Position numbers and translations under genes: made by a program | The notes under the pieces: model-generated | Told to the model about the DNA's origin: nothing | Database searches by the model: none | What the model saw: only the letters and a program-made list of their open reading frames with translations | Assembly (NCBI GenBank): GCA_965223435.1 | Contig: CBDCWQ010000023.1 | Location: 504,752 to 568,751, forward strand | Length of the DNA: 64,000 bases | Reading direction: 5' to 3' | DNA from: Myxococcota bacterium | GTDB lineage: Bacteria; Myxococcota; Kuafuiibacteriia; Kuafuiibacteriales; Kuafuiibacteriaceae | Shown here: positions 1 through 64,000 of the stretch, one piece after another | Layout: each line of letters starts with the position of its first letter | Numbering within the stretch: position 1 is the stretch's first letter

Positions 1-1332
1 GCCGAAAACGCTGCCGGAACGACCGTGATGGACTCGCATGCGACCCAAACCGTCCAAGCAGGCAAGCCCAAGAACACAAAAATCCCACAGATGACTGGTA
101 TCGCGCGTCACGGTGCTCAGCTCATCACCACACTGGGTGAATGGGTAGGAACTCGGCCCATGCGTCATACCATCCAGTGGCGACGATGCAACGCGCTCGG
201 GGAAGCCTGCGCCCCTATTTCGGGGGCCTCTGAGGTCACTTATAGGCCCACCCCCGACGATGTCATGAGGCGTCTTCGTGCCTCAGTGAGTTTTCTGAAT
301 GTTGCCGGACGCACGACGGCTTACTCGGAGCCGAGTCCTCCCATAGCAGCCAACCGACCCGTTCGAATCGAGCGCCCACGCATCACCGGACCTCATCGAA
401 TTGGACTGGCGATGACCGCATCGCCCGGCGTTTGGGAGGGAACACCACCCATCTTTACCCGCTTTCAGTGGCTTCAATGTGACGAACGCGGGTCGTCGTG
501 TGCTCCGATACCGGGCGCGAATTCTTCGGTCTACAGAGTCACCGATTCTGATGAGGGCAAGCGGGTACGGGTACAAATCACCGCGAGCAATCCAGGGGGT
601 ACGACAGAATGGTTGTCGTGGTCTTCAGGCATCGTGGAGTCTCTTGGGCGGACGTTGTTTTCTGATTCTTTCGACATCGGTACACAGTCAGCATCAAGCC
701 CGGCGACGGCCCATGCCCGCCAACCTTCATATCAAACGATGTCATCTGATTGGGAAGTCACCAATGGGTCGGTATGGCTGCGCTCGGGTGTCGCTTGGGT
801 GAGTCAATCATACGCTGTGGACAAAGGGCAGGGCGGCAATGAGTTTCTCCTTTTTCGAGCACACACGGGCAGCGTGTTTGGGGATATCGCGGTCTCGTTT
901 CGCTTGCGTACCCTGGCTCTCTCGGATGCCGAGACGAAGTCGAGCGAGAATTGGGATGGTGTACATGTTCTGCTTCGTCGAGTTGATCAAACCAAGCTTT
1001 ATGCGGTGAGCGTGAATCGCCGGGATCACACGCTACAGATAAAGAAAAAGTGTGCTGGTGGGCCAACAAACGGAGGCACCTACGTCCGGCTCTCGTCGCC
1101 GAGGCCTGCGGCCGTTCCGGTGCCTTGGGGCCAATGGCAAAATGTTTTGCTGGTCGTTCGGAACCAATTGGATGGTGCGGTGCTCATTGATGCCATGATA
1201 GATGGTGTTCTGGTGGAGCGTGTCATGGATACCGGTGTAGGTTGCGCGCCCATTACTGTGGACGGGGCTGTTGGGATACGCGGTGACAGGGTGGAGTTCG
1301 AACTTGATGACTTCGACGTGAGAGCGCTGTAG
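1..1332 (+). CDS. Secreted repeat protein with a C-terminal concanavalin A-like (DUF1080/LamG-like) beta-jellyroll domain. It is 5'-partial because the ORF is open to the window edge; the first in-window ATG is at 25.
   Basis: Frame 1 has no stop from nt 1. Two internal ~45-aa modules repeat a Cys pair: W(R/L)(R/Q)C(N/D)..G..CAPI(S/P)GA..(V/V)YR(P/V)T. The C-terminal 180 aa follow a DUF1080/LamG-like pattern (W..G.W..; GDIAVSFRLR; NWDGVHVLLRR; GGTYVRLSS; WGQWQNVLLVV; DGVLV). The family assignment is pattern-based only. Confidence 0.45.
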   Translation, partial: AENAAGTTVMDSHATQTVQAGKPKNTKIPQMTGIARHGAQLITTLGEWVGTRPMRHTIQWRRCNALGEACAPISGASEVTYRPTPDDVMRRLRASVSFLNVAGRTTAYSEPSPPIAANRPVRIERPRITGPHRIGLAMTASPGVWEGTPPIFTRFQWLQCDERGSSCAPIPGANSSVYRVTDSDEGKRVRVQITASNPGGTTEWLSWSSGIVESLGRTLFSDSFDIGTQSASSPATAHARQPSYQTMSSDWEVTNGSVWLRSGVAWVSQSYAVDKGQGGNEFLLFRAHTGSVFGDIAVSFRLRTLALSDAETKSSENWDGVHVLLRRVDQTKLYAVSVNRRDHTLQIKKKCAGGPTNGGTYVRLSSPRPAAVPVPWGQWQNVLLVVRNQLDGAVLIDAMIDGVLVERVMDTGVGCAPITVDGAVGIRGDRVEFELDDFDVRAL

Positions 1333-1380
1333 TTCATACAATCGACGAAAGCGCCCCGATTCGATAGGGTATCAGCCTAT

Positions 1381-2219
1381 ATGGTGCGACAGAGCTTGGA
1401 GGACCGACTCCGCGAACTGGAGACGCTTCGTGATGCGGAGCCTCAGGTCGCGCGACAGGCGCTCAAGCGCGTCATGGCGCAGAAGAACAATTTCATGGTC
1501 GCCCGGGCGGCAGAGATCATCAAAGAGCGAGAGTTTGAGGCCCTCTATCCGGCGCTTGAGCAGGCTTTTTTCCGCTTCATGGAGAAGCCTGACGTCACCG
1601 ACAAGAACTGCCGCGCAAAAACTGCGATTGCGAAGGTGTTGATCGCGGCGGAATACTGGTCGGAGAATTTGTATCTCGCCGGGATTCGGCACGTGCAGCT
1701 CGAGCCCGTTTGGGGGGGCGTGAAGTACGGGTGGCCGCCGCCACGGCCGTGGGAGACGCGGGCCATCGCGCCGGCGTTGCTCTTTTGAAACTCAAAGTTT
1801 CACTCGGAGATCCGGAACCCGAGGTGTTCACCGAGTGTTTGGCATCGATCTTACACCTAGGGCGCGATGATGCGCTCGGCTTTGTCGGCGCCTATCTCGC
1901 TTCGACCGATCCCACGATGAGCGAATCGGCGGCGATGGCCCTGGGTCAAGTGCGGATTAAAGGCAGTGAACGTATCGTCATCGATGCCATCGAAGCCGAG
2001 GTGTTGGGCCCGCGACGGAAGGTCCTTTATCTGTCTCTGGCGATGATGTGCGCGCCGACGGCCATCGACCACTTACTCAGCATTGTCACCAACGGCCCTG
2101 AGGCCGAGGCCGCTTCTGCTCTTGAAGCCTTTGATGTCTTGCGCCACGATCAGGCGCTCATGAGACGGTTGAGGACGGCACGGGCATCGCGAGTCGATCG
2201 AAAAACTCAATCCGACTGA
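1381..2219 (+). pseudogene. HEAT/PBS-lyase-type repeat protein, split into two overlapping ORFs (1381..1788 and 1710..2219) by a frame change inside a G7 homopolymer (about 1712-1718). Either a sequencing indel or genuine slippage.
   Basis: The sequence gtttgggggggcgtgaag is read as P V W G G V K Y in ORF1, which then stops at 1788. An 8th G would give P V W G G R E V R V A A A T A V G D... and continue into ORF2. Both halves carry HEAT-like repeats (VRVAAATAVGDAGHRAGVALLKL; EPEVFTECLASILHLGRDDALGF). Confidence 0.45.
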
Positions 2220-2338
2220 CTCCCAGTGCAATACAACGCCGAGTTCGGCGACTCGAATTTGCCGTTTCTTTCCCAAAAACCGCAGGAGCATCGTTGACCT
2301 CGGCGGTGTGATGGTCTAAATTTAGTCGTTATTCTGTC

Positions 2339-2620
2339 ATGAAATCTGTCAAATTATCCGAAGATGTAGTCCCGATCGGCGAGTTTAAGGGGAAAGCAGC
2401 ACAATGGCTACGTCGACTCAGAGCGGCCGGTTCGCCCCTGGTTATTACCCAAAACGGAACTCCAGCAGCGGTGATGCTCTCGCCTAGAGAGTATGATCGG
2501 ATCGCAGAACAAATTCGCTTCTTAGAGTCTGTGGCCGCCGGTCTCGCGGATGCAGAGGGGGGCCGAACGATGACTACCGCTCAGCTAAAGAAGCGGCTGA
2601 AGGCCCGTCGGCGCGCATGA
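2339..2620 (+). CDS. Type II antitoxin, Phd/YefM family
   Basis: A 93-aa protein with the typical Phd/YefM N-terminus (VPIGEFKGKAAQWLRRLRAAGSPLVITQNGTPAAVMLSPREYDRI). Its stop TGA overlaps the ATG of the downstream toxin in an ATGA 4-bp overlap. Confidence 0.8.
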   Translation: MKSVKLSEDVVPIGEFKGKAAQWLRRLRAAGSPLVITQNGTPAAVMLSPREYDRIAEQIRFLESVAAGLADAEGGRTMTTAQLKKRLKARRRA

Positions 2621-2913
2621 AGGTCCGGTGGACCGAGCAGGCGCTTGCCCGGCTCGCGGATATCTACGATTACATTGCCGACGACAATGCCGATGCAGCG
2701 GCTAAGCTCGTCGATGATCTCGTGGATCGTGGCGACAAGTTGGCAAAGTTCCCGAAGCGAGGGCGGATGGTGCCCGAGCTCGGAAATCCGGAGATCCGGG
2801 AGCTGGTTATTCGTGGATACCGGCTCGTCTACCGAGTTGGCGCGAAGCGCATTGATATTCTGACGGCATTTGAGGGCCACCATTTGCTTCCAGAGGAGGA
2901 CATCGGCAAATAG
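2617..2913 (+). CDS. Type II toxin, ParE/RelE superfamily
   Basis: A 98-aa protein with ParE/RelE hallmarks: WTEQALARLADIYDYIADDNADAAAKLVDDLVDRGDKLAKFPKRGRMVPELG...IRELVIRGYRLVYRV...IDILTAFEGHHL. It is translationally coupled to the upstream antitoxin. Confidence 0.8.
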   Translation: MKVRWTEQALARLADIYDYIADDNADAAAKLVDDLVDRGDKLAKFPKRGRMVPELGNPEIRELVIRGYRLVYRVGAKRIDILTAFEGHHLLPEEDIGK

Positions 2914-3376
2914 GAGCGATTTCAGTAGGCCGATACCTGTCGCCAATGCGGGTGTCGCCTGGTTGGAAGTGCCAAAAAACCTTCCAATAAACCGTAACAA
3001 TCCCCCTCGCAATGATTTTCGGTGCTGCGCCGGATGGCTTGGGTACACCCAAAATCTTTCTAATCGTGGTTTGGGGTGCGGCCATCGTCGAAGCATTTTG
3101 TTCAAGAATCGGGTGCCCGGATACTTAGTCACAATGGTGTGAGCCACAACGGGTGGGTGTGGGCCTCACGAAGTGGGATACGGCTGTTGCCATTGTGCAG
3201 GGTAGTTGCGGTGTGTTGTCAATAGAACTCGCGGTATCATCGTCAACGTGATTGACGTCCGGCTGCCCGACGGCAGGCGCGTATCCTCTGGTCGGCAAGA
3301 GGTCTCGGTGAAGGCGGGTGACCCGTTTTTCCGTAACGGCTTGGGTGGGCTCGGACGTGCTTGTTTGCGGTTTCGA

Positions 3377-4657
3377 TTGGGTCGGCGGTGGTGCGCTTGT
3401 TCCCGAGTCTCTTCTGCTTGGTTGTGGGCTTTTTTCCTTATCGTGGTGATGGGCGCCGAGGCGTCTCATGCGGGGCAAAGACAGGTGTTTTTTGCACCCA
3501 ACTTTCGGTTGGTGGCTGGATGGAACTTGGTGGTGCTGCCTCAAGGCCTGAAGCTTGACGACAGTCTTTCCATTTGGTCCGTGCAAGAAGGAGGCGATTC
3601 CGGGACGCTGCCGGGGTGGGGTGAGATGAGCGGGGCCAGCGAGGATTGGTCTGACAACGCGGTCTGGGTCTATTCGAGTCGAAGCCGGAGTTTTATGGTG
3701 GACCCGAATGTCGCATCGCATCTGCCGCTCGAGCCCAACTGGGTGGACGGCTGGAATCTATATCGGGTGCCCGAGCCGAAGCGCCACCAAAACCCACATG
3801 TCGTTCGCATCGTGGCCTGGGACGCGAAAGAGCAGCGCTACCAGGACGTGCGGCCGGGTGCCACTTTAGAACCCAAGGAAGTCTATTTTGCCGACTACGT
3901 ATCGGATCTGAGGCGACCGCCGGGATCGGCGACGTTTTCGGCAAGTTTCAACGGGAAAGATGCTTTTGTGGAGGTCCCAGATCACGATGCGTATTCGCAG
4001 CCGACCACGGGGGCTCTGAGTGTCGAAGCGTGGATTCGTCCTGATGCGCTTCGGATGCCGAGGATTCAGTCGAGCGGTTATGTCAACTGGTTGGGCAAGG
4101 GCATACCGCGGGAATACGAGTGGACTTTTCGGATGTATTCGCTCGGCAACCGTGAGGGCCGCGGGAATCGAATCAGTTTTTACGCGATGAATGCCGAAGG
4201 CGGTCTCGGGGTGGGCAGCTACTTTCAGGATGAACTCGAGCCCAAGGCGTGGATTCACGTTGTGGCCACACTGACCCAAACCCATACAACCATTTTTCGG
4301 GATGGAGCGTACCGTAAGGACGATTCTTTGAACTGGGTGGAGCGCAACGTGCAGGTGAGGCCAACCAACCAAAAGGCCCCTTTGAGGATAGGCACCCGAG
4401 ATGGGGGGAGCTACTTTCAGGGCGCGCTGGCGCGTGTGGCCATCTACGGCGTGGTGCTTAGCGAGGCACAGATTGAGGCACATTATGCCGCAGGCGGCAC
4501 ATCCGGCTACGACAGCCTCATTCTCGGGGAACCCGGTCTGGTTGGCTATTGGCCGCTTGACGAAGTTTCGGGGACCGTGGCCTTTGACCGCACCGGGAAC
4601 AACGATGGGGTCTACAAGGGGCCGGTGGTTCTCGGTCTCGTGCGCTGGGAGCCTTGA
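3377..4657 (+). CDS. Secreted protein with an N-terminal GWNL module and a C-terminal LamG/concanavalin A-like lectin domain. The start is uncertain: the ORF track maximum is 3206, TTG 3377 precedes a signal-peptide-like segment, and ATG 3449 is an alternative.
   Basis: A signal-like stretch is present (LGRRWCACSRVSSAWLWAFFLIVVMGAEA|SHA). The module FAPNFRLVAGWNLVVLPQGL...AVWVYSS...VDGWNLYRVPEP is shared with the two giant proteins. The C-terminal region has a Laminin_G_3-like pattern (SFNGKDAFVEVPDHDAY...GALSVEAWIRPD...FQGALARVAIYGVVLSEAQIEAHY). Confidence 0.6.
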   Translation: MGRRWCACSRVSSAWLWAFFLIVVMGAEASHAGQRQVFFAPNFRLVAGWNLVVLPQGLKLDDSLSIWSVQEGGDSGTLPGWGEMSGASEDWSDNAVWVYSSRSRSFMVDPNVASHLPLEPNWVDGWNLYRVPEPKRHQNPHVVRIVAWDAKEQRYQDVRPGATLEPKEVYFADYVSDLRRPPGSATFSASFNGKDAFVEVPDHDAYSQPTTGALSVEAWIRPDALRMPRIQSSGYVNWLGKGIPREYEWTFRMYSLGNREGRGNRISFYAMNAEGGLGVGSYFQDELEPKAWIHVVATLTQTHTTIFRDGAYRKDDSLNWVERNVQVRPTNQKAPLRIGTRDGGSYFQGALARVAIYGVVLSEAQIEAHYAAGGTSGYDSLILGEPGLVGYWPLDEVSGTVAFDRTGNNDGVYKGPVVLGLVRWEP

Positions 4658-4675
4658 CCAGAGGGGATCGAAGCT

Positions 4676-6094
4676 TCAGCCGGCTGCTTTGGTCGGCTCG
4701 GCGGCGTCGAGAACCGGCAGTCGCCGCCGGATGGCTTCTTTGCCTGCTCCGTATTGACCGGTGAAACACGCGTTGCAGAAGCTACTGCGGGGGCCGAGTT
4801 CGTCGCCCACCGAGCGGTGAAGGCCGGCTTCGCTCAGGTAGGAGAGGCTGTCGGCCGTGAGGAACTGGGTGATGTTGTCGATGCTGTGGTTGGCCGCGAT
4901 GAGCTCTTCGCGGGTCGGGGTGTCGATGCCGTAAAAGCAGGGGAAGCGGGTTGGAGGCGAAGAGATTCGGACGTGAACCTCGGTGGCGCCGGCGGCGCGC
5001 AGCATGCCGACAATCTTGCGGCTCGTGGTTCCCCGGACGAGGGAGTCGTCTACCACGATGACCCGTTTGCCTTTGAGTACGGAGCGTACGGCGCTCAGTT
5101 TCAGTTTGACCCCGAAGTTTCGGATAGACTGGTCGGGTTCGATGAAGGTTCTGCCCACATAGTGGCTTCGCAATAGACCGTGTCTGAAGGGAATCAGGGC
5201 TTCTTCGGCGTAGCCCAGGGCGGCCGCAACCCCGGAGTCGGGCACGGGGATGACCAGATCGGCTTCGACCGAATCTTCGCGTGCCAGTTGCCGCCCCATT
5301 TCGTACCGCGCTTCGTACACGTTGGTATTGAAGATGCGGCTGTCTGGGCGGGCGAAGTACACCAGCTCGAAGATACACGTGCTGGAACGGCTGTCGGGGG
5401 CGTGAACCAAAGGCTCACTGATCAGCCCACGGGGGCCTGCGCTCAAGATCTCGCCGGGCGCAACCTCTCGGACAAATTCGGCGCCCATCAGGTCAAGGGC
5501 GCAGGTCTCCGAGGCGAACACGTGGGCGTCACCCAGCTTGCCGAGCACCAGCGGCCGAAAACCGTTTGGATCCCTTAAGGCAATGACACCCTTGGGGTGA
5601 AGAATGACCAAGGTATAGGCCCCTTCGACCTGGGCGACCGCCTCTCGAATGCGGTCTTCGATGCGCGGCGCGCGGGACCGGGCCAAGAGGTGGACCAGGA
5701 CCTCGGTGTCGCTCCGGGTACTAAAAATGGACCCTTGGCGTTCGAGGTCTTCTCGGATTTCTGCGGCATTCACCAAGGTGCCGTTGTGAGCGATGGAAAG
5801 TGCGCCCCTTCGGGTCTCAACCGTGATGGGCTGGGCGGATTGGACGCCGGTTCCGCCGACGGTGGAGTAGCGCACATGGCCGATGCTGTGGCTGCCCGAC
5901 AGGCCCTGAAGGGCCCGCTCGGTGAAGACGTCTGCGACCAGGCCTTGCGCGCTGTGCTTGAGGGCCCGGTCGGCCGAATCGTTGTAGGCGACGATGCCCG
6001 CGGACTCTTGCCCGCGATGTTGAAGGGCGTGCAGGCCCAGGTAGGTCAGCTTTGCTGCCTCTGGATGCCCAAAGATGCCAAAGACCCCGCACAC
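4676..6094 (-). CDS. purF: Amidophosphoribosyltransferase (glutamine PRPP amidotransferase)
   Basis: The N-terminus (V)CGVFGIFGHPEAAKLTYLGLHALQHRGQESAGIV is the Ntn Cys1 motif. Further on are the PRTase motifs DLVIPVPDSG and VVDDSLVRGTTS, then the C-terminal Cys-rich tail. The start is placed at GTG 6092-6094, giving M-C; the ORF track extends the frame upstream to 6325. Confidence 0.9.
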   Translation of the reverse strand: MCGVFGIFGHPEAAKLTYLGLHALQHRGQESAGIVAYNDSADRALKHSAQGLVADVFTERALQGLSGSHSIGHVRYSTVGGTGVQSAQPITVETRRGALSIAHNGTLVNAAEIREDLERQGSIFSTRSDTEVLVHLLARSRAPRIEDRIREAVAQVEGAYTLVILHPKGVIALRDPNGFRPLVLGKLGDAHVFASETCALDLMGAEFVREVAPGEILSAGPRGLISEPLVHAPDSRSSTCIFELVYFARPDSRIFNTNVYEARYEMGRQLAREDSVEADLVIPVPDSGVAAALGYAEEALIPFRHGLLRSHYVGRTFIEPDQSIRNFGVKLKLSAVRSVLKGKRVIVVDDSLVRGTTSRKIVGMLRAAGATEVHVRISSPPTRFPCFYGIDTPTREELIAANHSIDNITQFLTADSLSYLSEAGLHRSVGDELGPRSSFCNACFTGQYGAGKEAIRRRLPVLDAAEPTKAAG

Positions 6095-6250
6095 TTCGCG
6101 CCTGGAGTCGCCTGCTTGGCCAGCGAGGTCAAGCGCCCATTTGCCTGTGCTTCGGGGAAACGCGCCGTCTTTGTTGGGGGGGCGGGCTCGCATTGCCGAT
6201 TGCTCCGGTGGCCACGAATTCGTATGGTCCCGGTTGCTTGCCCTGATTCG

Positions 6251-7498
6251 ATGCCCAACGTGCCAAGCCAGCTGCCGGGTTCGGAAGAGACGTTTGCGGG
6301 AGGACTCGAAGATCGATTCGTCCATCGCGCGCGTATGCTTTTTGTGGGGCGCATGCTGCTCCTCGGTTTTGGCCTGGGGGTCTTGGCCAGCCCCGCGTGG
6401 TCCAAGCTTTTGGGGGTCACGTCGGTGCGGGCCTTTTTTGTCTACTTTGTGATGATCGCCATGGCGGTCGTCGCCTACTTTTTGCTGGAACGACCGGCCT
6501 GGGTGCGCTCCTGGACGCTGCTAAGCCTGGTGTTTGACCTGTTGGTGTTGGTGTTGGTCGTGCAAAGGACCGGCGGCCTGAGTTCTCCGCTCATGGCGCT
6601 TCACGGGTTATGGACGCTGTTTTTTGTGCTTTTGTTTCCCACGGTTTGGTCCCTCGTTTTGCCGGCCCTTTCGCTGGTGATCATCGCCAAGTGGGGATCG
6701 GCGACGGTGGGGCCGGTGTGGCGGGACGAGACCCTCTTTCTTTCTTGTTGGTACGGGTTGCTCGCAATTCTTGTGGCCTACCTCCTCCTCACATTGACCG
6801 CCCGCGACGAACGCCGGACCCATCAGCTGCGCATCCTGTCCAAGGCGCAAGAGCTTGCCATCGTTTCGGAGGAAAGGCTGCGCTTGGCCCGGGAAATTCA
6901 TGATGGCCTCGGTGGCGCCTTGTCGACGTTGATGATCCAATCCGAGTTCATCGAGCGCCTGGCCACCGAACCGAAGCTGAGGCAAGAAATCACCGAGCTT
7001 CGGGATCAGGCCGGAGAAGCGATGGACGAGCTTCGCCGGTCCTTGACGATGATGCGCCGGGATTTTGATCTGCACAAGGCGCTTGAAGACTACTGCCGCC
7101 GGTTTCAAGACCGCACCCGGGTGTCCTGTCGCCTGGAGGTGCGTGGGCATCCCACGCGTTTGCCGAGCGAGATGCAGCTCGCGATTTTTCGCTTGTTGCA
7201 GGAGTGTCTGACCAACGCCCAAAAGCACGCCGAGGCGGCCACGGTCTTGGTGCAGCTTCGTTACGAGACGGACCAAGTTTGGCTGAAGGTGCGTGATGAC
7301 GGAAAGGGGTTTTCGGTGACGGAGGTCTCTGCCGGGCACTATGGGCTGAGCAACATGGTGGCCCGAGCCAAAACGTTCAGGGGCACGGTCGAGGTCGAAT
7401 CCACCCCCGGGGAGGGGACATCGGTGGCGGTGCGCCTGATGGTTCCGCTCGAGGGCTCCCACGTCAAACCCCATCCGGGTGGGCCACGGGTTTCCTGA
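6251..7498 (+). CDS. Membrane sensor histidine kinase with a HisKA_3 (NarX/DesK/LiaS-type) dimerisation domain and a HATPase_c domain. No response regulator is adjacent.
   Basis: The protein has 5-6 predicted TM helices. These are followed by the H-box LAREIHDGLGGALSTL and ATPase motifs (LLQECLTNAQKHA; VRDDGKGF; GHYGLSNMVARAKTFRGTVEVESTPGEGTSV). The portion of the ORF-track frame upstream of 6251 is antisense to purF and was discarded. Confidence 0.8.
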   Translation: MPNVPSQLPGSEETFAGGLEDRFVHRARMLFVGRMLLLGFGLGVLASPAWSKLLGVTSVRAFFVYFVMIAMAVVAYFLLERPAWVRSWTLLSLVFDLLVLVLVVQRTGGLSSPLMALHGLWTLFFVLLFPTVWSLVLPALSLVIIAKWGSATVGPVWRDETLFLSCWYGLLAILVAYLLLTLTARDERRTHQLRILSKAQELAIVSEERLRLAREIHDGLGGALSTLMIQSEFIERLATEPKLRQEITELRDQAGEAMDELRRSLTMMRRDFDLHKALEDYCRRFQDRTRVSCRLEVRGHPTRLPSEMQLAIFRLLQECLTNAQKHAEAATVLVQLRYETDQVWLKVRDDGKGFSVTEVSAGHYGLSNMVARAKTFRGTVEVESTPGEGTSVAVRLMVPLEGSHVKPHPGGPRVS

Positions 7499-7579
7499 CG
7501 GGTGCACCCACGTCGTTTTGTCTTTGACAGTGGCTTCTTTCCCACCGCATGAACTGTCACCAGGCGTGAATGCGCGCCG

Positions 7580-7661
7580 GCCGGGATGGCGGAACGGTAG
7601 ACGCGGAGGCCTTAAAAGCCTCTGTCCGATGGGCGTGGGGGTTCGAGTCCCCCTCCCGGCA
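7580..7661 (+). tRNA. tRNA-Leu (anticodon TAA), class II with a long variable arm
   Basis: Manual fold: acceptor gccggga/tcccggc, D-arm gcgg..acgc, anticodon stem gaggc/gcctc with loop cTTAAaa, variable arm tgtccgatgggcgt, T-arm ggggg-ttcgagt-ccccc, discriminator A. No CCA is encoded. Confidence 0.8.
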
Positions 7662-7848
7662 TCGCTCACAGAGGCGTTCGGCGCCGAAGTTTCGCGTGGT
7701 GCACGGAATCCTCTCGGGGCGCGAGGTGTTTGGCGGCGGACGGCCTGGCGGGGTGCCAGCCCTGACCTCAGCCGGGTCGATGTCGGCTTTGGCCCACACC
7801 TGGCCGTTGACCCAGGGTCGGCGGTGCAGTTAGTCGGTCCGACGGCCT

Positions 7849-8610
7849 GTGCCGGGCGCCTCCATGCTTGACCTTCACAACCACGTGCTCTTTGGGCTGG
7901 ATGACGGTTGCCGCACGCTCGAAGAGTCGCGCGCGCTCTGTGTCCTGGCGCGCGAGAGCGGCCATCTCGGCTTTGTGGCGACCCCCCATATTCGGGCGGG
8001 GCTGTTCAACAACACCCCCGACATGATTCGGAACCGGTGGGAACAGACGCGGGCGGTGGTGTCCGAAGCGGGTCTCGAATTCTACCTGGGGGCGGAGTAC
8101 TACTTTGATGAGACCCTACTCGAGGCGGCGCGCGCCAAGGCCCTCCTGACTTTGGGGACCACCAGCCGTTTTGTCCTCACCGAATTTCCACAGCCTCAGC
8201 TTCCACCCCGAACCCTCGACATTCTTTATGAGATTCGATTGTCGGGGTATGTCCCGGTTATCGCGCATCCGGAGCGATGCGAAGGCGTCGCGCGCAACAT
8301 CGAGGCGGCCCGGGCCCTTTTTGAGCAAGCCGGGGTGTTGCTCCAGCTCGATCTCGGCAGCCTTGTTGGTCACTACGGCCCTTCGCCCCGCCGCGCGGCC
8401 AAGCAACTGCTGAAACACGGTGCGTACCATGTTGCGGCCTGTGACCTTCACCGGCCCTCAGACGTCAAAGCCATTGTGTCCCCCTCGCTCAAAAAACTGG
8501 GTTCGCTCCTCAAGAAACGCGGCGCCTTGGGGGGACTCCGCGCGCTCACGGTCGATAATCCGAGAAAGATTGTTGAAAACGCCGCCCTTGAGTCCATCGA
8601 AGCGGTCTGA
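7849..8610 (+). CDS. CpsB/YwqE-type PHP-domain tyrosine-protein phosphatase. GTG 7849 is the track start; ATG 7864 (MLDLHNH) is more typical.
   Basis: The N-terminus MLDLHNHVLFGLDDG is the PHP His motif. Downstream are ATPHIRAGLF, VIAHPER and AACDLHRP, consistent with the capsular-polysaccharide phosphatase family. Confidence 0.75.
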   Translation: MPGASMLDLHNHVLFGLDDGCRTLEESRALCVLARESGHLGFVATPHIRAGLFNNTPDMIRNRWEQTRAVVSEAGLEFYLGAEYYFDETLLEAARAKALLTLGTTSRFVLTEFPQPQLPPRTLDILYEIRLSGYVPVIAHPERCEGVARNIEAARALFEQAGVLLQLDLGSLVGHYGPSPRRAAKQLLKHGAYHVAACDLHRPSDVKAIVSPSLKKLGSLLKKRGALGGLRALTVDNPRKIVENAALESIEAV

Positions 8611-8732
8611 CGCCAGACGTGGACCAAGCCGAACGGTCTGAGGCCGAACCGGTTGAGGACCCACGGTTGAGGCGGCGGTTCTTGGCTACAATAGTGCTGG
8701 TCATCATGGGGACAGACGACTAGACCGAGCCC

Positions 8733-9779
8733 GTGTCCTCAAGCGCCCCGTCGAAATGGGTGGGCCTGTCTTTGCGCCTTCTGATCGCGCTGGGCGTGTC
8801 CGCGTTGGCCTTGGGGTGGGCTTTTCGTGGGGTTGATCTTGAGCAAATTCTGTTGCGCCTCGGCCAGAGCCACGGTGCGCTTGCCCTGTACACCGGGATT
8901 CAGCTGGTGGTTTTGGCGGTTCGGGTCCTGCGCTGGGGACTGCTTGTGGCGCCCCTTGCGCCTCTTGGCCCCCGCCCCATTTTTGCGGCCGGTGGCGTAG
9001 GGATCGCCGCCTCTTTTTTCTTGCCGCTGCGCCTCGGGGAGTTGGTTCGCCCCATCATGTTGTCCCGCGTGGGGGTGCCTTTTGCCGCCGTGGTCGCCAG
9101 CGTGGTTGTGGTGCGCATTGTGGATGGGCTTGCGAACGTGGGCATGTTCTTTTTCTTCGTCGGGGCCCTGCCTTCTGCCGCTGGCGTATCCGGAGAGCTC
9201 GCGGGGCTCTCCAAGTGGGCTCTTCTCGGGTTCTCGTTGGGTTGTGGGGGGCTGTTCGGAGCCTACATCGCCCGATCTTGGGTCCTTGCACGCCTGGAGC
9301 AGATGCTGATGCCGCGGGCGCCCCGGGTGGGGCGCCGGCTCAGGGCGCTGATCGAGAATTTTGCGGATGGCCTGTCGGTCCTCCAGCATCCGATGCGTGC
9401 CCTTTTCTTCCTGGCACTGACTTTGGCCTACTGGGGTCTCCAAAGTGTGTCGATGTACATCTTGGCCGAAAGCTATGTCCCGGGATTGGCCTGGGTGGCT
9501 GCACCCTTCACGGTGGCGGTGACCGTCTTTGCGATCATGATCCCGGCGGGACCCGGGTTTGCGGGCACCCTCGAGGCGGGGTTTTGTTTCGGGCTCCTCC
9601 CCTTTGGGGTTTCGAAAACCGACGCGCTGGCCGTCGCGTTGGCTGGGCACCTCGCGGCGATCATCAGTCTGCTCATCCTCGGGTTCTTGGGGCTGATCGC
9701 GGCCGAGCCGGCCCAGCGCCAAAAAGCCCATGGCCTGTCCGTCGGTGGGACCCCATCTCGGTCTCCCGCGGAGCCCTGA
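8733..9779 (+). CDS. Flippase-like membrane protein (lysylphosphatidylglycerol-synthase TM region, UPF0104 family)
   Basis: A polytopic membrane protein of about 8 TM helices, with the family motif FFLPLRLGELVRPIMLSRVG...VVVRIVDGLAN. Confidence 0.7.
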   Translation: MSSSAPSKWVGLSLRLLIALGVSALALGWAFRGVDLEQILLRLGQSHGALALYTGIQLVVLAVRVLRWGLLVAPLAPLGPRPIFAAGGVGIAASFFLPLRLGELVRPIMLSRVGVPFAAVVASVVVVRIVDGLANVGMFFFFVGALPSAAGVSGELAGLSKWALLGFSLGCGGLFGAYIARSWVLARLEQMLMPRAPRVGRRLRALIENFADGLSVLQHPMRALFFLALTLAYWGLQSVSMYILAESYVPGLAWVAAPFTVAVTVFAIMIPAGPGFAGTLEAGFCFGLLPFGVSKTDALAVALAGHLAAIISLLILGFLGLIAAEPAQRQKAHGLSVGGTPSRSPAEP

Positions 9780-9879
9780 ATTCGCGGTTTACCCTCTGTG
9801 TGGTCATCCCGCAGGGGTGGACGGTGGTCTTGGATTTGGCAAAGATTCTGGGGTGACGGCGCCAGTTCCGCGTGAGCGC

Positions 9880-10236
9880 TTGGGGTCTGTCACCCGACGC
9901 ATTGGGACGCTACAGCACTTTCGATGGCTCCGCGGAATCGCCATCGCCATCATTGTCCTCAATGTGTTTGATGCAGTGCTCACCCTGTTGTGGATTCGGA
10001 TGGGGACCGCCACCGAGGCCAACCCCATCCTCGCGGAACTTGCCCACAACAATCCGGCGCTCTTCCTTACGGTGAAATTTTCTCTCGTGGGGTTGGGCTC
10101 TTTGCTCCTTTGGCGTTTTCGCAAACGCAAATCGGCGGTGGTCGCCATTTTTGTGGGCTTCCTGGCGTACTACTTTTTGCTGCTCTACCACCTCAACTCG
10201 ATGAAGGTGCAAATTCTGAACTACTTCTTCTCGTAG
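9880..10236 (+). CDS. Small membrane protein, DUF5658-like. The start is uncertain: TTG 9880 is proposed, while the ORF-track frame opens at 9730 and overlaps the upstream gene.
   Basis: The segment LQHFRWLRGIAIAIIVLNVFDAVLTLLWIRMGTATEANPILAEL...LFLTVKFSLVGLGSLLLW resembles the DUF5658 core (lNxxDaxlT..., EaNPl). It has 3 TM helices. Confidence 0.4.
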   Translation: MGSVTRRIGTLQHFRWLRGIAIAIIVLNVFDAVLTLLWIRMGTATEANPILAELAHNNPALFLTVKFSLVGLGSLLLWRFRKRKSAVVAIFVGFLAYYFLLLYHLNSMKVQILNYFFS

Positions 10237-10406
10237 GCGCGGCGACCCGTTTTGCGCTTGCCCCCTGGGCGCAGATCGGGCCTACTTCGGCGCGAAACCA
10301 TGGTGGCTGCGGGCATCGCAACGGTGGCTCTCGAGGCACGCATCATGTGCTTGGGCTGCCGGGCGGCTGTCCTTGGTGCGCCAGGACGGATGGGTGGGCC
10401 CTGAGC

Positions 10407-10691
10407 ATGATGCTGCTTTATTGCCACGCGTGTGGCGGAGAGACGGAACTGGTTGACAAGGTGAAGCGGGCAGACACCTGCGAGCATTGCGGCGTGGACC
10501 TGCACTGCTGCAAGAACTGCAAGTTTTTTGACCCGCACGTACACAACCAGTGTAAGGAATCCACTACGTTTTGGGAGCCCGACAAAGAAAAGGCAAACTT
10601 CTGCACGTACTTTACGTTGCGGGAAGGGCAGGTTGAGACCGAGGATCGGGGTGCAGCGTTGTCCAAACTTGAGAATCTGTTCAAAAAGTAG
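10407..10691 (+). CDS. Small Cys-rich zinc-ribbon protein
   Basis: A 94-aa protein with CxxC...CxxC...CCxxC...C spacing (MMLLYCHACGGETELVDKVKRADTCEHCGVDLHCCKNCKFFDPHVHNQC). It was trimmed from the 9990..10691 ORF, whose N-terminal part overlaps the upstream gene out of frame. Confidence 0.5.
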   Translation: MMLLYCHACGGETELVDKVKRADTCEHCGVDLHCCKNCKFFDPHVHNQCKESTTFWEPDKEKANFCTYFTLREGQVETEDRGAALSKLENLFKK

Positions 10692-10780
10692 GCCCCATGG
10701 CTTTTGTGTACGACGTTTCGGTGCTACGCGGGCCACGGTGGGCCGTTGACAAGCGGCTCGGGTGTGTCCGTCGGTTGTTG

Positions 10781-10854
10781 GGTGGGGTAGCTCAGCCGGT
10801 TAGAGCGAGGGCCTCATAAGCCCTAGGTCGGGAGTTCGAGTCTCCCCCTCACCA
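10781..10854 (+). tRNA. tRNA-Met (anticodon CAT). It looks like an elongator type, though tRNA-Ile2 (lysidine) cannot be excluded.
   Basis: Manual fold: acceptor ggtgggg/cctcacc with one G-U, D-arm tagctcagccggttagagc, anticodon stem agggc/gccct with loop cTCATAa, T-arm gggag-ttcgagt-ctccc, discriminator A. The 31-39 pair is C-G, so the stem does not end in the initiator-type GGG/CCC. Confidence 0.75.
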
Positions 10855-10861
10855 CTTTGCG

Positions 10862-11827
10862 ATGGACCTCCAGGAGGTTGTGCACGCGGTTCGAAGCCGT
10901 GACGGCGTCACGCTTCGCATGACCGAGGTTTTTGTCGGTTCTGGGCCCCGAAGCCACTCGGCGGTGCCTTTTCTGCTCGTCCACGGTTTCATGCAAAATC
11001 GCCACGCCTTCTTGCTTGGCGACCTTCCGAGAACACTGCTGGACCGCGGCGCCCGTGTTTTTATTGCAGAGCTTCGGGGGCACGGCCGCAGTTTGGATCC
11101 TTCGCGCCTCGAAAACACCACGCGCCTAGAAACCCATCTCGACGAAGACCTGCCCGCCTTCCTCGACTTCATCCAGGGCTTGGTCCGCCAAAAGACAGTG
11201 CACATTGTGGCCCACTCGATGGGCGGCTTTTTGGGCTACGCGCTTCTGGGCCGCACCACAGCCCTCGCGTCGTTGACGACCCTGGGGGCCCCCATCTTCC
11301 TCGCCAAAGGGCGCCCGCATTTACGGGCCAGCGCGGTCGTTTTGGGCACTGCCGCCGCCTTGTGGCCTCCCGAGCGGCTCCCCCTCGATCGCGCTTTGCT
11401 CTCGCTCTCTCATCTGCTCGCACGTCCAGAGGCGTCCCCTCTGTTGCGGGTCTTCCAGCGGCTGACCGGTCTTGCAAACCCGGCCCAGGTCGCACCCGAA
11501 CGGCTACAAGCGGCGCTCGAGGCCGCAGATCCGGCCATCACCCGGGTCTTCATTCAACTCGCGCGCATGGCCATGGGGGGCAGGGCGCAAATCGGGGGTG
11601 TCGATTTGTGTCGGGCGGTGCGGATGAGTCCGATCCCTATCGCTTTTGTCGTGGGATCAAGAGACCTTTTTGGCGGTCGGCTCGGCGTCCAAGGGGCGCT
11701 CGGACCAGGGCACCGCGGCCCCCGAACGTTGGTCGAGATTGAGGGCGGCGCCCACGTGGACCTCACGGTGGGTCCACAGGTGGCGTCCCGAGTGGAGGCC
11801 CTGTGGCCATTCTTGGTCAGTGCTTGA
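10862..11827 (+). CDS. Alpha/beta-fold hydrolase. An internal ATG at 10919 (MTEVFVG...) is a likely alternative start.
   Basis: The protein has LLVHGFMQNRHAF (HG oxyanion region) and the nucleophile elbow AHSMGG, with Asp/His in the C-terminal half (VGSRDLFGG; GGAHVDL). Confidence 0.75.
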   Translation: MDLQEVVHAVRSRDGVTLRMTEVFVGSGPRSHSAVPFLLVHGFMQNRHAFLLGDLPRTLLDRGARVFIAELRGHGRSLDPSRLENTTRLETHLDEDLPAFLDFIQGLVRQKTVHIVAHSMGGFLGYALLGRTTALASLTTLGAPIFLAKGRPHLRASAVVLGTAAALWPPERLPLDRALLSLSHLLARPEASPLLRVFQRLTGLANPAQVAPERLQAALEAADPAITRVFIQLARMAMGGRAQIGGVDLCRAVRMSPIPIAFVVGSRDLFGGRLGVQGALGPGHRGPRTLVEIEGGAHVDLTVGPQVASRVEALWPFLVSA

Positions 11828-11863
11828 CAACCCGAGCGGTCGCACCGTACCCGGTACTCCACT

Positions 11864-11947
11864 GCGAAAGTGGCGGAATTGGTAGACGCGCAGGATTCAG
11901 GTTTCTGTGGGAGTATTCCTGTGGGGGTTCGAGTCCCCCCTTTCGCA
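11864..11947 (+). tRNA. tRNA-Leu (anticodon CAG), class II with a long variable arm
   Basis: Manual fold: acceptor gcgaaag/ctttcgc, D-arm gcgg-aattggtag-acgc, anticodon stem cagga/ttctg with loop tTCAGgt, variable arm tgggagtattcctgt, T-arm ggggg-ttcgagt-ccccc, discriminator A. The 3' end lies 5 nt from the RHS gene stop on the opposite strand. Confidence 0.8.
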
Positions 11948-11952
11948 TCCAA

Positions 11953-14900
11953 TCAGCGGCCGACGATCGTTCTGCCGGTGGCCCGCTGTAGAGCCTCGTA
12001 GTGGAGGCTCTTGTGTTGCCGGAACAAAAACAGGTCGATGAACGCTTCTTTCGGGTTTGTCAGTCGCAAGCCTTTGTCGATGAGCGTGGTCAAGATGGAC
12101 GGATTGAAGTGCGATGCGCCGTTGCGGTCGATGTAGATCAAGTCCCCGGTGGTATCGTGCCTGAGCCATGGCGCGACGGCGCCCACTTGCGGGACCAGAT
12201 CGAGGTTGTGGGCCGTCCGAAAAAAACCTGATTTTTGCGTCTTCAGATTTTCTTTGAAAGCGGTGTGAAAGTTGGTGTTGCCAACCGGGGGTTGGCCGAC
12301 CGTATAGGTGGCCGTAATGGGCATCTTGCGCTTGAGCCCATACGCAGAAAACAGGGTTGCCAGCGCACCGCCCAAACTGTGGCCGGTGACCACAATCTTC
12401 AAGCGCTCCGGATTCTTGGCTTGGTAAACCTGGAGGCTTCTGAGCACGTCCGGTTTGACCGCCAGAAACTGAGCCAAAAAGCCTGCATGAACCGAACCGC
12501 TTCCGAAGAGGTCTGGGGCGTAAGCGGGGGCTCCCCATAGGTCGAGGACTCCGTCTATGACGCTGAACGTCCCCCGGAAAGCCACGAGTGCCGTATTGGT
12601 TTTGGGGTCGTACGCGGTGAACGCCTGGGCGTCGACGATTTTCTTATCGATGGTTCTCACGTTTTCGAAGCCAAGCGCCTTCGCCCGTTTTCGGACGTTG
12701 GCGGGTGTGTCGTAGGCGATGATGCTCGCAAGAGACGTCAAGTGGGCATTGACGGGGTTGAATTTGCGGTCATCCGGCATCCAATGGACACCTTGGTCTT
12801 CATGGCCATCCAGATTGTGGGCCGTCGCCCCCAGAAGGTCGACCCGGTTGATGGGATCGTTGTCCAAAAAGGCGTAGAGGTTTTTTGTGCTCGCTTCTCC
12901 CAAGGGATCCCGACTCAGCCATCGCCCCTCAGCGGGATCGTAGTAGCGGTAGGTGTAGGCGTACAGTTGGGTTTCACGATCATAGTACTGCGTGCCGTAT
13001 CGGAAGGGCTGGATATCGAGTCCCCGAGAAGCCATGAGGCGTCCGAACGGTGAGTATTCGTACTGTGAGACCACTTGTCCGTCTCCACTGACCAATGCGG
13101 TGACACTTCCATTGCGATCCATGACGGGGAAGTAGCTTTGCCCGTCTCGCCCCACCGCCAGGAGCCCTCGCGCGCCGCCGGCGCCCCCTTTTTTGTGGGA
13201 ACTGTCCAGGCCCCACAGATAATAAGCGCGCCGGGTTAAGGCTCCACTGGCGGGGTCGGCATCGTACTCCGCGATGAGATGGAAGTTGTGGTAAACAAAA
13301 CGCCGATCCAGCGTCTTGACCGAGTAGTTGGCCCCTTTCCACACGCTCTTCGAGGTGCGTCGTCCAAAGGCGTCGTAGCCAAACCGAAGTTGGTACTGGC
13401 CATCCTTGGTTACGGTCTTGAGCCGTCCACGATTCGTCCAGGTGTAGATATGTTCGCCATCTGTCTTGCGGGCGCCAAAGGTGTTGTAGCTTTGTGTGGT
13501 CTCGCCGCTTCGTGGTAAACGAACAGACTCCGAGTGTTCGGAAACAAGTTCCCCTTCACCGGTAGGCGATGGCATCACCATCTTGAATTGAAGAGCGATG
13601 GGGTCTCCGCCTTGAGCCGGCCCCGGGGCAATTCGTGCGTGAAACCACGATCCGTGGCGGTCGACCGGCGCGTTGTCTGCGAGAACCAGACCGTCGGTCT
13701 CACGGGTTGCGCTCACGGTGAGGGACGCGGCTTCGTCGACGCTTCCGCTGAAGACGAGGGCCCCGGCTAGGTTGCGGGTTTCGTATTGATTGGTGCTCGA
13801 GGGTTGATAGCTGTCTTCAGGCTCTCCGGTATTGGGCTCGATGGCACCGGCCTTGAGCCGATTTCCGATGGCGTCGTAGACGTAGTGAAATTGTCTTCCG
13901 CTTTGGAGTTCGCCCGTATTAGATATGCGGGTGCTTGCGGAGGTCAGTTGGCCCAAGGTGTCATAGCTGTAACGCGTATAGGTCTGTGATGGCGCAAACA
14001 GGGCGGCGGTGTTGTAGACTCGCCTATCGGTTCGGGTCACTTGACCGCTGGCGTTGTAGCTATACTTATGTGCCCCATACACCACGGCCGCATCCGAAAC
14101 CTGGTTGTCGGTTGTGCGGATAAGGGTCAGGCGCCCGCTTTCATCATAAGCAAGCTCGGTCTTGCCTCGCACCACATCGGCGACCGAGTGGGTGATGGCG
14201 GCCACACGTTGGGTCTGGGTTTCGTAGGCGTAGCTACCGCTTCTTTGCCCCTGAGACACGCGGCTCAAACGGCCGGCATCATCGTAGGCATACGAGAAGA
14301 CCAGTGGATGGGGTCCTCCGACGAGTTCCAAAGCGGTCAGCCGATGCATGGCATCGTAGTGTCGTTTTAGGGTTGCGTCACCGAGTTGGGGCACCGACTC
14401 CGTAGCGATTCGGCCCTCTTCGGTATAGGTGAGCGCCGATTGCCCCACCAAGGTCACCCGTCCCCGGGGATCATAGGCCAACGGGGTTCCACCAAAAGAG
14501 GTCAAACGTCCCGCGTCATCATACTCTGAGGTCGCGGTACGGGCCCCAGCTTCGCTCGGATTCCCGATCGTTCGACTGTGAAGCCTGCCCGCGGGTGTAT
14601 ACTTGTGGGACTCGACGGGGATGCCATCGACGGTCTTTTGGGTGACCAGGCCGCGTTCATCTCGCTCGAAGATGGTTTCCACATCGTCGTTCGTGACCAG
14701 CTTAGAGACTTCACCAAATCGATCGTATTCGAGGTCGTACGTGTACGAACCGGTTCCGGACCTACGCGCGAGCGCACCGTCCGGATGGTATTGGAACGCT
14801 TCCATTCCGCCCGGGCCCTGAATGGTTTGGACGTTGCCAAAGAAGTTGAAAGTCCGCTGAAGCACGGTCCCCGAGGGCATTTCGGTCGTCTTGGGAAGCC

Positions 14901-17900
14901 CTCGTCGGTCGAGGGTATGGGTGGTCGTTCCCTCCGGGGTTTGAGATTGGGTACGGCGTCCATAGGCATCGTAGCTGTGGGCGTAGGTCGAGAGCGTCTC
15001 ATCGCCATGGGTTTTGTGGATAAGGGCCTTGAGCTGGCCGCCCTCGTATTCCTGAACCGCGATGACGTCAGGCGTCGCCAGTCTTTCCCGCCAGGCGCCC
15101 GGGCCGGTAGGCAGTCCGCGACTGTAGTTGAAGACCACCGTCCCGTTTTGGATGCGTGCGGCTTTTCTTCGGTCCGCCGTAGAGTAGCTGGTGGTCACCG
15201 CACGGTTTGAAAACGAGCCCTTCGCCTCTTTGCGAACGAACGCCAGCAGTCCGGCGCAAGACGTTCCCTCCGGGCAGGTCGCCACGTTTTCTTGAATGTC
15301 GAGGAGAGGGTCGTTGGCATCCGCCACACCGTTCTGGTTGAGGTCGGTGACGGTTTTGGTCAATTGGCCCGAAAGATCATACGCATAAAGATGGACGACG
15401 CCGTCTGGGTCGGTCTCTTGGGTCAGCCGTTGATGGGCGTCATAGGCATAGCGAGTGGTTGCCAGCTCGCCTTGATGGGGTCTGCTCACCTTGGAAAGAA
15501 GGCCCAGGTGGTTAAACGCTTCGGTCTTCACCACGGTGAGGTTGCCCTCGGCGTCGGGGCGCAAGGTCTCGGTGTAGGGGCCGGTTTCACCCGTACGGTG
15601 CCGGTAGCGAATGATTCGATAGGGGGTTTGTTCGCCGGCAACGTAGGTTTCGACGCGGTTCAAATTCCGGTCCACGTTTCGGTATTCGAGGCGTCGGCTG
15701 CCGTCTGGTTGGTGCGTTTCGGTGATCGTTCCGGGAAACCCGTCGAATCCCGGGGGGTGGTATTGGGTGGTGGTCTCATGGCCTTCGGCGTCGGCTTCGA
15801 AAACTGGTCTTCCAAGGGCGTCGTAGCGGATCTTTGTGGTGAGGGGTGCGCCCTCGCCGAGGGGGTAAAGCGTTTCTTGAATGAGGTTGCCGGTCGCGTC
15901 GTAGTCGCGTTTTGTGGTTCGGCCGAAGCGGGTCATGCTTTGGGGTTGGCCCAACACTGTGTAGGTGTACGTCGAGACCGAAAGATCGCGATGGGTTCTT
16001 TGTTCTGGTTGGCCATGCCATTTGGTCTGGGTCAGGTTTTCAGAGGTGCCATCATCGTGGTTCCACGTGGTCGGGTGACCGAAGGGGCCGATGTCGGTAG
16101 CGACCGATTCTCCGGTCAAGGTGTCCCCTCGGGTCACTTTCCATGTGGATTGGATGGCATGGCCGTACGAAAGGGTCACCGATTCTTCGTTTCGATGCGT
16201 AAGTCCTCCGGCCCCGGGGCCCTCGGTGATGAGATGTTCCGAATACCGCCTGGTGTCGTGAGGCCATCTTCGCTCGCGGGTGATGGTTGTGTTGCCCACG
16301 GTGGTGCGGGTTCGGTTGGAGACCGAGACTTTGGGTTCGCCGTCGATGATGGCCGATGAGCGCTCGGTCACTTTTCGATGCACACATGCGTCCCAAGCGA
16401 CACCGGGTTGACATCTTCGTTCTTCGTCGATGTACCGAGGGGTGTTTCGATCGCCCTCTTTTTTGAAGGCAAATCGGCCCACGCTGATTGGAATGGAATC
16501 GGTGGCGGCGCCGGTGCTGGGTGCCAAATCGAGCACCCGCCTTGGTCTCGCAAAGAGTTGGCGTGCGTCTGGCGTATCGCCCGCCGAAGCGAGGGGGCTG
16601 TAGGTCACCTTCGTCTCGCGTTTCGCAAAATGCCCGAAGGGTCGGATGATTCGGGATAGCCAGCCAGTGCTCACGGTGATGGTCTCACCGGTCGTGGGGT
16701 TGAGCTCCGGTTCGCCGGTTGCTGGGTTCAAGAGTTTACCCACGGCGTCGTATTCGAACTCCTCCCAGTAGCCGTCCGGGTATTGGATCCTTTGTACTTT
16801 GGCCATCTTCAGGGCTCCGTTTTCATAGCGGTCGAGGGTGGTCCCCTCCTGGTACTCTCGGATTTCGGGGGGCACCGAAACGGCCGCCCCGTTTTCGTCG
16901 CTGATGCTCCGGTGGATCTCTTTGGTGTAGCCGTGGGGCGTCAGCACGGTTCGCTGGCGAAAGAAGCGCCCATTGGCCAGGAGTTTGGTTTCGATGGTCT
17001 CGCCCGACTTGGTCCAGGCGACTCCGGTGCCTAGAGGGCCGAGCCGGATGATGTTTTCGTCGCCCTCGACGATGCGGAAACTTTCGTCGGCATCGTCTTT
17101 GATCAAGGATTGGATGCGTCCTTCAGCGTCGTACTGCACGGTGGTTGTGAGGGTGGCCTCGTCCGAAGTGCCCTCGCCAAAGACCCGCCTGAGGGTCTTG
17201 ATGCGTCCGGAAGACCAGTCCAAATACACTTTGTATTCGTCTGAAGTGGCCTGGCCGTCCGAGACCATCGCCAAGCGGCTGTATACGTTCTGTTCGCGGC
17301 CATCGATGTGGCGAACCCGTTGTATGGTTCGGTCAAAAACATGGGCGATCCCCGACTCAAAGTGGAGCTCGTACTTCCAGTCGGTGTCGTGCCCGGGGGT
17401 CATGTCGTGAAGGACATAGGTCCGGCCCGCGTTGATGCCGAGGGGGAAACCGCGCGATGCGAAGTTTGAGGTTGCAGGGTCCCAAGGAAAGTCGAACTCT
17501 ACTTGATTGCCTCGCGGTCTGGTCACGACGACGCGCTTCAGGTGCACACCCCCGTGGGACAGAAGCACGGCGTTTCGTACCCGGGTGTTGAGGCTATAGG
17601 CTTGAAAGAGGGTATCGTCGGCCTTTTCGTATTGGATGTTGTCCGTGGCTTTCTGCATCGCACCTTGGTGGATGTAATGGGCGACACCAAGGTGTTTGTG
17701 CTGATAATCATTGGGCGGAAGAATGGGGAGGAAGACCTGTGGCTCGTCACCCCACTTGGGCTGAAAGGTGATGACTCCACCTTTTTTCATTGCGCTGTCC
17801 AGATCGATGCCGACATCGACGAGGTCATCACGGTCGGTGTCCTGAATCGTCTGTGCGGTGTGCTCGAACAAAAGAGGCAGCTGGGCTGATGGCGGCGGGG

Positions 17901-19275
17901 GCAGGTCCGCAAAACCCGGCCGGTAGGCGGCCACCACGCGATTGACATCGACTTCGAAGGGAAGCTTCCTGATGGTTCCGCTTTCCGTTGGCTCCGGCAG
18001 AACAAATCCGTCTTCGGGCAAAATGGCCTGAGGGAGAACCTGCGCGCTGATCCATTCCGTCGAATCTGGAGCCACGGTCGCGTTTTGATCGAGCACATAA
18101 AGACCATGATCTGAGGCGCTGAAGCCTCCAAAAGGCGCAGTCATGCTGGCACTCACGGCGGCCCGTTTAAACAGCTTGACCTGGGATTCGACTGCGCTCG
18201 GCCACATCGGAAGCTTAAATCGAAACGTTTGGGTCTGCTTGGTCGAATAGATCCACTCGCCGAGTTGGCCGTGAAACTTGATTTTGGCGATGAGCAGCTT
18301 CGGATCCGGTCCGGAACAGCTGGAAAGAGGGCACCAGGGGGCCCATCCTGGCAACCATCCGGTATCGGTGTCGCGCTCCACCATTCGATACTTCAAGTCA
18401 TGGACGCCTTTCGATTGTGCGTTTCGGTACCAAATCGGCTCCCTCCAGGCGTTGAGTGCTTTGAGCACCAAGTAGGCCTCTTCCAGCTGATGAGACGTGA
18501 TGAGCCCTACGCCAGCATGCTTATCGGCCACATAGGGGCTATCGAACGCGACGATTTGGTCTTCCTCTGTTCCCGGACGTGGCACCCGAAGTTCCTCGGC
18601 AAAAAGCAGCCTGAAGTCTTCGGCAAGCCCCAGCCCGGAAAAGAGGTTTTCTTTGTTCTTGACCTTTCCCAGATTGATGGTGTCGGCGCTCAGCGGCGAA
18701 TCCCAATAGAACCAAGCGCGGGCACGGTCGAGATCGCTTGGTACTTCAGAGTCCAGCGATGGCGCCATCAAGCCATTGAGCTCGGACAACATTTTTCGCA
18801 AGAAGGCGCGATCTTCGTCCACGCCTTGCACCAGTTCTTCTTGGTCGTAGACTCCATTCAGATTTCGGTCGATGTATCCGAGCCTATCCCGGCGTCCCCA
18901 AGCCCCTTCTGGCGGAGCGCCCAAGAGAACCGTATCGATGCCGGCCTCGAAGGTCCGGTTGCCATTGGTGTCTTGCCAGATGTGGTTTTGGGATCTGAGC
19001 ACGCTTTCAGGGGCAGGCAGTGTGGGAAGCGCTCCTGGCGAGACGGGCTGCCCCATGGCCTTCAAAAAGCGGAGCCGGTCAACCAGCGCCGGGTACAGTT
19101 TGTTTCGGAGGTAATCTTTGTGAGCCTCGGTCAGCGTCTGGCCGTCGATATCGTTTCGATAGACGGGCGTTTGGGCAACGGCGTCGGCTGCGGCGGTGGG
19201 GCCATCTTTGGATGCGATGCGGCTAGAGCACGCCGACAAGGAAATCGCGATAGTGAGTGCAATTTTTCGATACAT
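11953..19275 (-). CDS. RHS/YD-repeat polymorphic toxin (2440 aa) with a lipoprotein signal peptide and a C-terminal class-3 lipase (alpha/beta hydrolase) toxin domain
   Basis: The N-terminus MYRKIALTIAISLSAC has a lipobox. Many YD repeats are present (YDALGRP, YAYDAHQRLTQETDPDGVV, YDAYGRRTQ, YSYDTLGQLTS, YDAIGNRL). The RHS core end reads YRYYDPAEGRWLSRDPLGEASTKNLYAFLDNDPINRVDLLG. The roughly 370-aa C-terminal domain has the nucleophile elbow GHSLGGALATLFS (Lipase_3). Confidence 0.85.
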   Translation of the reverse strand: MYRKIALTIAISLSACSSRIASKDGPTAAADAVAQTPVYRNDIDGQTLTEAHKDYLRNKLYPALVDRLRFLKAMGQPVSPGALPTLPAPESVLRSQNHIWQDTNGNRTFEAGIDTVLLGAPPEGAWGRRDRLGYIDRNLNGVYDQEELVQGVDEDRAFLRKMLSELNGLMAPSLDSEVPSDLDRARAWFYWDSPLSADTINLGKVKNKENLFSGLGLAEDFRLLFAEELRVPRPGTEEDQIVAFDSPYVADKHAGVGLITSHQLEEAYLVLKALNAWREPIWYRNAQSKGVHDLKYRMVERDTDTGWLPGWAPWCPLSSCSGPDPKLLIAKIKFHGQLGEWIYSTKQTQTFRFKLPMWPSAVESQVKLFKRAAVSASMTAPFGGFSASDHGLYVLDQNATVAPDSTEWISAQVLPQAILPEDGFVLPEPTESGTIRKLPFEVDVNRVVAAYRPGFADLPPPPSAQLPLLFEHTAQTIQDTDRDDLVDVGIDLDSAMKKGGVITFQPKWGDEPQVFLPILPPNDYQHKHLGVAHYIHQGAMQKATDNIQYEKADDTLFQAYSLNTRVRNAVLLSHGGVHLKRVVVTRPRGNQVEFDFPWDPATSNFASRGFPLGINAGRTYVLHDMTPGHDTDWKYELHFESGIAHVFDRTIQRVRHIDGREQNVYSRLAMVSDGQATSDEYKVYLDWSSGRIKTLRRVFGEGTSDEATLTTTVQYDAEGRIQSLIKDDADESFRIVEGDENIIRLGPLGTGVAWTKSGETIETKLLANGRFFRQRTVLTPHGYTKEIHRSISDENGAAVSVPPEIREYQEGTTLDRYENGALKMAKVQRIQYPDGYWEEFEYDAVGKLLNPATGEPELNPTTGETITVSTGWLSRIIRPFGHFAKRETKVTYSPLASAGDTPDARQLFARPRRVLDLAPSTGAATDSIPISVGRFAFKKEGDRNTPRYIDEERRCQPGVAWDACVHRKVTERSSAIIDGEPKVSVSNRTRTTVGNTTITRERRWPHDTRRYSEHLITEGPGAGGLTHRNEESVTLSYGHAIQSTWKVTRGDTLTGESVATDIGPFGHPTTWNHDDGTSENLTQTKWHGQPEQRTHRDLSVSTYTYTVLGQPQSMTRFGRTTKRDYDATGNLIQETLYPLGEGAPLTTKIRYDALGRPVFEADAEGHETTTQYHPPGFDGFPGTITETHQPDGSRRLEYRNVDRNLNRVETYVAGEQTPYRIIRYRHRTGETGPYTETLRPDAEGNLTVVKTEAFNHLGLLSKVSRPHQGELATTRYAYDAHQRLTQETDPDGVVHLYAYDLSGQLTKTVTDLNQNGVADANDPLLDIQENVATCPEGTSCAGLLAFVRKEAKGSFSNRAVTTSYSTADRRKAARIQNGTVVFNYSRGLPTGPGAWRERLATPDVIAVQEYEGGQLKALIHKTHGDETLSTYAHSYDAYGRRTQSQTPEGTTTHTLDRRGLPKTTEMPSGTVLQRTFNFFGNVQTIQGPGGMEAFQYHPDGALARRSGTGSYTYDLEYDRFGEVSKLVTNDDVETIFERDERGLVTQKTVDGIPVESHKYTPAGRLHSRTIGNPSEAGARTATSEYDDAGRLTSFGGTPLAYDPRGRVTLVGQSALTYTEEGRIATESVPQLGDATLKRHYDAMHRLTALELVGGPHPLVFSYAYDDAGRLSRVSQGQRSGSYAYETQTQRVAAITHSVADVVRGKTELAYDESGRLTLIRTTDNQVSDAAVVYGAHKYSYNASGQVTRTDRRVYNTAALFAPSQTYTRYSYDTLGQLTSASTRISNTGELQSGRQFHYVYDAIGNRLKAGAIEPNTGEPEDSYQPSSTNQYETRNLAGALVFSGSVDEAASLTVSATRETDGLVLADNAPVDRHGSWFHARIAPGPAQGGDPIALQFKMVMPSPTGEGELVSEHSESVRLPRSGETTQSYNTFGARKTDGEHIYTWTNRGRLKTVTKDGQYQLRFGYDAFGRRTSKSVWKGANYSVKTLDRRFVYHNFHLIAEYDADPASGALTRRAYYLWGLDSSHKKGGAGGARGLLAVGRDGQSYFPVMDRNGSVTALVSGDGQVVSQYEYSPFGRLMASRGLDIQPFRYGTQYYDRETQLYAYTYRYYDPAEGRWLSRDPLGEASTKNLYAFLDNDPINRVDLLGATAHNLDGHEDQGVHWMPDDRKFNPVNAHLTSLASIIAYDTPANVRKRAKALGFENVRTIDKKIVDAQAFTAYDPKTNTALVAFRGTFSVIDGVLDLWGAPAYAPDLFGSGSVHAGFLAQFLAVKPDVLRSLQVYQAKNPERLKIVVTGHSLGGALATLFSAYGLKRKMPITATYTVGQPPVGNTNFHTAFKENLKTQKSGFFRTAHNLDLVPQVGAVAPWLRHDTTGDLIYIDRNGASHFNPSILTTLIDKGLRLTNPKEAFIDLFLFRQHKSLHYEALQRATGRTIVGR

Positions 19276-19709
19276 TCTGGCTTCCCTGCCCCAACTCTAG
19301 GGCACTGGACATGCGGAGACGCAAGGTCTCCGCAGGAATTTAGGTATACACCGCGGTGATGATTTGAATCCTGACAGGCCTCGGCGACGATGACACCGGT
19401 ACAGTCCTTGTCCGTATCCTCCTGGGAGCCCTATGAGTCCATTGGGCATCGGTGTCATCGTTGTCGAGGAGCTTTACGTGGTCGTCGCAGGCGCCATCCT
19501 GTGACTTGAGAGTTGAGCTCAGAACCGCACCATCGCAGTTGAACGGCTGAGATGTGTTTACAGCGGGTCGAATCGGCTTCCTTCCCATATGAAGCACCTA
19601 CGTACGGCCTCGTGGGTGGGGCGAAAAAAAAGAGGCGGTGTGGCGTTTTGGGGCAAAGGTTTATAGATTGAGCCAAAAACACTCGGGTTGCGGTGTGTGG
19701 TACGTCACA

Positions 19710-21266
19710 TCAGTGAAGAACAATGTGACACAGAACATAGGAAGCGAAGAGGGCCAGACCGCAGTTTCGAACCGTAGGATCTTTGCCGGTGAACAGCCCG
19801 GTTGCGAAGACCTTTTTCTTGTTTTTGGCGATGGCCGGTATCAACACAAACGCGAATGAGACCAAAATCGCGCCTGCGGCTCTTACGAGGTAGGCGGTCC
19901 CGGGCATCAGCACCGCAAAGGCATAGGTTATGGCGATGCTCAGAAAGAGGGCTGTGGCAACCCAGGTTCGTTTGGGGCTAAACAAAAAAGTTGCGCTTGC
20001 GATCAGGATCACAAATCCGTTTTTGATGTAGTAGCTTGCGGCATTGAATTGGTGGGTCAGCGCAAGTTGGGGGTTGTCATACTTGACGTAGACAAACACA
20101 AAGGCGGTTCCGACGCCGGTGAACCATGCTCCCATGATGACTCTTTTTGCGACCGAGACAACCTCTTGGTCGGTGGCATCGGGTTTGAAATAACGCTTGT
20201 AGATATCGCATGAAACCAACGTGGACACCGAATGAAAGGTCGAGTCGACGGTGCTCATCAGCGACGCAAAGAGGCCACAGAGGACAAGCCCTCGAAGGCC
20301 GACGGGAAGATACCGCTGCGCAAGAACGATGTATGCCTGGTCTGGGTCCAAAAGCGGTGTCTTCGACAAAATGACGGACATGGCGATGCCAGGGACTACA
20401 ATGATGATCGCCATGAAATATTTCAAAAAGCCTCCGACCAAGAGGCCGATCTGCGCCTGTTTGAGATTTTTAGCGGCCAACGCCCGCTGAAGAATGACCT
20501 GATTGGCACCCCAGTAGTTGAGGTTGAGGAGCAGCATGCCGAAGATGGCCGTCCAGGGCAATTTGGGGTGGCTATGGTGAAGATGGAGGTGCATCTGTTC
20601 GGGAGCCTGTTGATAGAGTTGTGAAAGACCACCGGCCGCGTGGACAGCGACGAAGACCGTAAGGAGTCCTCCGCCAAGGAGCAGCGCGAATTGGATCACG
20701 TCCGTGCGCACCACCGCATGAAGACCTCCGGCTCGGGTGTAGATGGCAGAAAAGAGTCCTAAAAAGGCTATCAGCCCCATGAGCCTGAGGGCGGGGTTTG
20801 TTCCGAAAAAGCCCAGGGCTTCAAAAAAGATTCCGTCGATGGCCAAAGCGGCCCAAAAGAGGACTTTGCCGAGGTACAAGAACGCATAGAGGACGATGGT
20901 CAAAAAAGAGTAGCCCAAGGCGATGCGAGGCCCGAACTTGGCTTCGATGAACTCGGTGATTGTGGTCACCCTGAGCCGAAGATAGATGGGCACAAATACG
21001 AAGGCCGCCAGCAACAGTCCAAAGATGGCGTTGATTTCAAATCCTGCTTGTGCCAGCCCGTATTTATACGCCGAGCCGGCATTGCCGATAAGGTGCCCAG
21101 CTGAGATGTTGGTGGCGATCGTCGAGACCGCGATGGAAAACCACCCGAGCGAGCGTGAGCTTAAGAAGAATTCGGTGGCCTTGACGCCTTTTTTGTCTCG
21201 GCTCCGAACACCGATGACCAAAAGCGCCAAAAAATAGGCCAGCACCATGAGCCCATCAAGCCACAT
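19710..21266 (-). CDS. Sodium:solute symporter (SSS/SSF family) transporter
   Basis: A 518-aa polytopic membrane protein with the SSS-type N-terminus (FFLSSRSLGWFSIAVSTIATNISAGHLIGNAGSAYKYGL) and about 13 TM segments. Confidence 0.8.
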   Translation of the reverse strand: MWLDGLMVLAYFLALLVIGVRSRDKKGVKATEFFLSSRSLGWFSIAVSTIATNISAGHLIGNAGSAYKYGLAQAGFEINAIFGLLLAAFVFVPIYLRLRVTTITEFIEAKFGPRIALGYSFLTIVLYAFLYLGKVLFWAALAIDGIFFEALGFFGTNPALRLMGLIAFLGLFSAIYTRAGGLHAVVRTDVIQFALLLGGGLLTVFVAVHAAGGLSQLYQQAPEQMHLHLHHSHPKLPWTAIFGMLLLNLNYWGANQVILQRALAAKNLKQAQIGLLVGGFLKYFMAIIIVVPGIAMSVILSKTPLLDPDQAYIVLAQRYLPVGLRGLVLCGLFASLMSTVDSTFHSVSTLVSCDIYKRYFKPDATDQEVVSVAKRVIMGAWFTGVGTAFVFVYVKYDNPQLALTHQFNAASYYIKNGFVILIASATFLFSPKRTWVATALFLSIAITYAFAVLMPGTAYLVRAAGAILVSFAFVLIPAIAKNKKKVFATGLFTGKDPTVRNCGLALFASYVLCHIVLH

Positions 21267-21333
21267 GCTGACGGAAGCTCTAAGGGCTTAGGCCTTTGAA
21301 TGCAACGCCCGGACCGGATGGCTTGGCAGGAAT

Positions 21334-23481
21334 CTACAAGAGCGGGCCGGGCGAGACGCTCACCGAGTCTACGAAGAAGAAGCCTTTGCCGACGTCACCG
21401 GTGGCGGTGTCAGGCACCCGGTGCTCGCCACCGATGGCGAAATAGCCGTTCCTGAGGGTGTTGGCACCCAACATATGCGGACCACGCGCGGTGCCGTTTG
21501 TTCCACTGAGGGGGAGGTTTTTGCCTTCGTTGTCGAGCACGCGAATTCGAAAGGTTGTCGCGTCGAGGGAAAGCTCAAGCGTGAGATCTTGGCCCTGGTT
21601 GGCATCGCTGAGTCGCCCAGAATAGACCAAGGCTCCGCGGGCACCGGGGTCATCGGTTTTGGTGAACAACGAGAGCGTGAGGCTGTCGACTTGGGCATCG
21701 TAGTCCACGGCCAAGGTGGCAGCGCCCGGAGCCCGCAGAGGGCTGTCTTCTTGGCTGACCGCCGCCAAAATGGCTCGAACGTCGGCCCCCGGCCTCGTGG
21801 TGTCGACCGAGATTTCGCGCAATCGCATTCGGTAGATGATGCTGGCATTGTCGCCGGTCCGGGAAATGGGCATGGTGGTCACCATCCCGCGTTCCTCGCT
21901 GAGGTCGAGGTCTTCGATCCCTACGCGAAACCAAACTTCTCCTAGGGCGGAACGGTCTTGTACCAATCCGTCTTCAAAGAAGCGATCTAGATTCCAAAGG
22001 CCATCGGCGAGCGGAGCCAAAAAGTCGTCAGAAAAACGGGTGGTGTTGGGGCCGGGGGCGATGGGCTCGAACGCGTAGTCGCATACCACGAGCTCTCGAC
22101 CCGAGGGGTCTTCGGGATTGGTATTGATGGGGTCTTTGCCCTCAAATTGCCACAGATTGATTCGCACCGTGTCTCGGATGAGGGCGGTTTCGTCGGCCGG
22201 GACTGGTATGGCGGCATCCGGGTACGTCCATTCTTCGATGATCACCCGATCGGGGTTGTCGTTTTGGTCCAAGCCGCCGTGATGGGCGGCAAACTCGACA
22301 GAGTCGCGCTGCCAGAGAAAACTGAACGTTGCCATGTCGCCCTCTTCAGAGAAGTCGTTGCCGCTGAGGTCGTAGGCGTGGATGTTGTTGCCCGCGCCCC
22401 CGGATACACCCTGGACGGTGAAGTAGCCATTGCCCTGAGGCGATGGCGGCAAGAAGGCCTCGGTGAACTCGATATCGATTTCGTTGGGTTGGTCGGGATC
22501 CTCCAAAAACGTGAAGAGCCCTGCGACCACATTGGGGTCGAGAGATTCGACACCCTTTTTGACGGCGAACCGGAACAGTCCATAGCCGACCGGGTCGGTC
22601 CCGATGACTTCGGCACTGTGCCATGCACCGTTTCTTTGGGTGATCGCCAGATGAAGACAGTCTTCGTTGTCGATGAACACGGCGTCGGAGAGATTGGACC
22701 ACCGATTGGGACCGGGACCCAGAAGTTCTTCATCGCCGGTCGCGGACTTGACGCGCCATTGTTGGCCTTTCCAAGTGATGGTCTGCAGACCGACGACTGT
22801 CATGGTGATTTCGGTCTCAAACATGCCCACATCGTCGAAAACTTGGACCCTCACCAGGTATTCGCCAGGTTGGAGCGGTGCGGTCCAGTCGGTTTGAACG
22901 TCGTCGGTGCTCGAGACCGAGCCCGCCTCTGGCAGCCACAGGATGCTGGGGTCTTGTTCGGAGTCATCGTCGGTTGCGACGACCTCGAGCCGAATGGTGC
23001 TGCCTATTTCGACCACGCCCTGGGTAGAGGGAAAGACGGCGTGGATCACGGGGGCGGCGTTGGCAAAACGAGGGGGCGGCTCGGTCGGCTGAAGGGTTAT
23101 GGCAACAGAATTGTTCTCGGGTGTCACCACCGGAACCATCGTGGTCCCGGTGAGCACGGGCTCAGTCGCAGAACTTGCGGTATCGAACAGCTCGAAGACC
23201 AGGGTTCGGTTGCTGCCCACCGGGATGCCCTCGACGGTGACGGATGGGGTTTCGCCGTTCCAGTCCTGGCTGATGACGACCGGGGAGGGGAGGTCGCTTC
23301 CGCTTACGGTCAAACGAAGTTGGTCGACGTCATGGGTCACGCCGCCTACCACAACAATGGTTGCTGAGGTCTTCCGTTCGGGGCCCGCTTGTTGGCCGGA
23401 ACCACACGCCAAGAGGGCCGCCGCCGTCAAAGGCAGAATCCGGCGCAGTGTGGGACAAGCAGAGTATGGTCTTGGCGACAT
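21334..23481 (-). CDS. Secreted lipoprotein with a GH16-like (concanavalin A-like glucanase) domain
   Basis: The lipobox is LLACGSG. The ExDxE catalytic-type motif NEIDIEFTEA sits in a beta-jellyroll-like context (WHSAEVIGTDPVGYGLFRFAVK...GLFTFL). N- and C-terminal Ig-like regions flank it. Confidence 0.6.
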   Translation of the reverse strand: MSPRPYSACPTLRRILPLTAAALLACGSGQQAGPERKTSATIVVVGGVTHDVDQLRLTVSGSDLPSPVVISQDWNGETPSVTVEGIPVGSNRTLVFELFDTASSATEPVLTGTTMVPVVTPENNSVAITLQPTEPPPRFANAAPVIHAVFPSTQGVVEIGSTIRLEVVATDDDSEQDPSILWLPEAGSVSSTDDVQTDWTAPLQPGEYLVRVQVFDDVGMFETEITMTVVGLQTITWKGQQWRVKSATGDEELLGPGPNRWSNLSDAVFIDNEDCLHLAITQRNGAWHSAEVIGTDPVGYGLFRFAVKKGVESLDPNVVAGLFTFLEDPDQPNEIDIEFTEAFLPPSPQGNGYFTVQGVSGGAGNNIHAYDLSGNDFSEEGDMATFSFLWQRDSVEFAAHHGGLDQNDNPDRVIIEEWTYPDAAIPVPADETALIRDTVRINLWQFEGKDPINTNPEDPSGRELVVCDYAFEPIAPGPNTTRFSDDFLAPLADGLWNLDRFFEDGLVQDRSALGEVWFRVGIEDLDLSEERGMVTTMPISRTGDNASIIYRMRLREISVDTTRPGADVRAILAAVSQEDSPLRAPGAATLAVDYDAQVDSLTLSLFTKTDDPGARGALVYSGRLSDANQGQDLTLELSLDATTFRIRVLDNEGKNLPLSGTNGTARGPHMLGANTLRNGYFAIGGEHRVPDTATGDVGKGFFFVDSVSVSPGPLL

Positions 23482-23593
23482 GTATGGGGGCCTCTTTGCG
23501 ACTCGCCCTCGGGTTTTGGACCTTTTGGCTCAGGTCTAGGCGAACACCTAAGATACTGGATCTGTTCGCTTTCATCTACCCCAAACGCGCACT

Positions 23594-25294
23594 GTGCGGC
23601 TCAAATCCGCACACCGGTGTGGATCGTGGGTATTGAGGGTGGGGTTCTTGCGACGTTGGACCCGAAGCGTCAAGGGGAGGGCTCATTGCTGCTTTTTCGG
23701 CACCTGCTTTCGTCGGGGGCGTTGTCGTCTTGGGGGATCGATAGGTGAGGAAGTGGAGCAGATTGGATTGCTGTGTCTGGAGTCACATCGTCGTTGGGCC
23801 TTGGGGCCAACGAATATTGCGCGTGCTAGGCATTACACTGTATTCTCGCGGACCGGTGGTTCTCGTTTACACGCATGGGCTTTGGGCGAAGGTGCTGATC
23901 TGGGCGCCAGTGCCACCGACCCAAAAAGCCGGATCCGCTGCACGGTGACGTTTTTGCGAAGCACTTGGTTTTGGGTTGCGCTTGTCGCCCATCCGTTGGG
24001 GGGCTGCGGTTCCTCCGATTCCTCGTGCGGATTTGGCGCGGCGTGTGACGCGGCGAACTCCAGCACGGACCCTTGTACCGGGGTTGTCTGCACGGCGTGC
24101 AACCGCTGTGAGGGTGGGGTTTGTGTGGCGGTTGAGGACGGCGGTCCGTGTATCGATGGGACGTTTTGTACCGTCAACGAGGTGTGCAGGGCCGGGGTTT
24201 GTGCGTCCGAACCGCGTGACTGCGCCCATCTGACCAGCGCATGCGTGACGGGGGTCTGCGATGAATCGAGTCGGGCCTGTGTGGGGCGGTCCGATCCCGC
24301 GCTCGACAGCGATCTTGATGGGGTCTGTAACGATGTGGACCGATGCCCGGGCGGGGACGACGGTCTCGATGACGACCAAGATCGGATTCCCAACGCGTGC
24401 GAAACGTGCCCGGGATACGACGAGGGCTTAGGACTTTCGCTCAAGTGGCCCCTTGCCGGCAAGATTTCCGAGGACTGGATCGTCTCAAACTACTTAGACC
24501 ATGATGACCGTGCGGACGAGCTCTCGGACCACACGGGCAACCAAGGTGACGCAGCCCGAACCTACGATGGCCATAACGGCGTCGACGTTTCCTTGGCCAA
24601 CTTTCGGCTCATGGACTCCGAAATTCCGGTTTTTGCGGTTGCGGCTGGCACCGTAGAAAGAACCGCGGATGGCCACCAAGACCGCAACATCAGTCGTTTC
24701 AATTGCCCTCCGTCCAATTTCGTCGACGTTCGACAGGACAATGGCTTTCTCATTCGCTACCTGCATTTCAAGAAGGGTTCGGTGATGGTGCAAGAAGGGG
24801 CTCGGGTGCTCCAGGGTCAACTGTTGGCTTTGGTGGGGAGTTCTGGCTGCTCAACCTGGCCTCACCTTCATCTTGAGATTCGGGACTGCGACCATGAGGT
24901 TGTAGATCCCTTCATTGAGGGATTGTGGGCTGAGGCGCCTCCTTACGAAGCGCCTCTTGGTCTGATGGATGTGGTCATCAATGAGGGGGGCTTTACGGCC
25001 ATCGAACAGATGCGGGATCCGCTTCCCAATGTGACCGACTTCCGGGTGGGTGAGACCATCGGAATAGGGTTGGTGATGGGGGGTGGGGTGCCCAAGGACG
25101 AGGTCTCTTTTGCTTTGGTGGACCCCGGTGGTTCTCGCTTTGCAAGCGGTGCGGTCACGTACGAAAAGCACTATCGACGGGCCTTTTGGTGGTGGAATCG
25201 CAGCCTTTCGAACGCCAGCCCAGGTGCTTGGCGGGTCGAAATCTATCAAAACGGCGTTGAGGTTCGACGGGTGGCGTTTGTCATCAAGCGCTGA
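23594..25294 (+). CDS. Cys-rich secreted protein with a C-terminal M23 (LytM/lysostaphin-type) metallopeptidase domain. The start is uncertain; an in-frame GTG at 23945 precedes a lipoprotein-like signal.
   Basis: A signal-like stretch is present (FWVALVAHPLGGCGSS). Repeated C-x3-C-x-C modules follow (CTGVVCTACNRCEGGVCVAV; CIDGTFCTVNEVCRAGVCA; CVTGVCDESSRACVG). The M23 motifs are HTGNQGDAARTYDGHNGVD, FAVAAGTV, and the HxH motif WPHLHLE. Confidence 0.75.
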   Translation: MRLKSAHRCGSWVLRVGFLRRWTRSVKGRAHCCFFGTCFRRGRCRLGGSIGEEVEQIGLLCLESHRRWALGPTNIARARHYTVFSRTGGSRLHAWALGEGADLGASATDPKSRIRCTVTFLRSTWFWVALVAHPLGGCGSSDSSCGFGAACDAANSSTDPCTGVVCTACNRCEGGVCVAVEDGGPCIDGTFCTVNEVCRAGVCASEPRDCAHLTSACVTGVCDESSRACVGRSDPALDSDLDGVCNDVDRCPGGDDGLDDDQDRIPNACETCPGYDEGLGLSLKWPLAGKISEDWIVSNYLDHDDRADELSDHTGNQGDAARTYDGHNGVDVSLANFRLMDSEIPVFAVAAGTVERTADGHQDRNISRFNCPPSNFVDVRQDNGFLIRYLHFKKGSVMVQEGARVLQGQLLALVGSSGCSTWPHLHLEIRDCDHEVVDPFIEGLWAEAPPYEAPLGLMDVVINEGGFTAIEQMRDPLPNVTDFRVGETIGIGLVMGGGVPKDEVSFALVDPGGSRFASGAVTYEKHYRRAFWWWNRSLSNASPGAWRVEIYQNGVEVRRVAFVIKR

Positions 25295-25297
25295 TCG

Positions 25298-28200
25298 CTA
25301 CGTTTTGGGTTTGTTCCGTGGGCGGGGCGGCACGGCTGGTGGCTTGAGGGGCTTGCTCACGGGTCGAGCCTCGATGGGGTCTTCATCCGGCCTGGGTTTG
25401 GGGCGACGGGAGGCCGGCTCTTTGACGCTCGGCGGGCCCGCAGGGGGAACCGGGCGGGTAGGGTGTTCGGTCTCAGTCGCCTCCGGTGGGGGGCTGAAAA
25501 GCGCACCTTGGAATCGATTGTTCCGCGTGGGGTCGAGGGCGTTGAGTTTCAAGATTTCGATCAAATCTTTGAGCGGTTTCCCCATGCTGCGAATTTCTTC
25601 GATATTGGCCAAAGAGGCTCGAAGGAGGGGGGCGAGTGTATTCTCGAACCGATCCGTTTGGCTTTTGAGTACTTTTTGAATCTCTTGGGGGGTTTTGTGC
25701 TCCAGTTCTACTTTGAGCTGGGGCTGCGCCAAGGCGCTGACCGCTTCGTCGAGACGCGCCAAGTGTGACGAAATCCAAGGCTGATCCTCACCCTCCGAAC
25801 CTCTTTGGTCTACGGCGGAGGCCAGCTGAGTGCGGATGCCATCCAGGTGTTCGCCGAGGCCGCTGAGCGTCGAGGTGACCCGGGTCACAGGGTCGTCGTC
25901 TTTTCCTCCGGACAGTTTGAGCCGCTTAAAGTCCTTTTTGATGCTGGTCCACCGGGTGTCTTCTTCTTCGCTCAAGCTTTGGCGAAGTTCTCCGAGTTTG
26001 AGCAGGTTGTGTTCGGCGCCGGTCGTCAGCGTTTGTGCTTCTCCGAGGTAGTGGTCTCGAATCAAGGCATCAAGTTCGTTTTCGTTCATGACCGCCACGA
26101 TTTTCTCCGCCAGCTTGTTCATGTTTCGATAACTCCCTTGAAGCTTAAAAGGCGGTTCGGTCCGAAAGGCATCATCCATCGACGCGGAACGGATGTACTC
26201 CGCGTTCACCTTGAGCAGCGTCTCTTGAGCCACAAACAATCGCTTGATGACCTTGATGCTTTCCTCAATCTCCAGCCTCGAGTAGTTGTGAGAAAATTCA
26301 GTTTCCGGAACATCTTCGCCTTTGGCAATGCGAATCAGAACATGCACGTCGTCAAGAGAACGGGTGGCCATCGGCGCCAACGCCGGGTTCGAGGTCAGAC
26401 AATTTTCGATGTAGCTGAGCGCAAAGAGATGATCTTGACCGTCGAGAATATCCCCTAGATTGTAAACGTCAGCACGGTTCGCCAGCATGTCGGGAATCTG
26501 AAATTTGTCGCCAGACTCCGTGTAGGGGTTGCCGGCCATGACGACGCAGAACTTTTTTCCGCGAAGGTCATAGGTACGGGTCCGGCCATTCCACACACCC
26601 TCGATTCTTCGTTGAGCATCACATAGTGAAATGAACTTTTGCAGGAGCTCGGGATTGGTATGCTGAATGTCGTCGAGATAGAGCATGACATTGTTGCCCA
26701 TCTCCAGTGCAAGATTGATCTTTTCGACCTCTTGTCTGGAAGTGGCGTTGGGTGCTTCGTCGGGGTCGAGCGAAATGACAGAATGACCCAGCGAGGGTCC
26801 ATTGACCTTCATGAACACCATGCCCAAACGCGAGGCCATGTATTCCATCAACGTCGTTTTCCCATAACCGGGCGGGGAAATGAGGAGCAGCATTCCCATC
26901 AGATCGGTGCGCTTGGTCTTTCCGCTGGCCCCCAGTTGTTTCGCGAGGTTGTCCCCGAGAAGCGGCAAGTAGACGTCGTTGATCAAGCGGTTGCGCACAA
27001 ACGACGAAAGAACCCTGGGCTTGAATTCATCGATGCGGAGCTGGTGCCGTTCCTTGTCGAGGAGTTCATGTCGTGCTTTGCGATAGGCGATAAATCCGGG
27101 CACATCGGTGTTGATAAAATCGTGGAGGCGCACCAGGAATTCATCGAGTCGTACCGTAAGCCGGCGATCTTGAATGCGGCGATGTTGGCCCAAAAGCCCC
27201 TGCACTTCGAGCTCGGTCAGCGCTGCACTTTCTTCGCGGTCGAGCTTGTTTTCTGTGAGCAAAAAGACCGCTGCTTCGAGCACCACGGCGGAGGCGGTTC
27301 GCTGTTCCTCCTCGGCTAAAGTCCCGATGAATGTGGTGACCCATGCGCGTGCGGTTTGGAGTCGAGCGAAAAGCGCACCCTCCATGGCTTTAAGGTCGGC
27401 CTCGAAGAGGGGCCGGGTGCCGCGTCGCTCGAGTTCGGCAAGAAGCTCGCGGGCTACCCGCACCGCTTCTTTGCTCGTGGTGAAGCGTGGTTGGGGTGCT
27501 GCAAGTTCTTCTACCAGATACTGACCTGCGATGTGGAGTTCGTTGTGGTTGGTTTCAATGCGCTCTTTTTCAAAAAATTGGGCAAGCGCCTGAGACAAGT
27601 CTTGAGCCAAAGCCGTTTCTTCGGGACTTTGCCCAAAAGCGGTGCGGAGGCGTGCGAAGCTCATGGCCCTTCGATGGAAGACATCGCGGGTTTGTTGGTC
27701 TTCGAAGTAGACCCAAAACAGAGCCGCCAGGGCGCGGGGCACGGGGGCAAACCGAAGGAGGCCTGCGGCTTTTCTCACCGAAAGGAGTTTCTCCAGTATT
27801 TTTGCGGTGTCCAGGTCGTGCAGGCCTCGCTCGTAGCCTTCGTCGTAGCGTTTTTCTGCGTAGCTTCGAATCAAGCCCAAAAGGGCCTCGGTGCTTTGGC
27901 TTGCTTCGTGAAGGGCCTCTATATTGAGGTTTTCGCGGCGCTTTTCGGCATCAAACAGAATGGATGCCGCCAAAAACTCGCCTCGGTAGACCTGGTCAGA
28001 CTCCGAAACCAACGGCCGGTTCCAATACGTTTTGGTCGACCGAAAGTCTTCGTCCGTGATGGACTCGTAAAAGTCTGTTCCCGTGAGGTGGAGGGCCATT
28101 TCGTCGTCCCTCGGGACCATGGTGAGCTCAAAAGCTTGGGTGTTGATGTTAAAACGATGTTTCCCCAGCTTGATGACCTGGTCGCCATCTTCGAACAAGT

Positions 28201-30787
28201 CCAGTTTGTCTCGCAGGTTGCGTAGTGCGTTTTGTTTGGCCGACTTGAGCTGAGAAAGAAGATCGTCTGCTTTGACGCTGTCGCCCAGCTCCAAGAGGCG
28301 CTCCGCCAACTGGCGCAATTTTAAGACCATGGCGTCCGATGCAAAATACGCGTTGAGCTCGTCTTCTTCTTTGAACGCTCGGGTGCGCCTGGCGACGCCC
28401 TCCAGGATTCGCCCCCCCGCGGTGATCATGTTTTGCGCCCTGCGCTGTCGATCATCGACCAGTTGTTGCTTTTTGCTTTCGAGGGCCTCGTATATTTCTT
28501 CTCTTTTTTGTGCCAGTTCCAGCAAGAACTCGTCAAACTCGCCGAAGCGACCTTCAAGCTCTTCGAGTTGGACCATCAGTCGGGAGAGTTCTTCGTCACA
28601 TTTTTCTGGGCTGTCTGCCATGGCCACAGCGCTCGAAACCGCCTGGGCCAAAAGTTTAAATTGAGCGCCGAACTCCGCGGTGCCTTCTCGTTTGCTGAGC
28701 TCCTTTTTCTTGGAAACCAGGGTTGCGCGGACTCGGTTGAGTTGACCAAAAACCTCGGAAATGCTCTCGAGAATTTGCGTGCGATGGGTGGTGTCTTCCA
28801 CGTTGAGACCAGACACCACCTCGGACAGAAGGTTGAGCCCATCGGTGAGTCGCGAAAGCTCCTGGTCAAAGTTTTCGGCTTCGCTCGCTTTGTCTACTTT
28901 CTCGATGCGCTCCAAAAGCTGAGAGATTTCGCCCAAGAGGGGGCCAAAAGCCTCGCCGGTCAAAAGAAAGTCGACACAGTGTTTGCTGACCTGGTCGAAT
29001 TCTTTGACCACTTCGGCTTCGAGGGCGTCGATGGCCTCGATATCGATGTACCTCACTTCGCGAAGGGTGATGAGATGCCCCCGATGTTGCCTGAGGCTGG
29101 TCATGGCTCCCAGAAAATCCGTGACCGAACGCCAATCTTCGGGCCTCGAGTCTTGCAGCAGTCGCTCTTTGTCCTCTTTCGCTTCGGTGAGGGCCTCTTG
29201 TGCCTTTCGTTTGAGCGCTTCGACTTTTTCGAATTCGTCTAAAATGAGTTCGCCATTTTTGCGAATCAGGTCGATGGTTTCCCCGAGATTCTCTACTTCA
29301 TCGTTGTCGAGCCAGTAGTAGGCATCGCGGGCGCGCACGGTCGCCGCCAGAAGGTCTTCGTAGCTTTGACGAGAGGGCGTTTTGGTCTCGATGAGTCGGC
29401 GCATGCCGTACGCATCCGAAATGCCGCGGACCAAATCCCGGTTTCCCACTTTACCCAGGTACGAGTTGTCGGTGGGCACCTCGGCGGCGTGTTCATCGGA
29501 GACAAACGGCGTCTGCCAAATCTGCATGGGATGAACACGCGTTGGTTCATCTGAGGCCGATCGAAAGACGAGCATATTTCCGTCTTCGAAAAGCGTAAAT
29601 CCATGACACGCAATGGGGTTTTGCACTTCTTTTCGTATCAAGTTGTAGGGAAGCAAGAGGTATCGGCCGTCGTTTTGGTGATAGAAGACGTAAAGCACAT
29701 CTTCGCCGTTCGGGGAGCGAATGGACTGCTTGAATTGGAATTCACGGGTATCGCCCCCAAAAAGCTTGGTGTCTCCGTCCTGAAGGAAGTACCCACCCGG
29801 AAACACGATGCCGTGATCCTCGGGGAGTTGCACGCATGCTTGCCCGATGGCATCGATGCGCGTGGCCTTTTTGGTTCGGGTATTGAACACCAAATAACGC
29901 CAGGTCTCTTCTTGGTAGGGAAGGACCTTGAGAAGAATGAGTCCTCCGACCTTGGCGTAGTGAAACTCGCCGTCATCGAGAGATTGGCGCGGATCCTCTA
30001 CGGGCTCTCGGTAGATGCCTTGTCCGTCTTCGGTGTTGTTTTCTATTTTGATGGTGAGATCGCCGCCCACCGTTTCAACAAAACACTCGTCGAGTATGGA
30101 TACGTGGGGGTGGCGGCCGGATACATGGTCTTCTCGCGTGGTCGGTGTCCATTCGAAGTCGTGTGAAGGGGGAAAGATGTGATCTTCGTCGCCCCGGTTG
30201 TCGAGGTATTTGACTTGGTCGTTGACGTCGACGGCAAAGCGAAAAGCCTTGATGTCGGTGATTGCGCGGCCAATCTGAAAAACGAGGAGGAGCCTCCCCT
30301 CCGTTCTTCGAACCTGTATCAGTTTGGAATCTTTGTAATAGCGGTAGAGTTCCTTGAAGTCTTTTTGAAACCCGCTGTCCGCAAGGAGACCGGCCACCGA
30401 ATCTTCCGGTGCATCTTTTATGACGAAGCTTCCGTCTTCGTGTGCACGAAAACTGTGCAAGCTGAAGACGTCGGCGACACGCGTTTCGGTCTTGAGGCCG
30501 ATGTATACGTTGTAGCCAAAAAGCAGCGTGCCGCCGATGTTGACGATGTCTCGGGGAACGCAGTTGTTTTCGGTGCGCACCCGCTCGTTGCCCAGGACCG
30601 TAAGCTCGGTTCCGCCAAAGGTTTCTTTTCGCTTCTTGTTGAGGGCATCTACTTTTTTTGCCAAGCGTGCGCCTTCTTCAAGCAAGCGCCGATGGAGGAC
30701 CTCGTAGCTTCCGCCCTCGAGTGCACCATGTTTGCCGGAGTTTTCTTCGGCGGGGTTCTCGACGTTTGCGTCGCTGGCCATGCTCAA
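25298..30787 (-). CDS. Giant (1829 aa) AAA+ ATPase of the MoxR/dynein-related AAA_5 type. It has a large N-terminal region, central coiled coils, and a Pro/Lys-rich C-terminal tail. It is co-oriented downstream of the flotillin gene.
   Basis: Walker A is LLLISPPGYGKTTLMEY and Walker B is NVMLYLDDIQH; sensor/arginine regions follow (KFCVVMAGNPYTESG; RADVYNLGD). Long heptad-like Glu/Lys stretches occupy the middle. The C-terminus reads RPVPPAGPPSVKEPASRRPKPRPDEDPIEARPVSKPLKPPAVPPRPRNKPKT. Confidence 0.75.
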   Translation of the reverse strand: MSMASDANVENPAEENSGKHGALEGGSYEVLHRRLLEEGARLAKKVDALNKKRKETFGGTELTVLGNERVRTENNCVPRDIVNIGGTLLFGYNVYIGLKTETRVADVFSLHSFRAHEDGSFVIKDAPEDSVAGLLADSGFQKDFKELYRYYKDSKLIQVRRTEGRLLLVFQIGRAITDIKAFRFAVDVNDQVKYLDNRGDEDHIFPPSHDFEWTPTTREDHVSGRHPHVSILDECFVETVGGDLTIKIENNTEDGQGIYREPVEDPRQSLDDGEFHYAKVGGLILLKVLPYQEETWRYLVFNTRTKKATRIDAIGQACVQLPEDHGIVFPGGYFLQDGDTKLFGGDTREFQFKQSIRSPNGEDVLYVFYHQNDGRYLLLPYNLIRKEVQNPIACHGFTLFEDGNMLVFRSASDEPTRVHPMQIWQTPFVSDEHAAEVPTDNSYLGKVGNRDLVRGISDAYGMRRLIETKTPSRQSYEDLLAATVRARDAYYWLDNDEVENLGETIDLIRKNGELILDEFEKVEALKRKAQEALTEAKEDKERLLQDSRPEDWRSVTDFLGAMTSLRQHRGHLITLREVRYIDIEAIDALEAEVVKEFDQVSKHCVDFLLTGEAFGPLLGEISQLLERIEKVDKASEAENFDQELSRLTDGLNLLSEVVSGLNVEDTTHRTQILESISEVFGQLNRVRATLVSKKKELSKREGTAEFGAQFKLLAQAVSSAVAMADSPEKCDEELSRLMVQLEELEGRFGEFDEFLLELAQKREEIYEALESKKQQLVDDRQRRAQNMITAGGRILEGVARRTRAFKEEDELNAYFASDAMVLKLRQLAERLLELGDSVKADDLLSQLKSAKQNALRNLRDKLDLFEDGDQVIKLGKHRFNINTQAFELTMVPRDDEMALHLTGTDFYESITDEDFRSTKTYWNRPLVSESDQVYRGEFLAASILFDAEKRRENLNIEALHEASQSTEALLGLIRSYAEKRYDEGYERGLHDLDTAKILEKLLSVRKAAGLLRFAPVPRALAALFWVYFEDQQTRDVFHRRAMSFARLRTAFGQSPEETALAQDLSQALAQFFEKERIETNHNELHIAGQYLVEELAAPQPRFTTSKEAVRVARELLAELERRGTRPLFEADLKAMEGALFARLQTARAWVTTFIGTLAEEEQRTASAVVLEAAVFLLTENKLDREESAALTELEVQGLLGQHRRIQDRRLTVRLDEFLVRLHDFINTDVPGFIAYRKARHELLDKERHQLRIDEFKPRVLSSFVRNRLINDVYLPLLGDNLAKQLGASGKTKRTDLMGMLLLISPPGYGKTTLMEYMASRLGMVFMKVNGPSLGHSVISLDPDEAPNATSRQEVEKINLALEMGNNVMLYLDDIQHTNPELLQKFISLCDAQRRIEGVWNGRTRTYDLRGKKFCVVMAGNPYTESGDKFQIPDMLANRADVYNLGDILDGQDHLFALSYIENCLTSNPALAPMATRSLDDVHVLIRIAKGEDVPETEFSHNYSRLEIEESIKVIKRLFVAQETLLKVNAEYIRSASMDDAFRTEPPFKLQGSYRNMNKLAEKIVAVMNENELDALIRDHYLGEAQTLTTGAEHNLLKLGELRQSLSEEEDTRWTSIKKDFKRLKLSGGKDDDPVTRVTSTLSGLGEHLDGIRTQLASAVDQRGSEGEDQPWISSHLARLDEAVSALAQPQLKVELEHKTPQEIQKVLKSQTDRFENTLAPLLRASLANIEEIRSMGKPLKDLIEILKLNALDPTRNNRFQGALFSPPPEATETEHPTRPVPPAGPPSVKEPASRRPKPRPDEDPIEARPVSKPLKPPAVPPRPRNKPKT

Positions 30788-30958
30788 ACCTCTTCTTTTG
30801 CTGCTGTCGTGGATGGCTGCCCGAAAGGGGCGGCAAGAGAAGAGGCCGCGGTGGTCTTAAACACGAACCCTTGACCGCTCATCCTCTTCCTCCTGCCATC
30901 GGCTGAGGCCGTCCGCCCTTGTTGAATCGCTTTGGGCCTCTTGCAAAAGATCCTCAGA

Positions 30959-33043
30959 TCAATTGCTGGTCTTATCTACGCCGAGTTCTTTCGCTTTGTT
31001 CAGCAAGTTCTCGAGCTTCGTCTTCATGGGTTCGTCTGCGTTGAGCATCATCTTGCCCAAAAAGGCGGAGACACTCAGATTCTGGAGATCCTTGGTCGAG
31101 ATGTTGGTGTTTTGCAAGGTTTGCAGAAGCTCTTCCGGTAGACTGGCCTGTCCGTTGAGGTAGTCTCCGAGGAGGTTTTGCACCTTGGTGCTGTTGTCGA
31201 AGAAACCGTCCACCGACTGTCCCACCGACACCGCGTTGATGAAGCGTTCGAAGAATTGACCGTCACCACCAACGATGTTGATTTTGGCTTGGTCAAATGC
31301 CTCTTTGAGGATTTGAGCGCGCGAATCCGCGATGTCGCGACGAACATTGAGGGTCGCAAGCTCGACTTCTTTGTCCTTTTCCAGCCGGATCCGGAACTCC
31401 TCGTGCTCTCGTCCTACACCATCAAGAGCCTTCATGGCGTCTGCCTTTTTCTTGAGGCCGATGGCCTCTGCGGACAGCTTCTTTTCAATCGCGATCGCCT
31501 CGGCGAGGCCCATTTTCTCGAGCGCGATGGCTTCTGCTTCACGCACCCGCGCTTGAGCGAGCCCCTGTTGTTCTTCGCCTCGGGCGTTGGCTTCGAGTTT
31601 TTCTTGAATGACCTTGGCTTGGGCTGTGCCCTCTTTTTCGATGGCAACCGCATCGGCTTCTTTGACCCGCACCTTGGCCAGGCCGGTGGCAGCTTCCTCG
31701 GCCTGAACGCCTTCGGCGAGTCGAATTTTTGCTTTGGCCTTTCGGTCGGAAGCCTCAAGCTCCGCGTCTGCGAGGGTCAGTTTTTCTTTGGCGGCGAACA
31801 CTGCAACTTGTTGTTGCGCTTCGGCAGCCTTGATCTCTTTCACAAGACCCTCTTGGGCTTCGGCTTCGGCACCGGTGACGGCCACTTCCTTGTTTCGTTT
31901 GGCTTCAGCGATTGCGCGTAAGTCTTTGATGCGCTCTTCTTCTTCGGCCACGGTCTTTTCGACTGCAATGCGGCCCCGAATGACGTCTGCGATGGCCTTC
32001 TTTTCGACCTCGACCTCTTTTTCTTTGGCGATGCGGTTGAGCTCCACTTCGCGCTCGCGGGTGATTTGCTCGAGGGCGCGGTCTTTTTCGACACGCTCTG
32101 TTTCTACGGCGATGACACGCTCTTTGTTCTTGGCCGCAACCGCGACTTGCCGGTCTTTGGCCTCTTCGCTTACTTTGACTTCTTCTTCGGCCTTAAGCTG
32201 TGCCACCTGCGCCTTTCGGTATTCCTCGGCCTGGACTTTTTTGGTCTCGGCTTGCTCCCGCGCCTGCATGGTGGCGATTTCTCGGTGCTGTTTTGCGATG
32301 GCGTCAGCCTCTTGCCTTTTGAGCGCCAACACTGCTTCTTCGGCTTCCACGTCTTGCTTGGTGATGGCCTTTCGTTCCGCTTGCCTGAGCTCGTTGGTCT
32401 GCACGTTCTGGGTTGCGGTCAGTTCGGTGATTTTGCGAATGCCTTGGGCGTCGAGGATGTTGTCCTTGTCGAGGGCTTCAACGGGGGTTTGCTCGAGGTA
32501 GTCGATGGCCGCATCTTCGAGTGAGTATCCGTTCAGGTTCTCGCCAATCTCTCGAATGATTTGGTCACGAAAGTCGTCTCGCTGGGTGTACAGCTCGACA
32601 AAGTCAAGTTGCTTGCCAACGGTCTTGAGGGCTTCAGAGAATTTCGCCTGAAAAAGCTCTTCCAGTGTGTCTTGGTCCGACGCGCGGGCGCAGCCCACCT
32701 GTTGGGCCACTTTCAACACGTGCTCTTTGGCTTTGTTGACTTTCACAAAGAAGGTGACCTTGATGTCCGCCCGGATGTTGTCCTTACAGATGAGGCCTTC
32801 TTTCCCTCGGCGATCGATTTCGATGGTCTTGACCGAAATATCCATCACTTCTGCCCGATGGAAGATGGGAAGAACCAAGCCGCCCGTGAAGGTCACGTTG
32901 GGTTCTTTTCGGACCTTGTTGATGATCAGTGCTCGACCCTGCTCAACCTTTCGGTAGGATCGGACAAAGAGGATGGCGAACCCAACGGCCATCATGCTCA
33001 ACATAATACCGGTTATCACGAGTGGGATGACATATTGTGGCAT
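30959..33043 (-). CDS. Flotillin-family SPFH/band-7 protein (YqiK/FloT-like), 694 aa
   Basis: The N-terminus has a TM anchor (VIPLVITGIMLSMMAVGFAILFV), then an SPFH domain (QGRALIINKV...VLPIFHRAEVMDISVKTIEI...GLICKDNIRADIKVTFFV). A very long Glu/Ala/Lys-rich coiled coil follows (EA repeats: AEEAVLALKRQEADAIAKQHRE...), ending in the flotillin C-terminal region. Confidence 0.85.
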   Translation of the reverse strand: MPQYVIPLVITGIMLSMMAVGFAILFVRSYRKVEQGRALIINKVRKEPNVTFTGGLVLPIFHRAEVMDISVKTIEIDRRGKEGLICKDNIRADIKVTFFVKVNKAKEHVLKVAQQVGCARASDQDTLEELFQAKFSEALKTVGKQLDFVELYTQRDDFRDQIIREIGENLNGYSLEDAAIDYLEQTPVEALDKDNILDAQGIRKITELTATQNVQTNELRQAERKAITKQDVEAEEAVLALKRQEADAIAKQHREIATMQAREQAETKKVQAEEYRKAQVAQLKAEEEVKVSEEAKDRQVAVAAKNKERVIAVETERVEKDRALEQITREREVELNRIAKEKEVEVEKKAIADVIRGRIAVEKTVAEEEERIKDLRAIAEAKRNKEVAVTGAEAEAQEGLVKEIKAAEAQQQVAVFAAKEKLTLADAELEASDRKAKAKIRLAEGVQAEEAATGLAKVRVKEADAVAIEKEGTAQAKVIQEKLEANARGEEQQGLAQARVREAEAIALEKMGLAEAIAIEKKLSAEAIGLKKKADAMKALDGVGREHEEFRIRLEKDKEVELATLNVRRDIADSRAQILKEAFDQAKINIVGGDGQFFERFINAVSVGQSVDGFFDNSTKVQNLLGDYLNGQASLPEELLQTLQNTNISTKDLQNLSVSAFLGKMMLNADEPMKTKLENLLNKAKELGVDKTSN

Positions 33044-33181
33044 CTCAGAAACTTCCTTTCTTCAGCCCACCACGTCGGTTAAGAGATGAACTGTTTTCTT
33101 GCGGGCGTAGGTCCCGGGTTGGCGTGCCCAACACGCCCCGAAAACGTGTTGAGAACAGCCCGTATGATGGACGGTAGGTCA

Positions 33182-34138
33182 TCATGAGGGCTCCCGCTCG
33201 CTTTTTGGGAGACTTCGTCTTCCGGCGATCTCGTGCGAGGCTTGAGGCGCTGCGCCCGTCTGGACGCTCTTGCCTTCTTGCTCTTGGACAAGGGGCTCAA
33301 TGCGAAAGATATCCCGCGTGCGATCAAATGCGATGACCAATGCTTGGTCACCCTTTTTGAGAGTGTTGGTTTTGTCGTGTCGAACTTGAACCAGCATTTC
33401 GGAACTGCCTTCTCCGACGATGGCCTGGCCAAAGCGTCCATCTACACTCCCCGTTGTGATTCGGCAGGTTTTTCCGACGAGGTCTTGTAGACGGTCGGCA
33501 TCGAAGGTGGCGAAGAGCGGCCCGATGGGGTGGGTGATGAGCGAGGTCAGGGGGATGGCACTGGCCGCGGCTCCGAAGAATACACTGCCCTTGAGCAGCC
33601 ACTCGGGAACCATGCCCTCGGCCAGGGGCGTAAGAAAATGCATGCCAAAGTACGAGACCAGCCACGCGCTGAGTGCGAGCATGCTGAAGACGATCGTCAC
33701 CGGCGCCTTTCGCAGCCCGAGCAGACTGAGAAGCCCAAATGCGGAAAGACCTTGATGCGCGGCCTCGATGGCGTTGCCAGCGCCCTCTGCCGCCCCTTCG
33801 GCGATCCCTTCCGCAGCGCCCTCCGCAAGCCCTTCGGCGGCGCCTTCCGCAAGCCCTTCCGCAGCCCCTTCTGCAAGTCCTTCCGCGGCCCCTTCCGCAA
33901 ACCCCTCGGCGAGTCCTTCGGCAGCGCCTTCAGCGATGCCCTCGGCTGCACCGTCCGCGAGCCCGTGGCCCATGCCGTCGACCGAGTGAAGAAAATCCAT
34001 GTCAAGGGCCCCAACGAGAACAAACACCCAATACACAAAGGCCAGCGCCAAGAAGCCGGTAAAAACGACGGTGGGGAAGGCCACGATGTTGTGCAAAAAT
34101 TCACTCATCTCAATTGGGCACCCGCGGCGCCCGGCCAC
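33182..34138 (-). CDS. NfeD/YqiJ-like membrane protein (flotillin partner) with an internal (AEGx)n tandem repeat and a C-terminal OB-fold. The likely start is ATG 34108 (MSEFLHN...).
   Basis: TM helices are present (IVAFPTVVFTGFLALAFVYWVFVLVGAL; VTIVFSMLALSAWLVSYFG). The C-terminal NfeD beta-barrel reads GKTCRITTGSVDGRFGQAIV...LVQVRHD...LKKGDQALVIAFD. The gene sits 138 bp upstream of the flotillin gene on the same strand, matching the yqiJ-yqiK arrangement. Confidence 0.75.
   Translation of the reverse strand: MAGRRGCPIEMSEFLHNIVAFPTVVFTGFLALAFVYWVFVLVGALDMDFLHSVDGMGHGLADGAAEGIAEGAAEGLAEGFAEGAAEGLAEGAAEGLAEGAAEGLAEGAAEGIAEGAAEGAGNAIEAAHQGLSAFGLLSLLGLRKAPVTIVFSMLALSAWLVSYFGMHFLTPLAEGMVPEWLLKGSVFFGAAASAIPLTSLITHPIGPLFATFDADRLQDLVGKTCRITTGSVDGRFGQAIVGEGSSEMLVQVRHDKTNTLKKGDQALVIAFDRTRDIFRIEPLVQEQEGKSVQTGAAPQASHEIAGRRSLPKSEREPS
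33770..33960. repeat. About 15 tandem copies of a 12-nt unit encoding AEG(L/I/A) within the NfeD-like gene, on the minus coding strand
   Basis: The encoded protein stretch is DGAAEGIAEGAAEGLAEGFAEGAAEGLAEGAAEGLAEGAAEGLAEGAAEGIAEGAAEGAG. The DNA repeats units gccccttccgca / agcccttccgca. Three other-frame ORFs (33697..34104, 33739..34062, 33768..33989) are artefacts of this repeat. Confidence 0.7.
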
Positions 34139-34351
34139 GGTGCTTCCTGCGATGCGGTTTCTATCATGAGAAGCACCAAAACGAGTTGGTCTAGATCTCT
34201 TCGCCCAAAATCGGTCAGGCCCGGCGCTTTTTCGGCGTTTTCTCGGTGACCCTGGCAGAAAACCCTAGCATGGGGCGGGCCTACACCTTGAGGCCGTCCA
34301 AGAAGGGAAGCGCGGCGTGGATTCCAGGCCCGGGCATCCGATAGACTTCTG

Positions 34352-37264
34352 GTGTTGGGGAATGACGGTACGCCCACCCTGCTGGTGGTGGGGCAAGAGG
34401 CATCGACCGAGGAGGTTCTTCGGGCCCTTGGGGCACTCTTGGACCTTGAGGTGCATTGTTTTTTGAGCGGCGAGGGGGTTCTTGACGCGTGGCCCATCGG
34501 GCGCCCGGCGGTGTTGGTGACCGAGTTTTTCCTCCCCGGTCTGGACGCACCCCGGCTTCTTCAGGCGGTGGGGCGGTCTTTCGGCAACAAAACGATCATT
34601 TTAACCCGAACGCAGCCCGCTTTTTCGCCGACGGCCCGGACTCGACTTGGCTTTGATGCGGTCGTTACGCGTCAGGGGGCTTGGCCATCCGCCTTGGCGG
34701 CGAGGCTCATCGATTGGGGACACCGCCCCTTGGATGCACGTGCCCAGGCGGTGCTTGCGGCCATGGGCTCTGAAGATCGCGGTTTCCGTTTTGTGGCGGA
34801 CGCGCTCATTGAAGATCGGTTGCCGCCGAAGACGGCGGCCTGGGCGCTTCGCTACTTGGTGGCTGTTTTTCCTCCGGACCGCGTTCTTGGGGTTCTCGAG
34901 GGGGTTCTTCGCCAAGAGGCCGAACCTCGTGTGTTTGAGGTCGCGAAGACGGCGCTTGGGTTGGCGGTGGGGCTCGGGGGTGCAGGTCTCGAGTTGGTCG
35001 AACTTTTGGCGATGTCCTCCCATGCGGAGCCTGCGCTTCGGGTGCGCGCCATGAGGCACCTTGCGGATCACGCGCCGCCGGGGTGGGCGCTTTCGGTGTT
35101 CGAGCATGGGCTTGGCTCGTCCGATAAAGCGGTGCGTCATGGCGCCGCCGAGGCCGCGCTTGAGAGTGCGCGGCGTGTTCCCGATTTGGGGGCAGCCACC
35201 GTGGATATGCTCCTCGAAGCCACTCGAGTGCCCACCCAGGTCCGGGTGGCGGTGCTCGACGACGTGCTTTCGACTCGGGCGTGGGCCGAGGCCCAACCGG
35301 TGCTTGAGGCCATGGCGACCAAGTCAGAAGAGGCTGTGGCTTCGCGCGCACGCGCGCTCCTTCAAGAGGTCTCGGCCATTGACGAAAAAGAGCTGGCGGC
35401 TTTGGCCGAGGATAGGACCAAGCCTGAAACGCTTCGGGTGGACGCGCTCCGTCTGCTTTTTCGCCGCGTGCGAGGGGAGGGTCTCTCGGTGTATCTGGCC
35501 TCCTTCAGAGGCCATCCCACAGAACGGCTCTGGCAGGTTGCGATGGCCCATTCCCTGACGGCTTCGCCCCGGGATCTGGAAGACGCCATCGAGCATGTGG
35601 CCGCCCAAAGCGAGGCGCAGCAACGCTTTTTGCTCCTTTCGGCTTTGGGGCTTGGTGCCCGGGGGGTGCCTGCGCTTTTGGCGCTGGCGCGATGCGAGGC
35701 GCTCGAAACCGCCGTTCGGGCGATGGCGGTCCGGGGTTTGGGGGTCGCCGGCGACGTGCCCCGGGCTCTCGCCCTTTTGGATGAGATCATTTGTTCATCC
35801 GTTTTGATGCTCGGACGTGCGGCCTTGATGTCGGCCGCACAGCTTGGGCGCGCCGGTGTGCCGGTCTTGGTTCGGGCTGCGCGGCGCGCGGTTTTTCCCG
35901 TGCTGCGCGCGGAGGCGCTGGTCCATGTTTTTGGCGCGGGCGACGAAAAGCGGCTGGTGGCGGCCGTCAATCACGCGAGTCGGGATCCGCATCCCCGGGT
36001 ACGATCGGTCGCGGTGCGTCTCGCGTTTGAGCGAAACGGCGCAAAGTCGAGGTCCCTTCTTGAGAAGGTGGGTCGTTCGGGCCGCCTTCCGATGCAGTGG
36101 GCGGCGCTCGAGGGCGTTTATGCGTTGGGCGAAGCGGGCTTTGGCCTTCTTTTGGACGTCGCGAAGGGTGAATCGCTTGGCTTCGACAAGCGGGTCCAAA
36201 GCGCTGCCCTCAAGAGGCTTTTTCGCTTTTTCGCGGAGGAGCGTGCGGCCATCGTCGACGCGGTCGGTCCCGAGACGGTGCGGGCGCTCGAGGAGGTTTC
36301 GAGCGCGCCTGACGAGGTTCCTCGGCCATCGCCCGAGGGCGCTCGGGGTGCGCCCCCCGAGGACGGTCCGCATGCGGCCGATGAAGAAAAAAGGGAAGCG
36401 GAACCCGAAGCCTGGGAGGTTGCGCCCACCCGCCCCCAAAAGCCGGCGTCCGCCGAGGGTTTTGAAGCGCATTCGGACCTGACGATTCCGGACATCGCCA
36501 AGAGGCCCCGTCGTGGCCAAAGCGATGATGGCGATTCGGAAAAAACGGTGGTTGAAGCATCGAGGCTGAGGCAGATTCGAGCCAGCCTTGCGTCCCGCAA
36601 AATCGACGCGCGGCGCGCGCAAAAGGCGCTGGAGGCGGCGCTTCGCATGGGACCGGACGGATTTCGGGGCGTGGCGTCCTTGGCCGATTCTGAGCGGGTT
36701 CCGGTCGAAATCCGTATCCAGGCGATTCGGCACCTGGGCGCCGACTTTCCCACGCGCCGGGTCCTACCGGTGCTCGAGCGAGGTCTCGAGTCGGGCGAAG
36801 GCGCGGTGCAACACGCGGCGCTCAGGGCCCTGATGCTCCGCGAGGACGCGATGCGCGCGCCGGTCGAAGCCCTGGCCACTTCGGCGTCCCCATCCTCGGT
36901 TCGGGTGAGAGCCATCCGATACCTGGCGTCACGGTGGTCGCGGCCGGACATCAACGCCATGCTGGAGAAGCTTCTCTTAGACCCGGAAGCCAACGTGCGG
37001 CGCACCGCACTCGAGTGCATGTTCTCATCGCTTCGGTACCTGCCTCCGGATCGGGTGGAGCAAGCGCTGATCAATCTTCTCCGCGAACACCGCTCCCAAG
37101 ATGTGAAGATTTCCGCAGCCAAGGCCCTGGCCGCCTTTGGTTCTCAGGCTGCCATCGATGCGCTCGAAGGCTTTGTGGGGATCTTCGCTGAGCCGGCGCT
37201 TCGAGATGCCGCCAGCGAGGCCATCCGGTGTATCCAGGCCCGCGCCCAAAAATCATCGCCCTAG
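34352..37264 (+). CDS. HEAT/PBS-lyase repeat protein (970 aa) with an N-terminal degenerate receiver-like (pseudo-REC) domain
   Basis: The N-terminal roughly 120 aa resemble a CheY-like fold (TLLVVGQEAS...AVLVTEFFLPGLDAPRLL...TIILTRTQP...GFDAVVTRQ), but the acidic pocket (DD) and the phospho-Asp (here Glu) are absent. Numerous HEAT-like repeats follow (VRVRAMRHLADHAP; VRHGAAEAALES; VRVAVLDDVLS; IRIQAIRHLGADFP; VRVRAIRYLASRW; VRRTALECMFS; KISAAKALAAFG). Confidence 0.7.
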   Translation: MLGNDGTPTLLVVGQEASTEEVLRALGALLDLEVHCFLSGEGVLDAWPIGRPAVLVTEFFLPGLDAPRLLQAVGRSFGNKTIILTRTQPAFSPTARTRLGFDAVVTRQGAWPSALAARLIDWGHRPLDARAQAVLAAMGSEDRGFRFVADALIEDRLPPKTAAWALRYLVAVFPPDRVLGVLEGVLRQEAEPRVFEVAKTALGLAVGLGGAGLELVELLAMSSHAEPALRVRAMRHLADHAPPGWALSVFEHGLGSSDKAVRHGAAEAALESARRVPDLGAATVDMLLEATRVPTQVRVAVLDDVLSTRAWAEAQPVLEAMATKSEEAVASRARALLQEVSAIDEKELAALAEDRTKPETLRVDALRLLFRRVRGEGLSVYLASFRGHPTERLWQVAMAHSLTASPRDLEDAIEHVAAQSEAQQRFLLLSALGLGARGVPALLALARCEALETAVRAMAVRGLGVAGDVPRALALLDEIICSSVLMLGRAALMSAAQLGRAGVPVLVRAARRAVFPVLRAEALVHVFGAGDEKRLVAAVNHASRDPHPRVRSVAVRLAFERNGAKSRSLLEKVGRSGRLPMQWAALEGVYALGEAGFGLLLDVAKGESLGFDKRVQSAALKRLFRFFAEERAAIVDAVGPETVRALEEVSSAPDEVPRPSPEGARGAPPEDGPHAADEEKREAEPEAWEVAPTRPQKPASAEGFEAHSDLTIPDIAKRPRRGQSDDGDSEKTVVEASRLRQIRASLASRKIDARRAQKALEAALRMGPDGFRGVASLADSERVPVEIRIQAIRHLGADFPTRRVLPVLERGLESGEGAVQHAALRALMLREDAMRAPVEALATSASPSSVRVRAIRYLASRWSRPDINAMLEKLLLDPEANVRRTALECMFSSLRYLPPDRVEQALINLLREHRSQDVKISAAKALAAFGSQAAIDALEGFVGIFAEPALRDAASEAIRCIQARAQKSSP

Positions 37265-40200
37265 GGGCGCGCGAGAAAGTCGATGTGGGCCGTAACGACA
37301 ACGGGTCCAAGACCCCTGAATCGAAAATTGAGGGCTTGATTGTCGCGGAGTTCTGCGAGTTCTGGTCCCGAAAATGCGCCAACGAGCTTACCGTTCTTGT
37401 ACAGGAGAAGCTCGTAGATGGCGCGAAAGTCGATGCGCTCGAGATCTCTTAGCTTAATAGGAGTGGAATGACCTCTCAGCGTCGCGGTATCGAACGCTAT
37501 CGTCGCGGACTGAAGGGGGACATGGTGTACGTCTAGGGTGTCTACATCGAACTGAGGGCGATCGACCTTCGGTTGGTCGAATACCTGCTGAGCGGCCCCC
37601 AGAGCCAGCCTTGGGTTGAGGAGACCAGGCACATCAGGATCGGTGGATGGTCGCATGGTTGCGCGCAGTACCGCCGCGATTTCGTGGGGTAGAGGGTCGT
37701 AATCTTGTTCCAAAGCTTCAAGCGCAAGGAGCGAAGCAACTGCAGATAAGTAGGGTGGGGTGACCGAAGGCGCTTCAAGTGGTTCAACCGCTGGAAAGTC
37801 TTTCGGAGAAATTTGACCACGGCGGACGACGGCCGAGGTGGCGATATCTACCCGAGCTCCATAGTTTGAGGAGGGTGAACGACGGGCTTCTGGATGATGA
37901 GACATGGCGCTGACACCGCCGACCACGAGTAGATTGTCATGGCGACTGCGTTCAAGCATGGCGGGGAAAATTCGATGGTCGGTCGCGGCCAAGTCGAGTC
38001 CCTCTTCTCCCCACCAAGCTTCAGGGTATCCACCCGCGGCGGTGTTCACAACCAAGATGCCCGCTGATCGGGCGCGATCAAGTATCATGTGGAGCAGAGA
38101 CTCGGCTTGCACAATTTGATCGTCCTGTTCATCGCTCTCGCCTTGTTGGGCGAACGTCGTTCTGCTCAGCGAAATGACATAGACGGGCTCTCCATCCGGT
38201 TCACCCCGATTGAACTTCTCTCGCAAGACAACCGCACCCAAAAGGGCCCGGGGTATAAGCGCATGTTCAGACTCTGTGTTTATGGGTACTCCGATCACGC
38301 CCAGCGTGCCTGGATCTACACTGGCAAATGGGGCTGCAAGTGTGAGTTCCTCTAAGAGAGCTTCGGTCATGTTCTCGCCGTGGGTTTCACCGGTGCGGTC
38401 GTCGATCACGCGATCGAAATCGTCCACAATGGCGACGACGGCCGTTGGTTTCTTGCCGCCTGCATATCCGTGGATGCGGCGAACCATAGAGGCAGGCAGG
38501 TTTTCGAGTTTGGCCAGGAGGTCAGTGGATGTGACCGGCTTCGTGACGGGTCTTTGTTCGGCAATGTGGGGAGTGACCGGACCCGAAAGACCCATGATGT
38601 GATTCTCTGCGGCCTTGCGGTCGAAGTCGCTTCGGATGGCGAGTTCGACAACAAAAAGCCAGGGGCGGCGGAAGCTTTCGGGTAGGGATTCGGTGATGGT
38701 GTTTACTTTGCGCCACAGGGCATGATTTTGGATGAAGGCCTCGAGCACCGCGGACCGGGGGTGCGTGGTGTTGAGTGTGTACACTTCCCAGAGGCTTCCC
38801 TCGGTGGGAGTGAGGAAGCCGACTTGGCCGGTGAGGGGGGACTCGAGGCCGGTCCAGTCGGCGCGTAGGTAGTAGATCTGTTGATTCTCGAACCGGATGT
38901 GGGGGCCGGTGAGGGGGTTCTTGATGTGGGTGGCCGTGTAGATGGGGAGCGTACGGAGGGCGGTTTCGTCACGAAGATAGGTGGCTAGAGGCGGAGCCAG
39001 GGTGGCTTGGGCGTCGATGACGCCTTGGGGGGTCCAAAAAGCGCTGGAGGGTATGTCGCTGCCGATGAACATCGTCTCGAGACCGGTGTCTACTTCGGTG
39101 CCCAAGCTGCCAAGATGACCGAGGGCGCTGCTTCCGGCCAATGCCGCGACGACCAGTTCCTTGGGAAGGCTGACGAGATCGTCGACCAGTTTGACCGCGC
39201 TGGCGGTCGTCCTGGACAAGGATTTGCCTCGGCCAAGGACAAGGGTGCTTCCGGCGTTATCTGGGGAGATATTTTCGGAGGGGGTTTGATCGCCGATTCG
39301 TCGGACTTGGTCACGGATAGAGGCGTCATCGACCGATTGCGTAAAAACTTTGTCGTCCGAATTCGCTTCAATGGGGACGGACTCGGTGTACACCATGGGC
39401 GCTTGACGTCTTTTGGTCGAAGGCTTCTGCTTCAGATCCAATTCTGATAATGGGTCGTTTGCGATTTCTTCGACCACCTGTCCGAGGAGATCACCCAGTA
39501 CGCTCTCGACCGAATCGTTTTTGGGTTTGAACACATCGAGTTCGTCGGGGTTGATTTCCATGGTGACGAGCACGTCGTCCGTTTCGGCCAAAAACTCGAA
39601 AAGCGTTTTGTTTTCTACCTTGCTCCGTATCCAGGGCGAGTCATGCAAAACGAGTGCGTCTTTGAGAGAAGGGGTCGTGTGCTGTTTGGCCGCAAGTACT
39701 TTCAGAATATCGAGCCCAAGATTACGTAGTTCGGGTGGCGCTCCGGCCCAGCTTTCGGCCCACTCCGCCGGATAGAAAACTTGACCGTCTTCGGTGCGGA
39801 AGATGTATTCGATGTAGTCCCCCGGCCTGCCCTTTTTCTTCTTGTAGATGGCGATCGCTACCTGTGCAGGGCCGGTCATGGTGCCAAATGATACCAGTAT
39901 ATTCTTGTGATCCGCATCGAATTTGGCCTTGAGCCCGACGGTGGTCACCGGAAGCCGCATCGGGTCAAGCTTTGCAACTTCCTCGTTTTCTCTCTTGTCC
40001 ATGTCAGAGATTCGTTCTTCTAGCGCCTCAATTACTTGAGAAAGACCTTTGGATGACGCGCCTTCCAGTTCGTTTACGAACTCGCGCGTGACGGCCGAAT
40101 GAACAGTCAGGTCTTTTGTTGCCCCTTCTGGGAGGCTGCCGAGAAACTCTCTGAACAATTGCTTAACGTCGACCCCGCTCAACGAGGACGTATAGCGTTC

Positions 40201-43200
40201 GGGGCTCAGGTTTCTCAAGTAGGCGATGAAAGCCAAGATGAGCGGACGAAGCTTTTCGAACTCTTGGGTGCGAAGGGATCGAAGAATGTAGCGGCAGTCG
40301 ATATCAAACGCATGAAACGGGAAGGCTCGGAGCTCCCGTGCCGTCAGTCCTTTACGCAAGGTTCGCGCGTTGCGCGTGATGATCGAAATATTTTCGAGGC
40401 GTCCCTCCTGGGTGAGAACATCGGTGCGAGGGTCGCCGAGTCGAGCTTCGTTTAGAATGAATGGGTCTTGGCTACAGTAGAAAATGAGAAGGTCGTACGC
40501 CAGAAGTTGAGCGTCTGTTTCGAGTGGGATGGTTCCGGCAATGGGATCAAAGTCTAAAGCTCGAATTTTGGGCGGTGGTTCCGCGGTAGGTGTGGCCCCG
40601 GAGGCGACCACCAGCATATCCACCACACCCCCTGGTTCGCGGCGCTCAAGAATGCTCGTATTCGCGCCGGCCTCAACAATGATGACCGATTCATGGGGGG
40701 GATAAATGCCCCGCCATAGACCGACCGCGGCGCGGGCGGCGTCAACCGATTCAAAAGCCAGACTTGGGCTCCCGTTCGCCACTGGACGAAATCCGGGGCG
40801 AACGCAAAGGATCCAATAGCCATTCACTTTTTGTGTTGAATACAATTCTCGAGACGGATCACAGTGCGCTTCGAGGGTTGACCCTTCGGGCATCGGTGCC
40901 GTGGGCACCAAACCAGACAGGGCACTGGCGAGCCATGGTGTCTGCGACAGCAAGGTCAAAAGAATCTCGTCGGTGAACTGCGCTCCGGCCTGGCCCAGCA
41001 AGGGGATGATGGAAACGCCGTTAATAAACGAGAAACCGAAGGTGGGTTGGTAAAAACGCGCAGGGTTTTGGGCTTCACCCTGATTTTCATCCGTGACCAA
41101 AAAACCGAAGGCCTCTTCCCCCTCCGCTTCCTCCAGTCGAGCCAGACCCAGTCCGTTCACCAAGGCTTTCTGAATCTCGGAAGGGATCTGGCCCTCTCGA
41201 AGAATTCGGTGAAGCGAGGCGGTGCCTAGACCCGACTGGTCCGCGGCGCGCGGCAGATTGCCGCCCGCATAGGTGTGGACGAAACGCCGAAAGGCGGATA
41301 CATTGGCAGCAAACGCATCATCTTGCGGGAGGGGCAGGTTTTGTAGCTGAACGCCTTGGACCTCTATTCGAATCTCATTTTCCGCCAGCGCGGCCCGAAA
41401 AAAGACCGATGACCGACGCCAGTACTGAGAAGCAGACGGATTGAGTGCATGAACCACATTCAGATAGGGTACCCTAAAAAGAACTGGGCCTTCGCCCTCG
41501 TGCGCCAGGATTTCCTGTACGCGAAGCTTGTAGCCTTGGCGAAGCCGGTCTTGGATTTCGGCCAATGGGGCATCCTCGTCGGTGTGCGAAGGCAAAGGCA
41601 TAGGGTGGCCACAGCTCAAGCAAGTTGCTTCTTTACCCCCCTCGACGAAGAATTCGCTCTGACCCCAGCGAAGGAGCGCCCGCAGTTCTTGCAAGACTTG
41701 ATAGGGAGCAAGGTATCCTTCTTGTTTGAGCGAAGCCTCAAAAGCCCCATCGGTGCCAATTCGGGCGGTGCGGAGACGGGCGAAAAGCCCAGACACGGCC
41801 TCGCAGGAAATGCCTAAGCCCTTCTCCATATCGGCGCGGGAGCCCGGGAGGCTCCACGGCGCCTCACACAACGTCAGGAGCTCTCGGTCGGTGGCAGAAA
41901 TCCAGTCGTTTTTGGACCGCGCATAGGTGTCTAACCACTCGGCCGGGGGCACCAAACTCGCCGCTTGGGCCAGTGCGAAACGCAGAAACACCAGGCGGTG
42001 AAAGGTCGTATCAAAATCACCGCCAAAAACGCGAGACACAAGCAGCGTGCGGACGGTGTCGTAGTACAGTGACAACAAGTTTTGTTCTAGGAGCAAAAAC
42101 GCCTTGTCGGCTTGCTCGGGTGCACCAAGAGCCCTGAAACCCGAACGATCTTGGGGTGTAGAGACCAAGGCCACGGGGAGGCCGTCTACACCAAAGACGC
42201 CGTTCGGAAAGATGGCCATAAGTGAAGCCGCCAGTACATCAAAAGCCGCTTCTTCTCGCGCTGCGGGCGTCCATGAAGCAAGAAGGTCCAGCGCCATTTC
42301 TTCTTGTCGAGAATCAATAGGGGCCAATGCTCGTCGGGCCAAGACCTCCATGGACAATCTTGCCCAACGCCGGCCATCGCGAACAGCCACAAAGTGATCG
42401 CGCCAGGCAGAAAAAGACGGTGCCTGCATCAAATCGGGAAACGATTCTAAAGACGAGGCGAGCGACGCCCGATCGGCCCGGCCCTCTTCCTCACTCCGCC
42501 GATCGCGGGATGCCCATGAAGCAAAGCCTTCTTGATCTTGGGCTCGTCGACGATCGAGTTCTGCGAGAAGGGCCTCCGCAAGCCCGACCTCTCCGACCTT
42601 TGCCGCGAATAGGGCACACATCGCGTATGTCTCGGGGCGGTCCGCGAGGTCTTTTTTTCCGTCCGCAAACACCGCCTGAATGGGAGAGAGTCCGGAACCA
42701 TTTGCGCAAAGTTCAAGGAGACGCACCTTTAAGTCTTCAGCCCTACCTAAGAAATCTTCGCCTGCGAGAGATGAGGCTGTGGCCCTGGACGCAAGACTCC
42801 ATGCGAAATACGCCAGGATGTTGTCGTCGATTTTGGCCATGGGGAGGTATTGCACCGGATAAGCGGCAAGGCCTGCACGAAAAAGCCCCGAAACCGGGCC
42901 GGAACCCTCGACGAATAGGACGGTTTGGAGGCTCTGTAGCCCCCGTATCAAGTCTGTCTTCGCATCGTCTTGGCCCTCTGCCGCGAGGAGCAGACCCGCG
43001 AGAGCATAGAGCACCAGCATCTGGGACCCTGTGTCCCGAAGCGCGTTCAGAGGTTGACCGGTCTTGGAATGAATCGCAACCGGAAACCCAAAAGCGCCTG
43101 GTCCTTCCATGTTCGGTCGAAAAGCTGACGCACGGAGCGGCGTGAGCCACGCCGTAGCTTGTGCGATGTCTCCTTGACCAAGAGCGACAAGCGACGCCAG

Positions 43201-46200
43201 TGCCTGCTCTTCGACCAGCGTATAGGGCGCACCATCGACAGAACCAGAAATCAGAAGAGAGCTTGGAGAATCAAAGAGCGGAGGGACACCCTCGTCTTTG
43301 AGGTTGCCTGAAACAGATGTTGAAGTATCTTTCTTCAAACGTTGATACGCCGTGTGCATAAAAGCGCGCGCTGACCCGATGTTAAAGGTCTGCGAATAGT
43401 GAGGGAGAGGACGATTGAGGGCACCATCTTGAGCGTCTAGAAAGTCATGCACATCGATGAACCAAATCATCGCGGTGCTCGATGACAGGAGGGTCGATAG
43501 ATCTTGAATGCGTTGGCTTGAATACGGAAAACCGTGATCTCGAACGAACATTTGAGCACCTGACCACAGACTCTGGGCCTCGTCGTGCAGCAGTTCCGAA
43601 GCCGAATGCTCGGGATGAGCCGCCAAAAAGACGTGTAGACCCATGATGAGGCCCAGAGTTGCCTCTAAGTGGTATGAAGACTCTTGGCGTTCGCTCGGAA
43701 GAATATAGGGGTCTTTGAATTCGTTCTGGAAGTAGTGCGCTCCGCGATAGGTGGTTTCTGGCGGACAACTGGCTTGGTTTAGATTGCAAGCCGGTGGGCC
43801 GAACCCGAGCTCCCTGGCATAGCTGACAACAGTGTAGCGTAGGCACTGCGCCAAACGCTCGACATAAAAATTGTGGCTGGGATCTTCCGGCGCCTGCTCT
43901 GCCAGGTCCCGGTAGTCGACGGAAAGTGACAACCAACTGCAGTTATCGATGGCGCTGTGGGTGCTCGGTTCGAAATGAAGGCGCCCCTGATGATTTTCGA
44001 GGAACGCGCCGCCGGTGACGACCCGACCAAGGCCACCCTCGGCGAGCGCTTTTTCCATTCGTTGTTTGCGTACCGCCTGTCGATGTTTTTGGACTGCGGT
44101 TTGGCCAGAAGTTTTGGCAACAGTCATCGCCTCGAGTTTGGTGCTGAATTCATCTCTCCAGAGCTTGTCGTCCCACAGCGCAACAAAAATGCCGTCACGC
44201 AGAGAGTTTCGCCACCCTTCAAGCTCATTCGTATTGCTCAGGCCGAGGGCTTCGGCATAATCCAAGGCGTGGTTCAAAACCGCCAACACATCGACGTTGT
44301 GCTCCGTCACAACGTTTTGGGCCTTCACCCGTTGGCGAAGGGCTAACCACACCGCCTCGCTGATCTCCCACTCCTCTGAATCCGGATCGGAAGGCCCCGC
44401 GTAGCAATCTGTTCCCGGCTTCGCATGACAGACCCGGATCTTGGGCGGCTCTGTGTAGGTCTCGTAACCAATGGCATCGAGAACGCTGTAGTAGCCGAGG
44501 CGAAGGGTTCGATCCTCCGTAATAGGCACGCCCGCCGACGTCTTCAACTTCCAGGGCTCGGCCGCGTATTGAAGGCCCGCTGTCGTCCAGCCAGCGGTGA
44601 CCAGGGACAGGGCACGGGCGTCCTGGGAAGGCAGCGTTCTTCGGTGGGCACCAAGACCGGCAAGTGCTTTGTGATAGCATGTTTGCAGATGGTCTTTTTC
44701 TGATCCCGGCGGCAGGGCTGCGTAGGCGGGCGAAGTCAGAAATCGGCCGAGTCCATGCACAGCCCAAGCATTGGCTCCGGTCACCAAACGCATGTCCTTC
44801 CAGTCATCGCCATCCGTATTCCAAGAAAACGGCCACCCTAGAATTTCTGATGATGCCGAGTCAGACTCTGCTTTTGCGCATAGGTATCGTGCGAGTGCTT
44901 GGGCACTCGTTACGCCTTCTTCGGTGGGGTCTTTGGCGAACTGAGCCAATGCGATGCCTTGGGTGTAGACCCACACGCGCTCGAATTGCGCCAAATAGGT
45001 CGAATCCGTGAGCGCGGAGGCATCACGGCGGAAGGGATCGAGCGCATACTCCACCTGGTAGCCCCATATTTCGCCTGTCGGTGAATCGCTTTGAAGCCGG
45101 AAGAGTTTCTTGAGGTCGTGCTTTGCGCGTTCATAGTTCCCGCTTGGGTGGGACGGTGACCAAACGGCCTCCGCGTGAAAGAGGGTGTCTTGTCCCTCTA
45201 GCGCGAGCGTAAGCGGGGCTGTTTGGCGCCCGTCAGGTGCAAAAGAGGTGTTGGCCAATGCCGCCGTCTCAAGCCGAAAAGTCCCCCTCCCGTGGTCGAG
45301 CGCAACATGGATAGCTTCGGGCGCTGCCTCCGTCCTCGGGTTCATGACGGGCCCGGGGCCCCGCGAGACATGGCCGGCGCCTGGGTCAGACGATAAAGCA
45401 GTCTCTGAGCGGACCTCCAGCGTTCCGTCCTGAGCGACGGGCATATAAAATCGGTTTTCCGTTGTGGCGGTGACCGAGACGGCGCCCTGAGTTTGACGCC
45501 GGCCTGGGAGGCTGAGGGAAACGTGATGGACCTCGGTGTTCTCCGAGGCCCGCGTGAGGACAATACGGCCCCCACCCGCATCTGAGGTTGGCGCTTCAAC
45601 CCATGCGGCCAAGAACAGCTCATCGTGACCCGCAAGAGAGGGTGCCGTACGGAAAGCATCGGGGGTCTCCCCGTTCGGTTGTGGCATCGCCGCTTGGGGA
45701 CGACGGACGTTGAGCGGGGCCGAGCGGTCCCAGCGGCGTTCGTCTTTGGTGCGAACCACACGAACCGTAGGCTGAGGGTGGGCGTCATAGTGAGCCACGC
45801 CAATTGTTCCTCCGGGCAATTGGGCCAGGCTGGGCAGATAGCCAGAGGAAATGGCTGTCGATGGAGACCAGAGTTGGCCATCGTCGTCTGACCAGGTTGC
45901 ATGAATTTGGTTTTGTTCGAACCCTTGACTCGCAACGGGTCCTTTTTGGAACACTGCGATCAACCGTCCCCCCTCGGTTTGAAGCACCTGAGGATGGGAT
46001 GGCAGTTCTGCCTCGCGCTCTGAGAAATCGCGGTGCACCACCGAAATTTGCCACGGGTCTTTGCGACGACCGGGCGCCGCATCTGTTTTTTCACCGCGGT
46101 CGGCCAAGGGGCGGCGCGCAAGCTGAATGGAGTCTTCTTCGTCCCAGCTCCCCTCGTAGAGGTATTGGTAGCGGGTTCCCAAAGTGGCCACCTTGGTTTC

Positions 46201-48237
46201 GTCCCCGGGTTCATAGGCGCGTTTCCATGCCTGTCGCCACCCGACAACGAAGCGAATGCGTACACCATCACGTAGAATGCTCTGGTCCACAGGGTCATAG
46301 ACAGGCGCGTCGGCCATGGAGAGCCAGGGCTTATGGGCAACGGGCTGGCCATCCCAAGTTCGCCGAATGCGCGCGATGATATGGATGGTATTCAGAGATA
46401 TGTGAAGCGAAGGTTCGTAGACGTAGCGCTCCTCGACCCGAGGCAAAGAGGCGTCGGTGGGCGCGCTCGGGGCACTTGGATCGAGCGTCTCGTCTAAGAG
46501 ATAGGATTCTTCACACCAACAGTCCGGGCATTGACAGCCATCCTCCGGAGGATAGTACGCCTTGTAGCGCACCCGCTCGCTCGTCGGTTCACGGTGGTGA
46601 ACGTCAAAGACATTGGAGGGCGCGCCCGCCAAATCTTGCAGGTGGTAGACTTTGTTGTTTTGGCCCCAAATGAGGTGATGGTGCCCTGCTTGGTCGTAGG
46701 CTACGTCAAGACCTCGCTTCCACCCGGGGGCAGGAGAGACAATCACCGCAGGGGAGAAGCCAAGGCCACCGTCCATGCTCGTTCGGACCCGAAGGGTGCT
46801 CGTAGAATGGGCAATATCCGGCCCGGATGAGTGTTCTACCCACGCAACGATCACCTGACGGTTTTGGGCAGCCAGTGCAAGGTCCGTGACCTGGTTCCCC
46901 AGCGGCAATCGTGCGAGAAGCGTAGACACGCCGAAAGTTGTTTGCTTGCCCGCTTGATCGCTACGCGTATAGTGGATTTCGACTCCTTCTTTCTTGGACC
47001 CCGGTGAATAAAAGCCAGGTGCGCGTAGAGCCGGTCGCCGACACGGGAGAGTGCGGCCTTGGGCATCGCGGCATCTTGGGCGCGCGCACTCAACGCGTGG
47101 GGGGCTTCGAAATCCCCGGGAACGGGTGGGGCTGATGATTCTGGGATCGCAACATCAACAAGGTTTGAGTGCTCCGATTCACCTTCAATCGCAGGCGCAT
47201 CGCTGAGCACCGCGCTCACCCAGTAGCGATAGGTCTTGCCTGGCACCAACCCCGCTTCACGAAAAGAAAGTTTCTTCCTTCAGTTCAGCGACGAGCGCCC
47301 CATCTCGATATATTCGAAAGGATAAAGTGGTCTCGATGGGAAGCCAGGTACCACCGACAAACTGACGAGGCCGTTCCCAGTGAAGAAGCACTTCATCTTG
47401 TCCGACAACCTGGACCGTCAGGAGGTCGGGAGGGGTCGGCTGCGAGGACGAAGAGAGCACCAGTGGGCGGTGAGTCGCCAGGGCTGCATGGGCTTGATTC
47501 CCGGCCCGGTCGAGGAGGAGTGGGCTCAAACCCCAGTAGCCTTCGCTCGGCTCCAAGACCGAACCTATAGGTAGATGCACATAAGATTGCGTCGGGCCGT
47601 CGAATCGGAGCATGGGATCGATCGTCGGATCGGCGTGGATTGTAGGGGAAAATACGCGAACGAACCGCCAGTCTGCCTCTGGGGCGGCTTGGGCCGGTTC
47701 TGGAGCTGTTGTTTCTCCGAAAAGACGAATGGTGACCGTTTCTTTTGACCATACCCAAAACCCCTGGCCTTGGGGGAGGGGGTCTTCGGTGCCGAAGCGC
47801 CCAAACGGAGGATAGGGTTCGTTTTTCGCCGGGTGCGAAGAAGGCCTCAAGCCGAGATGCCAAAAGCGTAGGCCTTTTGCTTCAAGCGCGTGTCGCGCGG
47901 CCGGAGACACCGAGACCGGTGCGGCTTTGAGGTTCCACCCCTGAGATAAGGGGAGTTGCACCTCTGTAGGTTCGACCGCGGGCTCCGGGGTTTGGGGTGG
48001 CGCGGATTCAGCAAGCACTTGATGTTCGTGGGCGGCCACGTGCGGGTTTTCGGCAACGGACCGCGTTTCGGTCGCGCCTTCCGCCCCAGTGTTGGCGTGC
48101 GCCATCATCTTTGGGCTGAGTAGTAGGAGAAGGACCGGCAGCGCTCGAGGGTTAAACGCGCGGTGAAATATCATTGTACTGGTGTACACGCTATGCTCCC
48201 TAAACCGTCGTTCTTGCCAGCACGCGCGATGGTGCAT
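37261..48237 (-). pseudogene. Giant secreted multidomain protein (paralog of 48538..59235) split into three ORFs by two 1-nt homopolymer indels. The fragments are 47257..48237 (N-terminal), 46851..47249 (short middle) and 37261..46929 (3222-aa body). It may instead be an intact gene with sequencing errors.
   Basis: Fragment 1 has a signal peptide (MIFHRAFNPRALPVLLLLLSPKMMAHA), the GWNL module and the start of an FN3. Fragment 2 continues the FN3 and aligns colinearly with the paralog (PGDFEAP / PGDFETP; VGDRLYAHLAF / VGDRTLAHAAF). Fragment 3 continues the alignment (TLLARLPLGNQVTDLALAAQNRQVIVAWV vs ALARPGSGWVVNEVKIAALAHRVLVSWI). Frame changes occur at a T4/A4 run (about 47258-47265) and a G4/C4 run (about 46975-46990). 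The body contains an Asp-box (WSDDDGQLWS), a conserved central helical domain, and a C-terminal subtilase-like domain (VVAIVDDF...THGENMTEAL...LVVNTAAGG...SNYGARVDIATSA). Confidence 0.5.
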
Positions 48238-48537
48238 TCAGCCACCGTCGACCGGAATGGTGAATCCAATGGCGCAGAGAACGTTGTATACGGGTTTGAC
48301 CTATGCGTGGCGAATAGCAATCGATTGGGTCAACGGTGTCAACGTCTTTTGGCGGCACATGCAAGACGCTGGTTGGATTGCAATGGGGCGGCCGGGTCGT
48401 TCCCGAGAGGGCATTGGCTAAAGGCCTTTGGGGGCACGAGTACCCGCTCCCATTCTCTTGCAAAAGCCGGGCAATCTGTCCGTCTTGCGCGGCCCCTCAC
48501 CGCCATTTGAAATCCCTCCTTTGTTGGCGATCCGACA

Positions 48538-51500
48538 TTAGTGGTTCAGGTTATCAAGTTTGATTCGAGCGACCTGCCAGATTGTGCCGTCAATGCCCTT
48601 GAAGGACGGCCCCGGCGTCTTGGGACCAAACGATGCGGGATTGCTTATGACTTCGATGCCGTCACGGGTTCGGTAGACGGCGTATTGCATACCCGGCACA
48701 CCTTCGATGTCGGCAAGCACCTCCTCTGTCGATGTGAGACGGGTGCTGACGTAGAACTTCTTCTTCGGCTGAACCGGGAGATCAAAAGCTTTGTACGGAG
48801 TAAGCTTTCCATCGGCGACCGAAAAGAAGGCTGTCGGCTCTTCGTAGGGCTGGGTTATGAAGTGCGCCACAAGTTTCGCGTCGAGTGTGTGGGACTCGAA
48901 CCTACCGCGCTTGATTGCTCCTTCGATGTCCGTTTCGAGGGTCAAGGCCCGAACCATCCGATCAAGGTCCATATCTTCTGCGAGCAGGACGGGTTGGTCA
49001 GTCATACGCGAACGCTCAAGCGCGGCGACATCCGCACCTTCTTTTTGCTTGGCGACGTCAAAGAGTGCGCTCACCTCGGGGACCGCATCGGGTGGGAAGA
49101 ACTTCGTTTGCTCTGCGAGGACATGTTCAAAACCGGTCAAAAAGTCATTTTGCCGGGGCTGCCAGCCACGCATGGCGGTGAGGTAATCTTTCTTTTGGGC
49201 GTCGCTCAAATACGGACTTGCGCGGAAGATATCCGTGTGCAGCTCCGCAAAGAATAGGTTGCTTTGCTCCACAAAGTGATTAAGCGGCTTGTTCATGAAG
49301 GCCACCCCAAGATCTGTAATGACCAATATCCGAGCCAAAAGCGATGATTGCGGGGTTAGATTGGGAAGAGTGATCGTCGTCCCATCAACTTTGGTCTCTG
49401 TCGCAAGAATAGCTTCCTCGACCAGCCTGATGTCTGTTTCAGAGTAGACCTCGACGATTTCATTCTTGTTGGCTTGTTCCATGAATTCGCGCGCATGCTT
49501 GGCGCTGTCTATTTCATTTTGACCGCTATGATCGACCCGTTGCCCCGTCGAGGAATCATAGTGGCTCTCCTTTTCCACATCATGAAAGGAGGCAGCGACT
49601 ATGTACAGCAGGGCATAGCTGTCAGTCACCGTCTTCGGAGCATGGGGCCTCACGACTTCGAGGAGTTTGCCACCATTTTGGATCACATCGCTGGTATGTG
49701 AACCGTTATGGTAGTTCAGATTCGCGCGAGGATTTGGGGCCTTCTGATACTTCGCTTTGATCTCAGAAAGACCGGCCTCGCGCGCTTGGTCTGCATACTT
49801 TCTCCGAAGGGCTAAGACCTGGGCCGATGTCTGTTCGTCTGGAAACTTTGCTTTTGCGGGCTTGGGGCCGCTCGAGAGCCTCGCGTCCTGTGAAAACGTT
49901 GATTCGTAGACGGGCTCTTTTTGGGGCGGGTAGGCGGTCGCAAGCACCGCAAAGGAAGACTCGCCGCTGAGGTGGGGTTCAATGGCTTTTTGCACTCGGA
50001 GTTCGTGCTCCCGCACATCGTTCGCCAAAGCTGGGTTATTGAACACAAAAAACGCGTAGTCGGTAATGGAAAATGGAAGCGCAAGCGCCGCCCGGGCCAG
50101 GCTCAGATCGGAGGCACGAATGAGGGCAAACCGGTCCGATGCGCTGCCCGAGCTTTTGATCTGGACCATGTCATGAGCCGAATCTGCCTCGGAAAGCACA
50201 AAGATCTTGTCGGGCTCGAAGGGCTGCTGGCTGGTGAAAAGCCACCCGCTCAAGAGCTGTTTGTCAGCGCTAAAAACGAGCGTACGTTGGTCGTAGGCAT
50301 CCGACGATTTGAGAGGGTTTGCGGGAGTCACGCTCAGCCCCGCAGTCTTGTTGACCTTGCGCCCGCGCAGTTGGTCGACGCTATCGAGCACCAGTTCCAA
50401 CGAGGAGCGGGTATCACCGTCAGCCTGGTAAGCCGCGATTCCGACGTACTCAAAGTCTTCATCGAGTCGGCGAAGCTCTTCATATCGAATCGCACGCGGG
50501 CCATGAGGAAAGAAGGTTGCGTAGAAGGTGTTCACTTCCGGTGAGTAAAAAAGAACAATATCCCGCTGGTGCAGAATCGCCTTTTTGCGCAGCTGAGCTT
50601 GGGAGAGCTTCGCCTTACCGTGATAGAGCATGTTCTGGGGTGGAAGGTTTTTGGTCGCGAGCAGACCGTTTTCTTCATACCACGCAAGGTTACGGAACTT
50701 GTCGATGATTTTGATAAAAAGCTGGCTGTCCGAGGCTTCCTTGAGCAGACTCTGAACAAAGGCACCCACCGGGCCATCTTCAACGTGGGCGGCTTGTTCG
50801 ATGTGAAGGCCCTTCTTGCCGCGATTGAGCGAGGCCAAGCGCTCACCGGGAACCACCACGCGTGGTGACAGCGCGAATTCGCCGTGAAGCACCACCAAGT
50901 TTTTCTTAAGCTTGAGGGCGTTTTGATGGAGACTGTCTTCGGAAATGCCATCTTTGAGTACAACCGGGTAGCTGTCCAGACTGGTCGGGAGTTCAACTTC
51001 TTGGCTGCCGTTTGGGACCAGCCCGAGCTTGGCGGGTAAGCCGGTTTCCCGGATTGGCTTGCTGGTCTCGGTGACTCCGGTGGCCTGTGGATCTTCGGCC
51101 GACCATCGGATCACGATTTCGCCATCGGTAAAAAGGGCCTTCCACTCCATATCGGTTGCCACCCCCAAAGACGTTTGCACGTGGTCCGGTCGGTAGTCCT
51201 TGACCCAGGTCCTTTTCGCGTCGACGAAGACACTTTCTGCCGGCTTTTGAAGGAATTTTTTCGACCACTCAGGTAGATCTTTGTACGCCCAGTCGTCTTG
51301 CTCGGTGGGATAGAGCATCATGCTTGGAGGGTTGGGGACCGGACGAGGGGTGGTGTTCTTGATAACCCGTGGCTTGATGACTGAAGGGGGCTCTTCCGTA
51401 TGGGTTTTGTACCACTCCTCTTCGAGGAATTCTTTCCAAACGAAACGCCCCTCCGCCTCGCGTAGTCTTTTCCACTCCCAGAAGCTCGCATTTTGCGTAT

Positions 51501-54500
51501 GCAGCTGCGAAAGGTTCCCCGACAGCGAGGCGTAGTTGACGACGATCTCTTCGTCGGTCGTTCCGGCGACGACTCCGGGCGCCCACAGCGCTTTGGCTCC
51601 CGACGACACCAACGACACAGATTCGATAGGCACTCTCGGGCCGACGCTGGATTCTTCGTCCCAAACAACCTCCGCCTTCTTCCCATTCGCAAGCTTGAGC
51701 GTCCAGAGGAGCCCCGTTGCGAGGCCCATACTAAACTGCTGAGGGTGCCAGTAGTCGACCAAACCATGGACGGGGTCGGGAAGGCTATTGCGACCACCCA
51801 ACGCATTGAGAATCTTCTCCTCCCATTTTTTGAAAGCTTCATGTCCTGGGTCCCCGAATAGCCAGCGCTCTTGAAGAATGGGTGTGGTGGGCATGTCTGG
51901 TACGGGCGGAATGGTGATGCCAAGTTCATTGGTTTTGACCCGCCCGGTGACGAACGCTTTCGGCGCATCTCGCCCAATGACCTTGCGGTAAGCGGAGTAT
52001 TGCTCCAGGAACACGCGCTCTTGGGCTTCACGCACCCGATACCTTTCGTCTAGGGTCGCGCTGTGACGATAGCTTTCAGCCAAGGTTCCCTGGAGTGATT
52101 GTTCGTTTCGGACGATCTCATGGTCGGACAAGCCGGCCATGACCCCCGGTGCCCACAACTGGTCGCTATCGGACCACTCGATGCCGACGCCGGAGGAGTT
52201 TGCCTCCTTCCAGTGAATGGATACAACGTGCCCGTCTTCGTACGTGGCGGTGAACTCAACCTTCGAGGTGATGCCCAAGCCGTACCGGGAGTGGAGTCGC
52301 CACGATTCAAGCTGTTCTATCGTTTGCGAAGCAGGCCCATGTCCTTTGAGGTTCAAAACATGCTGCTCTGACCACTCTGGGAGCTTAGACCAAAACGCGG
52401 CTTGCTCGAGCGGATTCATAGAAAGTTCGGGCGGCTGCGTTCCGTCGGGAAGCACATCCGCCTTGGATCCGTTGATAAAAATCTCGGGTTTGAGCGACGC
52501 AGGCGGGGCCCCACGACCAATCAACTTGCGATAAGCTTCGTACGACTTCGACACCACCAAAGACTCCGCATTGAGCAGCATCGTTTGGTCTTCTTTTGTT
52601 GCCGTCTTCGACCACGCCCTTTGCGCCTGTTCGGTCATCCCGAAGTGGTACTGATGAAGCACTTCTTCGGCTGTCTTTCCAGGAATGCCTTGAGGCGCAA
52701 CAAAACTTTGTAGAACAACCGGGTCTTTCGTTTGGCCGGAGGGCTCGCTAGTGACAAGGGTCCGAGATTCAGTACCACCGTTGGGCCCCTCAGCCTCCCC
52801 GATGAAGATGCCATTTTCGTAGTCCACAATGATTCGGCGATCCTTGAGAATATTCATGCCAATGATCATCGCCGGACTGTCCTTGGAGGCGAACATTTCG
52901 TAGGTTGGGGAGTCCACAACAACCGCCGATGGGTTTTTGAAGACCGTTTGGCCAAGCCGAATCTCATCGAAAGTTCTGACGCCGTACACCTGGCCCGTAG
53001 CGGGTGCGAGATTCGCGGCTTTGGTGTTCATGAAAGAAAACGGACTGCCAGTATCGAAGAGGCCTGCAAGCGGCTTGCCTGACAGCTCGGGGAACACTTT
53101 GGTTTGACCCTTGAACAGCTCGAGACGCGCCTCGGCGAGGTCTTGGTAGTTCGGCGTCTGAGTGGTGTCTCGTGGGTAAAAGACAACGGTCTCCTCGTTG
53201 GGCTTGATCTCGGTGACGAAATTTTGAAGAAAGTCCGCCCCGAGGTAACCGTCGATATCGGACGGCACATCGTCTACCAAGAGAAGAGAAAGCTTGAACG
53301 GCGTGGCGCCCATTTCAACCCGGTTGAGATGGACGACGGTGCTGTCTATGAGCTTCTCTTCTTGGGGAACAATCGAAGATCCGCTCTTTCGGGCGCCTTC
53401 TTCTAAACGCTTGACCGCATCCTGGCTGATCATCGAAACCCCTCGACCGGAACTCAGCGCGAGGCGCACCGGCTGGCCGTCATAAATGAACGGCACCACC
53501 AAATGGCCGCTTTTGGTTTTCAGCAGTGCCGAGCTCATGCCTCTGCCCGAAAAATGGTGCTGGGGAAAACGGTTGCCAGCCTGGTCGGCGACAGTTGTAG
53601 GAGTGACCCACCATCGCCCGCCCCGCGGGACCGGGTAGGGCTTAAACGGGCCACTTGGTGGAGGGCCCGACATCACGATGAGACCCTTGATGTCTTGCAA
53701 GAAGCCGAGGCGACCGACCTCGTCCATGCCCTTGGTTTGCTCCAAAGCCCACCGCCAGATCGGGTGTTGGCCGTAAAATACTTCGAACTCTTGGTCTTTA
53801 TCGACGGTCAGCTCGTACACCGGCACCATGTCATTCGGCCGGAGGAGATGACTCGGAACATCGAAGGGAAAGGAGGCCAAGCCCCCGTCGAGTTTGGGTA
53901 ACAAGAGACCGTAGAGTTTGTCTTCTTCGAAGCGCACACTCCCCGTTTTGAGCCCGTCCTTGATCCAAGTCACCGAAAAGCCCTTGTCTCGAATGGCTGC
54001 CTCGTTTGCGGGAATGGGACCAAGCGCAAGAACATCAGAGGGCGAGATGTAGCCCTTGAGCTCCCAAAATTGGGGATCTGGGGTGTGGTAGAGGCGCGCG
54101 ATGCCCGTCCAGGGTTGGTGTTCGAATGTGAGCCAGGCCGCAATGGCACTGACGGACACGCCCCCGACTACAGCCCCCGTATACTCCGGTCCGATGCTCA
54201 GCGCCGTTTTGAGGCCGGGGAACAGCTTGACCAGATCATCCCAGACCTGACGAAGGCCTGAACGCGCCGCGTGGATGGCCACTTGAGCCCCGCCAAGTCG
54301 CACGAGCGCGTCCGTTCCGAACACCGGCGTGGTCACGCCTTCAGGGTGGAGGGTGATCGCTTCTTCGGCTCCGTCAAAAACCAAAGATGCACGAACGTTG
54401 GCGCTCTCGGGGTTCAGGTAATCGTACACATCGATAAACCAAATGGCGGCGGTGCTCGACAACAGCAACGTAGAAAGGTCCTGGATGCGCTGACTCGAGT

Positions 54501-57500
54501 ACGGAAACCCATGGTCGCGAACAAAGGCTTGAACCCCTCCCCACAGCGCAAGGGCCTGGTCACGAAAGAGGCCGGACTTGGGGTGATCGGGTCGAGCATC
54601 GGCAAACTTGAGCAGGCCGAGAATGAGTCCAGTGGTGGCCTCAAGGTGAAACGAACTCTCCTGAAGCTCGCTTGGCTCGATGTAGGGATCCCGAAAGGCG
54701 TTCTGAAAGTAGTGGGTACCGTAGTAATACCTGGTGCCAAATTGAAGCATTTTGGCAAACTGAAGTTCGGTATACTCGAGGCACCGCGCTAGCTTGTCCT
54801 CGAAGGCCTGGCCAAACGCTGGATCATCGTAGTTGACCGAAAGCGAGAGCCAGCTGCAATTGTCGATGGCCACATGTCGACTGGCATCAAAGGCGTGGGC
54901 GTGTTCGACGAGCAAGAGCGTGCCCCCGGTGATGACCCGGCCCAGGTTTTCTGATTCGAGGGCCGCTTCGATGCGCCGGCGTTTTGCGGGATCTACACCG
55001 GGGTGCCCGAGCGCAACACGGAGATCCTCTTTTTCACCCAGCTCGTCCCATAGGAGCGTGAAAATGCCGGTTTGGAGCGCATCGCGCCAGGCAATGAGTG
55101 TCTCGGGTTCGTCAATCTGGAGTGGGTGCGCGTGGGTAATGGCGTGGTTGAGAACACTCAGCACATCCAAGTTGTGCTCAGTGACAATATTGGTTGCAGC
55201 TACACGTTCTTGGAGCATGCGGTGCTCCGATGCGGTCAGCGTGTGGGCTTCGATCGCAACACAGGTGGACCCACTCCGACGGCAGCGCTCGACTGTCGGC
55301 ACCCGGTCTTCCGAAAAATCCTCATAACCGATGGCATCGAGAATGCTATAGTACCGCCATTCTTCCTCGGGATCTGTCGTGAGTGGCTGCCCATCGGCTT
55401 CTAGGGTATGGGGCGCACCGGCGTTCCGTAGCCCTTTTGTGGTCCACCCCGCGGTCATCAGGGTATGAACCTTACCCTCTGCGTCTTGCACCGCTCGTCG
55501 GTGTTCCTCGAGTCCTCGAAGACTGCGGTGGTAGCACGAGAGCAAAGCCGGTTGATCTTTTGCATCAAGACTTTGGTACGCGCCAGAAACAAGAAATTGC
55601 CCTAGACCGTGCAAGGCCCACGCATTGGCCCCGGTGACTAAACGTGCATCCTTCCAGTTGTCGCCATCGGTGTTCCAAGAAAAGGGCCAACCGAGAATGG
55701 TGTCATCGTGACCAACCACTGCGTGGGCACACAGTGACCGAGCGAGGCCTTGGGCGCGCGCGATGTCGTCCGGGTCCGCGCTTCGGGAAAACTGCGCCAG
55801 TGCGATGCCCTGCGTATAAGCCCAGGCCCGTTTAAAGCCTGCCAAGTGCCGGGCGTCCTGGTATTCTTCTTCACGAAAAATATGTTCGTTGGGGGCATCG
55901 GTGTTCTCGGGATCCCCCTCGTACTCGATCTGAAGAAGACCGTTCGCATCGTTGCCCTTCGTTTCTGGTCGCAGAAGGCGATCTCGAGCGGCCTTCGCGC
56001 GCCGGTAGTTGCCGTGGGCGTCTCCAGAAATCGTGGAAGCCACGAGCGTCGTGCCCTCGGGGCCTTCGGGGTCGAGTGAGGTGACAGCAAGAGCGACGGA
56101 TGAATCGTAAAAAGGCGTCCACAGCCTGGCTTGGCCCTGGTCCAGTTCGAGATCCACCACACCAGCTTGGGCACCCAGCCCCTGGCTTGAGCCAACACTT
56201 GCCTGAAGGTCTACGCCACCGGCCAAGGTGCTTTGCCTCTCATCGGACTCCACGTCTAAGCCGCCGGCCATGGTGCTCTGTTTCTCGTCGGACTCCACGT
56301 CCAAGGCCTCCAAGGGGATGCTTTGGCCCAATGCCTCCGATTCGATGCCCGGCTGTCCGCCACCGCCACCTCCGGTGCTCACCCGAACCGTCCCCTCCGC
56401 AGCAACACGCATGTCGTATTTGTTCTTCGCGGTCACCGTCAAAGCGGTGCTCCGGCCTTGCACGATCTCTTCGGGGAGATCGACACTAAGCTTGACGGCT
56501 TGGTCATCTTTGGAAGCTCGACTGGTGACCCAAGTAGGGCCGTGTCTCTCATCGGCGCGAAGCCACGCCGCAACAAAGAGGGTCTCGTGGGCGATGAACG
56601 TAGGCATGTAAAGCGGCGTCGGCGGGTCGCTTTCAGTCGACCCCTGGTAAATGGGTCGCGGCGTTTTTTGGCTGATGGCCGTGGTTTCGAAGAGGCCTTC
56701 ACCGAGCGCGCGGGCCACGCGGATTTGTGCGGGGTCGGCCCCGTAAAACAGAATGGCGAGATCACCGTCCGAGGATTGCGCAGGCGTTGGCAGGTGACCC
56801 ATGGCGATCTTTTGCGGGGAACCGAAGTGATGTCCGTCTGTGGCCTGGGCAAGGTAAATAGGATTTGGGTCGGTCACGGCAGAGCCGAGGCGAGTCTCGT
56901 AAACAAGGCTCAAACCATCCGGCCCCGACGTCAGGCGGGGAACGATCGGCCCTCGACCATGGCTCGGAAGGGGTGGCAGACTGAGAATTCGCCACGATGC
57001 GTAGGTTTCACCGATCCACGCATCTTGTCGCCACCCGGCTTCGACTTGGGTTTCGACGGGCGTCCACTCGAGCAGCCCACGCTCGATGGGCCACACCGGT
57101 TGAAGCACCTCTTGGGTCGTGGCCCTCGACCAAGCGCCAGCGACCAAAGGACGCTGGGCAATTTTGATCTGGTCCTCTTCGTGCCAACGGCCGTCGTGAA
57201 GATAGTAGTACCAGTCCTTGTCGTGTTCGACGGTCCCGTCGTACGCGTAAAAACGACCCTTGCCCTCGCCGTGATAGTAACGATGAGCCCGCTCGGGCTG
57301 TGATTCTTCGGCCTGCCGGCGCAGAACTTCCTCTTCGTCGAGTGGAGTGCGCTTCGGCCGGGTTCGATGGGGCTGCCAAACCTCCAAGAAGCCTTCCCTT
57401 TTTTGATGGGCATGGGCCTCGGGGCACCAGCTGAGTTCTCCTTGGTTGGTCGTTTTAGGGGAGGCCGGAGGGACCAGGGGACCCAATACACCACGCCAAT

Positions 57501-59235
57501 CTGGATTGCGAACTGGCTGATTATCCCAAAGTCGGTCTTGGAAGACAGCAATCGAGATTTTTTGGTCATCTATTTCGAGTGAGGGATTGTAGACCCACGC
57601 TTCTTCTTGGCGATACCGGTATGGGCCCATGGGCTCGTCGCTGCCCGGAGCGGGATCTAGTGCTCGGCTATACCGCTCAAGGGGGCGATCGGTGCAATAA
57701 CCGCAAGCCGAAACCTCGTCTTGACAGTCGGTGATATACACCCGGCGCTGCTCGACCACATCGGTATTTTTCGCACGTTTTTGGACATCAAAAACATTCT
57801 CGGGTGATCCCTCGAGATTCTTCAGGTAGTACACCTTGTGGGCCTCACCCCAGACGAGGTGCGACTGCAAGAGGCGATCGAATCCAACGTCTAGCCCTCG
57901 TTTCCATGAGGTACTGCTTGCGATCATTTGGGCAGGCTTAAAGCCCTGACCTTCGTTGTGGCTTTCACGAACCCACAACTCGCTCAAAGGCTCTTCTGTA
58001 TCCTCAGTTTGCTTCTGAATCCAAGACACGAGGACACGGTGCGCCAGGGCCGCAATTTTGACTTCGTTCACCACCCATCCCGAACCTGGGCGCGCCAGGG
58101 CCTGGGCGGGTTCGAAACTGCCCACCGCACCCGCTTTTTCGCTTCGATGGTATCGAACTTCGTCCCCGCCATGATCGGTGGCAAAGGCTGCGTGGGCCAG
58201 TGTTCGGTCCCCGACCGAAACCAACACAATGGCTGGCGAAGCCTGCGCCCGCCCCAGCTGCGCCACCACCCCCGGTGTTTCAAAGTCGCCCGGGCGGGTC
58301 TCGAAAGGCGCACTGCTCCGAACATGAATGGCCTCAGACGGAACCGACGGTGCGCTCTCCCCTTCTGGATGTTGGACCGTGGCGACGACAAAATAGGTCA
58401 CGCGTTCGTCCGGAGCCACCGGACCGTCTTCAAATACCCGGTCGCCCTCGACGGTGCCCCATACCTCTCCATTCCGAAAGATGCGGTAACGAAACACGCT
58501 CCCCGAGGGAATGGATGCGCCGTCTTCGAAAAGCAGCGGGGCTTCCCAGCTCAGGGTCACCTGGTCACCTCGCATGGCGGCTGAGAAAGCGCGGGGTGGC
58601 CTAGAGGCTTGGGGCGGGGAACGCTCTTCGCAAGGCGTCCGAAACGGCACGCCGGCCGCGTCCATATGAACAAAAAAGCCCGGGCCCTCCGGGAACCGTT
58701 GGCCGAATAGGATGGACTCGTATGCCTGCGCCTCCGCATTCCAGGCCACCGCCTGACTGAGCCCGGCCCCCCAGCAGGCTGGTTCTGTCGACCTCAACGC
58801 AAAGTTCCAGCCCTCCGAGTATTCTGCCGGAGCGGCCGCCTCGTTCACGGGTCCGCTCGTCACAAACTCAACGGCCTGCTTGGTGTAGACCCAGTAGCCC
58901 TTGGGGCCGTCGGTGCTTTCAGCCTCTGGATATTCGGCCTCAGTTGGGTGACCTGGAGCCTGTCCATCCTGGACCTCAAAAATTTTGAGTCCATGTTTCC
59001 GGACCATCAAATCATCCAGGCCATGGGGAAAAACCGCGAGGTTCCATCCGGGTAAGAAACGGTGGCGGTGCGTTTCGTTCGCGTGTACCATGTTTTGAGC
59101 CCCCTCTTGCCCAAAACCTTGGGAGGACCACAACATCCACCCCAGCCACCACGCAAGTTGTCCTGACTTTAGACCCATCCTCATCTCGCACTCCCTGTGT
59201 CGATCCGTACCCTTGCGAACCAACGCAAGAGCCAT
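48538..59235 (-). CDS. Giant (3565 aa) secreted multidomain protein with signal peptide, GWNL module, FN3, Asp-box/beta-propeller-like region, conserved central helical domain, a tandem retropepsin-like aspartic protease pseudo-dimer, and an HD-like domain. The likely start is an internal Met near 59181-59187.
   Basis: The signal peptide is MRMGLKSGQLAWWLGWMLWSSQGFG. The module RFLPGWNLAVFPHGL...GYWVYTKQAV...EGWNFALRS is followed by an FN3 (FRYRIFRNGEVWG...VTYFVVATV). The central domain is about 55% identical to the downstream paralog (RAWAYTQGIALAQF...ILGWPFSWNTDGDNWKDARLVTGANAWALHGLG; HYFQNAFRDPYIEPSELQESSFHLEATTGLILGL...VRDHGFPYSSQRIQDLSTLL). Two retropepsin-like lobes are present (DGQPVRLALSSGRGVSMIS with SSG in place of DTG; GLFDTGSPFSFMN with DTG intact). 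An HD-like motif follows (NGSHTSDV...AASFHDVEKE). Confidence 0.8.
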   Translation of the reverse strand: MALALVRKGTDRHRECEMRMGLKSGQLAWWLGWMLWSSQGFGQEGAQNMVHANETHRHRFLPGWNLAVFPHGLDDLMVRKHGLKIFEVQDGQAPGHPTEAEYPEAESTDGPKGYWVYTKQAVEFVTSGPVNEAAAPAEYSEGWNFALRSTEPACWGAGLSQAVAWNAEAQAYESILFGQRFPEGPGFFVHMDAAGVPFRTPCEERSPPQASRPPRAFSAAMRGDQVTLSWEAPLLFEDGASIPSGSVFRYRIFRNGEVWGTVEGDRVFEDGPVAPDERVTYFVVATVQHPEGESAPSVPSEAIHVRSSAPFETRPGDFETPGVVAQLGRAQASPAIVLVSVGDRTLAHAAFATDHGGDEVRYHRSEKAGAVGSFEPAQALARPGSGWVVNEVKIAALAHRVLVSWIQKQTEDTEEPLSELWVRESHNEGQGFKPAQMIASSTSWKRGLDVGFDRLLQSHLVWGEAHKVYYLKNLEGSPENVFDVQKRAKNTDVVEQRRVYITDCQDEVSACGYCTDRPLERYSRALDPAPGSDEPMGPYRYRQEEAWVYNPSLEIDDQKISIAVFQDRLWDNQPVRNPDWRGVLGPLVPPASPKTTNQGELSWCPEAHAHQKREGFLEVWQPHRTRPKRTPLDEEEVLRRQAEESQPERAHRYYHGEGKGRFYAYDGTVEHDKDWYYYLHDGRWHEEDQIKIAQRPLVAGAWSRATTQEVLQPVWPIERGLLEWTPVETQVEAGWRQDAWIGETYASWRILSLPPLPSHGRGPIVPRLTSGPDGLSLVYETRLGSAVTDPNPIYLAQATDGHHFGSPQKIAMGHLPTPAQSSDGDLAILFYGADPAQIRVARALGEGLFETTAISQKTPRPIYQGSTESDPPTPLYMPTFIAHETLFVAAWLRADERHGPTWVTSRASKDDQAVKLSVDLPEEIVQGRSTALTVTAKNKYDMRVAAEGTVRVSTGGGGGGQPGIESEALGQSIPLEALDVESDEKQSTMAGGLDVESDERQSTLAGGVDLQASVGSSQGLGAQAGVVDLELDQGQARLWTPFYDSSVALAVTSLDPEGPEGTTLVASTISGDAHGNYRRAKAARDRLLRPETKGNDANGLLQIEYEGDPENTDAPNEHIFREEEYQDARHLAGFKRAWAYTQGIALAQFSRSADPDDIARAQGLARSLCAHAVVGHDDTILGWPFSWNTDGDNWKDARLVTGANAWALHGLGQFLVSGAYQSLDAKDQPALLSCYHRSLRGLEEHRRAVQDAEGKVHTLMTAGWTTKGLRNAGAPHTLEADGQPLTTDPEEEWRYYSILDAIGYEDFSEDRVPTVERCRRSGSTCVAIEAHTLTASEHRMLQERVAATNIVTEHNLDVLSVLNHAITHAHPLQIDEPETLIAWRDALQTGIFTLLWDELGEKEDLRVALGHPGVDPAKRRRIEAALESENLGRVITGGTLLLVEHAHAFDASRHVAIDNCSWLSLSVNYDDPAFGQAFEDKLARCLEYTELQFAKMLQFGTRYYYGTHYFQNAFRDPYIEPSELQESSFHLEATTGLILGLLKFADARPDHPKSGLFRDQALALWGGVQAFVRDHGFPYSSQRIQDLSTLLLSSTAAIWFIDVYDYLNPESANVRASLVFDGAEEAITLHPEGVTTPVFGTDALVRLGGAQVAIHAARSGLRQVWDDLVKLFPGLKTALSIGPEYTGAVVGGVSVSAIAAWLTFEHQPWTGIARLYHTPDPQFWELKGYISPSDVLALGPIPANEAAIRDKGFSVTWIKDGLKTGSVRFEEDKLYGLLLPKLDGGLASFPFDVPSHLLRPNDMVPVYELTVDKDQEFEVFYGQHPIWRWALEQTKGMDEVGRLGFLQDIKGLIVMSGPPPSGPFKPYPVPRGGRWWVTPTTVADQAGNRFPQHHFSGRGMSSALLKTKSGHLVVPFIYDGQPVRLALSSGRGVSMISQDAVKRLEEGARKSGSSIVPQEEKLIDSTVVHLNRVEMGATPFKLSLLLVDDVPSDIDGYLGADFLQNFVTEIKPNEETVVFYPRDTTQTPNYQDLAEARLELFKGQTKVFPELSGKPLAGLFDTGSPFSFMNTKAANLAPATGQVYGVRTFDEIRLGQTVFKNPSAVVVDSPTYEMFASKDSPAMIIGMNILKDRRIIVDYENGIFIGEAEGPNGGTESRTLVTSEPSGQTKDPVVLQSFVAPQGIPGKTAEEVLHQYHFGMTEQAQRAWSKTATKEDQTMLLNAESLVVSKSYEAYRKLIGRGAPPASLKPEIFINGSKADVLPDGTQPPELSMNPLEQAAFWSKLPEWSEQHVLNLKGHGPASQTIEQLESWRLHSRYGLGITSKVEFTATYEDGHVVSIHWKEANSSGVGIEWSDSDQLWAPGVMAGLSDHEIVRNEQSLQGTLAESYRHSATLDERYRVREAQERVFLEQYSAYRKVIGRDAPKAFVTGRVKTNELGITIPPVPDMPTTPILQERWLFGDPGHEAFKKWEEKILNALGGRNSLPDPVHGLVDYWHPQQFSMGLATGLLWTLKLANGKKAEVVWDEESSVGPRVPIESVSLVSSGAKALWAPGVVAGTTDEEIVVNYASLSGNLSQLHTQNASFWEWKRLREAEGRFVWKEFLEEEWYKTHTEEPPSVIKPRVIKNTTPRPVPNPPSMMLYPTEQDDWAYKDLPEWSKKFLQKPAESVFVDAKRTWVKDYRPDHVQTSLGVATDMEWKALFTDGEIVIRWSAEDPQATGVTETSKPIRETGLPAKLGLVPNGSQEVELPTSLDSYPVVLKDGISEDSLHQNALKLKKNLVVLHGEFALSPRVVVPGERLASLNRGKKGLHIEQAAHVEDGPVGAFVQSLLKEASDSQLFIKIIDKFRNLAWYEENGLLATKNLPPQNMLYHGKAKLSQAQLRKKAILHQRDIVLFYSPEVNTFYATFFPHGPRAIRYEELRRLDEDFEYVGIAAYQADGDTRSSLELVLDSVDQLRGRKVNKTAGLSVTPANPLKSSDAYDQRTLVFSADKQLLSGWLFTSQQPFEPDKIFVLSEADSAHDMVQIKSSGSASDRFALIRASDLSLARAALALPFSITDYAFFVFNNPALANDVREHELRVQKAIEPHLSGESSFAVLATAYPPQKEPVYESTFSQDARLSSGPKPAKAKFPDEQTSAQVLALRRKYADQAREAGLSEIKAKYQKAPNPRANLNYHNGSHTSDVIQNGGKLLEVVRPHAPKTVTDSYALLYIVAASFHDVEKESHYDSSTGQRVDHSGQNEIDSAKHAREFMEQANKNEIVEVYSETDIRLVEEAILATETKVDGTTITLPNLTPQSSLLARILVITDLGVAFMNKPLNHFVEQSNLFFAELHTDIFRASPYLSDAQKKDYLTAMRGWQPRQNDFLTGFEHVLAEQTKFFPPDAVPEVSALFDVAKQKEGADVAALERSRMTDQPVLLAEDMDLDRMVRALTLETDIEGAIKRGRFESHTLDAKLVAHFITQPYEEPTAFFSVADGKLTPYKAFDLPVQPKKKFYVSTRLTSTEEVLADIEGVPGMQYAVYRTRDGIEVISNPASFGPKTPGPSFKGIDGTIWQVARIKLDNLNH

Positions 59236-59599
59236 GGGTTCACGACACTCCGCAAGCTAACGAACCCCCGAAGTGCCAAACCGCCCCGTCACGCGCCCAC
59301 GACAGGCGCCAACAAGGTTGCGGTTATGCCTAAACACCCACAAGCGACCTGTCAAGCAACCGACGCCTCGGCACAGAGAAAATCAAGAACCAACGCCCGC
59401 TTGAAGCCCTTCCGTAACCCGCACCACCCCACAAGGAGTTGAACCACTCGGGACGCTGGTTTTCGGTCCGATCGACATCGGGTTATTCCCCCCACCCCCC
59501 CAAAAAAAAAGCTCTAGCAGGCCATCGGAATAAGACGAATTTGAATTTCTGTTTCTGTCCTCTGTCCCCTGTCGCCAGTTCTCGTGCGTTGTTCACCGG

Positions 59600-60780
59600 T
59601 GCCTGATGCCCGGTTTTGCCGCGCCTTGGCCCTCCTTGTAAACCATCAGGAGAACGAGGGCGCCCATTTGGCGATCCGAAGCAGGTTGTACGCGGCGCCG
59701 GCCATGTAAGCCAGGAGTTGATTCTTGGCGCGCCCCTTGAACCGCGTTTTGCGAAGCCCCCCGACGCACTTGAGCCACCCGAAGATCTGCTCGGAGCGCT
59801 TGCGAATCCTCTGGCTCGCCGAGTAGCCACAGTGGCGGGTGGTCCGGCGATCCACGACAGAGTACTTTTTCGATGCGACATGCGGTGTGATACCGCGATT
59901 TCGGCAGTTCTCCACGAAGTCTTTCGTAGCATATCCCGCATCAGCCCCCAGTGTTGGCTGACTCGAGTTGATGGTGCGAGCTATCATGACCAGCGCTGAA
60001 TCTCGCTCGGAGCGCCCCGTGGGTGAGGAGACCAAGATGTCCGCGATGAGCCCGTTTCGATTCTCCATGAGTGCGTGGGCCATAAAGCTCATCCGGGCTT
60101 CTTTGCCATAGCCCTTTCGATAGAGCTTTGCCTCTGGGTCGGTTTTAGATTCGTGCGTCTGGTTGGAACGCCTCTCCCCCCGAAAGCCCGACCAAGAATT
60201 GGAATCGAGGTCGTCATCATCCTTCGAGCGAAAGCTCTTCAAAGAGGCCCAAGCTTCAATAAGCGTGCTATCAACAGAAAAGTGTTCTGTGCTCATCCGT
60301 CGGCCTTTTCTTGCCTGGTTTCGTACCGTGCGGAAGAATTTGCCTGCCGCATCATGTTTTAACAGGCGTTCTCAATTATCCGAGAACGAACAGTGATCAA
60401 AGACGGGTTCCGTCATGTCCATATCGAGAAACCAACGAAACAGCATATTGTACTGGAGTTGTTCGCAGAACTGGATCTCGCTTCGAATCGAATAGAGCGC
60501 CATCAACAGCATCCCCTTCAGCAATCGCTCCGGAGGAACCGAGGGACGTCCATGTTTCGCATACATCCGGCCCAGGCTCGACGATAGCTTCTTCAGAGAG
60601 TCATCTGTGAGTCGTTTGATCGAGCGAAGTGGATGGTTCTCTGGAATTCGTTCCTCGACGTTGATCAGACACAGCATCGAGACTTGTTTCGGTTGGCGTC
60701 CGCGCATGCATCCATTTTTCATTTTTTCAGCGTTTTCGAAGCAAGTCGATCCTCGAAACGAATTTCGAACGAATCTCCTG
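59600..60780 (-). mobile_element. IS5-family insertion sequence remnant. The ends are approximate because terminal inverted repeats were not confidently identified.
   Basis: The extent is defined by the transposase pseudogene. A C7-A-C8-A9 homopolymer tract followed by gctctag lies at about 59487-59518 just outside it and may mark the insertion junction. Confidence 0.35.
59646..60722 (-). pseudogene. IS5-family (DDE, IS1182/IS5-like) transposase interrupted by a single in-frame TGA. The ORFs are 60372..60722 (N-terminal, DUF772-like) and 59646..60296 (DDE domain), in the same frame.
   Basis: The N-terminal ORF reads PENHPLRSIKRLTDDSLKKLSSSL...LMALYSIRSEIQFCEQLQYNMLFRWFLDMDMTEPVFDHCSFSDN, then TGA. 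The same frame continues ERLLKHDAAGKFFRTVRNQARKGRRMSTEHFSVDSTLIEAWASLKSF...GADAGYATKDFVENCRNRGITPHVAS...GRAKNQLLAYMAGAAYNLLRIAKW. The stop lies where IS5-family transposases read ...FSKNRERL..., consistent with CGA to TGA. Confidence 0.7.
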
Positions 60781-60860
60781 GCAAAGAACGGACGACCTCG
60801 TCAAAACATCATCTATGAAAGGCGACAATATTGCTGACCGACTTCAGAACTTCGTAACCT

Positions 60861-61370
60861 GTGCACAGACGGGCCCACGACAATTTCGGTGAGCCGCCCC
60901 ATATTTGCCTTTGGCTGGCAAAAGCACCAGCAAGGAGGCAAAGATCAGTGACACAGAGAAAAGTTGGGCGTGGTTCCCAGGCTTCGGGCCGTGGCTCTAG
61001 GCGGCGCGGGGTTAGGGAGTCCCGGTTGGAGGGGATTCATCAGTGTTTCGAGGTCTTTCGTCGGGCCCACCGACCTGGCACCCGAATCCCAAACGACCTA
61101 CGGACGGCTACGCTGGAAGCGATGCGACAAGGCTTGAGTCGGGCCGAGGTGCGCCGCGTCTGCGGGGTGTCCTCGCAGCAACTCGATGCCTGGGAAAAAC
61201 GTGACGAGGCTGGCGCAATGAAAGCCGAGACGCGGAGGGTAGCGGCGCGCATGTTTAGCGTCGTGGATGACGACGACATTTCGGTGACGAGTGATGACCC
61301 GCCGGTGTTGGAGCTCCGTCTCCAAGGCTGGTCGGTGGCCCTTCGACGATCCGACAACGGAGTCTCCTAA
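60861..61370 (+). CDS. tnpA: IS66-family accessory protein TnpA-like (HTH). The N-terminal extent is uncertain and the true start may be internal.
   Basis: The C-terminal half has a TnpA-type HTH (TATLEAMRQGLSRAEVRRVCGVSSQQLDAWEKR). It lies directly upstream of tnpB with a 1-2 nt spacer, as in the IS66 layout. Confidence 0.5.
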   Translation: MHRRAHDNFGEPPHICLWLAKAPARRQRSVTQRKVGRGSQASGRGSRRRGVRESRLEGIHQCFEVFRRAHRPGTRIPNDLRTATLEAMRQGLSRAEVRRVCGVSSQQLDAWEKRDEAGAMKAETRRVAARMFSVVDDDDISVTSDDPPVLELRLQGWSVALRRSDNGVS

Positions 61371-61371
61371 T

Positions 61372-61740
61372 ATGTTGCCGGTCGCAATTCGGCGGGTCTT
61401 CATGGCTCAGCACCGCGTGGACTTTCGTAAGCAGCTCAACGGGCTTCTCGGCGAAGCGTATCGCTTAGGCGCAAATCCTTACGACGGTGACTGCGTCTTG
61501 TTCGTAAAAAAGGACCACCGACAGCTTCGAGCTCTTGTGGGTGAACGCGTGGGTCTGTACCTCGTCAGTCGTCGCTTTGAAGGGGGCCGTCTTCGAACGC
61601 TTGTTCGGTTCGCGGAAGAAGCCTCCCGCACATCGATCTCGACGGCGGAGCTCTCGCTTCTCCTCGAAGGCGCGACCTTCACGGTGCACAAACGCGCCCG
61701 CCGCTGTTTTGACAGCAAGACCCGTCATCCGACGGTTTAA
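61372..61740 (+). CDS. tnpB: IS66-family TnpB (Orf2)
   Basis: The protein MLPVAIRRVFMAQHRVDFRKQLNGLLGEAYRLGANPYDGDCVLFVKKDHRQLRALVGERVGLYLVSRRFEGGRL matches the IS66 Orf2 pattern (vdmRk..ngL..lv......p..G..fvF.n.r.d.ikiL.wd..G..l..krle.g.f). The ORF-track frame opens at 61291; the ATG at 61372 follows the tnpA stop. Confidence 0.75.
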   Translation: MLPVAIRRVFMAQHRVDFRKQLNGLLGEAYRLGANPYDGDCVLFVKKDHRQLRALVGERVGLYLVSRRFEGGRLRTLVRFAEEASRTSISTAELSLLLEGATFTVHKRARRCFDSKTRHPTV

Positions 61741-61744
61741 AAAA

Positions 61745-63868
61745 GCGTTGACACACAGATCGAGTCACGATCTTAGACTCAAGGTGGGCCAAAACGAAGT
61801 TGGCAAACTCAGCGAGGAAGAGCGTAAAGACGCTGCCCATTGGCTGGGGGGGCAGCTTAAATCCGCGCCGTCATCCTTTCGTCCCTTGCTAGAGATCATT
61901 CTCAAGCAGCTGATTTCGGGGCAAGGGTCGTCCCAGAAATATCGCACCTATACTCGGGAGCTCGGTCGAGCGCTGGGCATCATCCCATCGAGTGAAAAGC
62001 GTAAGAGTGGTGACCCTCTCCAAGGTTTGGTCTCCTCTTCGAAATGCGTGTTCTCCGAGCCGCGCGAACGACTCTTACAGCAACGAGATCGAAGTCGTGC
62101 CTTGGCCGCTCGGTACACAGACTTGCAGCACAGACATGAGACCAAAGCCGAGAAAATAGAGAAAAAGCTAGCCAAGGTGGCTACGTCGTCAGAACGGCCG
62201 CAAGAGGTTTCCATGGACGTCCCAGTAGAAGAAATTCAGCTTTCCGAAGAGGCCAAGGCTAAATCAGCGGCAAGTGTCGAGCTGCTTGTCGAGCATTTAG
62301 AACGCGGCGATGGAGAAGAATCGCCGGCCCTCCAATCTTCGACCGAGACGCTGATGAACAGCAGCTTCGTGTCGCCCGCAGAGGAAGCGCTCCATCTGCC
62401 CGCCCATCTTCCCGAAAATCTGGTCGATGAGACGGTTGTCCAGACCTTGAGTGAGCCTCGGGTCCGCTATGACTTTTCGGTTTCCGTGACGCGCATTCAT
62501 TTGGATGTAGAGAAGAAGATCATCGAGACAAAAGACGGTGAGCGTCGGGTTGTTTCTGCGTCGACGGCTGAAATTGGTCCGGCGCGTTATTCAGTCACCT
62601 GGTCGGCGCTGGCTACGCTGGCCGTGATGGTGGGCCAGTACGCGATGCCTCTCAATCGTTTAGCCAAGATGCTCACGACGGCGGGCAAGCGCTTTACCGC
62701 CGGTGGTCTGGGCCGAATGGCGCACTACGTGGCGGGACGCTTTGTCCCCATCTACCTGAAGCTTTCGGAGCAGCTCGCTGATGCTTCGATTTTGGCTGGG
62801 GATGATACCTCATGCCGGGTTTTGGAGGTGTCCACGCACTTTAGAAAGCAAGAACGAGCGGAAAAGCCTCCGCCCTGGGCACCCCATCGCACCACCTGCG
62901 CCGCCGAACGCAGTTACACATCGTGCATGAAAGCGAGAGCCGCACTCTTCGAGAAACGACAACAGGGGGACCGCACCGCGAAACAGGCACCCATTCCGGA
63001 GCCCTCTCTTAGTGTTTTGGTCGGCAGAAAATTCGATTTCGAGTCTAAGAAGCGAAACGGCAAAGAAGTCAAAGAAGCTTTACACACTACGGTCATCACC
63101 GGAAAAAGCGATGACGACGACCCCCAGAGTATGATCATCTTCTATCGGAGCCACCTCGGAAGCTTTGGCAATCTTCTCGAAATGTTGCTTAAGAAGAGGA
63201 AACCTAGCGCCCGAGAACGCACCATTCAAGCCGACCTCAGCAGTACGAACTTTGTCACCGACCCAAAGCTCACCGGTCACTTCCACATCCATCTGGCTGG
63301 ATGTAGCGCCCATGCGCGGCGGCCCTTTGCCTTGTACGAAGAGGACGACCCCACGCATGCGGCTTATATGCTGCATCTCTTCAAAGGATTGGCCCTCCAC
63401 GAGCATCTTTTGGACTGTCATGGCCGGAACTACGACAACGTCTTGGCAGTACGGGACACGGACATTCGCGAGATCTGGGGGGCCATTAAAAATCTCGCGA
63501 CCAAGATGGCAAAGCGCTGGTCCAAGGCCACCCCTCTAGGTACCGGCGCCCGATATATTCTTAAACACTTTGAGAAACTCACTGCCTACCTAAAAGAACC
63601 TCGACTCGAAGCGACAAACAACCTGAGCGAACGATTGCTGAGAACAGAGAAGCTCATCGAGAAGAGCGCACTCTTCCGACGCACGATGGAGGGCCGCGTC
63701 GTTCTTGATATCTTGCGCACGATCCTGCAGACCGCTGTTGCCGCCAAGGTGCCAATACAAGAATACTTGGTGGACATCATGAAAGCCGACCCCGAGGCGA
63801 TCAAAGCTCATCCGGAGCACTACACACCCCATGCTTGGGCTGCTCGTCGCCTACCACCACCAATGTAG
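61745..63868 (+). CDS. tnpC: IS66-family transposase TnpC (DDE_Tnp_IS66). The start is approximate: TTG at about 61745 after the tnpB stop, while the ORF-track frame opens at 61535 and overlaps tnpB.
   Basis: The DDE region reads YSVTWSALATLAVMVGQYAMPLNRLAKMLTTAGKRFTAGGLGRMAHYVAGRFVPIYLKLSEQLADASILAGDDTSCRVLE. The C-terminal motifs are HIHLAGCSAHARRPFALYEED and CHGRNYDNVLAVRDTDIREIWG (zinc-binding region). Confidence 0.75.
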   Translation, partial: ALTHRSSHDLRLKVGQNEVGKLSEEERKDAAHWLGGQLKSAPSSFRPLLEIILKQLISGQGSSQKYRTYTRELGRALGIIPSSEKRKSGDPLQGLVSSSKCVFSEPRERLLQQRDRSRALAARYTDLQHRHETKAEKIEKKLAKVATSSERPQEVSMDVPVEEIQLSEEAKAKSAASVELLVEHLERGDGEESPALQSSTETLMNSSFVSPAEEALHLPAHLPENLVDETVVQTLSEPRVRYDFSVSVTRIHLDVEKKIIETKDGERRVVSASTAEIGPARYSVTWSALATLAVMVGQYAMPLNRLAKMLTTAGKRFTAGGLGRMAHYVAGRFVPIYLKLSEQLADASILAGDDTSCRVLEVSTHFRKQERAEKPPPWAPHRTTCAAERSYTSCMKARAALFEKRQQGDRTAKQAPIPEPSLSVLVGRKFDFESKKRNGKEVKEALHTTVITGKSDDDDPQSMIIFYRSHLGSFGNLLEMLLKKRKPSARERTIQADLSSTNFVTDPKLTGHFHIHLAGCSAHARRPFALYEEDDPTHAAYMLHLFKGLALHEHLLDCHGRNYDNVLAVRDTDIREIWGAIKNLATKMAKRWSKATPLGTGARYILKHFEKLTAYLKEPRLEATNNLSERLLRTEKLIEKSALFRRTMEGRVVLDILRTILQTAVAAKVPIQEYLVDIMKADPEAIKAHPEHYTPHAWAARRLPPPM

Positions 63869-64000
63869 CTCGGCACGAGATTCGCCTCCAGGCAGAACTG
63901 AGCGTGACAGCCTCGGCTCCCGCCCAAACCACGGCAAAAGCCCAGATCTTCACGGCTGCTCAGGTACAGCCCAACAGGCGCTGAACCCAACGGGCCTCAA

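Follow-up and report, generated by a model that had tools for sequence, protein, structure and literature searches.

The protein encoded at positions 11953..19275 (minus strand) of the 64-kb window, by which is meant the whole stretch of DNA analysed, is a predicted lipoprotein in which a shell of RHS/YD repeats is followed by a class-3 lipase. We put at about even the chances that it is a lipid-anchored RHS/YD cage toxin, independent of type VI secretion (T6SS) and borne on the cell surface or on vesicles, whose fixed lipase payload is directed against non-self cells, prey or competitors. A fixed-payload weapon against non-self is suggested by three observations: the lipase is conserved at least as well as the shell, the same lipase occurs on other lipoprotein carriers, and no immunity gene is linked to it. 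The gene is real. It comprises 2440 codons between an ATG, the earliest start available in the open reading frame, and a TGA stop (11953-11955), and its GC content by codon position (GC1/2/3 = 0.61/0.47/0.68) is coding-like and even along the whole length.

The lipase payload and its relatives

A complete Rhizomucor-type lipase domain (aa 2150-2440; 11956..12828, minus strand) of 291 residues, 32.0 kDa and pI 9.7 begins directly after the predicted cleavage site. Pfam Lipase_3 matches it at aa 2231-2364 (E 4e-24; 85 bits against a cut-off of 22), and phmmer matches it to R. miehei and Rhizopus lipases. The predicted catalytic triad consists of Ser2300 (codon 12376-12378), Asp2359 (12199-12201) and His2421 (12013-12015), all on the minus strand. 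The first of these lies in the nucleophile motif GHSLGG (aa 2298-2303) and, like Asp2359, aligns with its counterpart in R. miehei lipase (Ser144 and Asp203, respectively), while His2421 sits in a (D/Q)Hxxxx(Y) motif. All three residues are invariant across seven sequences. The Lipase_3 C-terminal domain proposed by the sequence-only reading of this DNA is thus upheld by both Pfam and the alignments, and the possibility that it might lack a catalytic residue has fallen away. An AF2 model of the domain (pLDDT 82.6) gave FaeA and R. miehei lipase as its best Foldseek matches, at E ~1e-12, the value also obtained for the entries 1tgl and 6qpp.

Close relatives are few: a small family (P0046-P0051 and P0063) was recovered solely by exhaustive HMMER search. 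A word-indexed search with the lipase domain returned only stand-alone lipases, at no more than 42% identity; scans of genome collections with the full protein and with the lipase alignment, together with a metagenome scan, yielded no close relatives and only generic class-3 lipases of up to 39% identity. Identity to P0046 and P0051 is 53 and 35%, respectively, in the lipase, 27-35% in the shell and 23-25% over aa 17-465. Judged from these three full-length sequences, the lipase ranks with the best-conserved segments and is conserved no less than the shell. It also turns up on other carriers: in P0048 the same lipase is borne by a lipoprotein of canonical DUF6531-RHS type that also has a transglutaminase domain, and in P0063 by a Laminin-G lipoprotein whose gene is probably in the same genome as the one described here. 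The protein and its relatives share the same C-terminal ...VGR*, marking a native end; it follows that the RHS-lipase protein is not truncated.

The label 'polymorphic' toxin, previously attached to this protein, is therefore doubtful, the lipase being a conserved rather than a variable segment among relatives. The hallmark of polymorphic toxins, a conserved N-terminal region and shell joined to a hypervariable C-terminal domain and accompanied by orphan CT cassettes, is not apparent in the three sequences compared. Neither orphan CT/immunity cassettes nor other rhs or lipase fragments were found in the 64-kb window.

The repeat shell, its core and the N-terminal half

The shell (aa ~701-2050; 13126..17175, minus strand) extends for ~1350 aa ahead of the core and is recognised by Pfam RHS_repeat (PF05593, E 6e-24) and TIGR01643 (E 2e-15), with YD motifs beginning at aa ~704. 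Together with the core, the repeats span ~1450 aa, and the shell profile matches solved structures of T6SS Rhs and teneurin-like proteins. There follows the RHS-associated core or aspartyl autoprotease (aa 2051-2149; 12829..13125, minus strand), matched at aa 2074-2149 by NCBIfam Rhs_assc_core (TIGR03696; 77 bits against a cut-off of 32.5). Its predicted autoprotease residues R2118, D2123 and D2146 are invariant in the three-way alignment A1. The motifs are DPLG at aa 2123-2126 and a terminal VDLLG at aa 2145-2149 (DPLG...x18...DLLG), so that the core does not end in the canonical DPxGL formerly assigned to it: the final cleavage motif is DLLG. The spacing of 23 between D2123 and D2146 is reportedly also that of YenC2 and TccC3. 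A repeat shell, a predicted Arg/Asp/Asp core and a toxin domain immediately after it together place the protein, by its sequence, within the RHS/YD-repeat superfamily.

At the opposite end of the protein lies a signal peptide II assigned from its sequence (19228..19275, minus strand). The N-terminus, MYRKIALTIAISLSAC, comprises a positive n-region, a hydrophobic core and then an LSAC lipobox, the cysteine of which (Cys16, codon 19228-19230) is invariant in alignment A1. A lipobox is present in all the full-length relatives (P0046, P0048 and P0051) and in P0063 as well. The residue at +2 after the cysteine is Ser, of the non-retention type. Neither DUF6531 nor any other T6SS domain was found in the protein, in keeping with the earlier view that it begins with a lipoprotein signal rather than a PAAR/T6SS-associated N-terminus.

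Beyond the lipobox, a poorly conserved region (aa 17-465; 17881..19227, minus strand), which has no Pfam match at E<=1, is followed by a family-specific module (aa 466-700; 17176..17880, minus strand) with 44-45% identity to relatives and the invariant motifs DTDRDDLVD, RPRGNxVxFxFPW and GINxxRTYVL. A profile of aa 466-1100 found nothing in the PDB, nor any similarity to the DUF6531/RHS start of P0048. Sequence-level searches with aa 17-1100 gave no Pfam or PDB match, the TIP, FN-plug and NHL propeller of teneurin-like proteins (TLPs) included, and aa 1-1000 matched nothing at E<=1e-3 in a word-indexed search of 5.8 billion proteins. The AF2 model of aa 17-1100, built on an alignment of only three sequences, was unusable (pLDDT 29). 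As far as sequence comparison reaches, then, the ~1000 N-terminal residues resemble nothing known.

The lipobox with its non-retention +2 residue, and a host of an uncultured lineage that PurF assigns to the Myxococcota, are also what would be expected of a toxin moved between cells by TraAB outer-membrane exchange in the manner of SitA toxins, which are outer-membrane lipoproteins (PMC5562445); the sequence-only reading had raised this as a speculation. We consider it very improbable: the only similarity found for the protein is to RHS and lipase, and no immunity gene lies downstream. SitA toxins have an escort domain and a downstream sitI immunity gene, since siblings receive the toxin too. 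To our knowledge, TraAB exchange is confined to some Myxococcales, and the PurF encoded in the window, at 66-72% identity to named Myxococcota MAGs, is no more than 72% identical to that of any named member of the phylum.

Genomic setting and the missing immunity gene

The gene converges on tRNA-Leu(CAG), which ARAGORN places with its encoded CCA at 11863..11951 (plus strand) and Rfam RF00005 at 11864-11947 (53.8 bits). Only 1 nt separates the RHS stop codon from the CCA, and 5 nt separate it from the end given by Rfam, the latter being the distance originally reported. Most simply, the tRNA is a mere neighbouring gene. The suggestion of a truncated island inserted at the tRNA gained no support: a search of the 64 kb for its 3'-end repeat, allowing 2-3 mismatches, found the last 16-26 nt in a single copy, with no direct repeat in 52 kb, no integrase was found adjoining the tRNA (transposases occur only at 59.6-63.9 kb), and the protein has its native end.

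Upstream, as had been described, a non-coding leader or promoter region of 434 bp (19276..19709, minus strand) separates the gene from that of a sodium:solute symporter (19710-21266, minus strand). The leader contains an inverted repeat with 20-nt arms at 19379-19398 and 19450-19469 (z = -2.66); it matches no Rfam family, giving only sub-threshold miRNA-hairpin noise, and scans for promoters and terminators gave no more than would be expected of shuffled sequence. Synteny with the PurF relatives (L161-L163) is lost immediately beyond tRNA-Leu(TAA), ahead of the RHS locus.

Downstream of the gene come the convergent tRNA and then a convergent hydrolase gene. Scrutiny of both gene ends for hidden small open reading frames, which could have refuted the claim that no immunity gene accompanies the toxin, left that claim standing: no co-directional immunity frame is present up- or downstream, and none near 11554-12538 or 19297-19682 is coding-like or has a Pfam match. 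The small frames flanking the gene have GC3 of 0.45-0.66 and the wrong GC1/2/3 pattern, compared with a GC3 of 0.61-0.76 in real genes. Two overlapping frames among them, at 11897-12538 and 11554-11952 (both minus strand), were rejected as immunity genes on their GC-by-codon-position pattern and want of a family match; the alpha/beta-hydrolase gene at 10862-11827 (plus strand) was likewise set aside, being convergent and an ordinary Abhydrolase_1/6 member. PAAR and VgrG, said to be missing, were indeed not found by Pfam and NCBIfam among the scanned frames, which comprised most of those of at least 150 aa across the window and a few small ones adjoining the gene; a PAAR protein of ~100 aa could hide among the smaller frames elsewhere in the window.

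In bacterial teneurin-like toxins an immunity gene follows directly downstream almost without exception, and in chimeras the YD shell failed to protect E. coli from its cargo (PMC13018210). On both counts the missing immunity gene is an anomaly rather than an expectation. It could lie elsewhere in the genome, the window covering 64 kb of a contig of more than 2 Mb. A classical polymorphic Rhs toxin aimed at kin or competitors would then be conceivable, its periplasmic immunity gene being unlinked, for instance beside the P0063 lipase gene, or displaced by rearrangement at the tRNA. The architecture of RHS core plus toxin domain, the probable presence in the genome of another lipoprotein bearing a related lipase, the near-universal downstream immunity of teneurin-like toxins and the adjacent immunity proteins required by Lipase_3 T6SS effectors (PMC9980498) all speak for it, and the region does appear rearranged, as relatives differ in their gene order past tRNA-Leu(TAA). 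We nevertheless regard it as unlikely: there is no immunity candidate within operon reach, nothing has been cut from the C-terminus, variability does not reside in the payload and the window is devoid of orphan CT/immunity cassettes.

Conserved payload and absent immunity also fit a non-toxin, whether a surface-anchored, caged lipase for nutrition or remodelling or a teneurin-type adhesin, freeing its lipase onto extracellular or prey lipids. The neighbours are degradative enzymes: nearby genes, which we count in favour of the cage toxin as well, encode a lipoprotein that matches GH16/PKD weakly and below threshold and an M23 peptidase. The lipase domain has its nearest relatives among ordinary secreted class-3 lipases and feruloyl esterases. 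An ordinary exoenzyme would, however, have no use for a container of ~240 kDa, and RHS cages that have a conserved autoprotease are known to us almost exclusively as toxin-delivery devices; we judge this alternative distinctly unlikely.

Comparison with known systems and proposed mode of action

The implied novelty of the protein was overstated, since both Sec/SPII toxins with YD shells and T6SS-independent Rhs proteins with signal peptides have been described in Myxococcota (PMC13018210, PMC10433427). In the Gram-negatives, and Myxococcota especially, TLPs are predicted Sec/SPII lipoproteins with a YD shell (Raoelijaona et al. 2026, PMC13018210; PDB 9pt5/9ifo). The present protein resembles them in length (2440 aa, compared with ~2200-2450), in its Sec/SPII signal, the cysteine of which is invariant in relatives, and in a YD shell with a bipartite Asp autoprotease motif at its end, the C-terminal toxin of TLPs being cleaved and caged; the family profile matches TLP structure 9pt5 with an E of 8e-29. 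It departs from them in a payload of 32 kDa rather than ~15 kDa and in the absence of the downstream immunity gene that almost all of them have, and TLPs are not reported to carry a lipase payload (PMC13018210). M. xanthus Rhs4 and Rhs5 have signal sequences, are T6SS-independent and are thought to be contact-dependent toxins of the cell surface (PMC10433427). They are comparable, by description rather than sequence, as very large Rhs proteins of Myxococcota with signal sequences; they differ in being ~4000 aa long, encoded on Mx-alpha prophages and engaged in kin discrimination (PMC10433427), whereas here prophage context and immunity gene are lacking and the payload is a conserved lipase.

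The best shell and core matches (E ~1e-36) are to the T6SS Rhs effectors RhsA, RhsP, Tse5 and Tre23 (7q97, 8h8a, 8cp6, 7pq5), with which the Arg/Asp/Asp logic of the C-terminal autoprotease is shared; those effectors, in contrast, have no signal peptide, contain PAAR/prePAAR or bind to VgrG, and possess a DUF6531 plug and downstream immunity. As regards the payload, alpha/beta-hydrolase lipase domains are found in other interbacterial toxins, namely the Tle effectors, V. parahaemolyticus T2LipA/B, which share Pfam Lipase_3, and, likened here by description, Tox-ABhydrolase-3, a domain of classical polymorphic toxins with class-3 lipases (1lgy) as its nearest relatives (Zhang et al. 2012, PMC3482391). 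The Tle and T2Lip effectors differ in being T6SS cargo in their own right, with periplasmic immunity encoded by an adjacent gene. In the literature examined, no description of an RHS-Lipase_3 fusion was found.

The TcB-TcC cocoon of Tc toxins is likewise a large RHS cocoon, and its cargo is an unfolded enzyme of ~30 kDa. Tc toxins need no immunity gene, as their target is eukaryotic. A pre-toxin length of 2149 aa and a ~30-kDa cargo recall TcdB2-TccC3 fusions, and the core matches TccC and YenC; the protein might accordingly be a fused TcB-TcC-like subunit requiring a TcA translocator or, failing that, a T6SS cargo effector. Both are extremely improbable. No SpvB, TcdB_mid or TcA domain was found by Pfam in the protein or in giant neighbouring frames, the protein lacks DUF6531, the scanned frames include no PAAR or VgrG, and a protein with a lipoprotein signal could not be loaded onto T6SS or TcA in the cytoplasm.

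The delivery class is thus already known in Myxococcota, and the RHS-lipase protein is an unusual variant rather than a new kind of system. Unusual for the class are its 32-kDa lipase payload, the absence of a linked immunity gene, the ~1000 unmatched N-terminal residues and the conservation of the lipase. For the lipid-anchored cage toxin that we favour, the preprotein would be exported unfolded via Sec, lipidated and, with Ser at +2, sorted by Lol to the outer membrane. It would fold into a closed shell, cut the lipase off autoproteolytically and retain it inside; the cargo, about twice the size of a typical C-terminal domain, is assumed to fit, given the longer shell and the analogy with Tc toxins. 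The caged lipase would be displayed at the cell surface or on outer-membrane vesicles and, on contact with a target, freed to hydrolyse membrane glycerolipids through PLA1 or lipase activity. What the evidence suggests is not a kin-discriminating pair but a target among non-self cells, whether prey bacteria or eukaryotes, or lipids kept unexposed by the producer. More tentatively, we entertain a small family, confined to one lineage, of RHS cages that are lipid-anchored, dispense with immunity and combine a new N-terminal delivery module (aa 17-700), an enlarged shell and a fixed 32-kDa lipase into a weapon of predation or outer-membrane vesicles, in which the cage and the lipid asymmetry of the producer's own outer membrane would replace immunity.

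The general picture of Rhs biology is unchanged by this protein. If confirmed, it would represent an RHS/YD cage loaded with a membrane-lipid hydrolase roughly twice as large as the cargo reported for teneurin-like toxins, with a bearing on the cargo capacity of YD shells, and a counter-example to the rule that an immunity gene accompanies caged Rhs toxins. The N-terminal ~700 residues, with no detectable homologues, are a candidate module for surface display or target recognition. Confirmation would also bear on whether the Sec-exported Rhs proteins of predatory Myxococcota target prey rather than kin.

Gene and protein architecture

The RHS-lipase protein is encoded by the longest open reading frame of its neighbourhood (11953-19275, minus strand; 2440 codons, ATG start, TGA stop). 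At the three codon positions its GC content (0.61/0.47/0.68) agrees with that of bona fide genes in the window, which argues that the gene is real. These values stay even from end to end, the last 290 codons included, so the 3' part is no cassette of foreign composition. Upstream lie 434 bp (19276-19709) and then, on the same strand, a sodium:solute symporter gene. This leader contains an inverted repeat (19379-19469; 20-nt arms, 90% complementary, 51-nt loop) some 100-190 nt 5' of the start codon and folds better than its shuffles (z = -2.66); it yielded no match to an Rfam family.

The N-terminus, MYRKIALTIAISLSAC, combines a basic n-region, a hydrophobic core and an L-S-A-C lipobox and is, by its sequence, a textbook lipoprotein (SPII) signal. 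The ATG used is also the earliest start possible for the ORF. Two collinear relatives, P0046 and P0051, share Cys16 in the alignment, and lipoboxes also begin the remaining relatives that carry this lipase. By the sorting rules of E. coli and Myxococcus, Ser at positions +2 and +3 predicts sorting to the outer membrane. Transfer of such a lipoprotein between cells by outer-membrane exchange is considered unlikely.

Residues 17-465 are poorly conserved (25% and 23% identity to P0046 and P0051, respectively) and matched no family when one was sought. By comparison, aa 466-700 (45% and 44%) form a conserved, family-specific module bearing the motifs DTDRDDLVD, RPRGNxVxFxFPW and GINxxRTYVL; neither a PDB chain nor the plug (DUF6531) of canonical Rhs proteins was found to resemble it. 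YD/RHS repeats then extend over aa ~700-2149 (27-35% identity to the two relatives across shell residues 701-2050), ending in an RHS-associated core (TIGR03696, aa 2074-2149, 77 bits; 51% and 53% identity over aa 2051-2149). R2118, D2123 and D2146, all invariant, supply the catalytic Arg/Asp/Asp of the RHS aspartyl autoprotease, with the Asp-Asp spacing of 23 seen in YenC2 and TccC3. The canonical DPxGL ending previously ascribed to the core is not found: the final motif reads VDLLG, where relatives have DALG, DVLG, DPIGL or DPSGL. At ~1450 aa the shell is longer than those of type VI secretion (T6SS) Rhs proteins and bacterial teneurin-like proteins (TLPs), which measure ~1000 aa; Tc cocoons contain cargo of ~30 kDa.

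The lipase payload and its relatives

The payload (aa 2150-2440; 32.0 kDa, pI 9.7) matches Pfam Lipase_3 at E 4e-24 and, in phmmer searches, lipases of Rhizopus and Rhizomucor, with Ser2300 (GHSLGG) and Asp2359 aligning to the catalytic Ser144 and Asp203 of R. miehei lipase. His2421 forms part of a terminal (D/Q)H-x4-Y motif and does not vary among seven relatives. In the AlphaFold model the mean pLDDT is 82.6; the PDB structures that Foldseek ranks closest to it are A. niger feruloyl esterase A and R. miehei lipase (E ~1e-12 to 1e-13). Sequence and predicted structure both identify the payload as a class-3 lipase, and the Ser/Asp/His triad, whose absence would have spoken against the sequence-only reading, is present in full.

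A word-indexed search with the N-terminal 1000 aa returned no relatives, and one with the C-terminal domain returned stand-alone lipases only. When 1.84 billion cluster representatives were searched exhaustively with HMMER, the protein was recovered together with a very small family, all members being singletons from NCBI/ENA assemblies. P0046 (2462 aa, 35% identity) and P0051 (2304 aa, 32%) are collinear with it over their full length, while P0047 and P0049 are fragments. In P0048 (2736 aa), also a lipoprotein, a transglutaminase core, a DUF6531 plug and 24 canonical RHS repeats precede the same lipase at the end. P0063 (1267 aa), a lipoprotein comprising two Laminin-G domains and the lipase without RHS, probably comes from the same genome as the RHS-lipase protein, the contigs of the two being equal in length (2,023,055 bp). 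One other genome appears to hold three proteins with this lipase, P0048, P0049 and P0051, suggested to lie on a single contig (1,349,314 bp); one of the three, a fragment of 568 aa made up of RHS core and lipase, may represent an orphan module. The family is rare: neither GTDB species-representative genomes nor JGI metagenomes yielded a close relative when scanned.

The lipase is 53% and 35% identical to those of P0046 and P0051. Judged on these three sequences it ranks among the most conserved segments and is the variable part in neither comparison, a pattern opposite to that of classical polymorphic toxins. The protein might instead be a caged exo-lipase that is no toxin, a reading that we hold to be quite improbable.

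Neighbourhood, tRNA genes and synteny

Beyond the 3' end of the gene the coding strand carries only the antisense of a tRNA and then that of a convergent alpha/beta-hydrolase gene (10862-11827, plus strand). The tRNA-Leu(CAG) gene, on the plus strand, spans 11863-11951 with its encoded CCA according to ARAGORN and 11864-11947 according to Rfam; it is convergent with the RHS-lipase gene, whose stop codon (11953-11955) lies 1 nt from the CCA. Small ORFs near the 3' end (11897-12538, 11554-11952 and 11657-11845) and the 5' end (19297-19458, 19340-19597 and 19455-19682) have non-coding GC values at the three codon positions and match nothing in Pfam or NCBIfam. Searches of the rest of the window with the family, by tblastn and blastp, found no second rhs gene, orphan C-terminal cassette or second lipase. 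Within the 64-kb window, the absence of an adjacent immunity gene is confirmed.

The family profile matches T6SS Rhs shells at ~1e-36 and the solved TLP 9pt5 at E 8e-29, sequence alone being undecisive between them. No PAAR, VgrG, Hcp, TcA or integrase domain was detected in the ORFs scanned, namely most of those of at least 150 aa throughout the window and a few small ones beside the gene, a coverage that a ~100-aa PAAR protein farther off could escape. Assignment to a Tc or T6SS apparatus is unlikely. The original observation, of a lipoprotein RHS-lipase lacking PAAR, VgrG and a nearby immunity gene, is real and was well described, neither a hidden immunity ORF nor a missing triad having come to light.

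The further suggestion of a truncated island inserted at the tRNA finds no support. The last 16-26 nt of tRNA-Leu(CAG) are single-copy in the window, with up to 2-3 mismatches tolerated, and no long direct repeats flank the locus there. The C-terminus, YEALQRATGRTIVGR followed by the stop, is in register with the VGR ends of relatives, showing that the gene was not cut short by an insertion. The adjoining tRNA appears incidental. Transposase genes occur only ~48 kb away, where insertion-sequence remnants (59646-63868) comprise a DDE_Tnp_1 transposase fragment, an IS630-like HTH ORF and an IS66-family transposase.

Three Myxococcota contigs (L161-L163), reached through PurF at 70-71% identity, share the order PurF, HisKA_3 histidine kinase, tRNA-Leu(TAA) (4676-7661 in the window) and diverge immediately after this tRNA (7580-7661), L162 continuing with a transposase and an integrase. 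The region beyond is evolutionarily fluid, without a demonstrable specific insertion event. The listed PurF (4676-6325, minus strand) and kinase (5597-7498, plus strand) ORFs overlap by ~730 bp; since relatives' proteins are shorter (~460-530 and ~415-435 aa), the true starts are probably internal. Proteins named 'MAG: Myxococcota / Myxococcales / Deltaproteobacteria bacterium' match PurF at 66-72% identity, which places the window in a Myxococcota lineage that is uncultured and has been little sampled.

Closest on the same strand lie the symporter and a 715-aa lipoprotein (LLAC lipobox, weak GH16/PKD matches), with a divergent M23 peptidase on the opposite strand (21334-25294 for the latter two); beside the RHS-lipase and symporter genes, this makes up a small group of exported enzymes of lytic type. 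At 25298-34138 (minus strand), a 1829-aa protein with DUF3686 (E 7e-209), DUF7902 and AAA_5 comes first, then a 694-aa membrane protein lacking family matches and a 318-aa protein holding a 12-nt-period (AEGx)n repeat (33783-33962); these may constitute an uncharacterised ATPase system. Two giant minus-strand ORFs of coding-like composition, neither resembling the RHS-lipase protein, encode 3222 aa (37261-46929; no Pfam match) and 3565 aa (48538-59235; weak matches to retroviral-type aspartyl proteases only, near aa 1919-2128).

Known systems and possible role

Tox-ABhydrolase-3, lipase-like and closest to class-3 lipase 1lgy, is listed among classical polymorphic toxin domains (Zhang et al. 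2012, PMC3482391). The effectors carrying Pfam Lipase_3 that the Vibrio parahaemolyticus T6SS2 secretes have immunity genes beside them and, unlike the present payload, are not fused to Rhs (PMC9980498). M. xanthus Rhs4/5 are large, carry signal sequences and mediate T6SS-independent antagonism of kin (PMC10433427). TLPs, present in >20% of Myxococcota species and in Gram-negatives predicted to be Sec/SPII lipoproteins, have TIP, FN-plug and NHL domains before the YD shell; their C-terminal domain, ~15 kDa on average, is cleaved and kept in a ~44,000 cubic-angstrom cavity (Raoelijaona et al. 2026, PMC13018210). Those defining N-terminal domains were not detected by sequence in the RHS-lipase protein. 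With M. xanthus Rhs4/5 and TLPs published, its delivery class (a Sec/SPII, T6SS-independent YD cage in Myxococcota) is already known.

On the established signal, shell, core residues, and lipase fold and triad, a course of action may be proposed. The protein would be exported via Sec, lipidated at Cys16 and sorted by Lol to the outer membrane, fold as a closed cage and cleave itself after ~G2149. The 32-kDa lipase, unfolded or compact, would be retained until let out upon contact with a target membrane, which could be that of prey bacteria, reached by contact or outer-membrane vesicles, or of eukaryotes.

Nearly every TLP has an immunity gene directly 3', and in TLP chimeras the shell gave E. 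coli no protection from the cargo (PMC13018210). The main alternative, that immunity is encoded at an unlinked site, seems to us rather unlikely. A payload that is conserved and recurs on other lipoprotein carriers, together with the missing linked immunity gene, favours a fixed-function weapon over a kin-discrimination toxin/immunity pair. The RHS-lipase protein is an unusual variant of the Myxococcota signal-peptide Rhs or teneurin-like toxin class, not a new kind of system, notable for its large lipase payload, absent linked immunity gene, orphan N-terminal region and non-variable C-terminus; we give an even chance that it would serve as a fixed-function weapon aimed at non-self cells or at lipids not exposed by the producer.

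Follow-up and report, generated by a model that had tools for sequence, protein, structure and literature searches.

Our analysis showed that a YqiJ-like small membrane protein, a flotillin-like SPFH protein and a giant AAA+ ATPase are encoded side by side in the window (the whole 64,000-nucleotide stretch of Myxococcota DNA analysed here), and that homologous loci of other bacteria keep the same three genes together. On balance, the trio appears to be a membrane-maintenance cassette, the products of which probably form one complex: the ATPase would be an ATP-driven remodeller of the flotillin/YqiJ assembly, with a role in membrane stress. Bacterial flotillin assemblies are usually viewed as passive scaffolds; the cassette ties flotillin near-obligately to a conserved motor in six phyla.

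The layout given in the preliminary description was reproduced. The minus strand carries one open reading frame of 1829 aa (25298-30787), one of 694 aa (30959-33043) and one of 318 aa (33182-34138), separated from each other by 171 and 138 bp. The gene upstream of the trio (34352-37264, plus strand) is divergent and encodes HEAT repeats (HEAT_2, E 1.4e-21). The ATPase gene probably starts at ATG 30781, and an identical database protein (P0001) has 1827 aa. The probable start of the small gene is ATG 34108 (308 aa), and its orthologues all open with M..FL...FPT. The features are collected in Table 1. No Rfam match was found at the locus.

Table 1. Features of the three-gene locus (window coordinates; residue numbers refer to the encoded protein)
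Feature	Coordinates	Strand	Basis
Giant cytoplasmic ATPase, 1827 aa	25298..30781	-	Pfam DUF3686 + DUF7902 + AAA_5/AAA
Disordered Pro/Lys/Arg-rich C-terminal tail, res. 1750-1827, lineage-specific	25301..25534	-	pLDDT <50, composition
Single AAA+ module, res. ~1290-1585; beta-hairpin ahead of sensor 1	26027..26914	-	
Small beta domain (res. 869-907) and helical domain (res. 934-1176), before the ATPase module	27254..28177	-	AF2, pLDDT mostly 80-97
Long helical/coiled-coil region, res. 430-862, includes Pfam DUF7902	28196..29494	-	AF2, Pfam
N-terminal beta-propeller, res. 61-423, core of Pfam DUF3686	29513..30601	-	AF2, Foldseek
Flotillin-ATPase intergenic gap	30782..30958	-	without terminator-like site
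YqiK-type SPFH/flotillin-like scaffold protein, 694 aa	30959..33043	-	Band_7, BLASTP, hhalign, TM scan
SPFH/Band_7 domain of the flotillin-like protein, res. 32-178	32510..32950	-	Pfam PF01145, E 1.2e-12
YqiJ-like gene-flotillin intergenic gap	33044..33181	-	without terminator-like site
YqiJ/YuaF-like (DUF1449/NfeD-type) small membrane protein, 308 aa	33182..34108	-	family alignment, hhalign, TM scan
12-nt tandem repeat, ~11 copies; encodes (A-E-G-x)n low-complexity linker, TM1-TM2	33778..33936	-	Tandem Repeats Finder
Divergent intergenic region, cassette/HEAT-repeat gene; presumed promoter region	34109..34351	.	sequence

The homologues of the giant ATPase number more than 6572 (E<1e-10), and the best 120 of them share 54-65% identity with it over 89-100% of the query. 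The TM scan found no transmembrane segment in it. Its N-terminal 450 aa (DUF3686, E 7e-209), on which the preliminary description was silent, form a strongly conserved propeller. This region is all-beta in the AF2 model (pLDDT ~90), its Foldseek matches are WD40 and 6-bladed propellers, and its mean identity across the family is 63%. The long coiled coils described earlier are present in the AF2 model as helices of 20-58 residues, and DUF7902 was matched at E 7e-26. The Pro/Lys-rich tail was also described earlier. The last 80 aa indeed contain 29% Pro and 19% K/R, but such a tail is lineage-specific rather than a family feature, since only 22% of 120 homologues have a tail with more than 12% Pro and the column identity is 10%. 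The layout of a propeller with a long helical arm bears a superficial likeness to eukaryotic coat and IFT proteins. Kinship with protocoatomer proteins was considered but is not claimed, as the Foldseek matches of the N-terminal 1200 aa to IFT-A, Nup, clathrin and dynein reached a TM of just 0.04-0.13, too weak for such a relationship.

The AAA+ module is the best-conserved part of the giant ATPase (76%). Pfam AAA_5 matched residues 1300-1423 with 34 bits against a cut-off of 22, in agreement with the embedded AAA_5 module proposed before. Its motifs are Walker A (G1305-YGK1308-TT), Walker B (D1370-D1371), sensor-1 N1418, the Arg finger R1436 and a putative sensor-2 R1552. Both the Walker A sequence PPGYGKTT and the Walker B sequence LYLDDIQH were invariant in alignments of 10 and 96 sequences. 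When the catalytic residues were checked, K1308, D1370-D1371, N1418 and R1436 were invariant among the 10 sequences and invariant or at least 90% conserved among the 96. From these conserved motif residues, the ATPase is predicted to be a catalytically competent, working motor. The structural neighbours of the module are the remodelling ATPases CbbQ and NorQ, dynein and midasin, and the similarity to MoxR, dynein and midasin, in sequence as well as in structure, bears out the MoxR/dynein type assigned to the core earlier. A PDB sequence search with the ATPase returned AAA matches at the P-loop level only.

The Walker B motif is D-D, not the usual D-E, and hydrolysis could be slow or regulated. 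The same DD variant is found in DnaA and is compatible with hydrolysis. The MoxR family (CbbQ, NorQ, RavA) consists of stand-alone proteins of ~300 aa, usually paired with a VWA protein and carrying a DE Walker B. In contrast, the AAA+ module here is embedded at 1290-1585 of 1827 aa, and clustering of flanking ORFs in 82 loci revealed no conserved VWA partner gene. A non-conserved VWA gene does occur close to the M. stipitatus locus, encoded on the other strand.

In databases the giant protein is named 'DNA repair ATPase', 'MoxR-like ATPase' or 'AAA family ATPase'. Taken literally, the first of these names (also worded 'ATPase involved in DNA repair') would make it a repair enzyme whose flotillin neighbourhood is incidental, and weak RuvB P-loop matches point the same way. 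In Hymenobacter and Dokdonia the operon has a divergent LexA-family regulator, which may be counted on this side too. We consider this reading extremely improbable. The RuvB likeness is limited to ~45 residues at the P-loop, with 19-20 bits against cut-offs of 282-299, and neither Pfam nor the AF2 model nor fold searches revealed a nuclease, helicase or DNA-binding domain. Furthermore, obligate linkage to two membrane proteins is unlike incidental placement, and the literature searched gives the name no support. The public name, carried by thousands of these proteins, is unsupported and probably misleading.

The two smaller proteins were identified by sub-region scans and profile-profile comparison, because full-length Pfam and NCBIfam scans were insufficient. 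In the flotillin-like protein, a transmembrane segment (residues 9-27) and the SPFH domain are followed by a long helical region rich in Ala and Glu; the C-terminal region is conserved. Band_7 was matched with 48.6 bits (cut-off 23.6) when the N-terminal 252 aa were scanned alone, whereas the full-length scan gave no match. Comparison with E. coli YqiK (BLASTP 1e-34; hhalign 99.9%, spanning only residues 19-464) likewise supported the flotillin identity proposed in the preliminary description. The protein is longer than YqiK (694 versus 553 aa) and differs from it in the Pfam Flot domain (PF15975): no match was obtained at E<=1 in residues 229-615, while the YqiK control matched at 6.4e-41.

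The small protein was confirmed as NfeD/YqiJ-like by comparing its family with E. coli YqiJ (hhalign 93.9%, E 1.5e-7). It has an N-terminal transmembrane segment, a variable acidic linker, two further hydrophobic segments and a conserved C-terminal region; the TM scan gave two to three transmembrane segments. In the family alignment (35 sequences) the N-terminus and a C-terminal block are conserved, and this block aligns by hhalign, at the sequence level only, with the OB-fold region of YqiJ. The window protein did not directly match Pfam YqiJ_N (PF21001) or YqiJ_OB (PF07290), both of which were matched by the E. coli YqiJ control; its YqiJ membership is thus drawn from the profile-profile match. 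YqiJ_N was matched by 2 of the 35 orthologues (best E 8.3e-5), and the Hymenobacter orthologue carries the NCBI name 'DUF1449 family protein'. The linker between TM1 and TM2 differs among orthologues in length and sequence. Matches to Yae1_N and FliH in full-length Pfam/NCBIfam scans were rejected as spurious, reflecting coiled-coil and low-complexity bias and, in the small protein, this linker. A PDB sequence search returned nothing for the small protein or the flotillin.

To describe the distribution of the trio, 85 homologous loci were fetched. The whole trio was present in the same order in 76 of them, the small gene being located ahead of flotillin with an HMM of its family; of the other nine, seven end too near a contig edge and two are true exceptions. 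A flotillin gene lies directly upstream of the ATPase gene and co-directional with it in 79 of 82 loci, the exceptions being L071, where upstream DNA is lacking, L073, where no flotillin was found, and L013, with only a fragment 6.4 kb away. The window flotillin is 43-61% identical to the gene at this position in other loci. The cassette occurs in Myxococcota, Actinomycetota, Gammaproteobacteria, Planctomycetota, Bacteroidota and Deinococcota, and across loci the identity of the flotillin to its window counterpart correlates with that of the ATPase (r=0.68), which points to co-inheritance. Flank gene clusters were counted only if confirmed by Pfam, because greedy ORF clustering gave antisense artefacts in high-GC loci.

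These comparative data favour transcription of the trio as one operon. The gap between flotillin and ATPase has a median of 80 bp among orthologous loci, and the two genes overlap by 4 bp in 11 loci. It is rather improbable that the genes are conserved neighbours which act and are transcribed independently, from promoters in the 138- and 171-bp gaps. Such gaps are long enough for promoters, and the flotillin-ATPase gap reaches 200-460 bp in ~11 other loci; YqiJ-YqiK pairs also work without the ATPase in E. coli and Shewanella. Nevertheless, independent genes would hardly account for order and orientation kept in 76 loci across phyla or for the overlapping pairs, and no terminator-like sites were found in the two window gaps, where the scan is uninformative. 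It is equally uninformative for the divergent region, in which no sigma-70-type consensus was found.

The first two genes are homologous to those of E. coli YqiJ-YqiK, Shewanella SO1376-SO1377 and B. subtilis YuaF-FloT, with the same order and tight linkage. Those operons, however, stop after the flotillin and have no ATPase; in Shewanella a terminator comes next. The three-gene association itself is already known from a computational study by Ravi et al. (mSystems 2024, PMC11237479; bioRxiv 2020), whose operon (CesT/Tir-PspA + YqiJ/YuaF + Band-7/flotillin + beta-propeller-coiled-coil-AAA+) contains the same three proteins with the same architectures and order. They noted that 'abbreviated operons ... 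more widely distributed' exist, and their independent analysis had come to the same contextual reading. Their account is one paragraph, without structure, catalytic-site analysis, synteny counts or experiments. The full form has CesT-like, PspA and PLD genes, which the window does not have; because no PspA or DUF2170 homologue was found within the 64 kb, the window holds the abbreviated form. The preliminary description called the system uncharacterised. This holds for experiments, as the literature searched contained no experimental work on the ATPase family (DUF3686, PF12458, 'DNA repair ATPase'), nor on it together with flotillin, SPFH, PspA or pQBR103, and a P. aeruginosa SPFH survey does not include the trio system; it does not hold for the association.

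Of 27 gammaproteobacterial loci, 17 have CesT-like and PspA genes directly ahead of the trio, as do pQBR103 and a Hymenobacter plasmid (Bacteroidota); rhomboid protease and PLD genes lie downstream in ~10 loci. These extensions suggest the handling of membrane stress rather than DNA repair or phage defence. They also raise the alternative that the ATPase serves PspA, the bacterial ESCRT-III, as a Vps4-like partner, disassembling or recycling PspA polymers at damaged membrane, with flotillin and YqiJ only as a recruiting platform. The AAA+ associations of PspA were discussed as ESCRT-like by Ravi et al. (PMC11237479), and in many taxa the cassette is co-operonic with PspA, a member of the ESCRT-III superfamily; it is plausible that an ATPase would recycle such a membrane-bound polymer. 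We regard this alternative as unlikely. The Myxococcota and Actinomycetota loci have no PspA, nor does the window; Vps4 belongs to another AAA+ clade, and the window ATPase has no MIT domain.

The suggestion in the preliminary description that the trio is possibly a defence system was not supported. An anti-phage or abortive-infection system, in which the ATPase would sense infection and the membrane proteins would be the effectors, is very improbable. In its favour, defence systems commonly contain large NTPases with repeat sensors, the distribution is patchy, megaplasmids such as pQBR103 carry the cassette, and in some Gammaproteobacteria the cassette is followed by a gene of the PLD family. 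However, the best match in PADLOC-DB 2.0 was to mad8 at E 0.0025, confined to the P-loop, with no match for the flotillin or the small protein; homologues were absent from 50,697 phage records and from IMG/VR contigs. The identity among the best 120 homologues is unlike that of fast-evolving defence genes, and the neighbour genes in the window are of housekeeping type, with no defence island or mobile element.

For a membrane-maintenance cassette, we propose the following mechanism. The flotillin-like protein, held by its single N-terminal TM anchor, would oligomerise at the cytoplasmic side of the inner membrane to give a scaffold or cage, and the YqiJ-like protein, with three TM segments, would be its NfeD-type membrane partner. 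The soluble 1827-aa ATPase may join this assembly via its beta-propeller and long helical arm, with its single MoxR/dynein-type AAA+ module as the probable site of oligomerisation. ATP hydrolysis would then remodel the flotillin assembly or its clients, by assembling, opening, disassembling or extracting them, so that envelope or membrane stress could be handled; the window has the short form, without the PspA, rhomboid and PLD genes that extend the system elsewhere. The topology is in line with a complex: no TM segment in the ATPase, one in the flotillin and two to three in the small protein. We infer the physical interaction, the oligomeric state, the ATPase substrate and the stress role by guilt by association. 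Several points speak against the remodeller reading: L013 and L073 hold the ATPase without an adjacent flotillin, the window is without PspA, no VWA partner is conserved, and the Walker B is DD.

SPFH cages are known to pair with AAA+ machines, as in HflK/C with FtsH and prohibitin with the m-AAA protease. In both cases an SPFH scaffold is functionally coupled to an AAA+ ATPase at the inner membrane, which serves as an analogy for how the cassette might operate. FtsH is a membrane-anchored protease of the classical AAA type, whereas the window ATPase is soluble, without a protease domain, of MoxR/dynein type and about three times larger. A bolder idea, which we put forward as a tentative possibility, is that the giant protein is the first dedicated, non-proteolytic AAA+ remodeller of the bacterial flotillin cage, a hexameric MoxR/dynein-type motor, borne on the propeller and helical arm, that would open, close or recycle flotillin/NfeD domes on the membrane. 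If this is true, flotillin microdomains would be actively driven, ATP-dependent structures, not passive scaffolds. The cassette offers a handle on active flotillin remodelling and on its tie to the PspA/ESCRT-III membrane-repair response, and tractable carriers include Myxococcus, Streptomyces, Proteus mirabilis and the Pseudomonas fluorescens SBW25 plasmid pQBR103.

The gene arrangement proposed in the preliminary description, an NfeD/YqiJ-like gene, a flotillin gene and a giant AAA+ ATPase gene in the same orientation, is real, and the three probably form one operon. The three open reading frames were recovered exactly where they had been placed, with gaps of 171 and 138 bp, and a divergent HEAT-repeat gene lies upstream of them (see the table). 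No terminator-like site was found in either of the two gaps. Two start codons should be moved: ATG 30781 gives an ATPase of 1827 aa, the length and start of an identical database protein, and ATG 34108 gives a small membrane protein of 308 aa, where the alignment with its orthologues begins. The window genes around the trio are unrelated to it. Directly past the HEAT gene lies a 3222-aa reading frame with no Pfam match at E ≤ 0.001, possibly encoding a giant protein of unknown type.

Features of the window and of related loci (residues refer to the 1827-aa version of the giant ATPase)
Feature	Position	Strand	Basis or remark
Giant AAA+ ATPase gene	25298-30787	-	1829 aa before start correction
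Flotillin-like gene	30959-33043	-	694 aa
Small YqiJ-like membrane protein gene	33182-34138	-	318 aa before start correction
12-nt tandem repeat	33778-33936		within the small protein gene
HEAT-repeat gene	34352-37264		
3222-aa reading frame	37261-46929	-	
tRNA Leu-TAA	7580-7661	+	window, upstream; unrelated to the trio
tRNA Met-CAT	10781-10855	+	window, upstream; unrelated to the trio
tRNA Leu-CAG	11863-11951	+	window, upstream; unrelated to the trio
ATPase, N-terminal helix	res. 25-55		AF2
ATPase, DUF3686 ("ATPase involved in DNA repair")	res. 40-489		Pfam, E = 7e-209
ATPase, all-beta region of about 6-7 blades, resembling WD40-type and 6-bladed propellers	res. 61-423		AF2, fold search
ATPase, long helices, including DUF7902	res. 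430-862		Pfam, AF2
ATPase, small beta domain	res. 869-907		AF2
ATPase, helical domain	res. 934-1176		AF2
ATPase, single AAA+ module	res. about 1290-1585		Pfam, AF2
ATPase, C-terminal helical region	res. 1586-1749		AF2
ATPase, disordered tail	res. 1750-1827		AF2
DUF2170-PspA-YqiJ-like-flotillin-ATPase-rhomboid-PLD operon, Gammaproteobacteria	2376-13452		locus L035; also in locus L038
pQBR103 locus	85112-97641		L084, NC_009444.1; PQBR_RS00460-00470
LexA-family regulator, Hymenobacter plasmid	1577-2362		L085, NZ_CP010056.1; HTH and S24 peptidase

The small protein has no direct Pfam match. When an alignment of 35 orthologues was compared with E. coli YqiJ by profile-profile search, a match of 93.9% (E = 1.5e-7) was obtained, which spans TM2, TM3 and the C-terminal OB-fold region. 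Two orthologues matched Pfam YqiJ_N, and the Hymenobacter orthologue is annotated by NCBI as DUF1449, the YqiJ family. The TM1-TM2 linker is encoded by about 11 copies of the tandem repeat, giving (AEGx)n, and its length is hypervariable among orthologues. False matches to Yae1_N and FliH were due to this linker.

The 694-aa protein has a single N-terminal TM segment. A full-length Pfam scan gave no match, and the Band_7/SPFH domain (E = 1.2e-12) was found only when the N-terminal 252 aa were scanned alone. Homology to E. coli YqiK was established by BLASTP (1e-34) and hhalign (99.9% over residues 19-464). The Pfam Flot domain, which YqiK matches at 6e-41, was not detected in the 694-aa protein. 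By sequence, these two results identify it as a flotillin-like protein of the YqiK type whose C-terminal part has diverged. Several orthologues carry the database name "hypothetical protein", and coiled-coil bias probably impairs the automatic annotation of this subfamily.

The giant ATPase was modelled twice with AF2 from 96-sequence alignments (pLDDT 86 and 79), and no TM segment was found in it. The AAA+ module is its best-conserved part (76% mean identity). The Walker motifs recognized in the preliminary description held up. The Walker A lysine K1308, the Walker B pair D1370-D1371, the sensor-1 residue N1418 and the Arg finger R1436 are invariant in one family alignment and invariant or at least 90% conserved in the 96-sequence alignment; R1552, the putative sensor 2, is likewise invariant. 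The sequence just before and around the P-loop resembles classical AAA, and no conserved VWA partner gene was found near the ATPase loci. The Pro/Lys-rich tail described earlier is present; it is lineage-specific and has the lowest mean identity (10%). The database name of DUF3686 is the sole argument for a DNA repair protein, and we regard this reading as extremely improbable.

The ATPase family is large. More than 6572 homologues were found at E < 1e-10, the best 120 of which were 54-65% identical with 89-100% of the query covered. The propeller domain alone retrieved 781 representatives of 50%-identity clusters, of which the full-length ones have 1590-2036 aa. Synteny was analysed in 80 loci from a scan with one genome per species and five further loci, with trio partners sought by tblastn and family HMM. 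In 79 of 82 loci the flotillin gene was the immediate upstream neighbour of the ATPase gene on the same strand, and the full trio was present in 76 of 85. The median flotillin-ATPase gap was 80 bp, with a 4-bp overlap in 11 loci, and the identities of both proteins to those of the window co-vary (r = 0.68). That the trio genes are independent of one another is improbable. Contig ends truncate seven of the nine loci without a full trio; the other two are true exceptions. A Labilithrix MAG carries the ATPase gene without the flotillin/YqiJ pair, none being found within 7 kb. A Myxococcales MAG has no adjacent pair; part of a flotillin gene lies about 6.4 kb upstream of the ATPase gene, perhaps separated from it by an insertion or belonging to a second paralogue.

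The scan found the cassette in Myxococcota, Actinomycetota, Gammaproteobacteria and Planctomycetota; plasmid-borne cassettes also occur in Bacteroidota and Deinococcota. DUF2170 (YjfI, CesT-like) and PspA/IM30 genes precede the trio in 17 of 27 gammaproteobacterial loci, and a rhomboid protease and/or PLD-family gene follows it in about 10 loci. On pQBR103, the trio is preceded by PspA and rhomboid genes and joined to a yjfK/L/M/C-like polyamine module (DUF2491, DUF350, DUF1190 and a glutathionylspermidine-synthase-like gene), also upstream. The Hymenobacter plasmid has the order divergent LexA-like regulator, Tir-type chaperone, PspA, DUF1449, flotillin, ATPase. An example from Dokdonia in Ravi et al. 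(mSystems 2024, PMC11237479) has the same divergent arrangement, a hint that control in Bacteroidota is inducible by damage or stress. The window contains none of these additional genes. Exactly this system was already described by Ravi et al., including a PLD gene added in some Proteobacteria and "abbreviated operons" with only flotillin, the YqiJ/YuaF protein and sometimes the ATPase. The window cassette is thus a further member of a cassette known from comparative genomics; no experimental work on the ATPase turned up in our literature search.

The gene identities, the trio synteny and the conserved motifs support the earlier interpretation overall. In the most likely reading, taken with moderate confidence, the ATPase would use ATP to remodel the flotillin/YqiJ membrane assembly or its clients in a membrane-stress role. 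This reading draws mainly on the near-obligate linkage to flotillin, the soluble nature of the ATPase, its intact and strongly conserved motor, and the PspA, rhomboid and PLD genes seen at other loci. The PspA genes could instead point to a Vps4-like action of the ATPase on PspA, but this is unlikely, as PspA is absent from most loci. Phage defence, raised as a possibility in the preliminary description, is highly improbable, since no PADLOC, phage or viral matches were obtained.

Experimentally tractable carriers of the system include Myxococcus, Streptomyces, Proteus mirabilis and P. fluorescens SBW25 with pQBR103. Some 1.8-4 Mb PLSDB "plasmid" records with ATPase homologues resemble chromosomes or chromids. 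Homologues of 41-48% identity in the plasmid collection come from Proteus mirabilis (H4/H5), Vibrio campbellii (H10) and Halomonas (H12), which are genetically tractable.

Follow-up and report, generated by a model that had tools for sequence, protein, structure and literature searches.

Giant paralogous proteins with a conserved, putatively glycan-binding front half and exchangeable C-terminal modules at a Myxococcota locus

Two giant genes lie next to each other on one strand of this locus, and the question is what kind of proteins they encode and what these would do. The window is the whole stretch of 64,000 nucleotides that was analyzed. In a first-pass annotation the pair was described as a conserved secreted giant scaffold with shuffled variable C-terminal modules, resembling polymorphic toxins or predation factors. 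Both genes, termed A and B here, are real (Table 1). We hold with about even confidence that their products target glycans and carry swappable cassettes of hydrolytic or toxic function, as effectors for predation or competition from an undescribed family of giant, modular and putatively Sec-exported proteins in a Myxococcota-related lineage. By its PurF the organism falls near Myxococcota MAGs, at 67–68% identity.

Gene A is intact, and its true start is probably Met17 or Met19 by comparison with the ortholog P0001. In gene B, two indels of 1 nt, each at a short homopolymer, distribute the coding sequence over three frames. Its first piece terminates at a TGA arising from the first frameshift, and its second piece shows conservation in the shifted frame, where a third-frame ORF (46851-47249) covers it. 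The pieces joined in silico give 3658 aa, while the public record has only the 3222-aa piece. Of the annotated sizes of about 3.2k and 3.6k aa, the larger fits A, but the smaller is that of the truncated ORF of B. As assembled, gene B cannot encode the full protein. Either it became a pseudogene very recently, or its sequence contains two local errors. Because of this split, the signal peptide, GWNL module and FN3 domain that were annotated as shared are common to A and B only once the pieces are joined, and are not within the 3222-aa ORF of B.

The 300-bp gap between A and B contains no plausible ORF and no small immunity-like gene. No immunity-like gene is found 3′ of gene B either, where instead a convergent 970-aa HEAT-repeat gene is located. 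An Imm-HEAT immunity family exists (PMC3482391), and compared with it this gene is atypical in size and orientation. The block had been placed between IS5 and IS66 elements, but both transposase elements are upstream of A (59483-63868), the nearer one by ~250 bp, and the HEAT-repeat gene occupies the other side. The same window also holds a classical RHS-lipase polymorphic toxin (11953-19275, RHS and Lipase_3).

Table 1. Features of genes A and B and of their surroundings, in window coordinates
Feature	Position	Strand	Basis
Gene A, intact giant ORF, 3565 aa	48538..59235	-	ORF reading
A leader, signal-peptide-like (MRMGLKSGQLAWWLGWMLWSSQG/FGQ), conserved in P0001	59101..59187	-	read by eye from sequence
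A GWNL N-terminal module, two GWN[LF] motifs; family-wide, portable	58636..59061	-	
A FN3-like domain	58321..58623	-	weak repeated FN3 matches, PDB profile search
A sialidase-like BNR/Asp-box β-propeller region	56536..58278	-	profile A7 vs PDB
A central domain, (α/α)6 six-hairpin glycosidase-like barrel, undescribed family	54361..56058	-	
A module X, conserved junction domain before variable tail (A 1648-1857)	53665..54294	-	
A retropepsin-like pair (pseudo-dimer)	52786..53595	-	Pfam; family alignment
A three tandem ~200-aa repeats	50956..52785	-	pairwise BLAST E 5e-21, 4e-10, 2e-6
A 360-aa segment, shared only with P0001	49876..50955	-	
A C-terminal module, PDE/HD-like metal-site motif and ~170 aa more	48541..49875	-	motif level only
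Gene B piece 1, 326-aa ORF: signal peptide (…LLLLLSPKMMAHA/NT), GWNL module, FN3 start	47257..48237	-	
Gene B frameshift 1: T4 run, one T extra vs conserved reading frame	47262..47265	-	
Gene B piece 2, between both frameshifts: FN3 end and linker	46930..47256	-	
Gene B frameshift 2: CC/GGGG run in CACCGGGG, one base missing; original frame restored	about 46999..47004	-	
Gene B piece 3, 3222-aa ORF, identical to public protein P0010	37261..46929	-	
B BNR/Asp-box region	45340..46929	-	canonical Asp-boxes SMDGGLGF, SDDDGQLW; Pfam BNR_2 weak
B central (α/α)6 domain, 48% identical to that of A	43399..45189	-	
B second helical region, in 83 family members, absent from A	41158..43398	-	
B middle module; elsewhere in family sits after module X as tail module	39451..41157	-	
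B module X (B 2930-3235)	38533..39450	-	
B S8 subtilase-like module and ~170-aa C-terminal domain	37264..38532	-	profile A2 vs PDB
Small separate protein, 483 aa: leader, GWNL module, ConA-like lectin	3206..4657	+	
IS4/IS5-type transposase ORFs (DDE_Tnp_1), ~250 bp upstream of A	59483..60296	-	
IS66-type element: HTH ORF and DDE_Tnp_IS66 ORF	60861..63868	+	

With B corrected, A 63-1618 aligns with B 100-1611 at 33% identity over ~1,550 aa, and by this identity the two are old paralogs. They share a leader peptide, the GWNL module, an FN3-like domain, a sialidase-like BNR/Asp-box region and the central domain. Leader-like N-termini were judged by eye in A, B piece 1 and homologs, the h-region of A being unusually Trp-rich. 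The separate 483-aa protein joins a GWNL module to a lectin, which shows both the N-terminal module and one type of tail to be portable. FN3 structures match weakly at the expected position in the PDB profile search (E 0.025-0.3), and Pfam fn3 gives no match at E<=0.1.

The next shared region has the Asp-box β-propeller blade of GH33/BNR proteins. Profile A7 matches the GH33 bacterial sialidases in the PDB over one blade with E 3.5e-7 to 1e-4, and the Pfam BNR_2 match, weak in B, reaches E 2e-4 in one relative. The annotated Asp-boxes are canonical in B but degenerate in A, and Cys-rich insertions (CxCxxCWCEESY) occur here in the family. At the position of the sialidase RIP motif, B reads SHPQV and A reads IVPRL by eye, which suggests that the motif's Arg is not conserved in the two.

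The motifs ILGWPFSWNTDGD and VRDHGFPYSSQRIQDLSTLL quoted for the central region are present, and lie within the most conserved domain. This central domain has the (α/α)6 barrel fold of the six-hairpin glycosidase superfamily. Its conserved residues in A include D1196, R1198, E1353, H1354, D1357, D1458, N1459, D1516, H1530 and E1532, and 52 residues, a set rich in acids and aromatics, are kept down to distant stand-alone homologs. One stand-alone homolog adjoins secretin and outer-membrane genes.

The central domain has no sequence-family match in Pfam, NCBIfam or the PDB, the PDB profile search included, and no characterized GH family with identified catalytic acids is assignable to it. It is 6–13% identical to its best structural matches, the six-hairpin glycosidases and epimerases (MmpH 7qsj, GH76 4v1r, cellobiose 2-epimerase 4z4j, GH15-related 5z3a and GH8), among which no one family stands out as the nearest. 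Unlike these known enzymes, it has ~200 extra residues in β-hairpin insertions. From the fold and the conservation, we infer that the scaffold may bind or cleave glycans.

Such a front half could instead serve on the producer's own surface. There, giant adhesin- or S-layer-like proteins would bind or remodel the cell's own exopolysaccharide in gliding, biofilm formation or aggregation, and the tails would diversify the surface. The leader, the FN3-like and Ig-like domains and the glycan-binding folds are typical of surface proteins, the portable post-leader GWNL module, used also by the small lectin protein, could be an anchor, and the genes beside the stand-alone homolog fit as well. However, the sequences show no known anchoring signal, neither a lipobox nor a C-terminal sorting domain. 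Moreover, a structural role would hardly account for nuclease, PDE and peptidase tails, and the tandem duplication of cassettes resembles payload multiplication. We rate the surface reading as quite improbable.

The family was collected by an exhaustive search for the central domain, with representatives clustered at 50% identity. It comprises at least 254 clusters at this identity, 202 of them with E<1e-30, and nearly all are giants, mostly of 2,000–7,200 aa. What the members retain is the front half, with leader-like peptide, GWNL module, FN3-like domain, sialidase-like propeller and six-hairpin domain, while the back half is hypervariable. In a sliding-window survey of conservation over 153 representatives, the scaffold is common to ~70–153 of them and the tail modules of A occur in only 1–7. 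The subtilase tail of B is found in 1–2 members by single-pass search and in 7 by iterative search. Conservation drops sharply directly after the central domain. Since the divergence begins right there, ~1,950–2,050 aa of A and B differ, rather than the last 800–1500 aa.

The picture of a conserved giant scaffold with shuffled C-terminal modules is strongly upheld by these counts, and the homologs show a patchy, mix-and-match distribution of tail modules. C-termini varying between paralogs and strains on a conserved body, as in polymorphic toxins, are thus found over the 153 representatives. Even between the close orthologs A and P0001 the tail diverges faster than the front, with 88% identity in the front (A 18-2167) and 72% across A 1882-3562, and P0001 has an additional retropepsin pair inserted. 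No Pfam, NCBIfam or PADLOC model matches the scaffold and literature searches found no description of the domain combination, consistent with the earlier impression that it is undescribed.

One domain recurs at the junction. Module X is homologous in A and B, as confirmed reciprocally, with ~200–300 aa at different positions. Homology between the C-terminal regions, which would have spoken against domain shuffling, is confined to this module, and the rest of the tails differ. It is present in 75 of 155 members, always after the central domain and before a tail of 170–2,000 aa. Four proteins have two module X-plus-tail cassettes, and in P0006 the two match at 49.5% identity along 545 aa. The PDB contains no structural match to module X, a previously unrecognized junction domain.

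The most hydrophobic stretch of A is within module X, which starts with a hydrophobic helix. Were this helix a stop-transfer anchor, the protein could be a membrane-anchored sensor-effector, with the scaffold sensing glycans in the periplasm and the tails acting in the producer's own cytoplasm, similarly to abortive infection or signaling. The substrates of RNase III and PDE/HD-type tails are cytoplasmic, and defence systems, too, characteristically have swappable effector ends. However, the helix is mostly below transmembrane-grade hydrophobicity, with a median Kyte-Doolittle value of 1.43 over 19 residues, at least 1.6 in 18% of copies and at least 2.0 in none. Its flanking charges oppose the positive-inside rule for that topology, in the two-cassette proteins one tail would lie on each side of the membrane although the two are equivalent, and the PADLOC defence models give no match. 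We consider a sensor-effector role highly improbable.

The tail of A begins with the retropepsin-like pseudo-dimer that had been noticed before, and its clan AA homology is borne out by Pfam Asp_protease_2 at 33.9 bits (cut-off 24.3, A 2051-2128). The gag-asp_proteas match is at 23.2 bits, below its cut-off of 28.2 (A 1919-2005). The two catalytic Asp of D-T/S-G motifs are not both present in A, where half 2 reads DTG and half 1 reads SSG, so the catalytic Asp of half 1 is lost. The halves read STG and DTG in the ortholog P0001, and other family members retain the Asp in both. The tandem repeats of A that follow are found in six other members.

The HD-like domain proposed for the end of A stands at the motif level, with YHNGSH at 3175, FHD at 3217 and the D in VITDLG at 3305. 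These positions (H, H, H-D/E, D) do not vary among the three members that have the module and align to the metal site of PDE4/PDE7. Searches against PDB sequences, however, give only E 0.24-0.44, and Pfam finds no HD/PDE match in this module.

In the tail of B, the second helical region has no PDB sequence match and relates to the central domain only at hhalign E 0.03-0.06. The predicted subtilase-like domain at the end of B is corroborated as an S8 homolog by profile A2, built from six family tails, which matches AprV2 (E 2.5e-13), BprV (3e-12) and subtilisin BPN′ (1e-8) in the PDB over the half from the oxyanion Asn to the catalytic Ser. The module as a single sequence reaches E 0.19-0.2 only, and Pfam gives no match for it. 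A candidate triad consists of D (AIVDD, 3269-3273), H (THG, ~3286) and S (APS, ~3490), of which the Ser aligns and the Asp and His are visible in the family alignment only. The oxyanion Asn is replaced by Gly in B (AAGG), and the catalytic Ser is lost in relatives, to Ala in P0007 and Thr in P0087. Several enzyme-like modules, namely retropepsin half 1 of A, the B subtilase at its oxyanion Asn and those of the relatives at their catalytic Ser, look degenerate by their residues.

The tails of other members add further enzyme types. One has Pfam matches to RNase III and dsrm, P0073, P0108 and P0119 have RNase III signatures, nine have HExxH (zincin) motifs, and GH16-like and lectin domains also occur. 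None of the tails matches a catalogued toxin domain.

A and B could also be ordinary extracellular hydrolases, very large and multi-enzyme, that serve to scavenge nutrients, with neither antagonism nor delivery into cells. The six-hairpin and sialidase-like domains would degrade polysaccharide and the tails would widen the substrate range. This agrees with the glycoside hydrolase-type central fold and its conserved acids and aromatics, with the GH16-like and ConA-like lectin tails, and with subtilases and zincins being common secreted digestive enzymes; the lack of immunity genes would fit enzymes harmless to the producer. On the other hand, the RNase III/dsRNA-binding, RNase III-signature and cyclic-nucleotide-PDE-like tails have mainly intracellular substrates, and both the extreme tail turnover, in paralogs and close orthologs, and a dedicated junction domain are atypical for catabolic enzymes. 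The degenerate catalytic sites and the absence of CAZy-type sequence family matches also weigh against it. We judge the scavenging reading to be somewhat unlikely.

In the carrier reading that we favor, the front half would bind, and perhaps cut, a surface glycan on another cell or polymer, and this binding would position the protein. The variable cassettes would be the working ends, hydrolases or toxins, and may be freed at module X or by the peptidase-like domains that the proteins contain. The proteins would then act like polymorphic effectors or MARTX-like multi-effector toxins in predation or competition. The annotated likeness to polymorphic toxins or predation factors holds for the conserved body and variable ends, but as a functional label it is putative. 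No immunity-like gene follows either gene, and no catalogued toxin domain is present.

A bolder version is rather unlikely as a whole. It takes module X as a self-contained delivery or release domain that defines an immunity-gene-free, Sec-dependent class of polymorphic effectors, with which predatory Myxococcota-like bacteria would dock on glycans by the scaffold and bring swappable cassettes into or onto prey. Module X, with its Gly/Ala-rich amphipathic helix and a fold unmatched in the PDB, would be the translocation or autoprocessing unit, and the cassettes would include RNase III and phosphodiesterase-type enzymes.

The nearest described systems share some of this layout. The Sec/T2SS class of polymorphic toxins has a signal peptide, β-propellers, pre-toxin domains and releasing peptidases of the subtilisin or metallopeptidase type (Zhang et al. 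2012, PMC3482391). Similarly, the family here has a signal-peptide-like N-terminus as judged by eye, a long conserved presentation region with a β-propeller, in-built subtilisin- or metallopeptidase-like domains, and hypervariable C-terminal enzymatic modules swapped among paralogs and strains. A conserved domain precedes the variable end in both, a pre-toxin domain there and module X here. Unlike these toxins, A and B lack an adjacent immunity gene as well as catalogued toxin, pre-toxin, RHS or filamentous haemagglutinin repeat domains. Also different are the family's scaffold of two glycosidase-type folds, its multi-domain tails that can exceed 1,500 aa and the two in-frame cassettes of some proteins. 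The RHS/YD-repeat toxins, such as that in the window, likewise combine a large conserved body with a variable C-terminal enzyme domain, but neither RHS repeats nor an RHS core or cleavage motif occurs in A or B, whose scaffold is unrelated.

MARTX toxins are very large secreted proteins with exchangeable effector arrays, which differ between strains, and an in-built processing protease. They use type I secretion and have glycine-rich repeats and a cysteine protease domain. The family resembles them in size, in exchangeable arrays of effector domains whose content differs between strains, and in its in-built peptidase-like domains. However, type I secretion, those repeats and that protease are not seen in it, its leader is Sec-like, and its scaffold domains are unrelated.

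The Omnitrophota ‘Archaeovorins’ are giant proteins of putative predators that unite a GH76-like (six-hairpin) fold with S8 and further peptidases, with proposed roles in prey cell-wall degradation and self-processing (bioRxiv 10.1101/2023.11.21.568195). The family here is likewise giant and has a six-hairpin fold alongside peptidase-like domains of S8 and other types. The Archaeovorins differ in that they are from another phylum, ~10x larger (>30,000 aa), rich in transmembrane segments and of different domain sets, and no sequence relationship to the A/B family was found. Their description includes no conserved scaffold with swappable tails (bioRxiv 10.1101/2023.11.21.568195).

If the carrier reading is true, A and B represent a sizeable and entirely unannotated protein family, of at least 254 clusters at 50% identity, in which the logic of a conserved carrier with a swappable warhead is built from new parts, a six-hairpin glycosidase-type family, GWNL and module X. 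Module X would mark the site of cassette exchange and offer for study a new junction for recombination or processing, and the family could be mined for new enzyme and toxin modules. Even conservatively read, the central domain is a candidate new glycoside hydrolase-like family, for which the stand-alone homologs offer material for biochemistry. If the carrier reading is right, the family would also provide concrete candidates, open to testing, for the means by which non-model Myxococcota-like bacteria that prey or compete attack other cells.

The search for relatives bears out a conserved giant scaffold with swapped C-terminal modules, as the first-pass annotation had proposed for A (the intact giant gene) and B (its split paralog), and extends it to at least 254 clusters that make up one family. 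With full-length A as the query, a word-indexed search returned ten relatives; these come from six large genome contigs, and several of the contigs carry 2-3 paralogs. When the central domain was used in an exhaustive profile search, 254 representatives at 50% identity were obtained, 202 of them with E<1e-30. Nearly all are 2,000-7,200 aa long, with the domain 1,000-2,000 residues from the N-terminus.

Conservation falls abruptly after the central domain. When A and B were surveyed in sliding windows against 153 representatives, the scaffold was common to about 70-153 of them, while A tail segments occurred in just 1-7 and the last 430 aa of B in 1-2. A and its close ortholog P0001 share 88% identity in the front (A 18-2167) and 72% in the tail (A 1882-3562), where an additional retropepsin pair is inserted in P0001.

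Features of the window, by nucleotide position
Feature	Position	Strand	Description
Lectin gene	3206-4657	+	483 aa; leader, GWNL module and ConA-like lectin (Laminin_G_3)
tRNA-Leu	11863-11951		directly adjoins the RHS-lipase gene
RHS-lipase gene	11953-19275	minus	2440-aa RHS-repeat protein with C-terminal class-3 lipase; classical polymorphic toxin
GH16-like gene	21334-23481	minus	715 aa; PKD and GH16-like
DUF3686 gene	25298-30787	minus	1829 aa; DUF3686 ('ATPase involved in DNA repair'), DUF7902 and AAA_5
694-aa ORF	30959-33043	minus	upstream of the DUF3686 gene; no Pfam or PADLOC match
HEAT-repeat gene	34352-37264	+	970 aa; convergent on B, its end overlapping the B stop by 4 bp
B main ORF	37261-46929	minus	3222 aa, GTG start
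B indel 2	about 46999-47004		one base short
B indel 1	47262-47265		surplus T
B front ORF	47257-48237		326 aa
A ORF	48538-59235	minus	3565 aa, ATG start
DDE_Tnp_1 IS element	59483-60296		upstream of A
IS66-type element	60861-63868		upstream of A

Both giant same-strand ORFs noted at first are present, but B is split in the assembly by two indels. Its 3222-aa ORF is without a leader and starts mid-region, aligned to A residue ~380. The front of B lies out of frame in the 326-aa ORF, which comprises a predicted signal peptide (…LLLLLSPKMMAHA/NT), a 'SQGWNL' module and the start of the FN3-like domain, and the next ~90 codons (46851-47249) are readable solely in another frame. Signal peptides were called by eye, and the N-terminus of A is leader-like by the same judgement. 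Being the N-terminus of B itself, the 326-aa ORF between A and B is ruled out as an IS element.

Each break is an indel of one base at a short homopolymer. A surplus T in TTTT leads to TGA, and the frame is regained where one base is short in CACCGGGG. Their repair in silico (-1 base, +1 base) gives an unbroken 3658-aa protein that is 33% identical to A over A residues 63-1618. P0010 in the public protein collection is the exact truncated 3222-aa product, so the indels are present in the deposited assembly. They lie 262 nt apart and the other 9.7 kb of B is stop-free, which points to either a very recent pseudogene or a local assembly error. No other obviously broken large gene was noticed in the window, where A, the RHS protein and the DUF3686 ATPase are intact.

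The two frameshifts of B (46999-47265, minus), a +1 followed by a -1 that cancels it, are the sole ones noticed in the 64 kb. The stretch between them keeps its conservation when translated in the alternative frame, an odd pattern that seems to fit neither random sequencing error nor pseudogene decay well. Programmed ribosomal frameshifting was judged unlikely by reasoning on the site sequences: at site 1 (UUU UCG UGA) a +1 slip would be possible, yet the stop codon is not adjacent, and site 2 has no slippery heptamer. Two programmed shifts in opposite directions at a distance of 262 nt would, to our knowledge, be unprecedented. A scan of the gap between A and B found no sigma-70-like promoter and no intrinsic terminator, a result that speaks neither for nor against their co-transcription.

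The list of parts shared by A and B holds with qualifications. Pfam gave almost nothing on the two proteins, its matches being confined to a retropepsin-like pair (A) and a weak BNR_2 (B), and NCBIfam and PADLOC gave no matches for either. An N-terminal scaffold profile of six members matched bacterial GH33 sialidases over one Asp-box blade (E 3.5e-7 to 1e-4). The FN3 matches of the same profile are weak (E 0.025-0.3, at the expected position). The Asp-boxes are canonical in B (SMDGGLGF, SDDDGQLW) and degenerate in A.

The GWNL module comes straight after the leader in nearly all family members. It is found also in the separate 483-aa lectin protein and hence is a portable post-leader module, possibly with a trafficking or anchoring role. 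The lectin of this protein shares 54% identity with the C-terminus of the giant P0064, so the N-terminal module and one tail type circulate as separate genes.

The best-conserved part of the family is the central six-hairpin domain (A 1060-1625, B 1017-1613), with a mean column identity of 54% among ten members. It has no sequence-level match in PDB. AlphaFold2 gave a confident model of it from the alignment of ten sequences (pLDDT 86.7, pTM 0.89); this is one of two structure models, and the alignments behind both are shallow (10 and 21 sequences). The domain alignment also served as the query of a homolog search, which found stand-alone relatives: P0154-P0156 (427-561 aa) and the 1024-aa P0157, all 31-37% identical. 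No relatives came up when genome and metagenome contigs were scanned with the alignment.

From the giants to the stand-alone relatives, 52 residues are kept, including D1196, R1198, E1353, H1354, D1357, R1433, D1458, N1459, D1516, H1530 and E1532 in A numbering, and the conserved set is also rich in Trp and Tyr. Such a composition would be expected for a carbohydrate-active site, and the domain may be catalytic. The gene of P0154 (556 aa; locus L081, GCA_023247795.1, JAHFFT010000036.1, 8001-9671) has a secretin gene on one side and an OEP (TolC)/MFP/RND efflux operon on the other, with a 4-bp overlap between its stop and the start of the OEP gene. No leader is obvious in P0154, and its secretin and TolC/RND neighbours hint at the cell envelope. 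The second helical region of B was considered as a duplicated central barrel, which is unsupported (hhalign E 0.03-0.06, no PDB sequence match).

The junction to the variable tails is marked by module X, detected by iterative search in 75 of 155 members, always after the central domain and ahead of a tail of about 170-2,000 aa. It sits directly behind the central domain in A (A 1648-1857) and 1,300 residues farther on in B (B 2930-3235), and a search seeded with the A copy reached the B copy in round 2 (E 4.9e-19). No structural match for it was found in PDB. Two tandem in-frame cassettes of module X plus tail occur in four proteins (P0006, P0015, P0045 and P0116). Those of P0006 are 49.5% identical over 545 aa, the entire ~550-aa cassette being duplicated.

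The A and B tails had been described as divergent. Pairwise and profile-profile comparisons found no homology between them besides module X, so the description holds outside this module but not for it. The extreme C-terminus of B was also taken up as a second X-like domain, an idea prompted by a BLAST match of A 1710-1846 to B (E 0.002), and was ruled out by an hhalign probability of 0.1%.

If module X were a membrane anchor, the family would be sensor-effectors held at the membrane. This is disfavoured by the X helix, which is mostly below transmembrane-grade hydrophobicity (median 1.43; at least 1.6 in just 18% of copies) and has flanking charges contrary to the topology needed. Moreover, such an anchor would put the duplicated cassettes on opposite sides of the membrane.

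The B tail consists of the second helical region, present in 83 members, a 570-aa module that follows X as the tail in other members, module X, and an S8 subtilase-like domain with a ~170-aa end. The subtilase has no Pfam match and was marginal in a single-sequence search (E 0.19-0.2). A profile of six family tails matched AprV2/BprV (E 2.5e-13 to 9e-12) and subtilisin BPN' (1e-8), in support of the subtilase-like domain noted at first. Candidate Asp, His and Ser are kept in B, with Gly at the oxyanion Asn, and the Ser is gone in relatives, being Ala in P0007 and Thr in P0087.

The A tail runs from module X through the retropepsin-like pair, three tandem ~200-aa repeats and a 360-aa segment without assignment to an end with a 'YHNGSHTSDV…FHD…D' pattern. 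The retropepsin-like pseudo-dimer proposed for A is recognized by Pfam as a pair, but its half 1 reads SSG in place of D-T/S-G and so is without the Asp, while half 2 reads DTG. Most family members keep the Asp in both halves. The end pattern aligns with the PDE4/PDE7 metal site at E 0.24-0.44 only.

Most tails had no Pfam match among the 15 members scanned, one of which has RNase III and dsRNA-binding domains. RNase III signatures occur in P0073, P0108 and P0119, zincin HExxH motifs in nine proteins of the family, and GH16-like and ConA-like lectin domains among other members. Digestive multi-enzymes would be a rival explanation, one that accounts for the GH16, lectin and peptidase tails and for the missing immunity genes but explains less well the RNase III tails, the PDE-like tails and the dedicated junction.

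Two side observations concern the enzyme-like domains. The GH16-like region of the 715-aa protein in the window (about 22024-22794) matches the C-termini of the giant family members P0124, P0128, P0140 and P0146 at 26-30% identity, with E down to 1e-22. Residues 223-346 of P0004, near its N-terminus, are Amidase_2-like (N-acetylmuramoyl-L-alanine amidase; E 5.5e-5, 23.9 bits against a cut-off of 26), which hints at a possible peptidoglycan-directed activity in some members.

The block is not flanked by IS5 and IS66 elements as had been stated, since both IS lie upstream of A and the HEAT-repeat gene is on the other side. The catalogue of polymorphic toxins includes an 'Imm-HEAT' immunity family (PMC3482391). 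The HEAT-repeat protein here is atypical for it in size and orientation. Elsewhere in the window, the DUF3686 gene and the 694-aa ORF on the same strand could be a two-gene system. The best matches of the PurF in the window are only 67-68% identical and come from Myxococcota or 'Deltaproteobacteria' MAGs, which places the source in a myxococcote-like lineage that is not closely represented in the searched collection. A predatory lifestyle of the source organism is plausible.

Across the family, the front half is leader-bearing, conserved and rich in glycan folds, the junction is conserved, and the back half is a mix-and-match of enzyme-like modules. The front half may dock on a target-surface glycan and perhaps cut it. 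The cassettes would then be payloads, and their release might be achieved by the in-built peptidase-like domains or by module X. MARTX-type multi-effector toxins follow the same carrier-plus-payload logic. So do the Sec/T2SS-class polymorphic toxins, which have signal peptides, beta-propellers, pre-toxin domains and subtilisin or metallopeptidase releasing peptidases (PMC3482391). The family also echoes what has been proposed for the giant proteins of Omnitrophota, which have GH76-like and S8 domains (bioRxiv 10.1101/2023.11.21.568195).

Unlike polymorphic toxins, A and B are not followed by immunity-like genes, and the family has no catalogued toxin or pre-toxin domain. Several of its active sites look degenerate, which also counts against placing it among polymorphic toxin systems. 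With the corrections given here, the original observation is largely real and its architectural reading well supported; polymorphic toxin or predation factor is a hypothesis as a functional label. The family is best seen as a polymorphic effector-like logic on a new scaffold, with a new six-hairpin family and a junction domain for which PDB offered no structural match.
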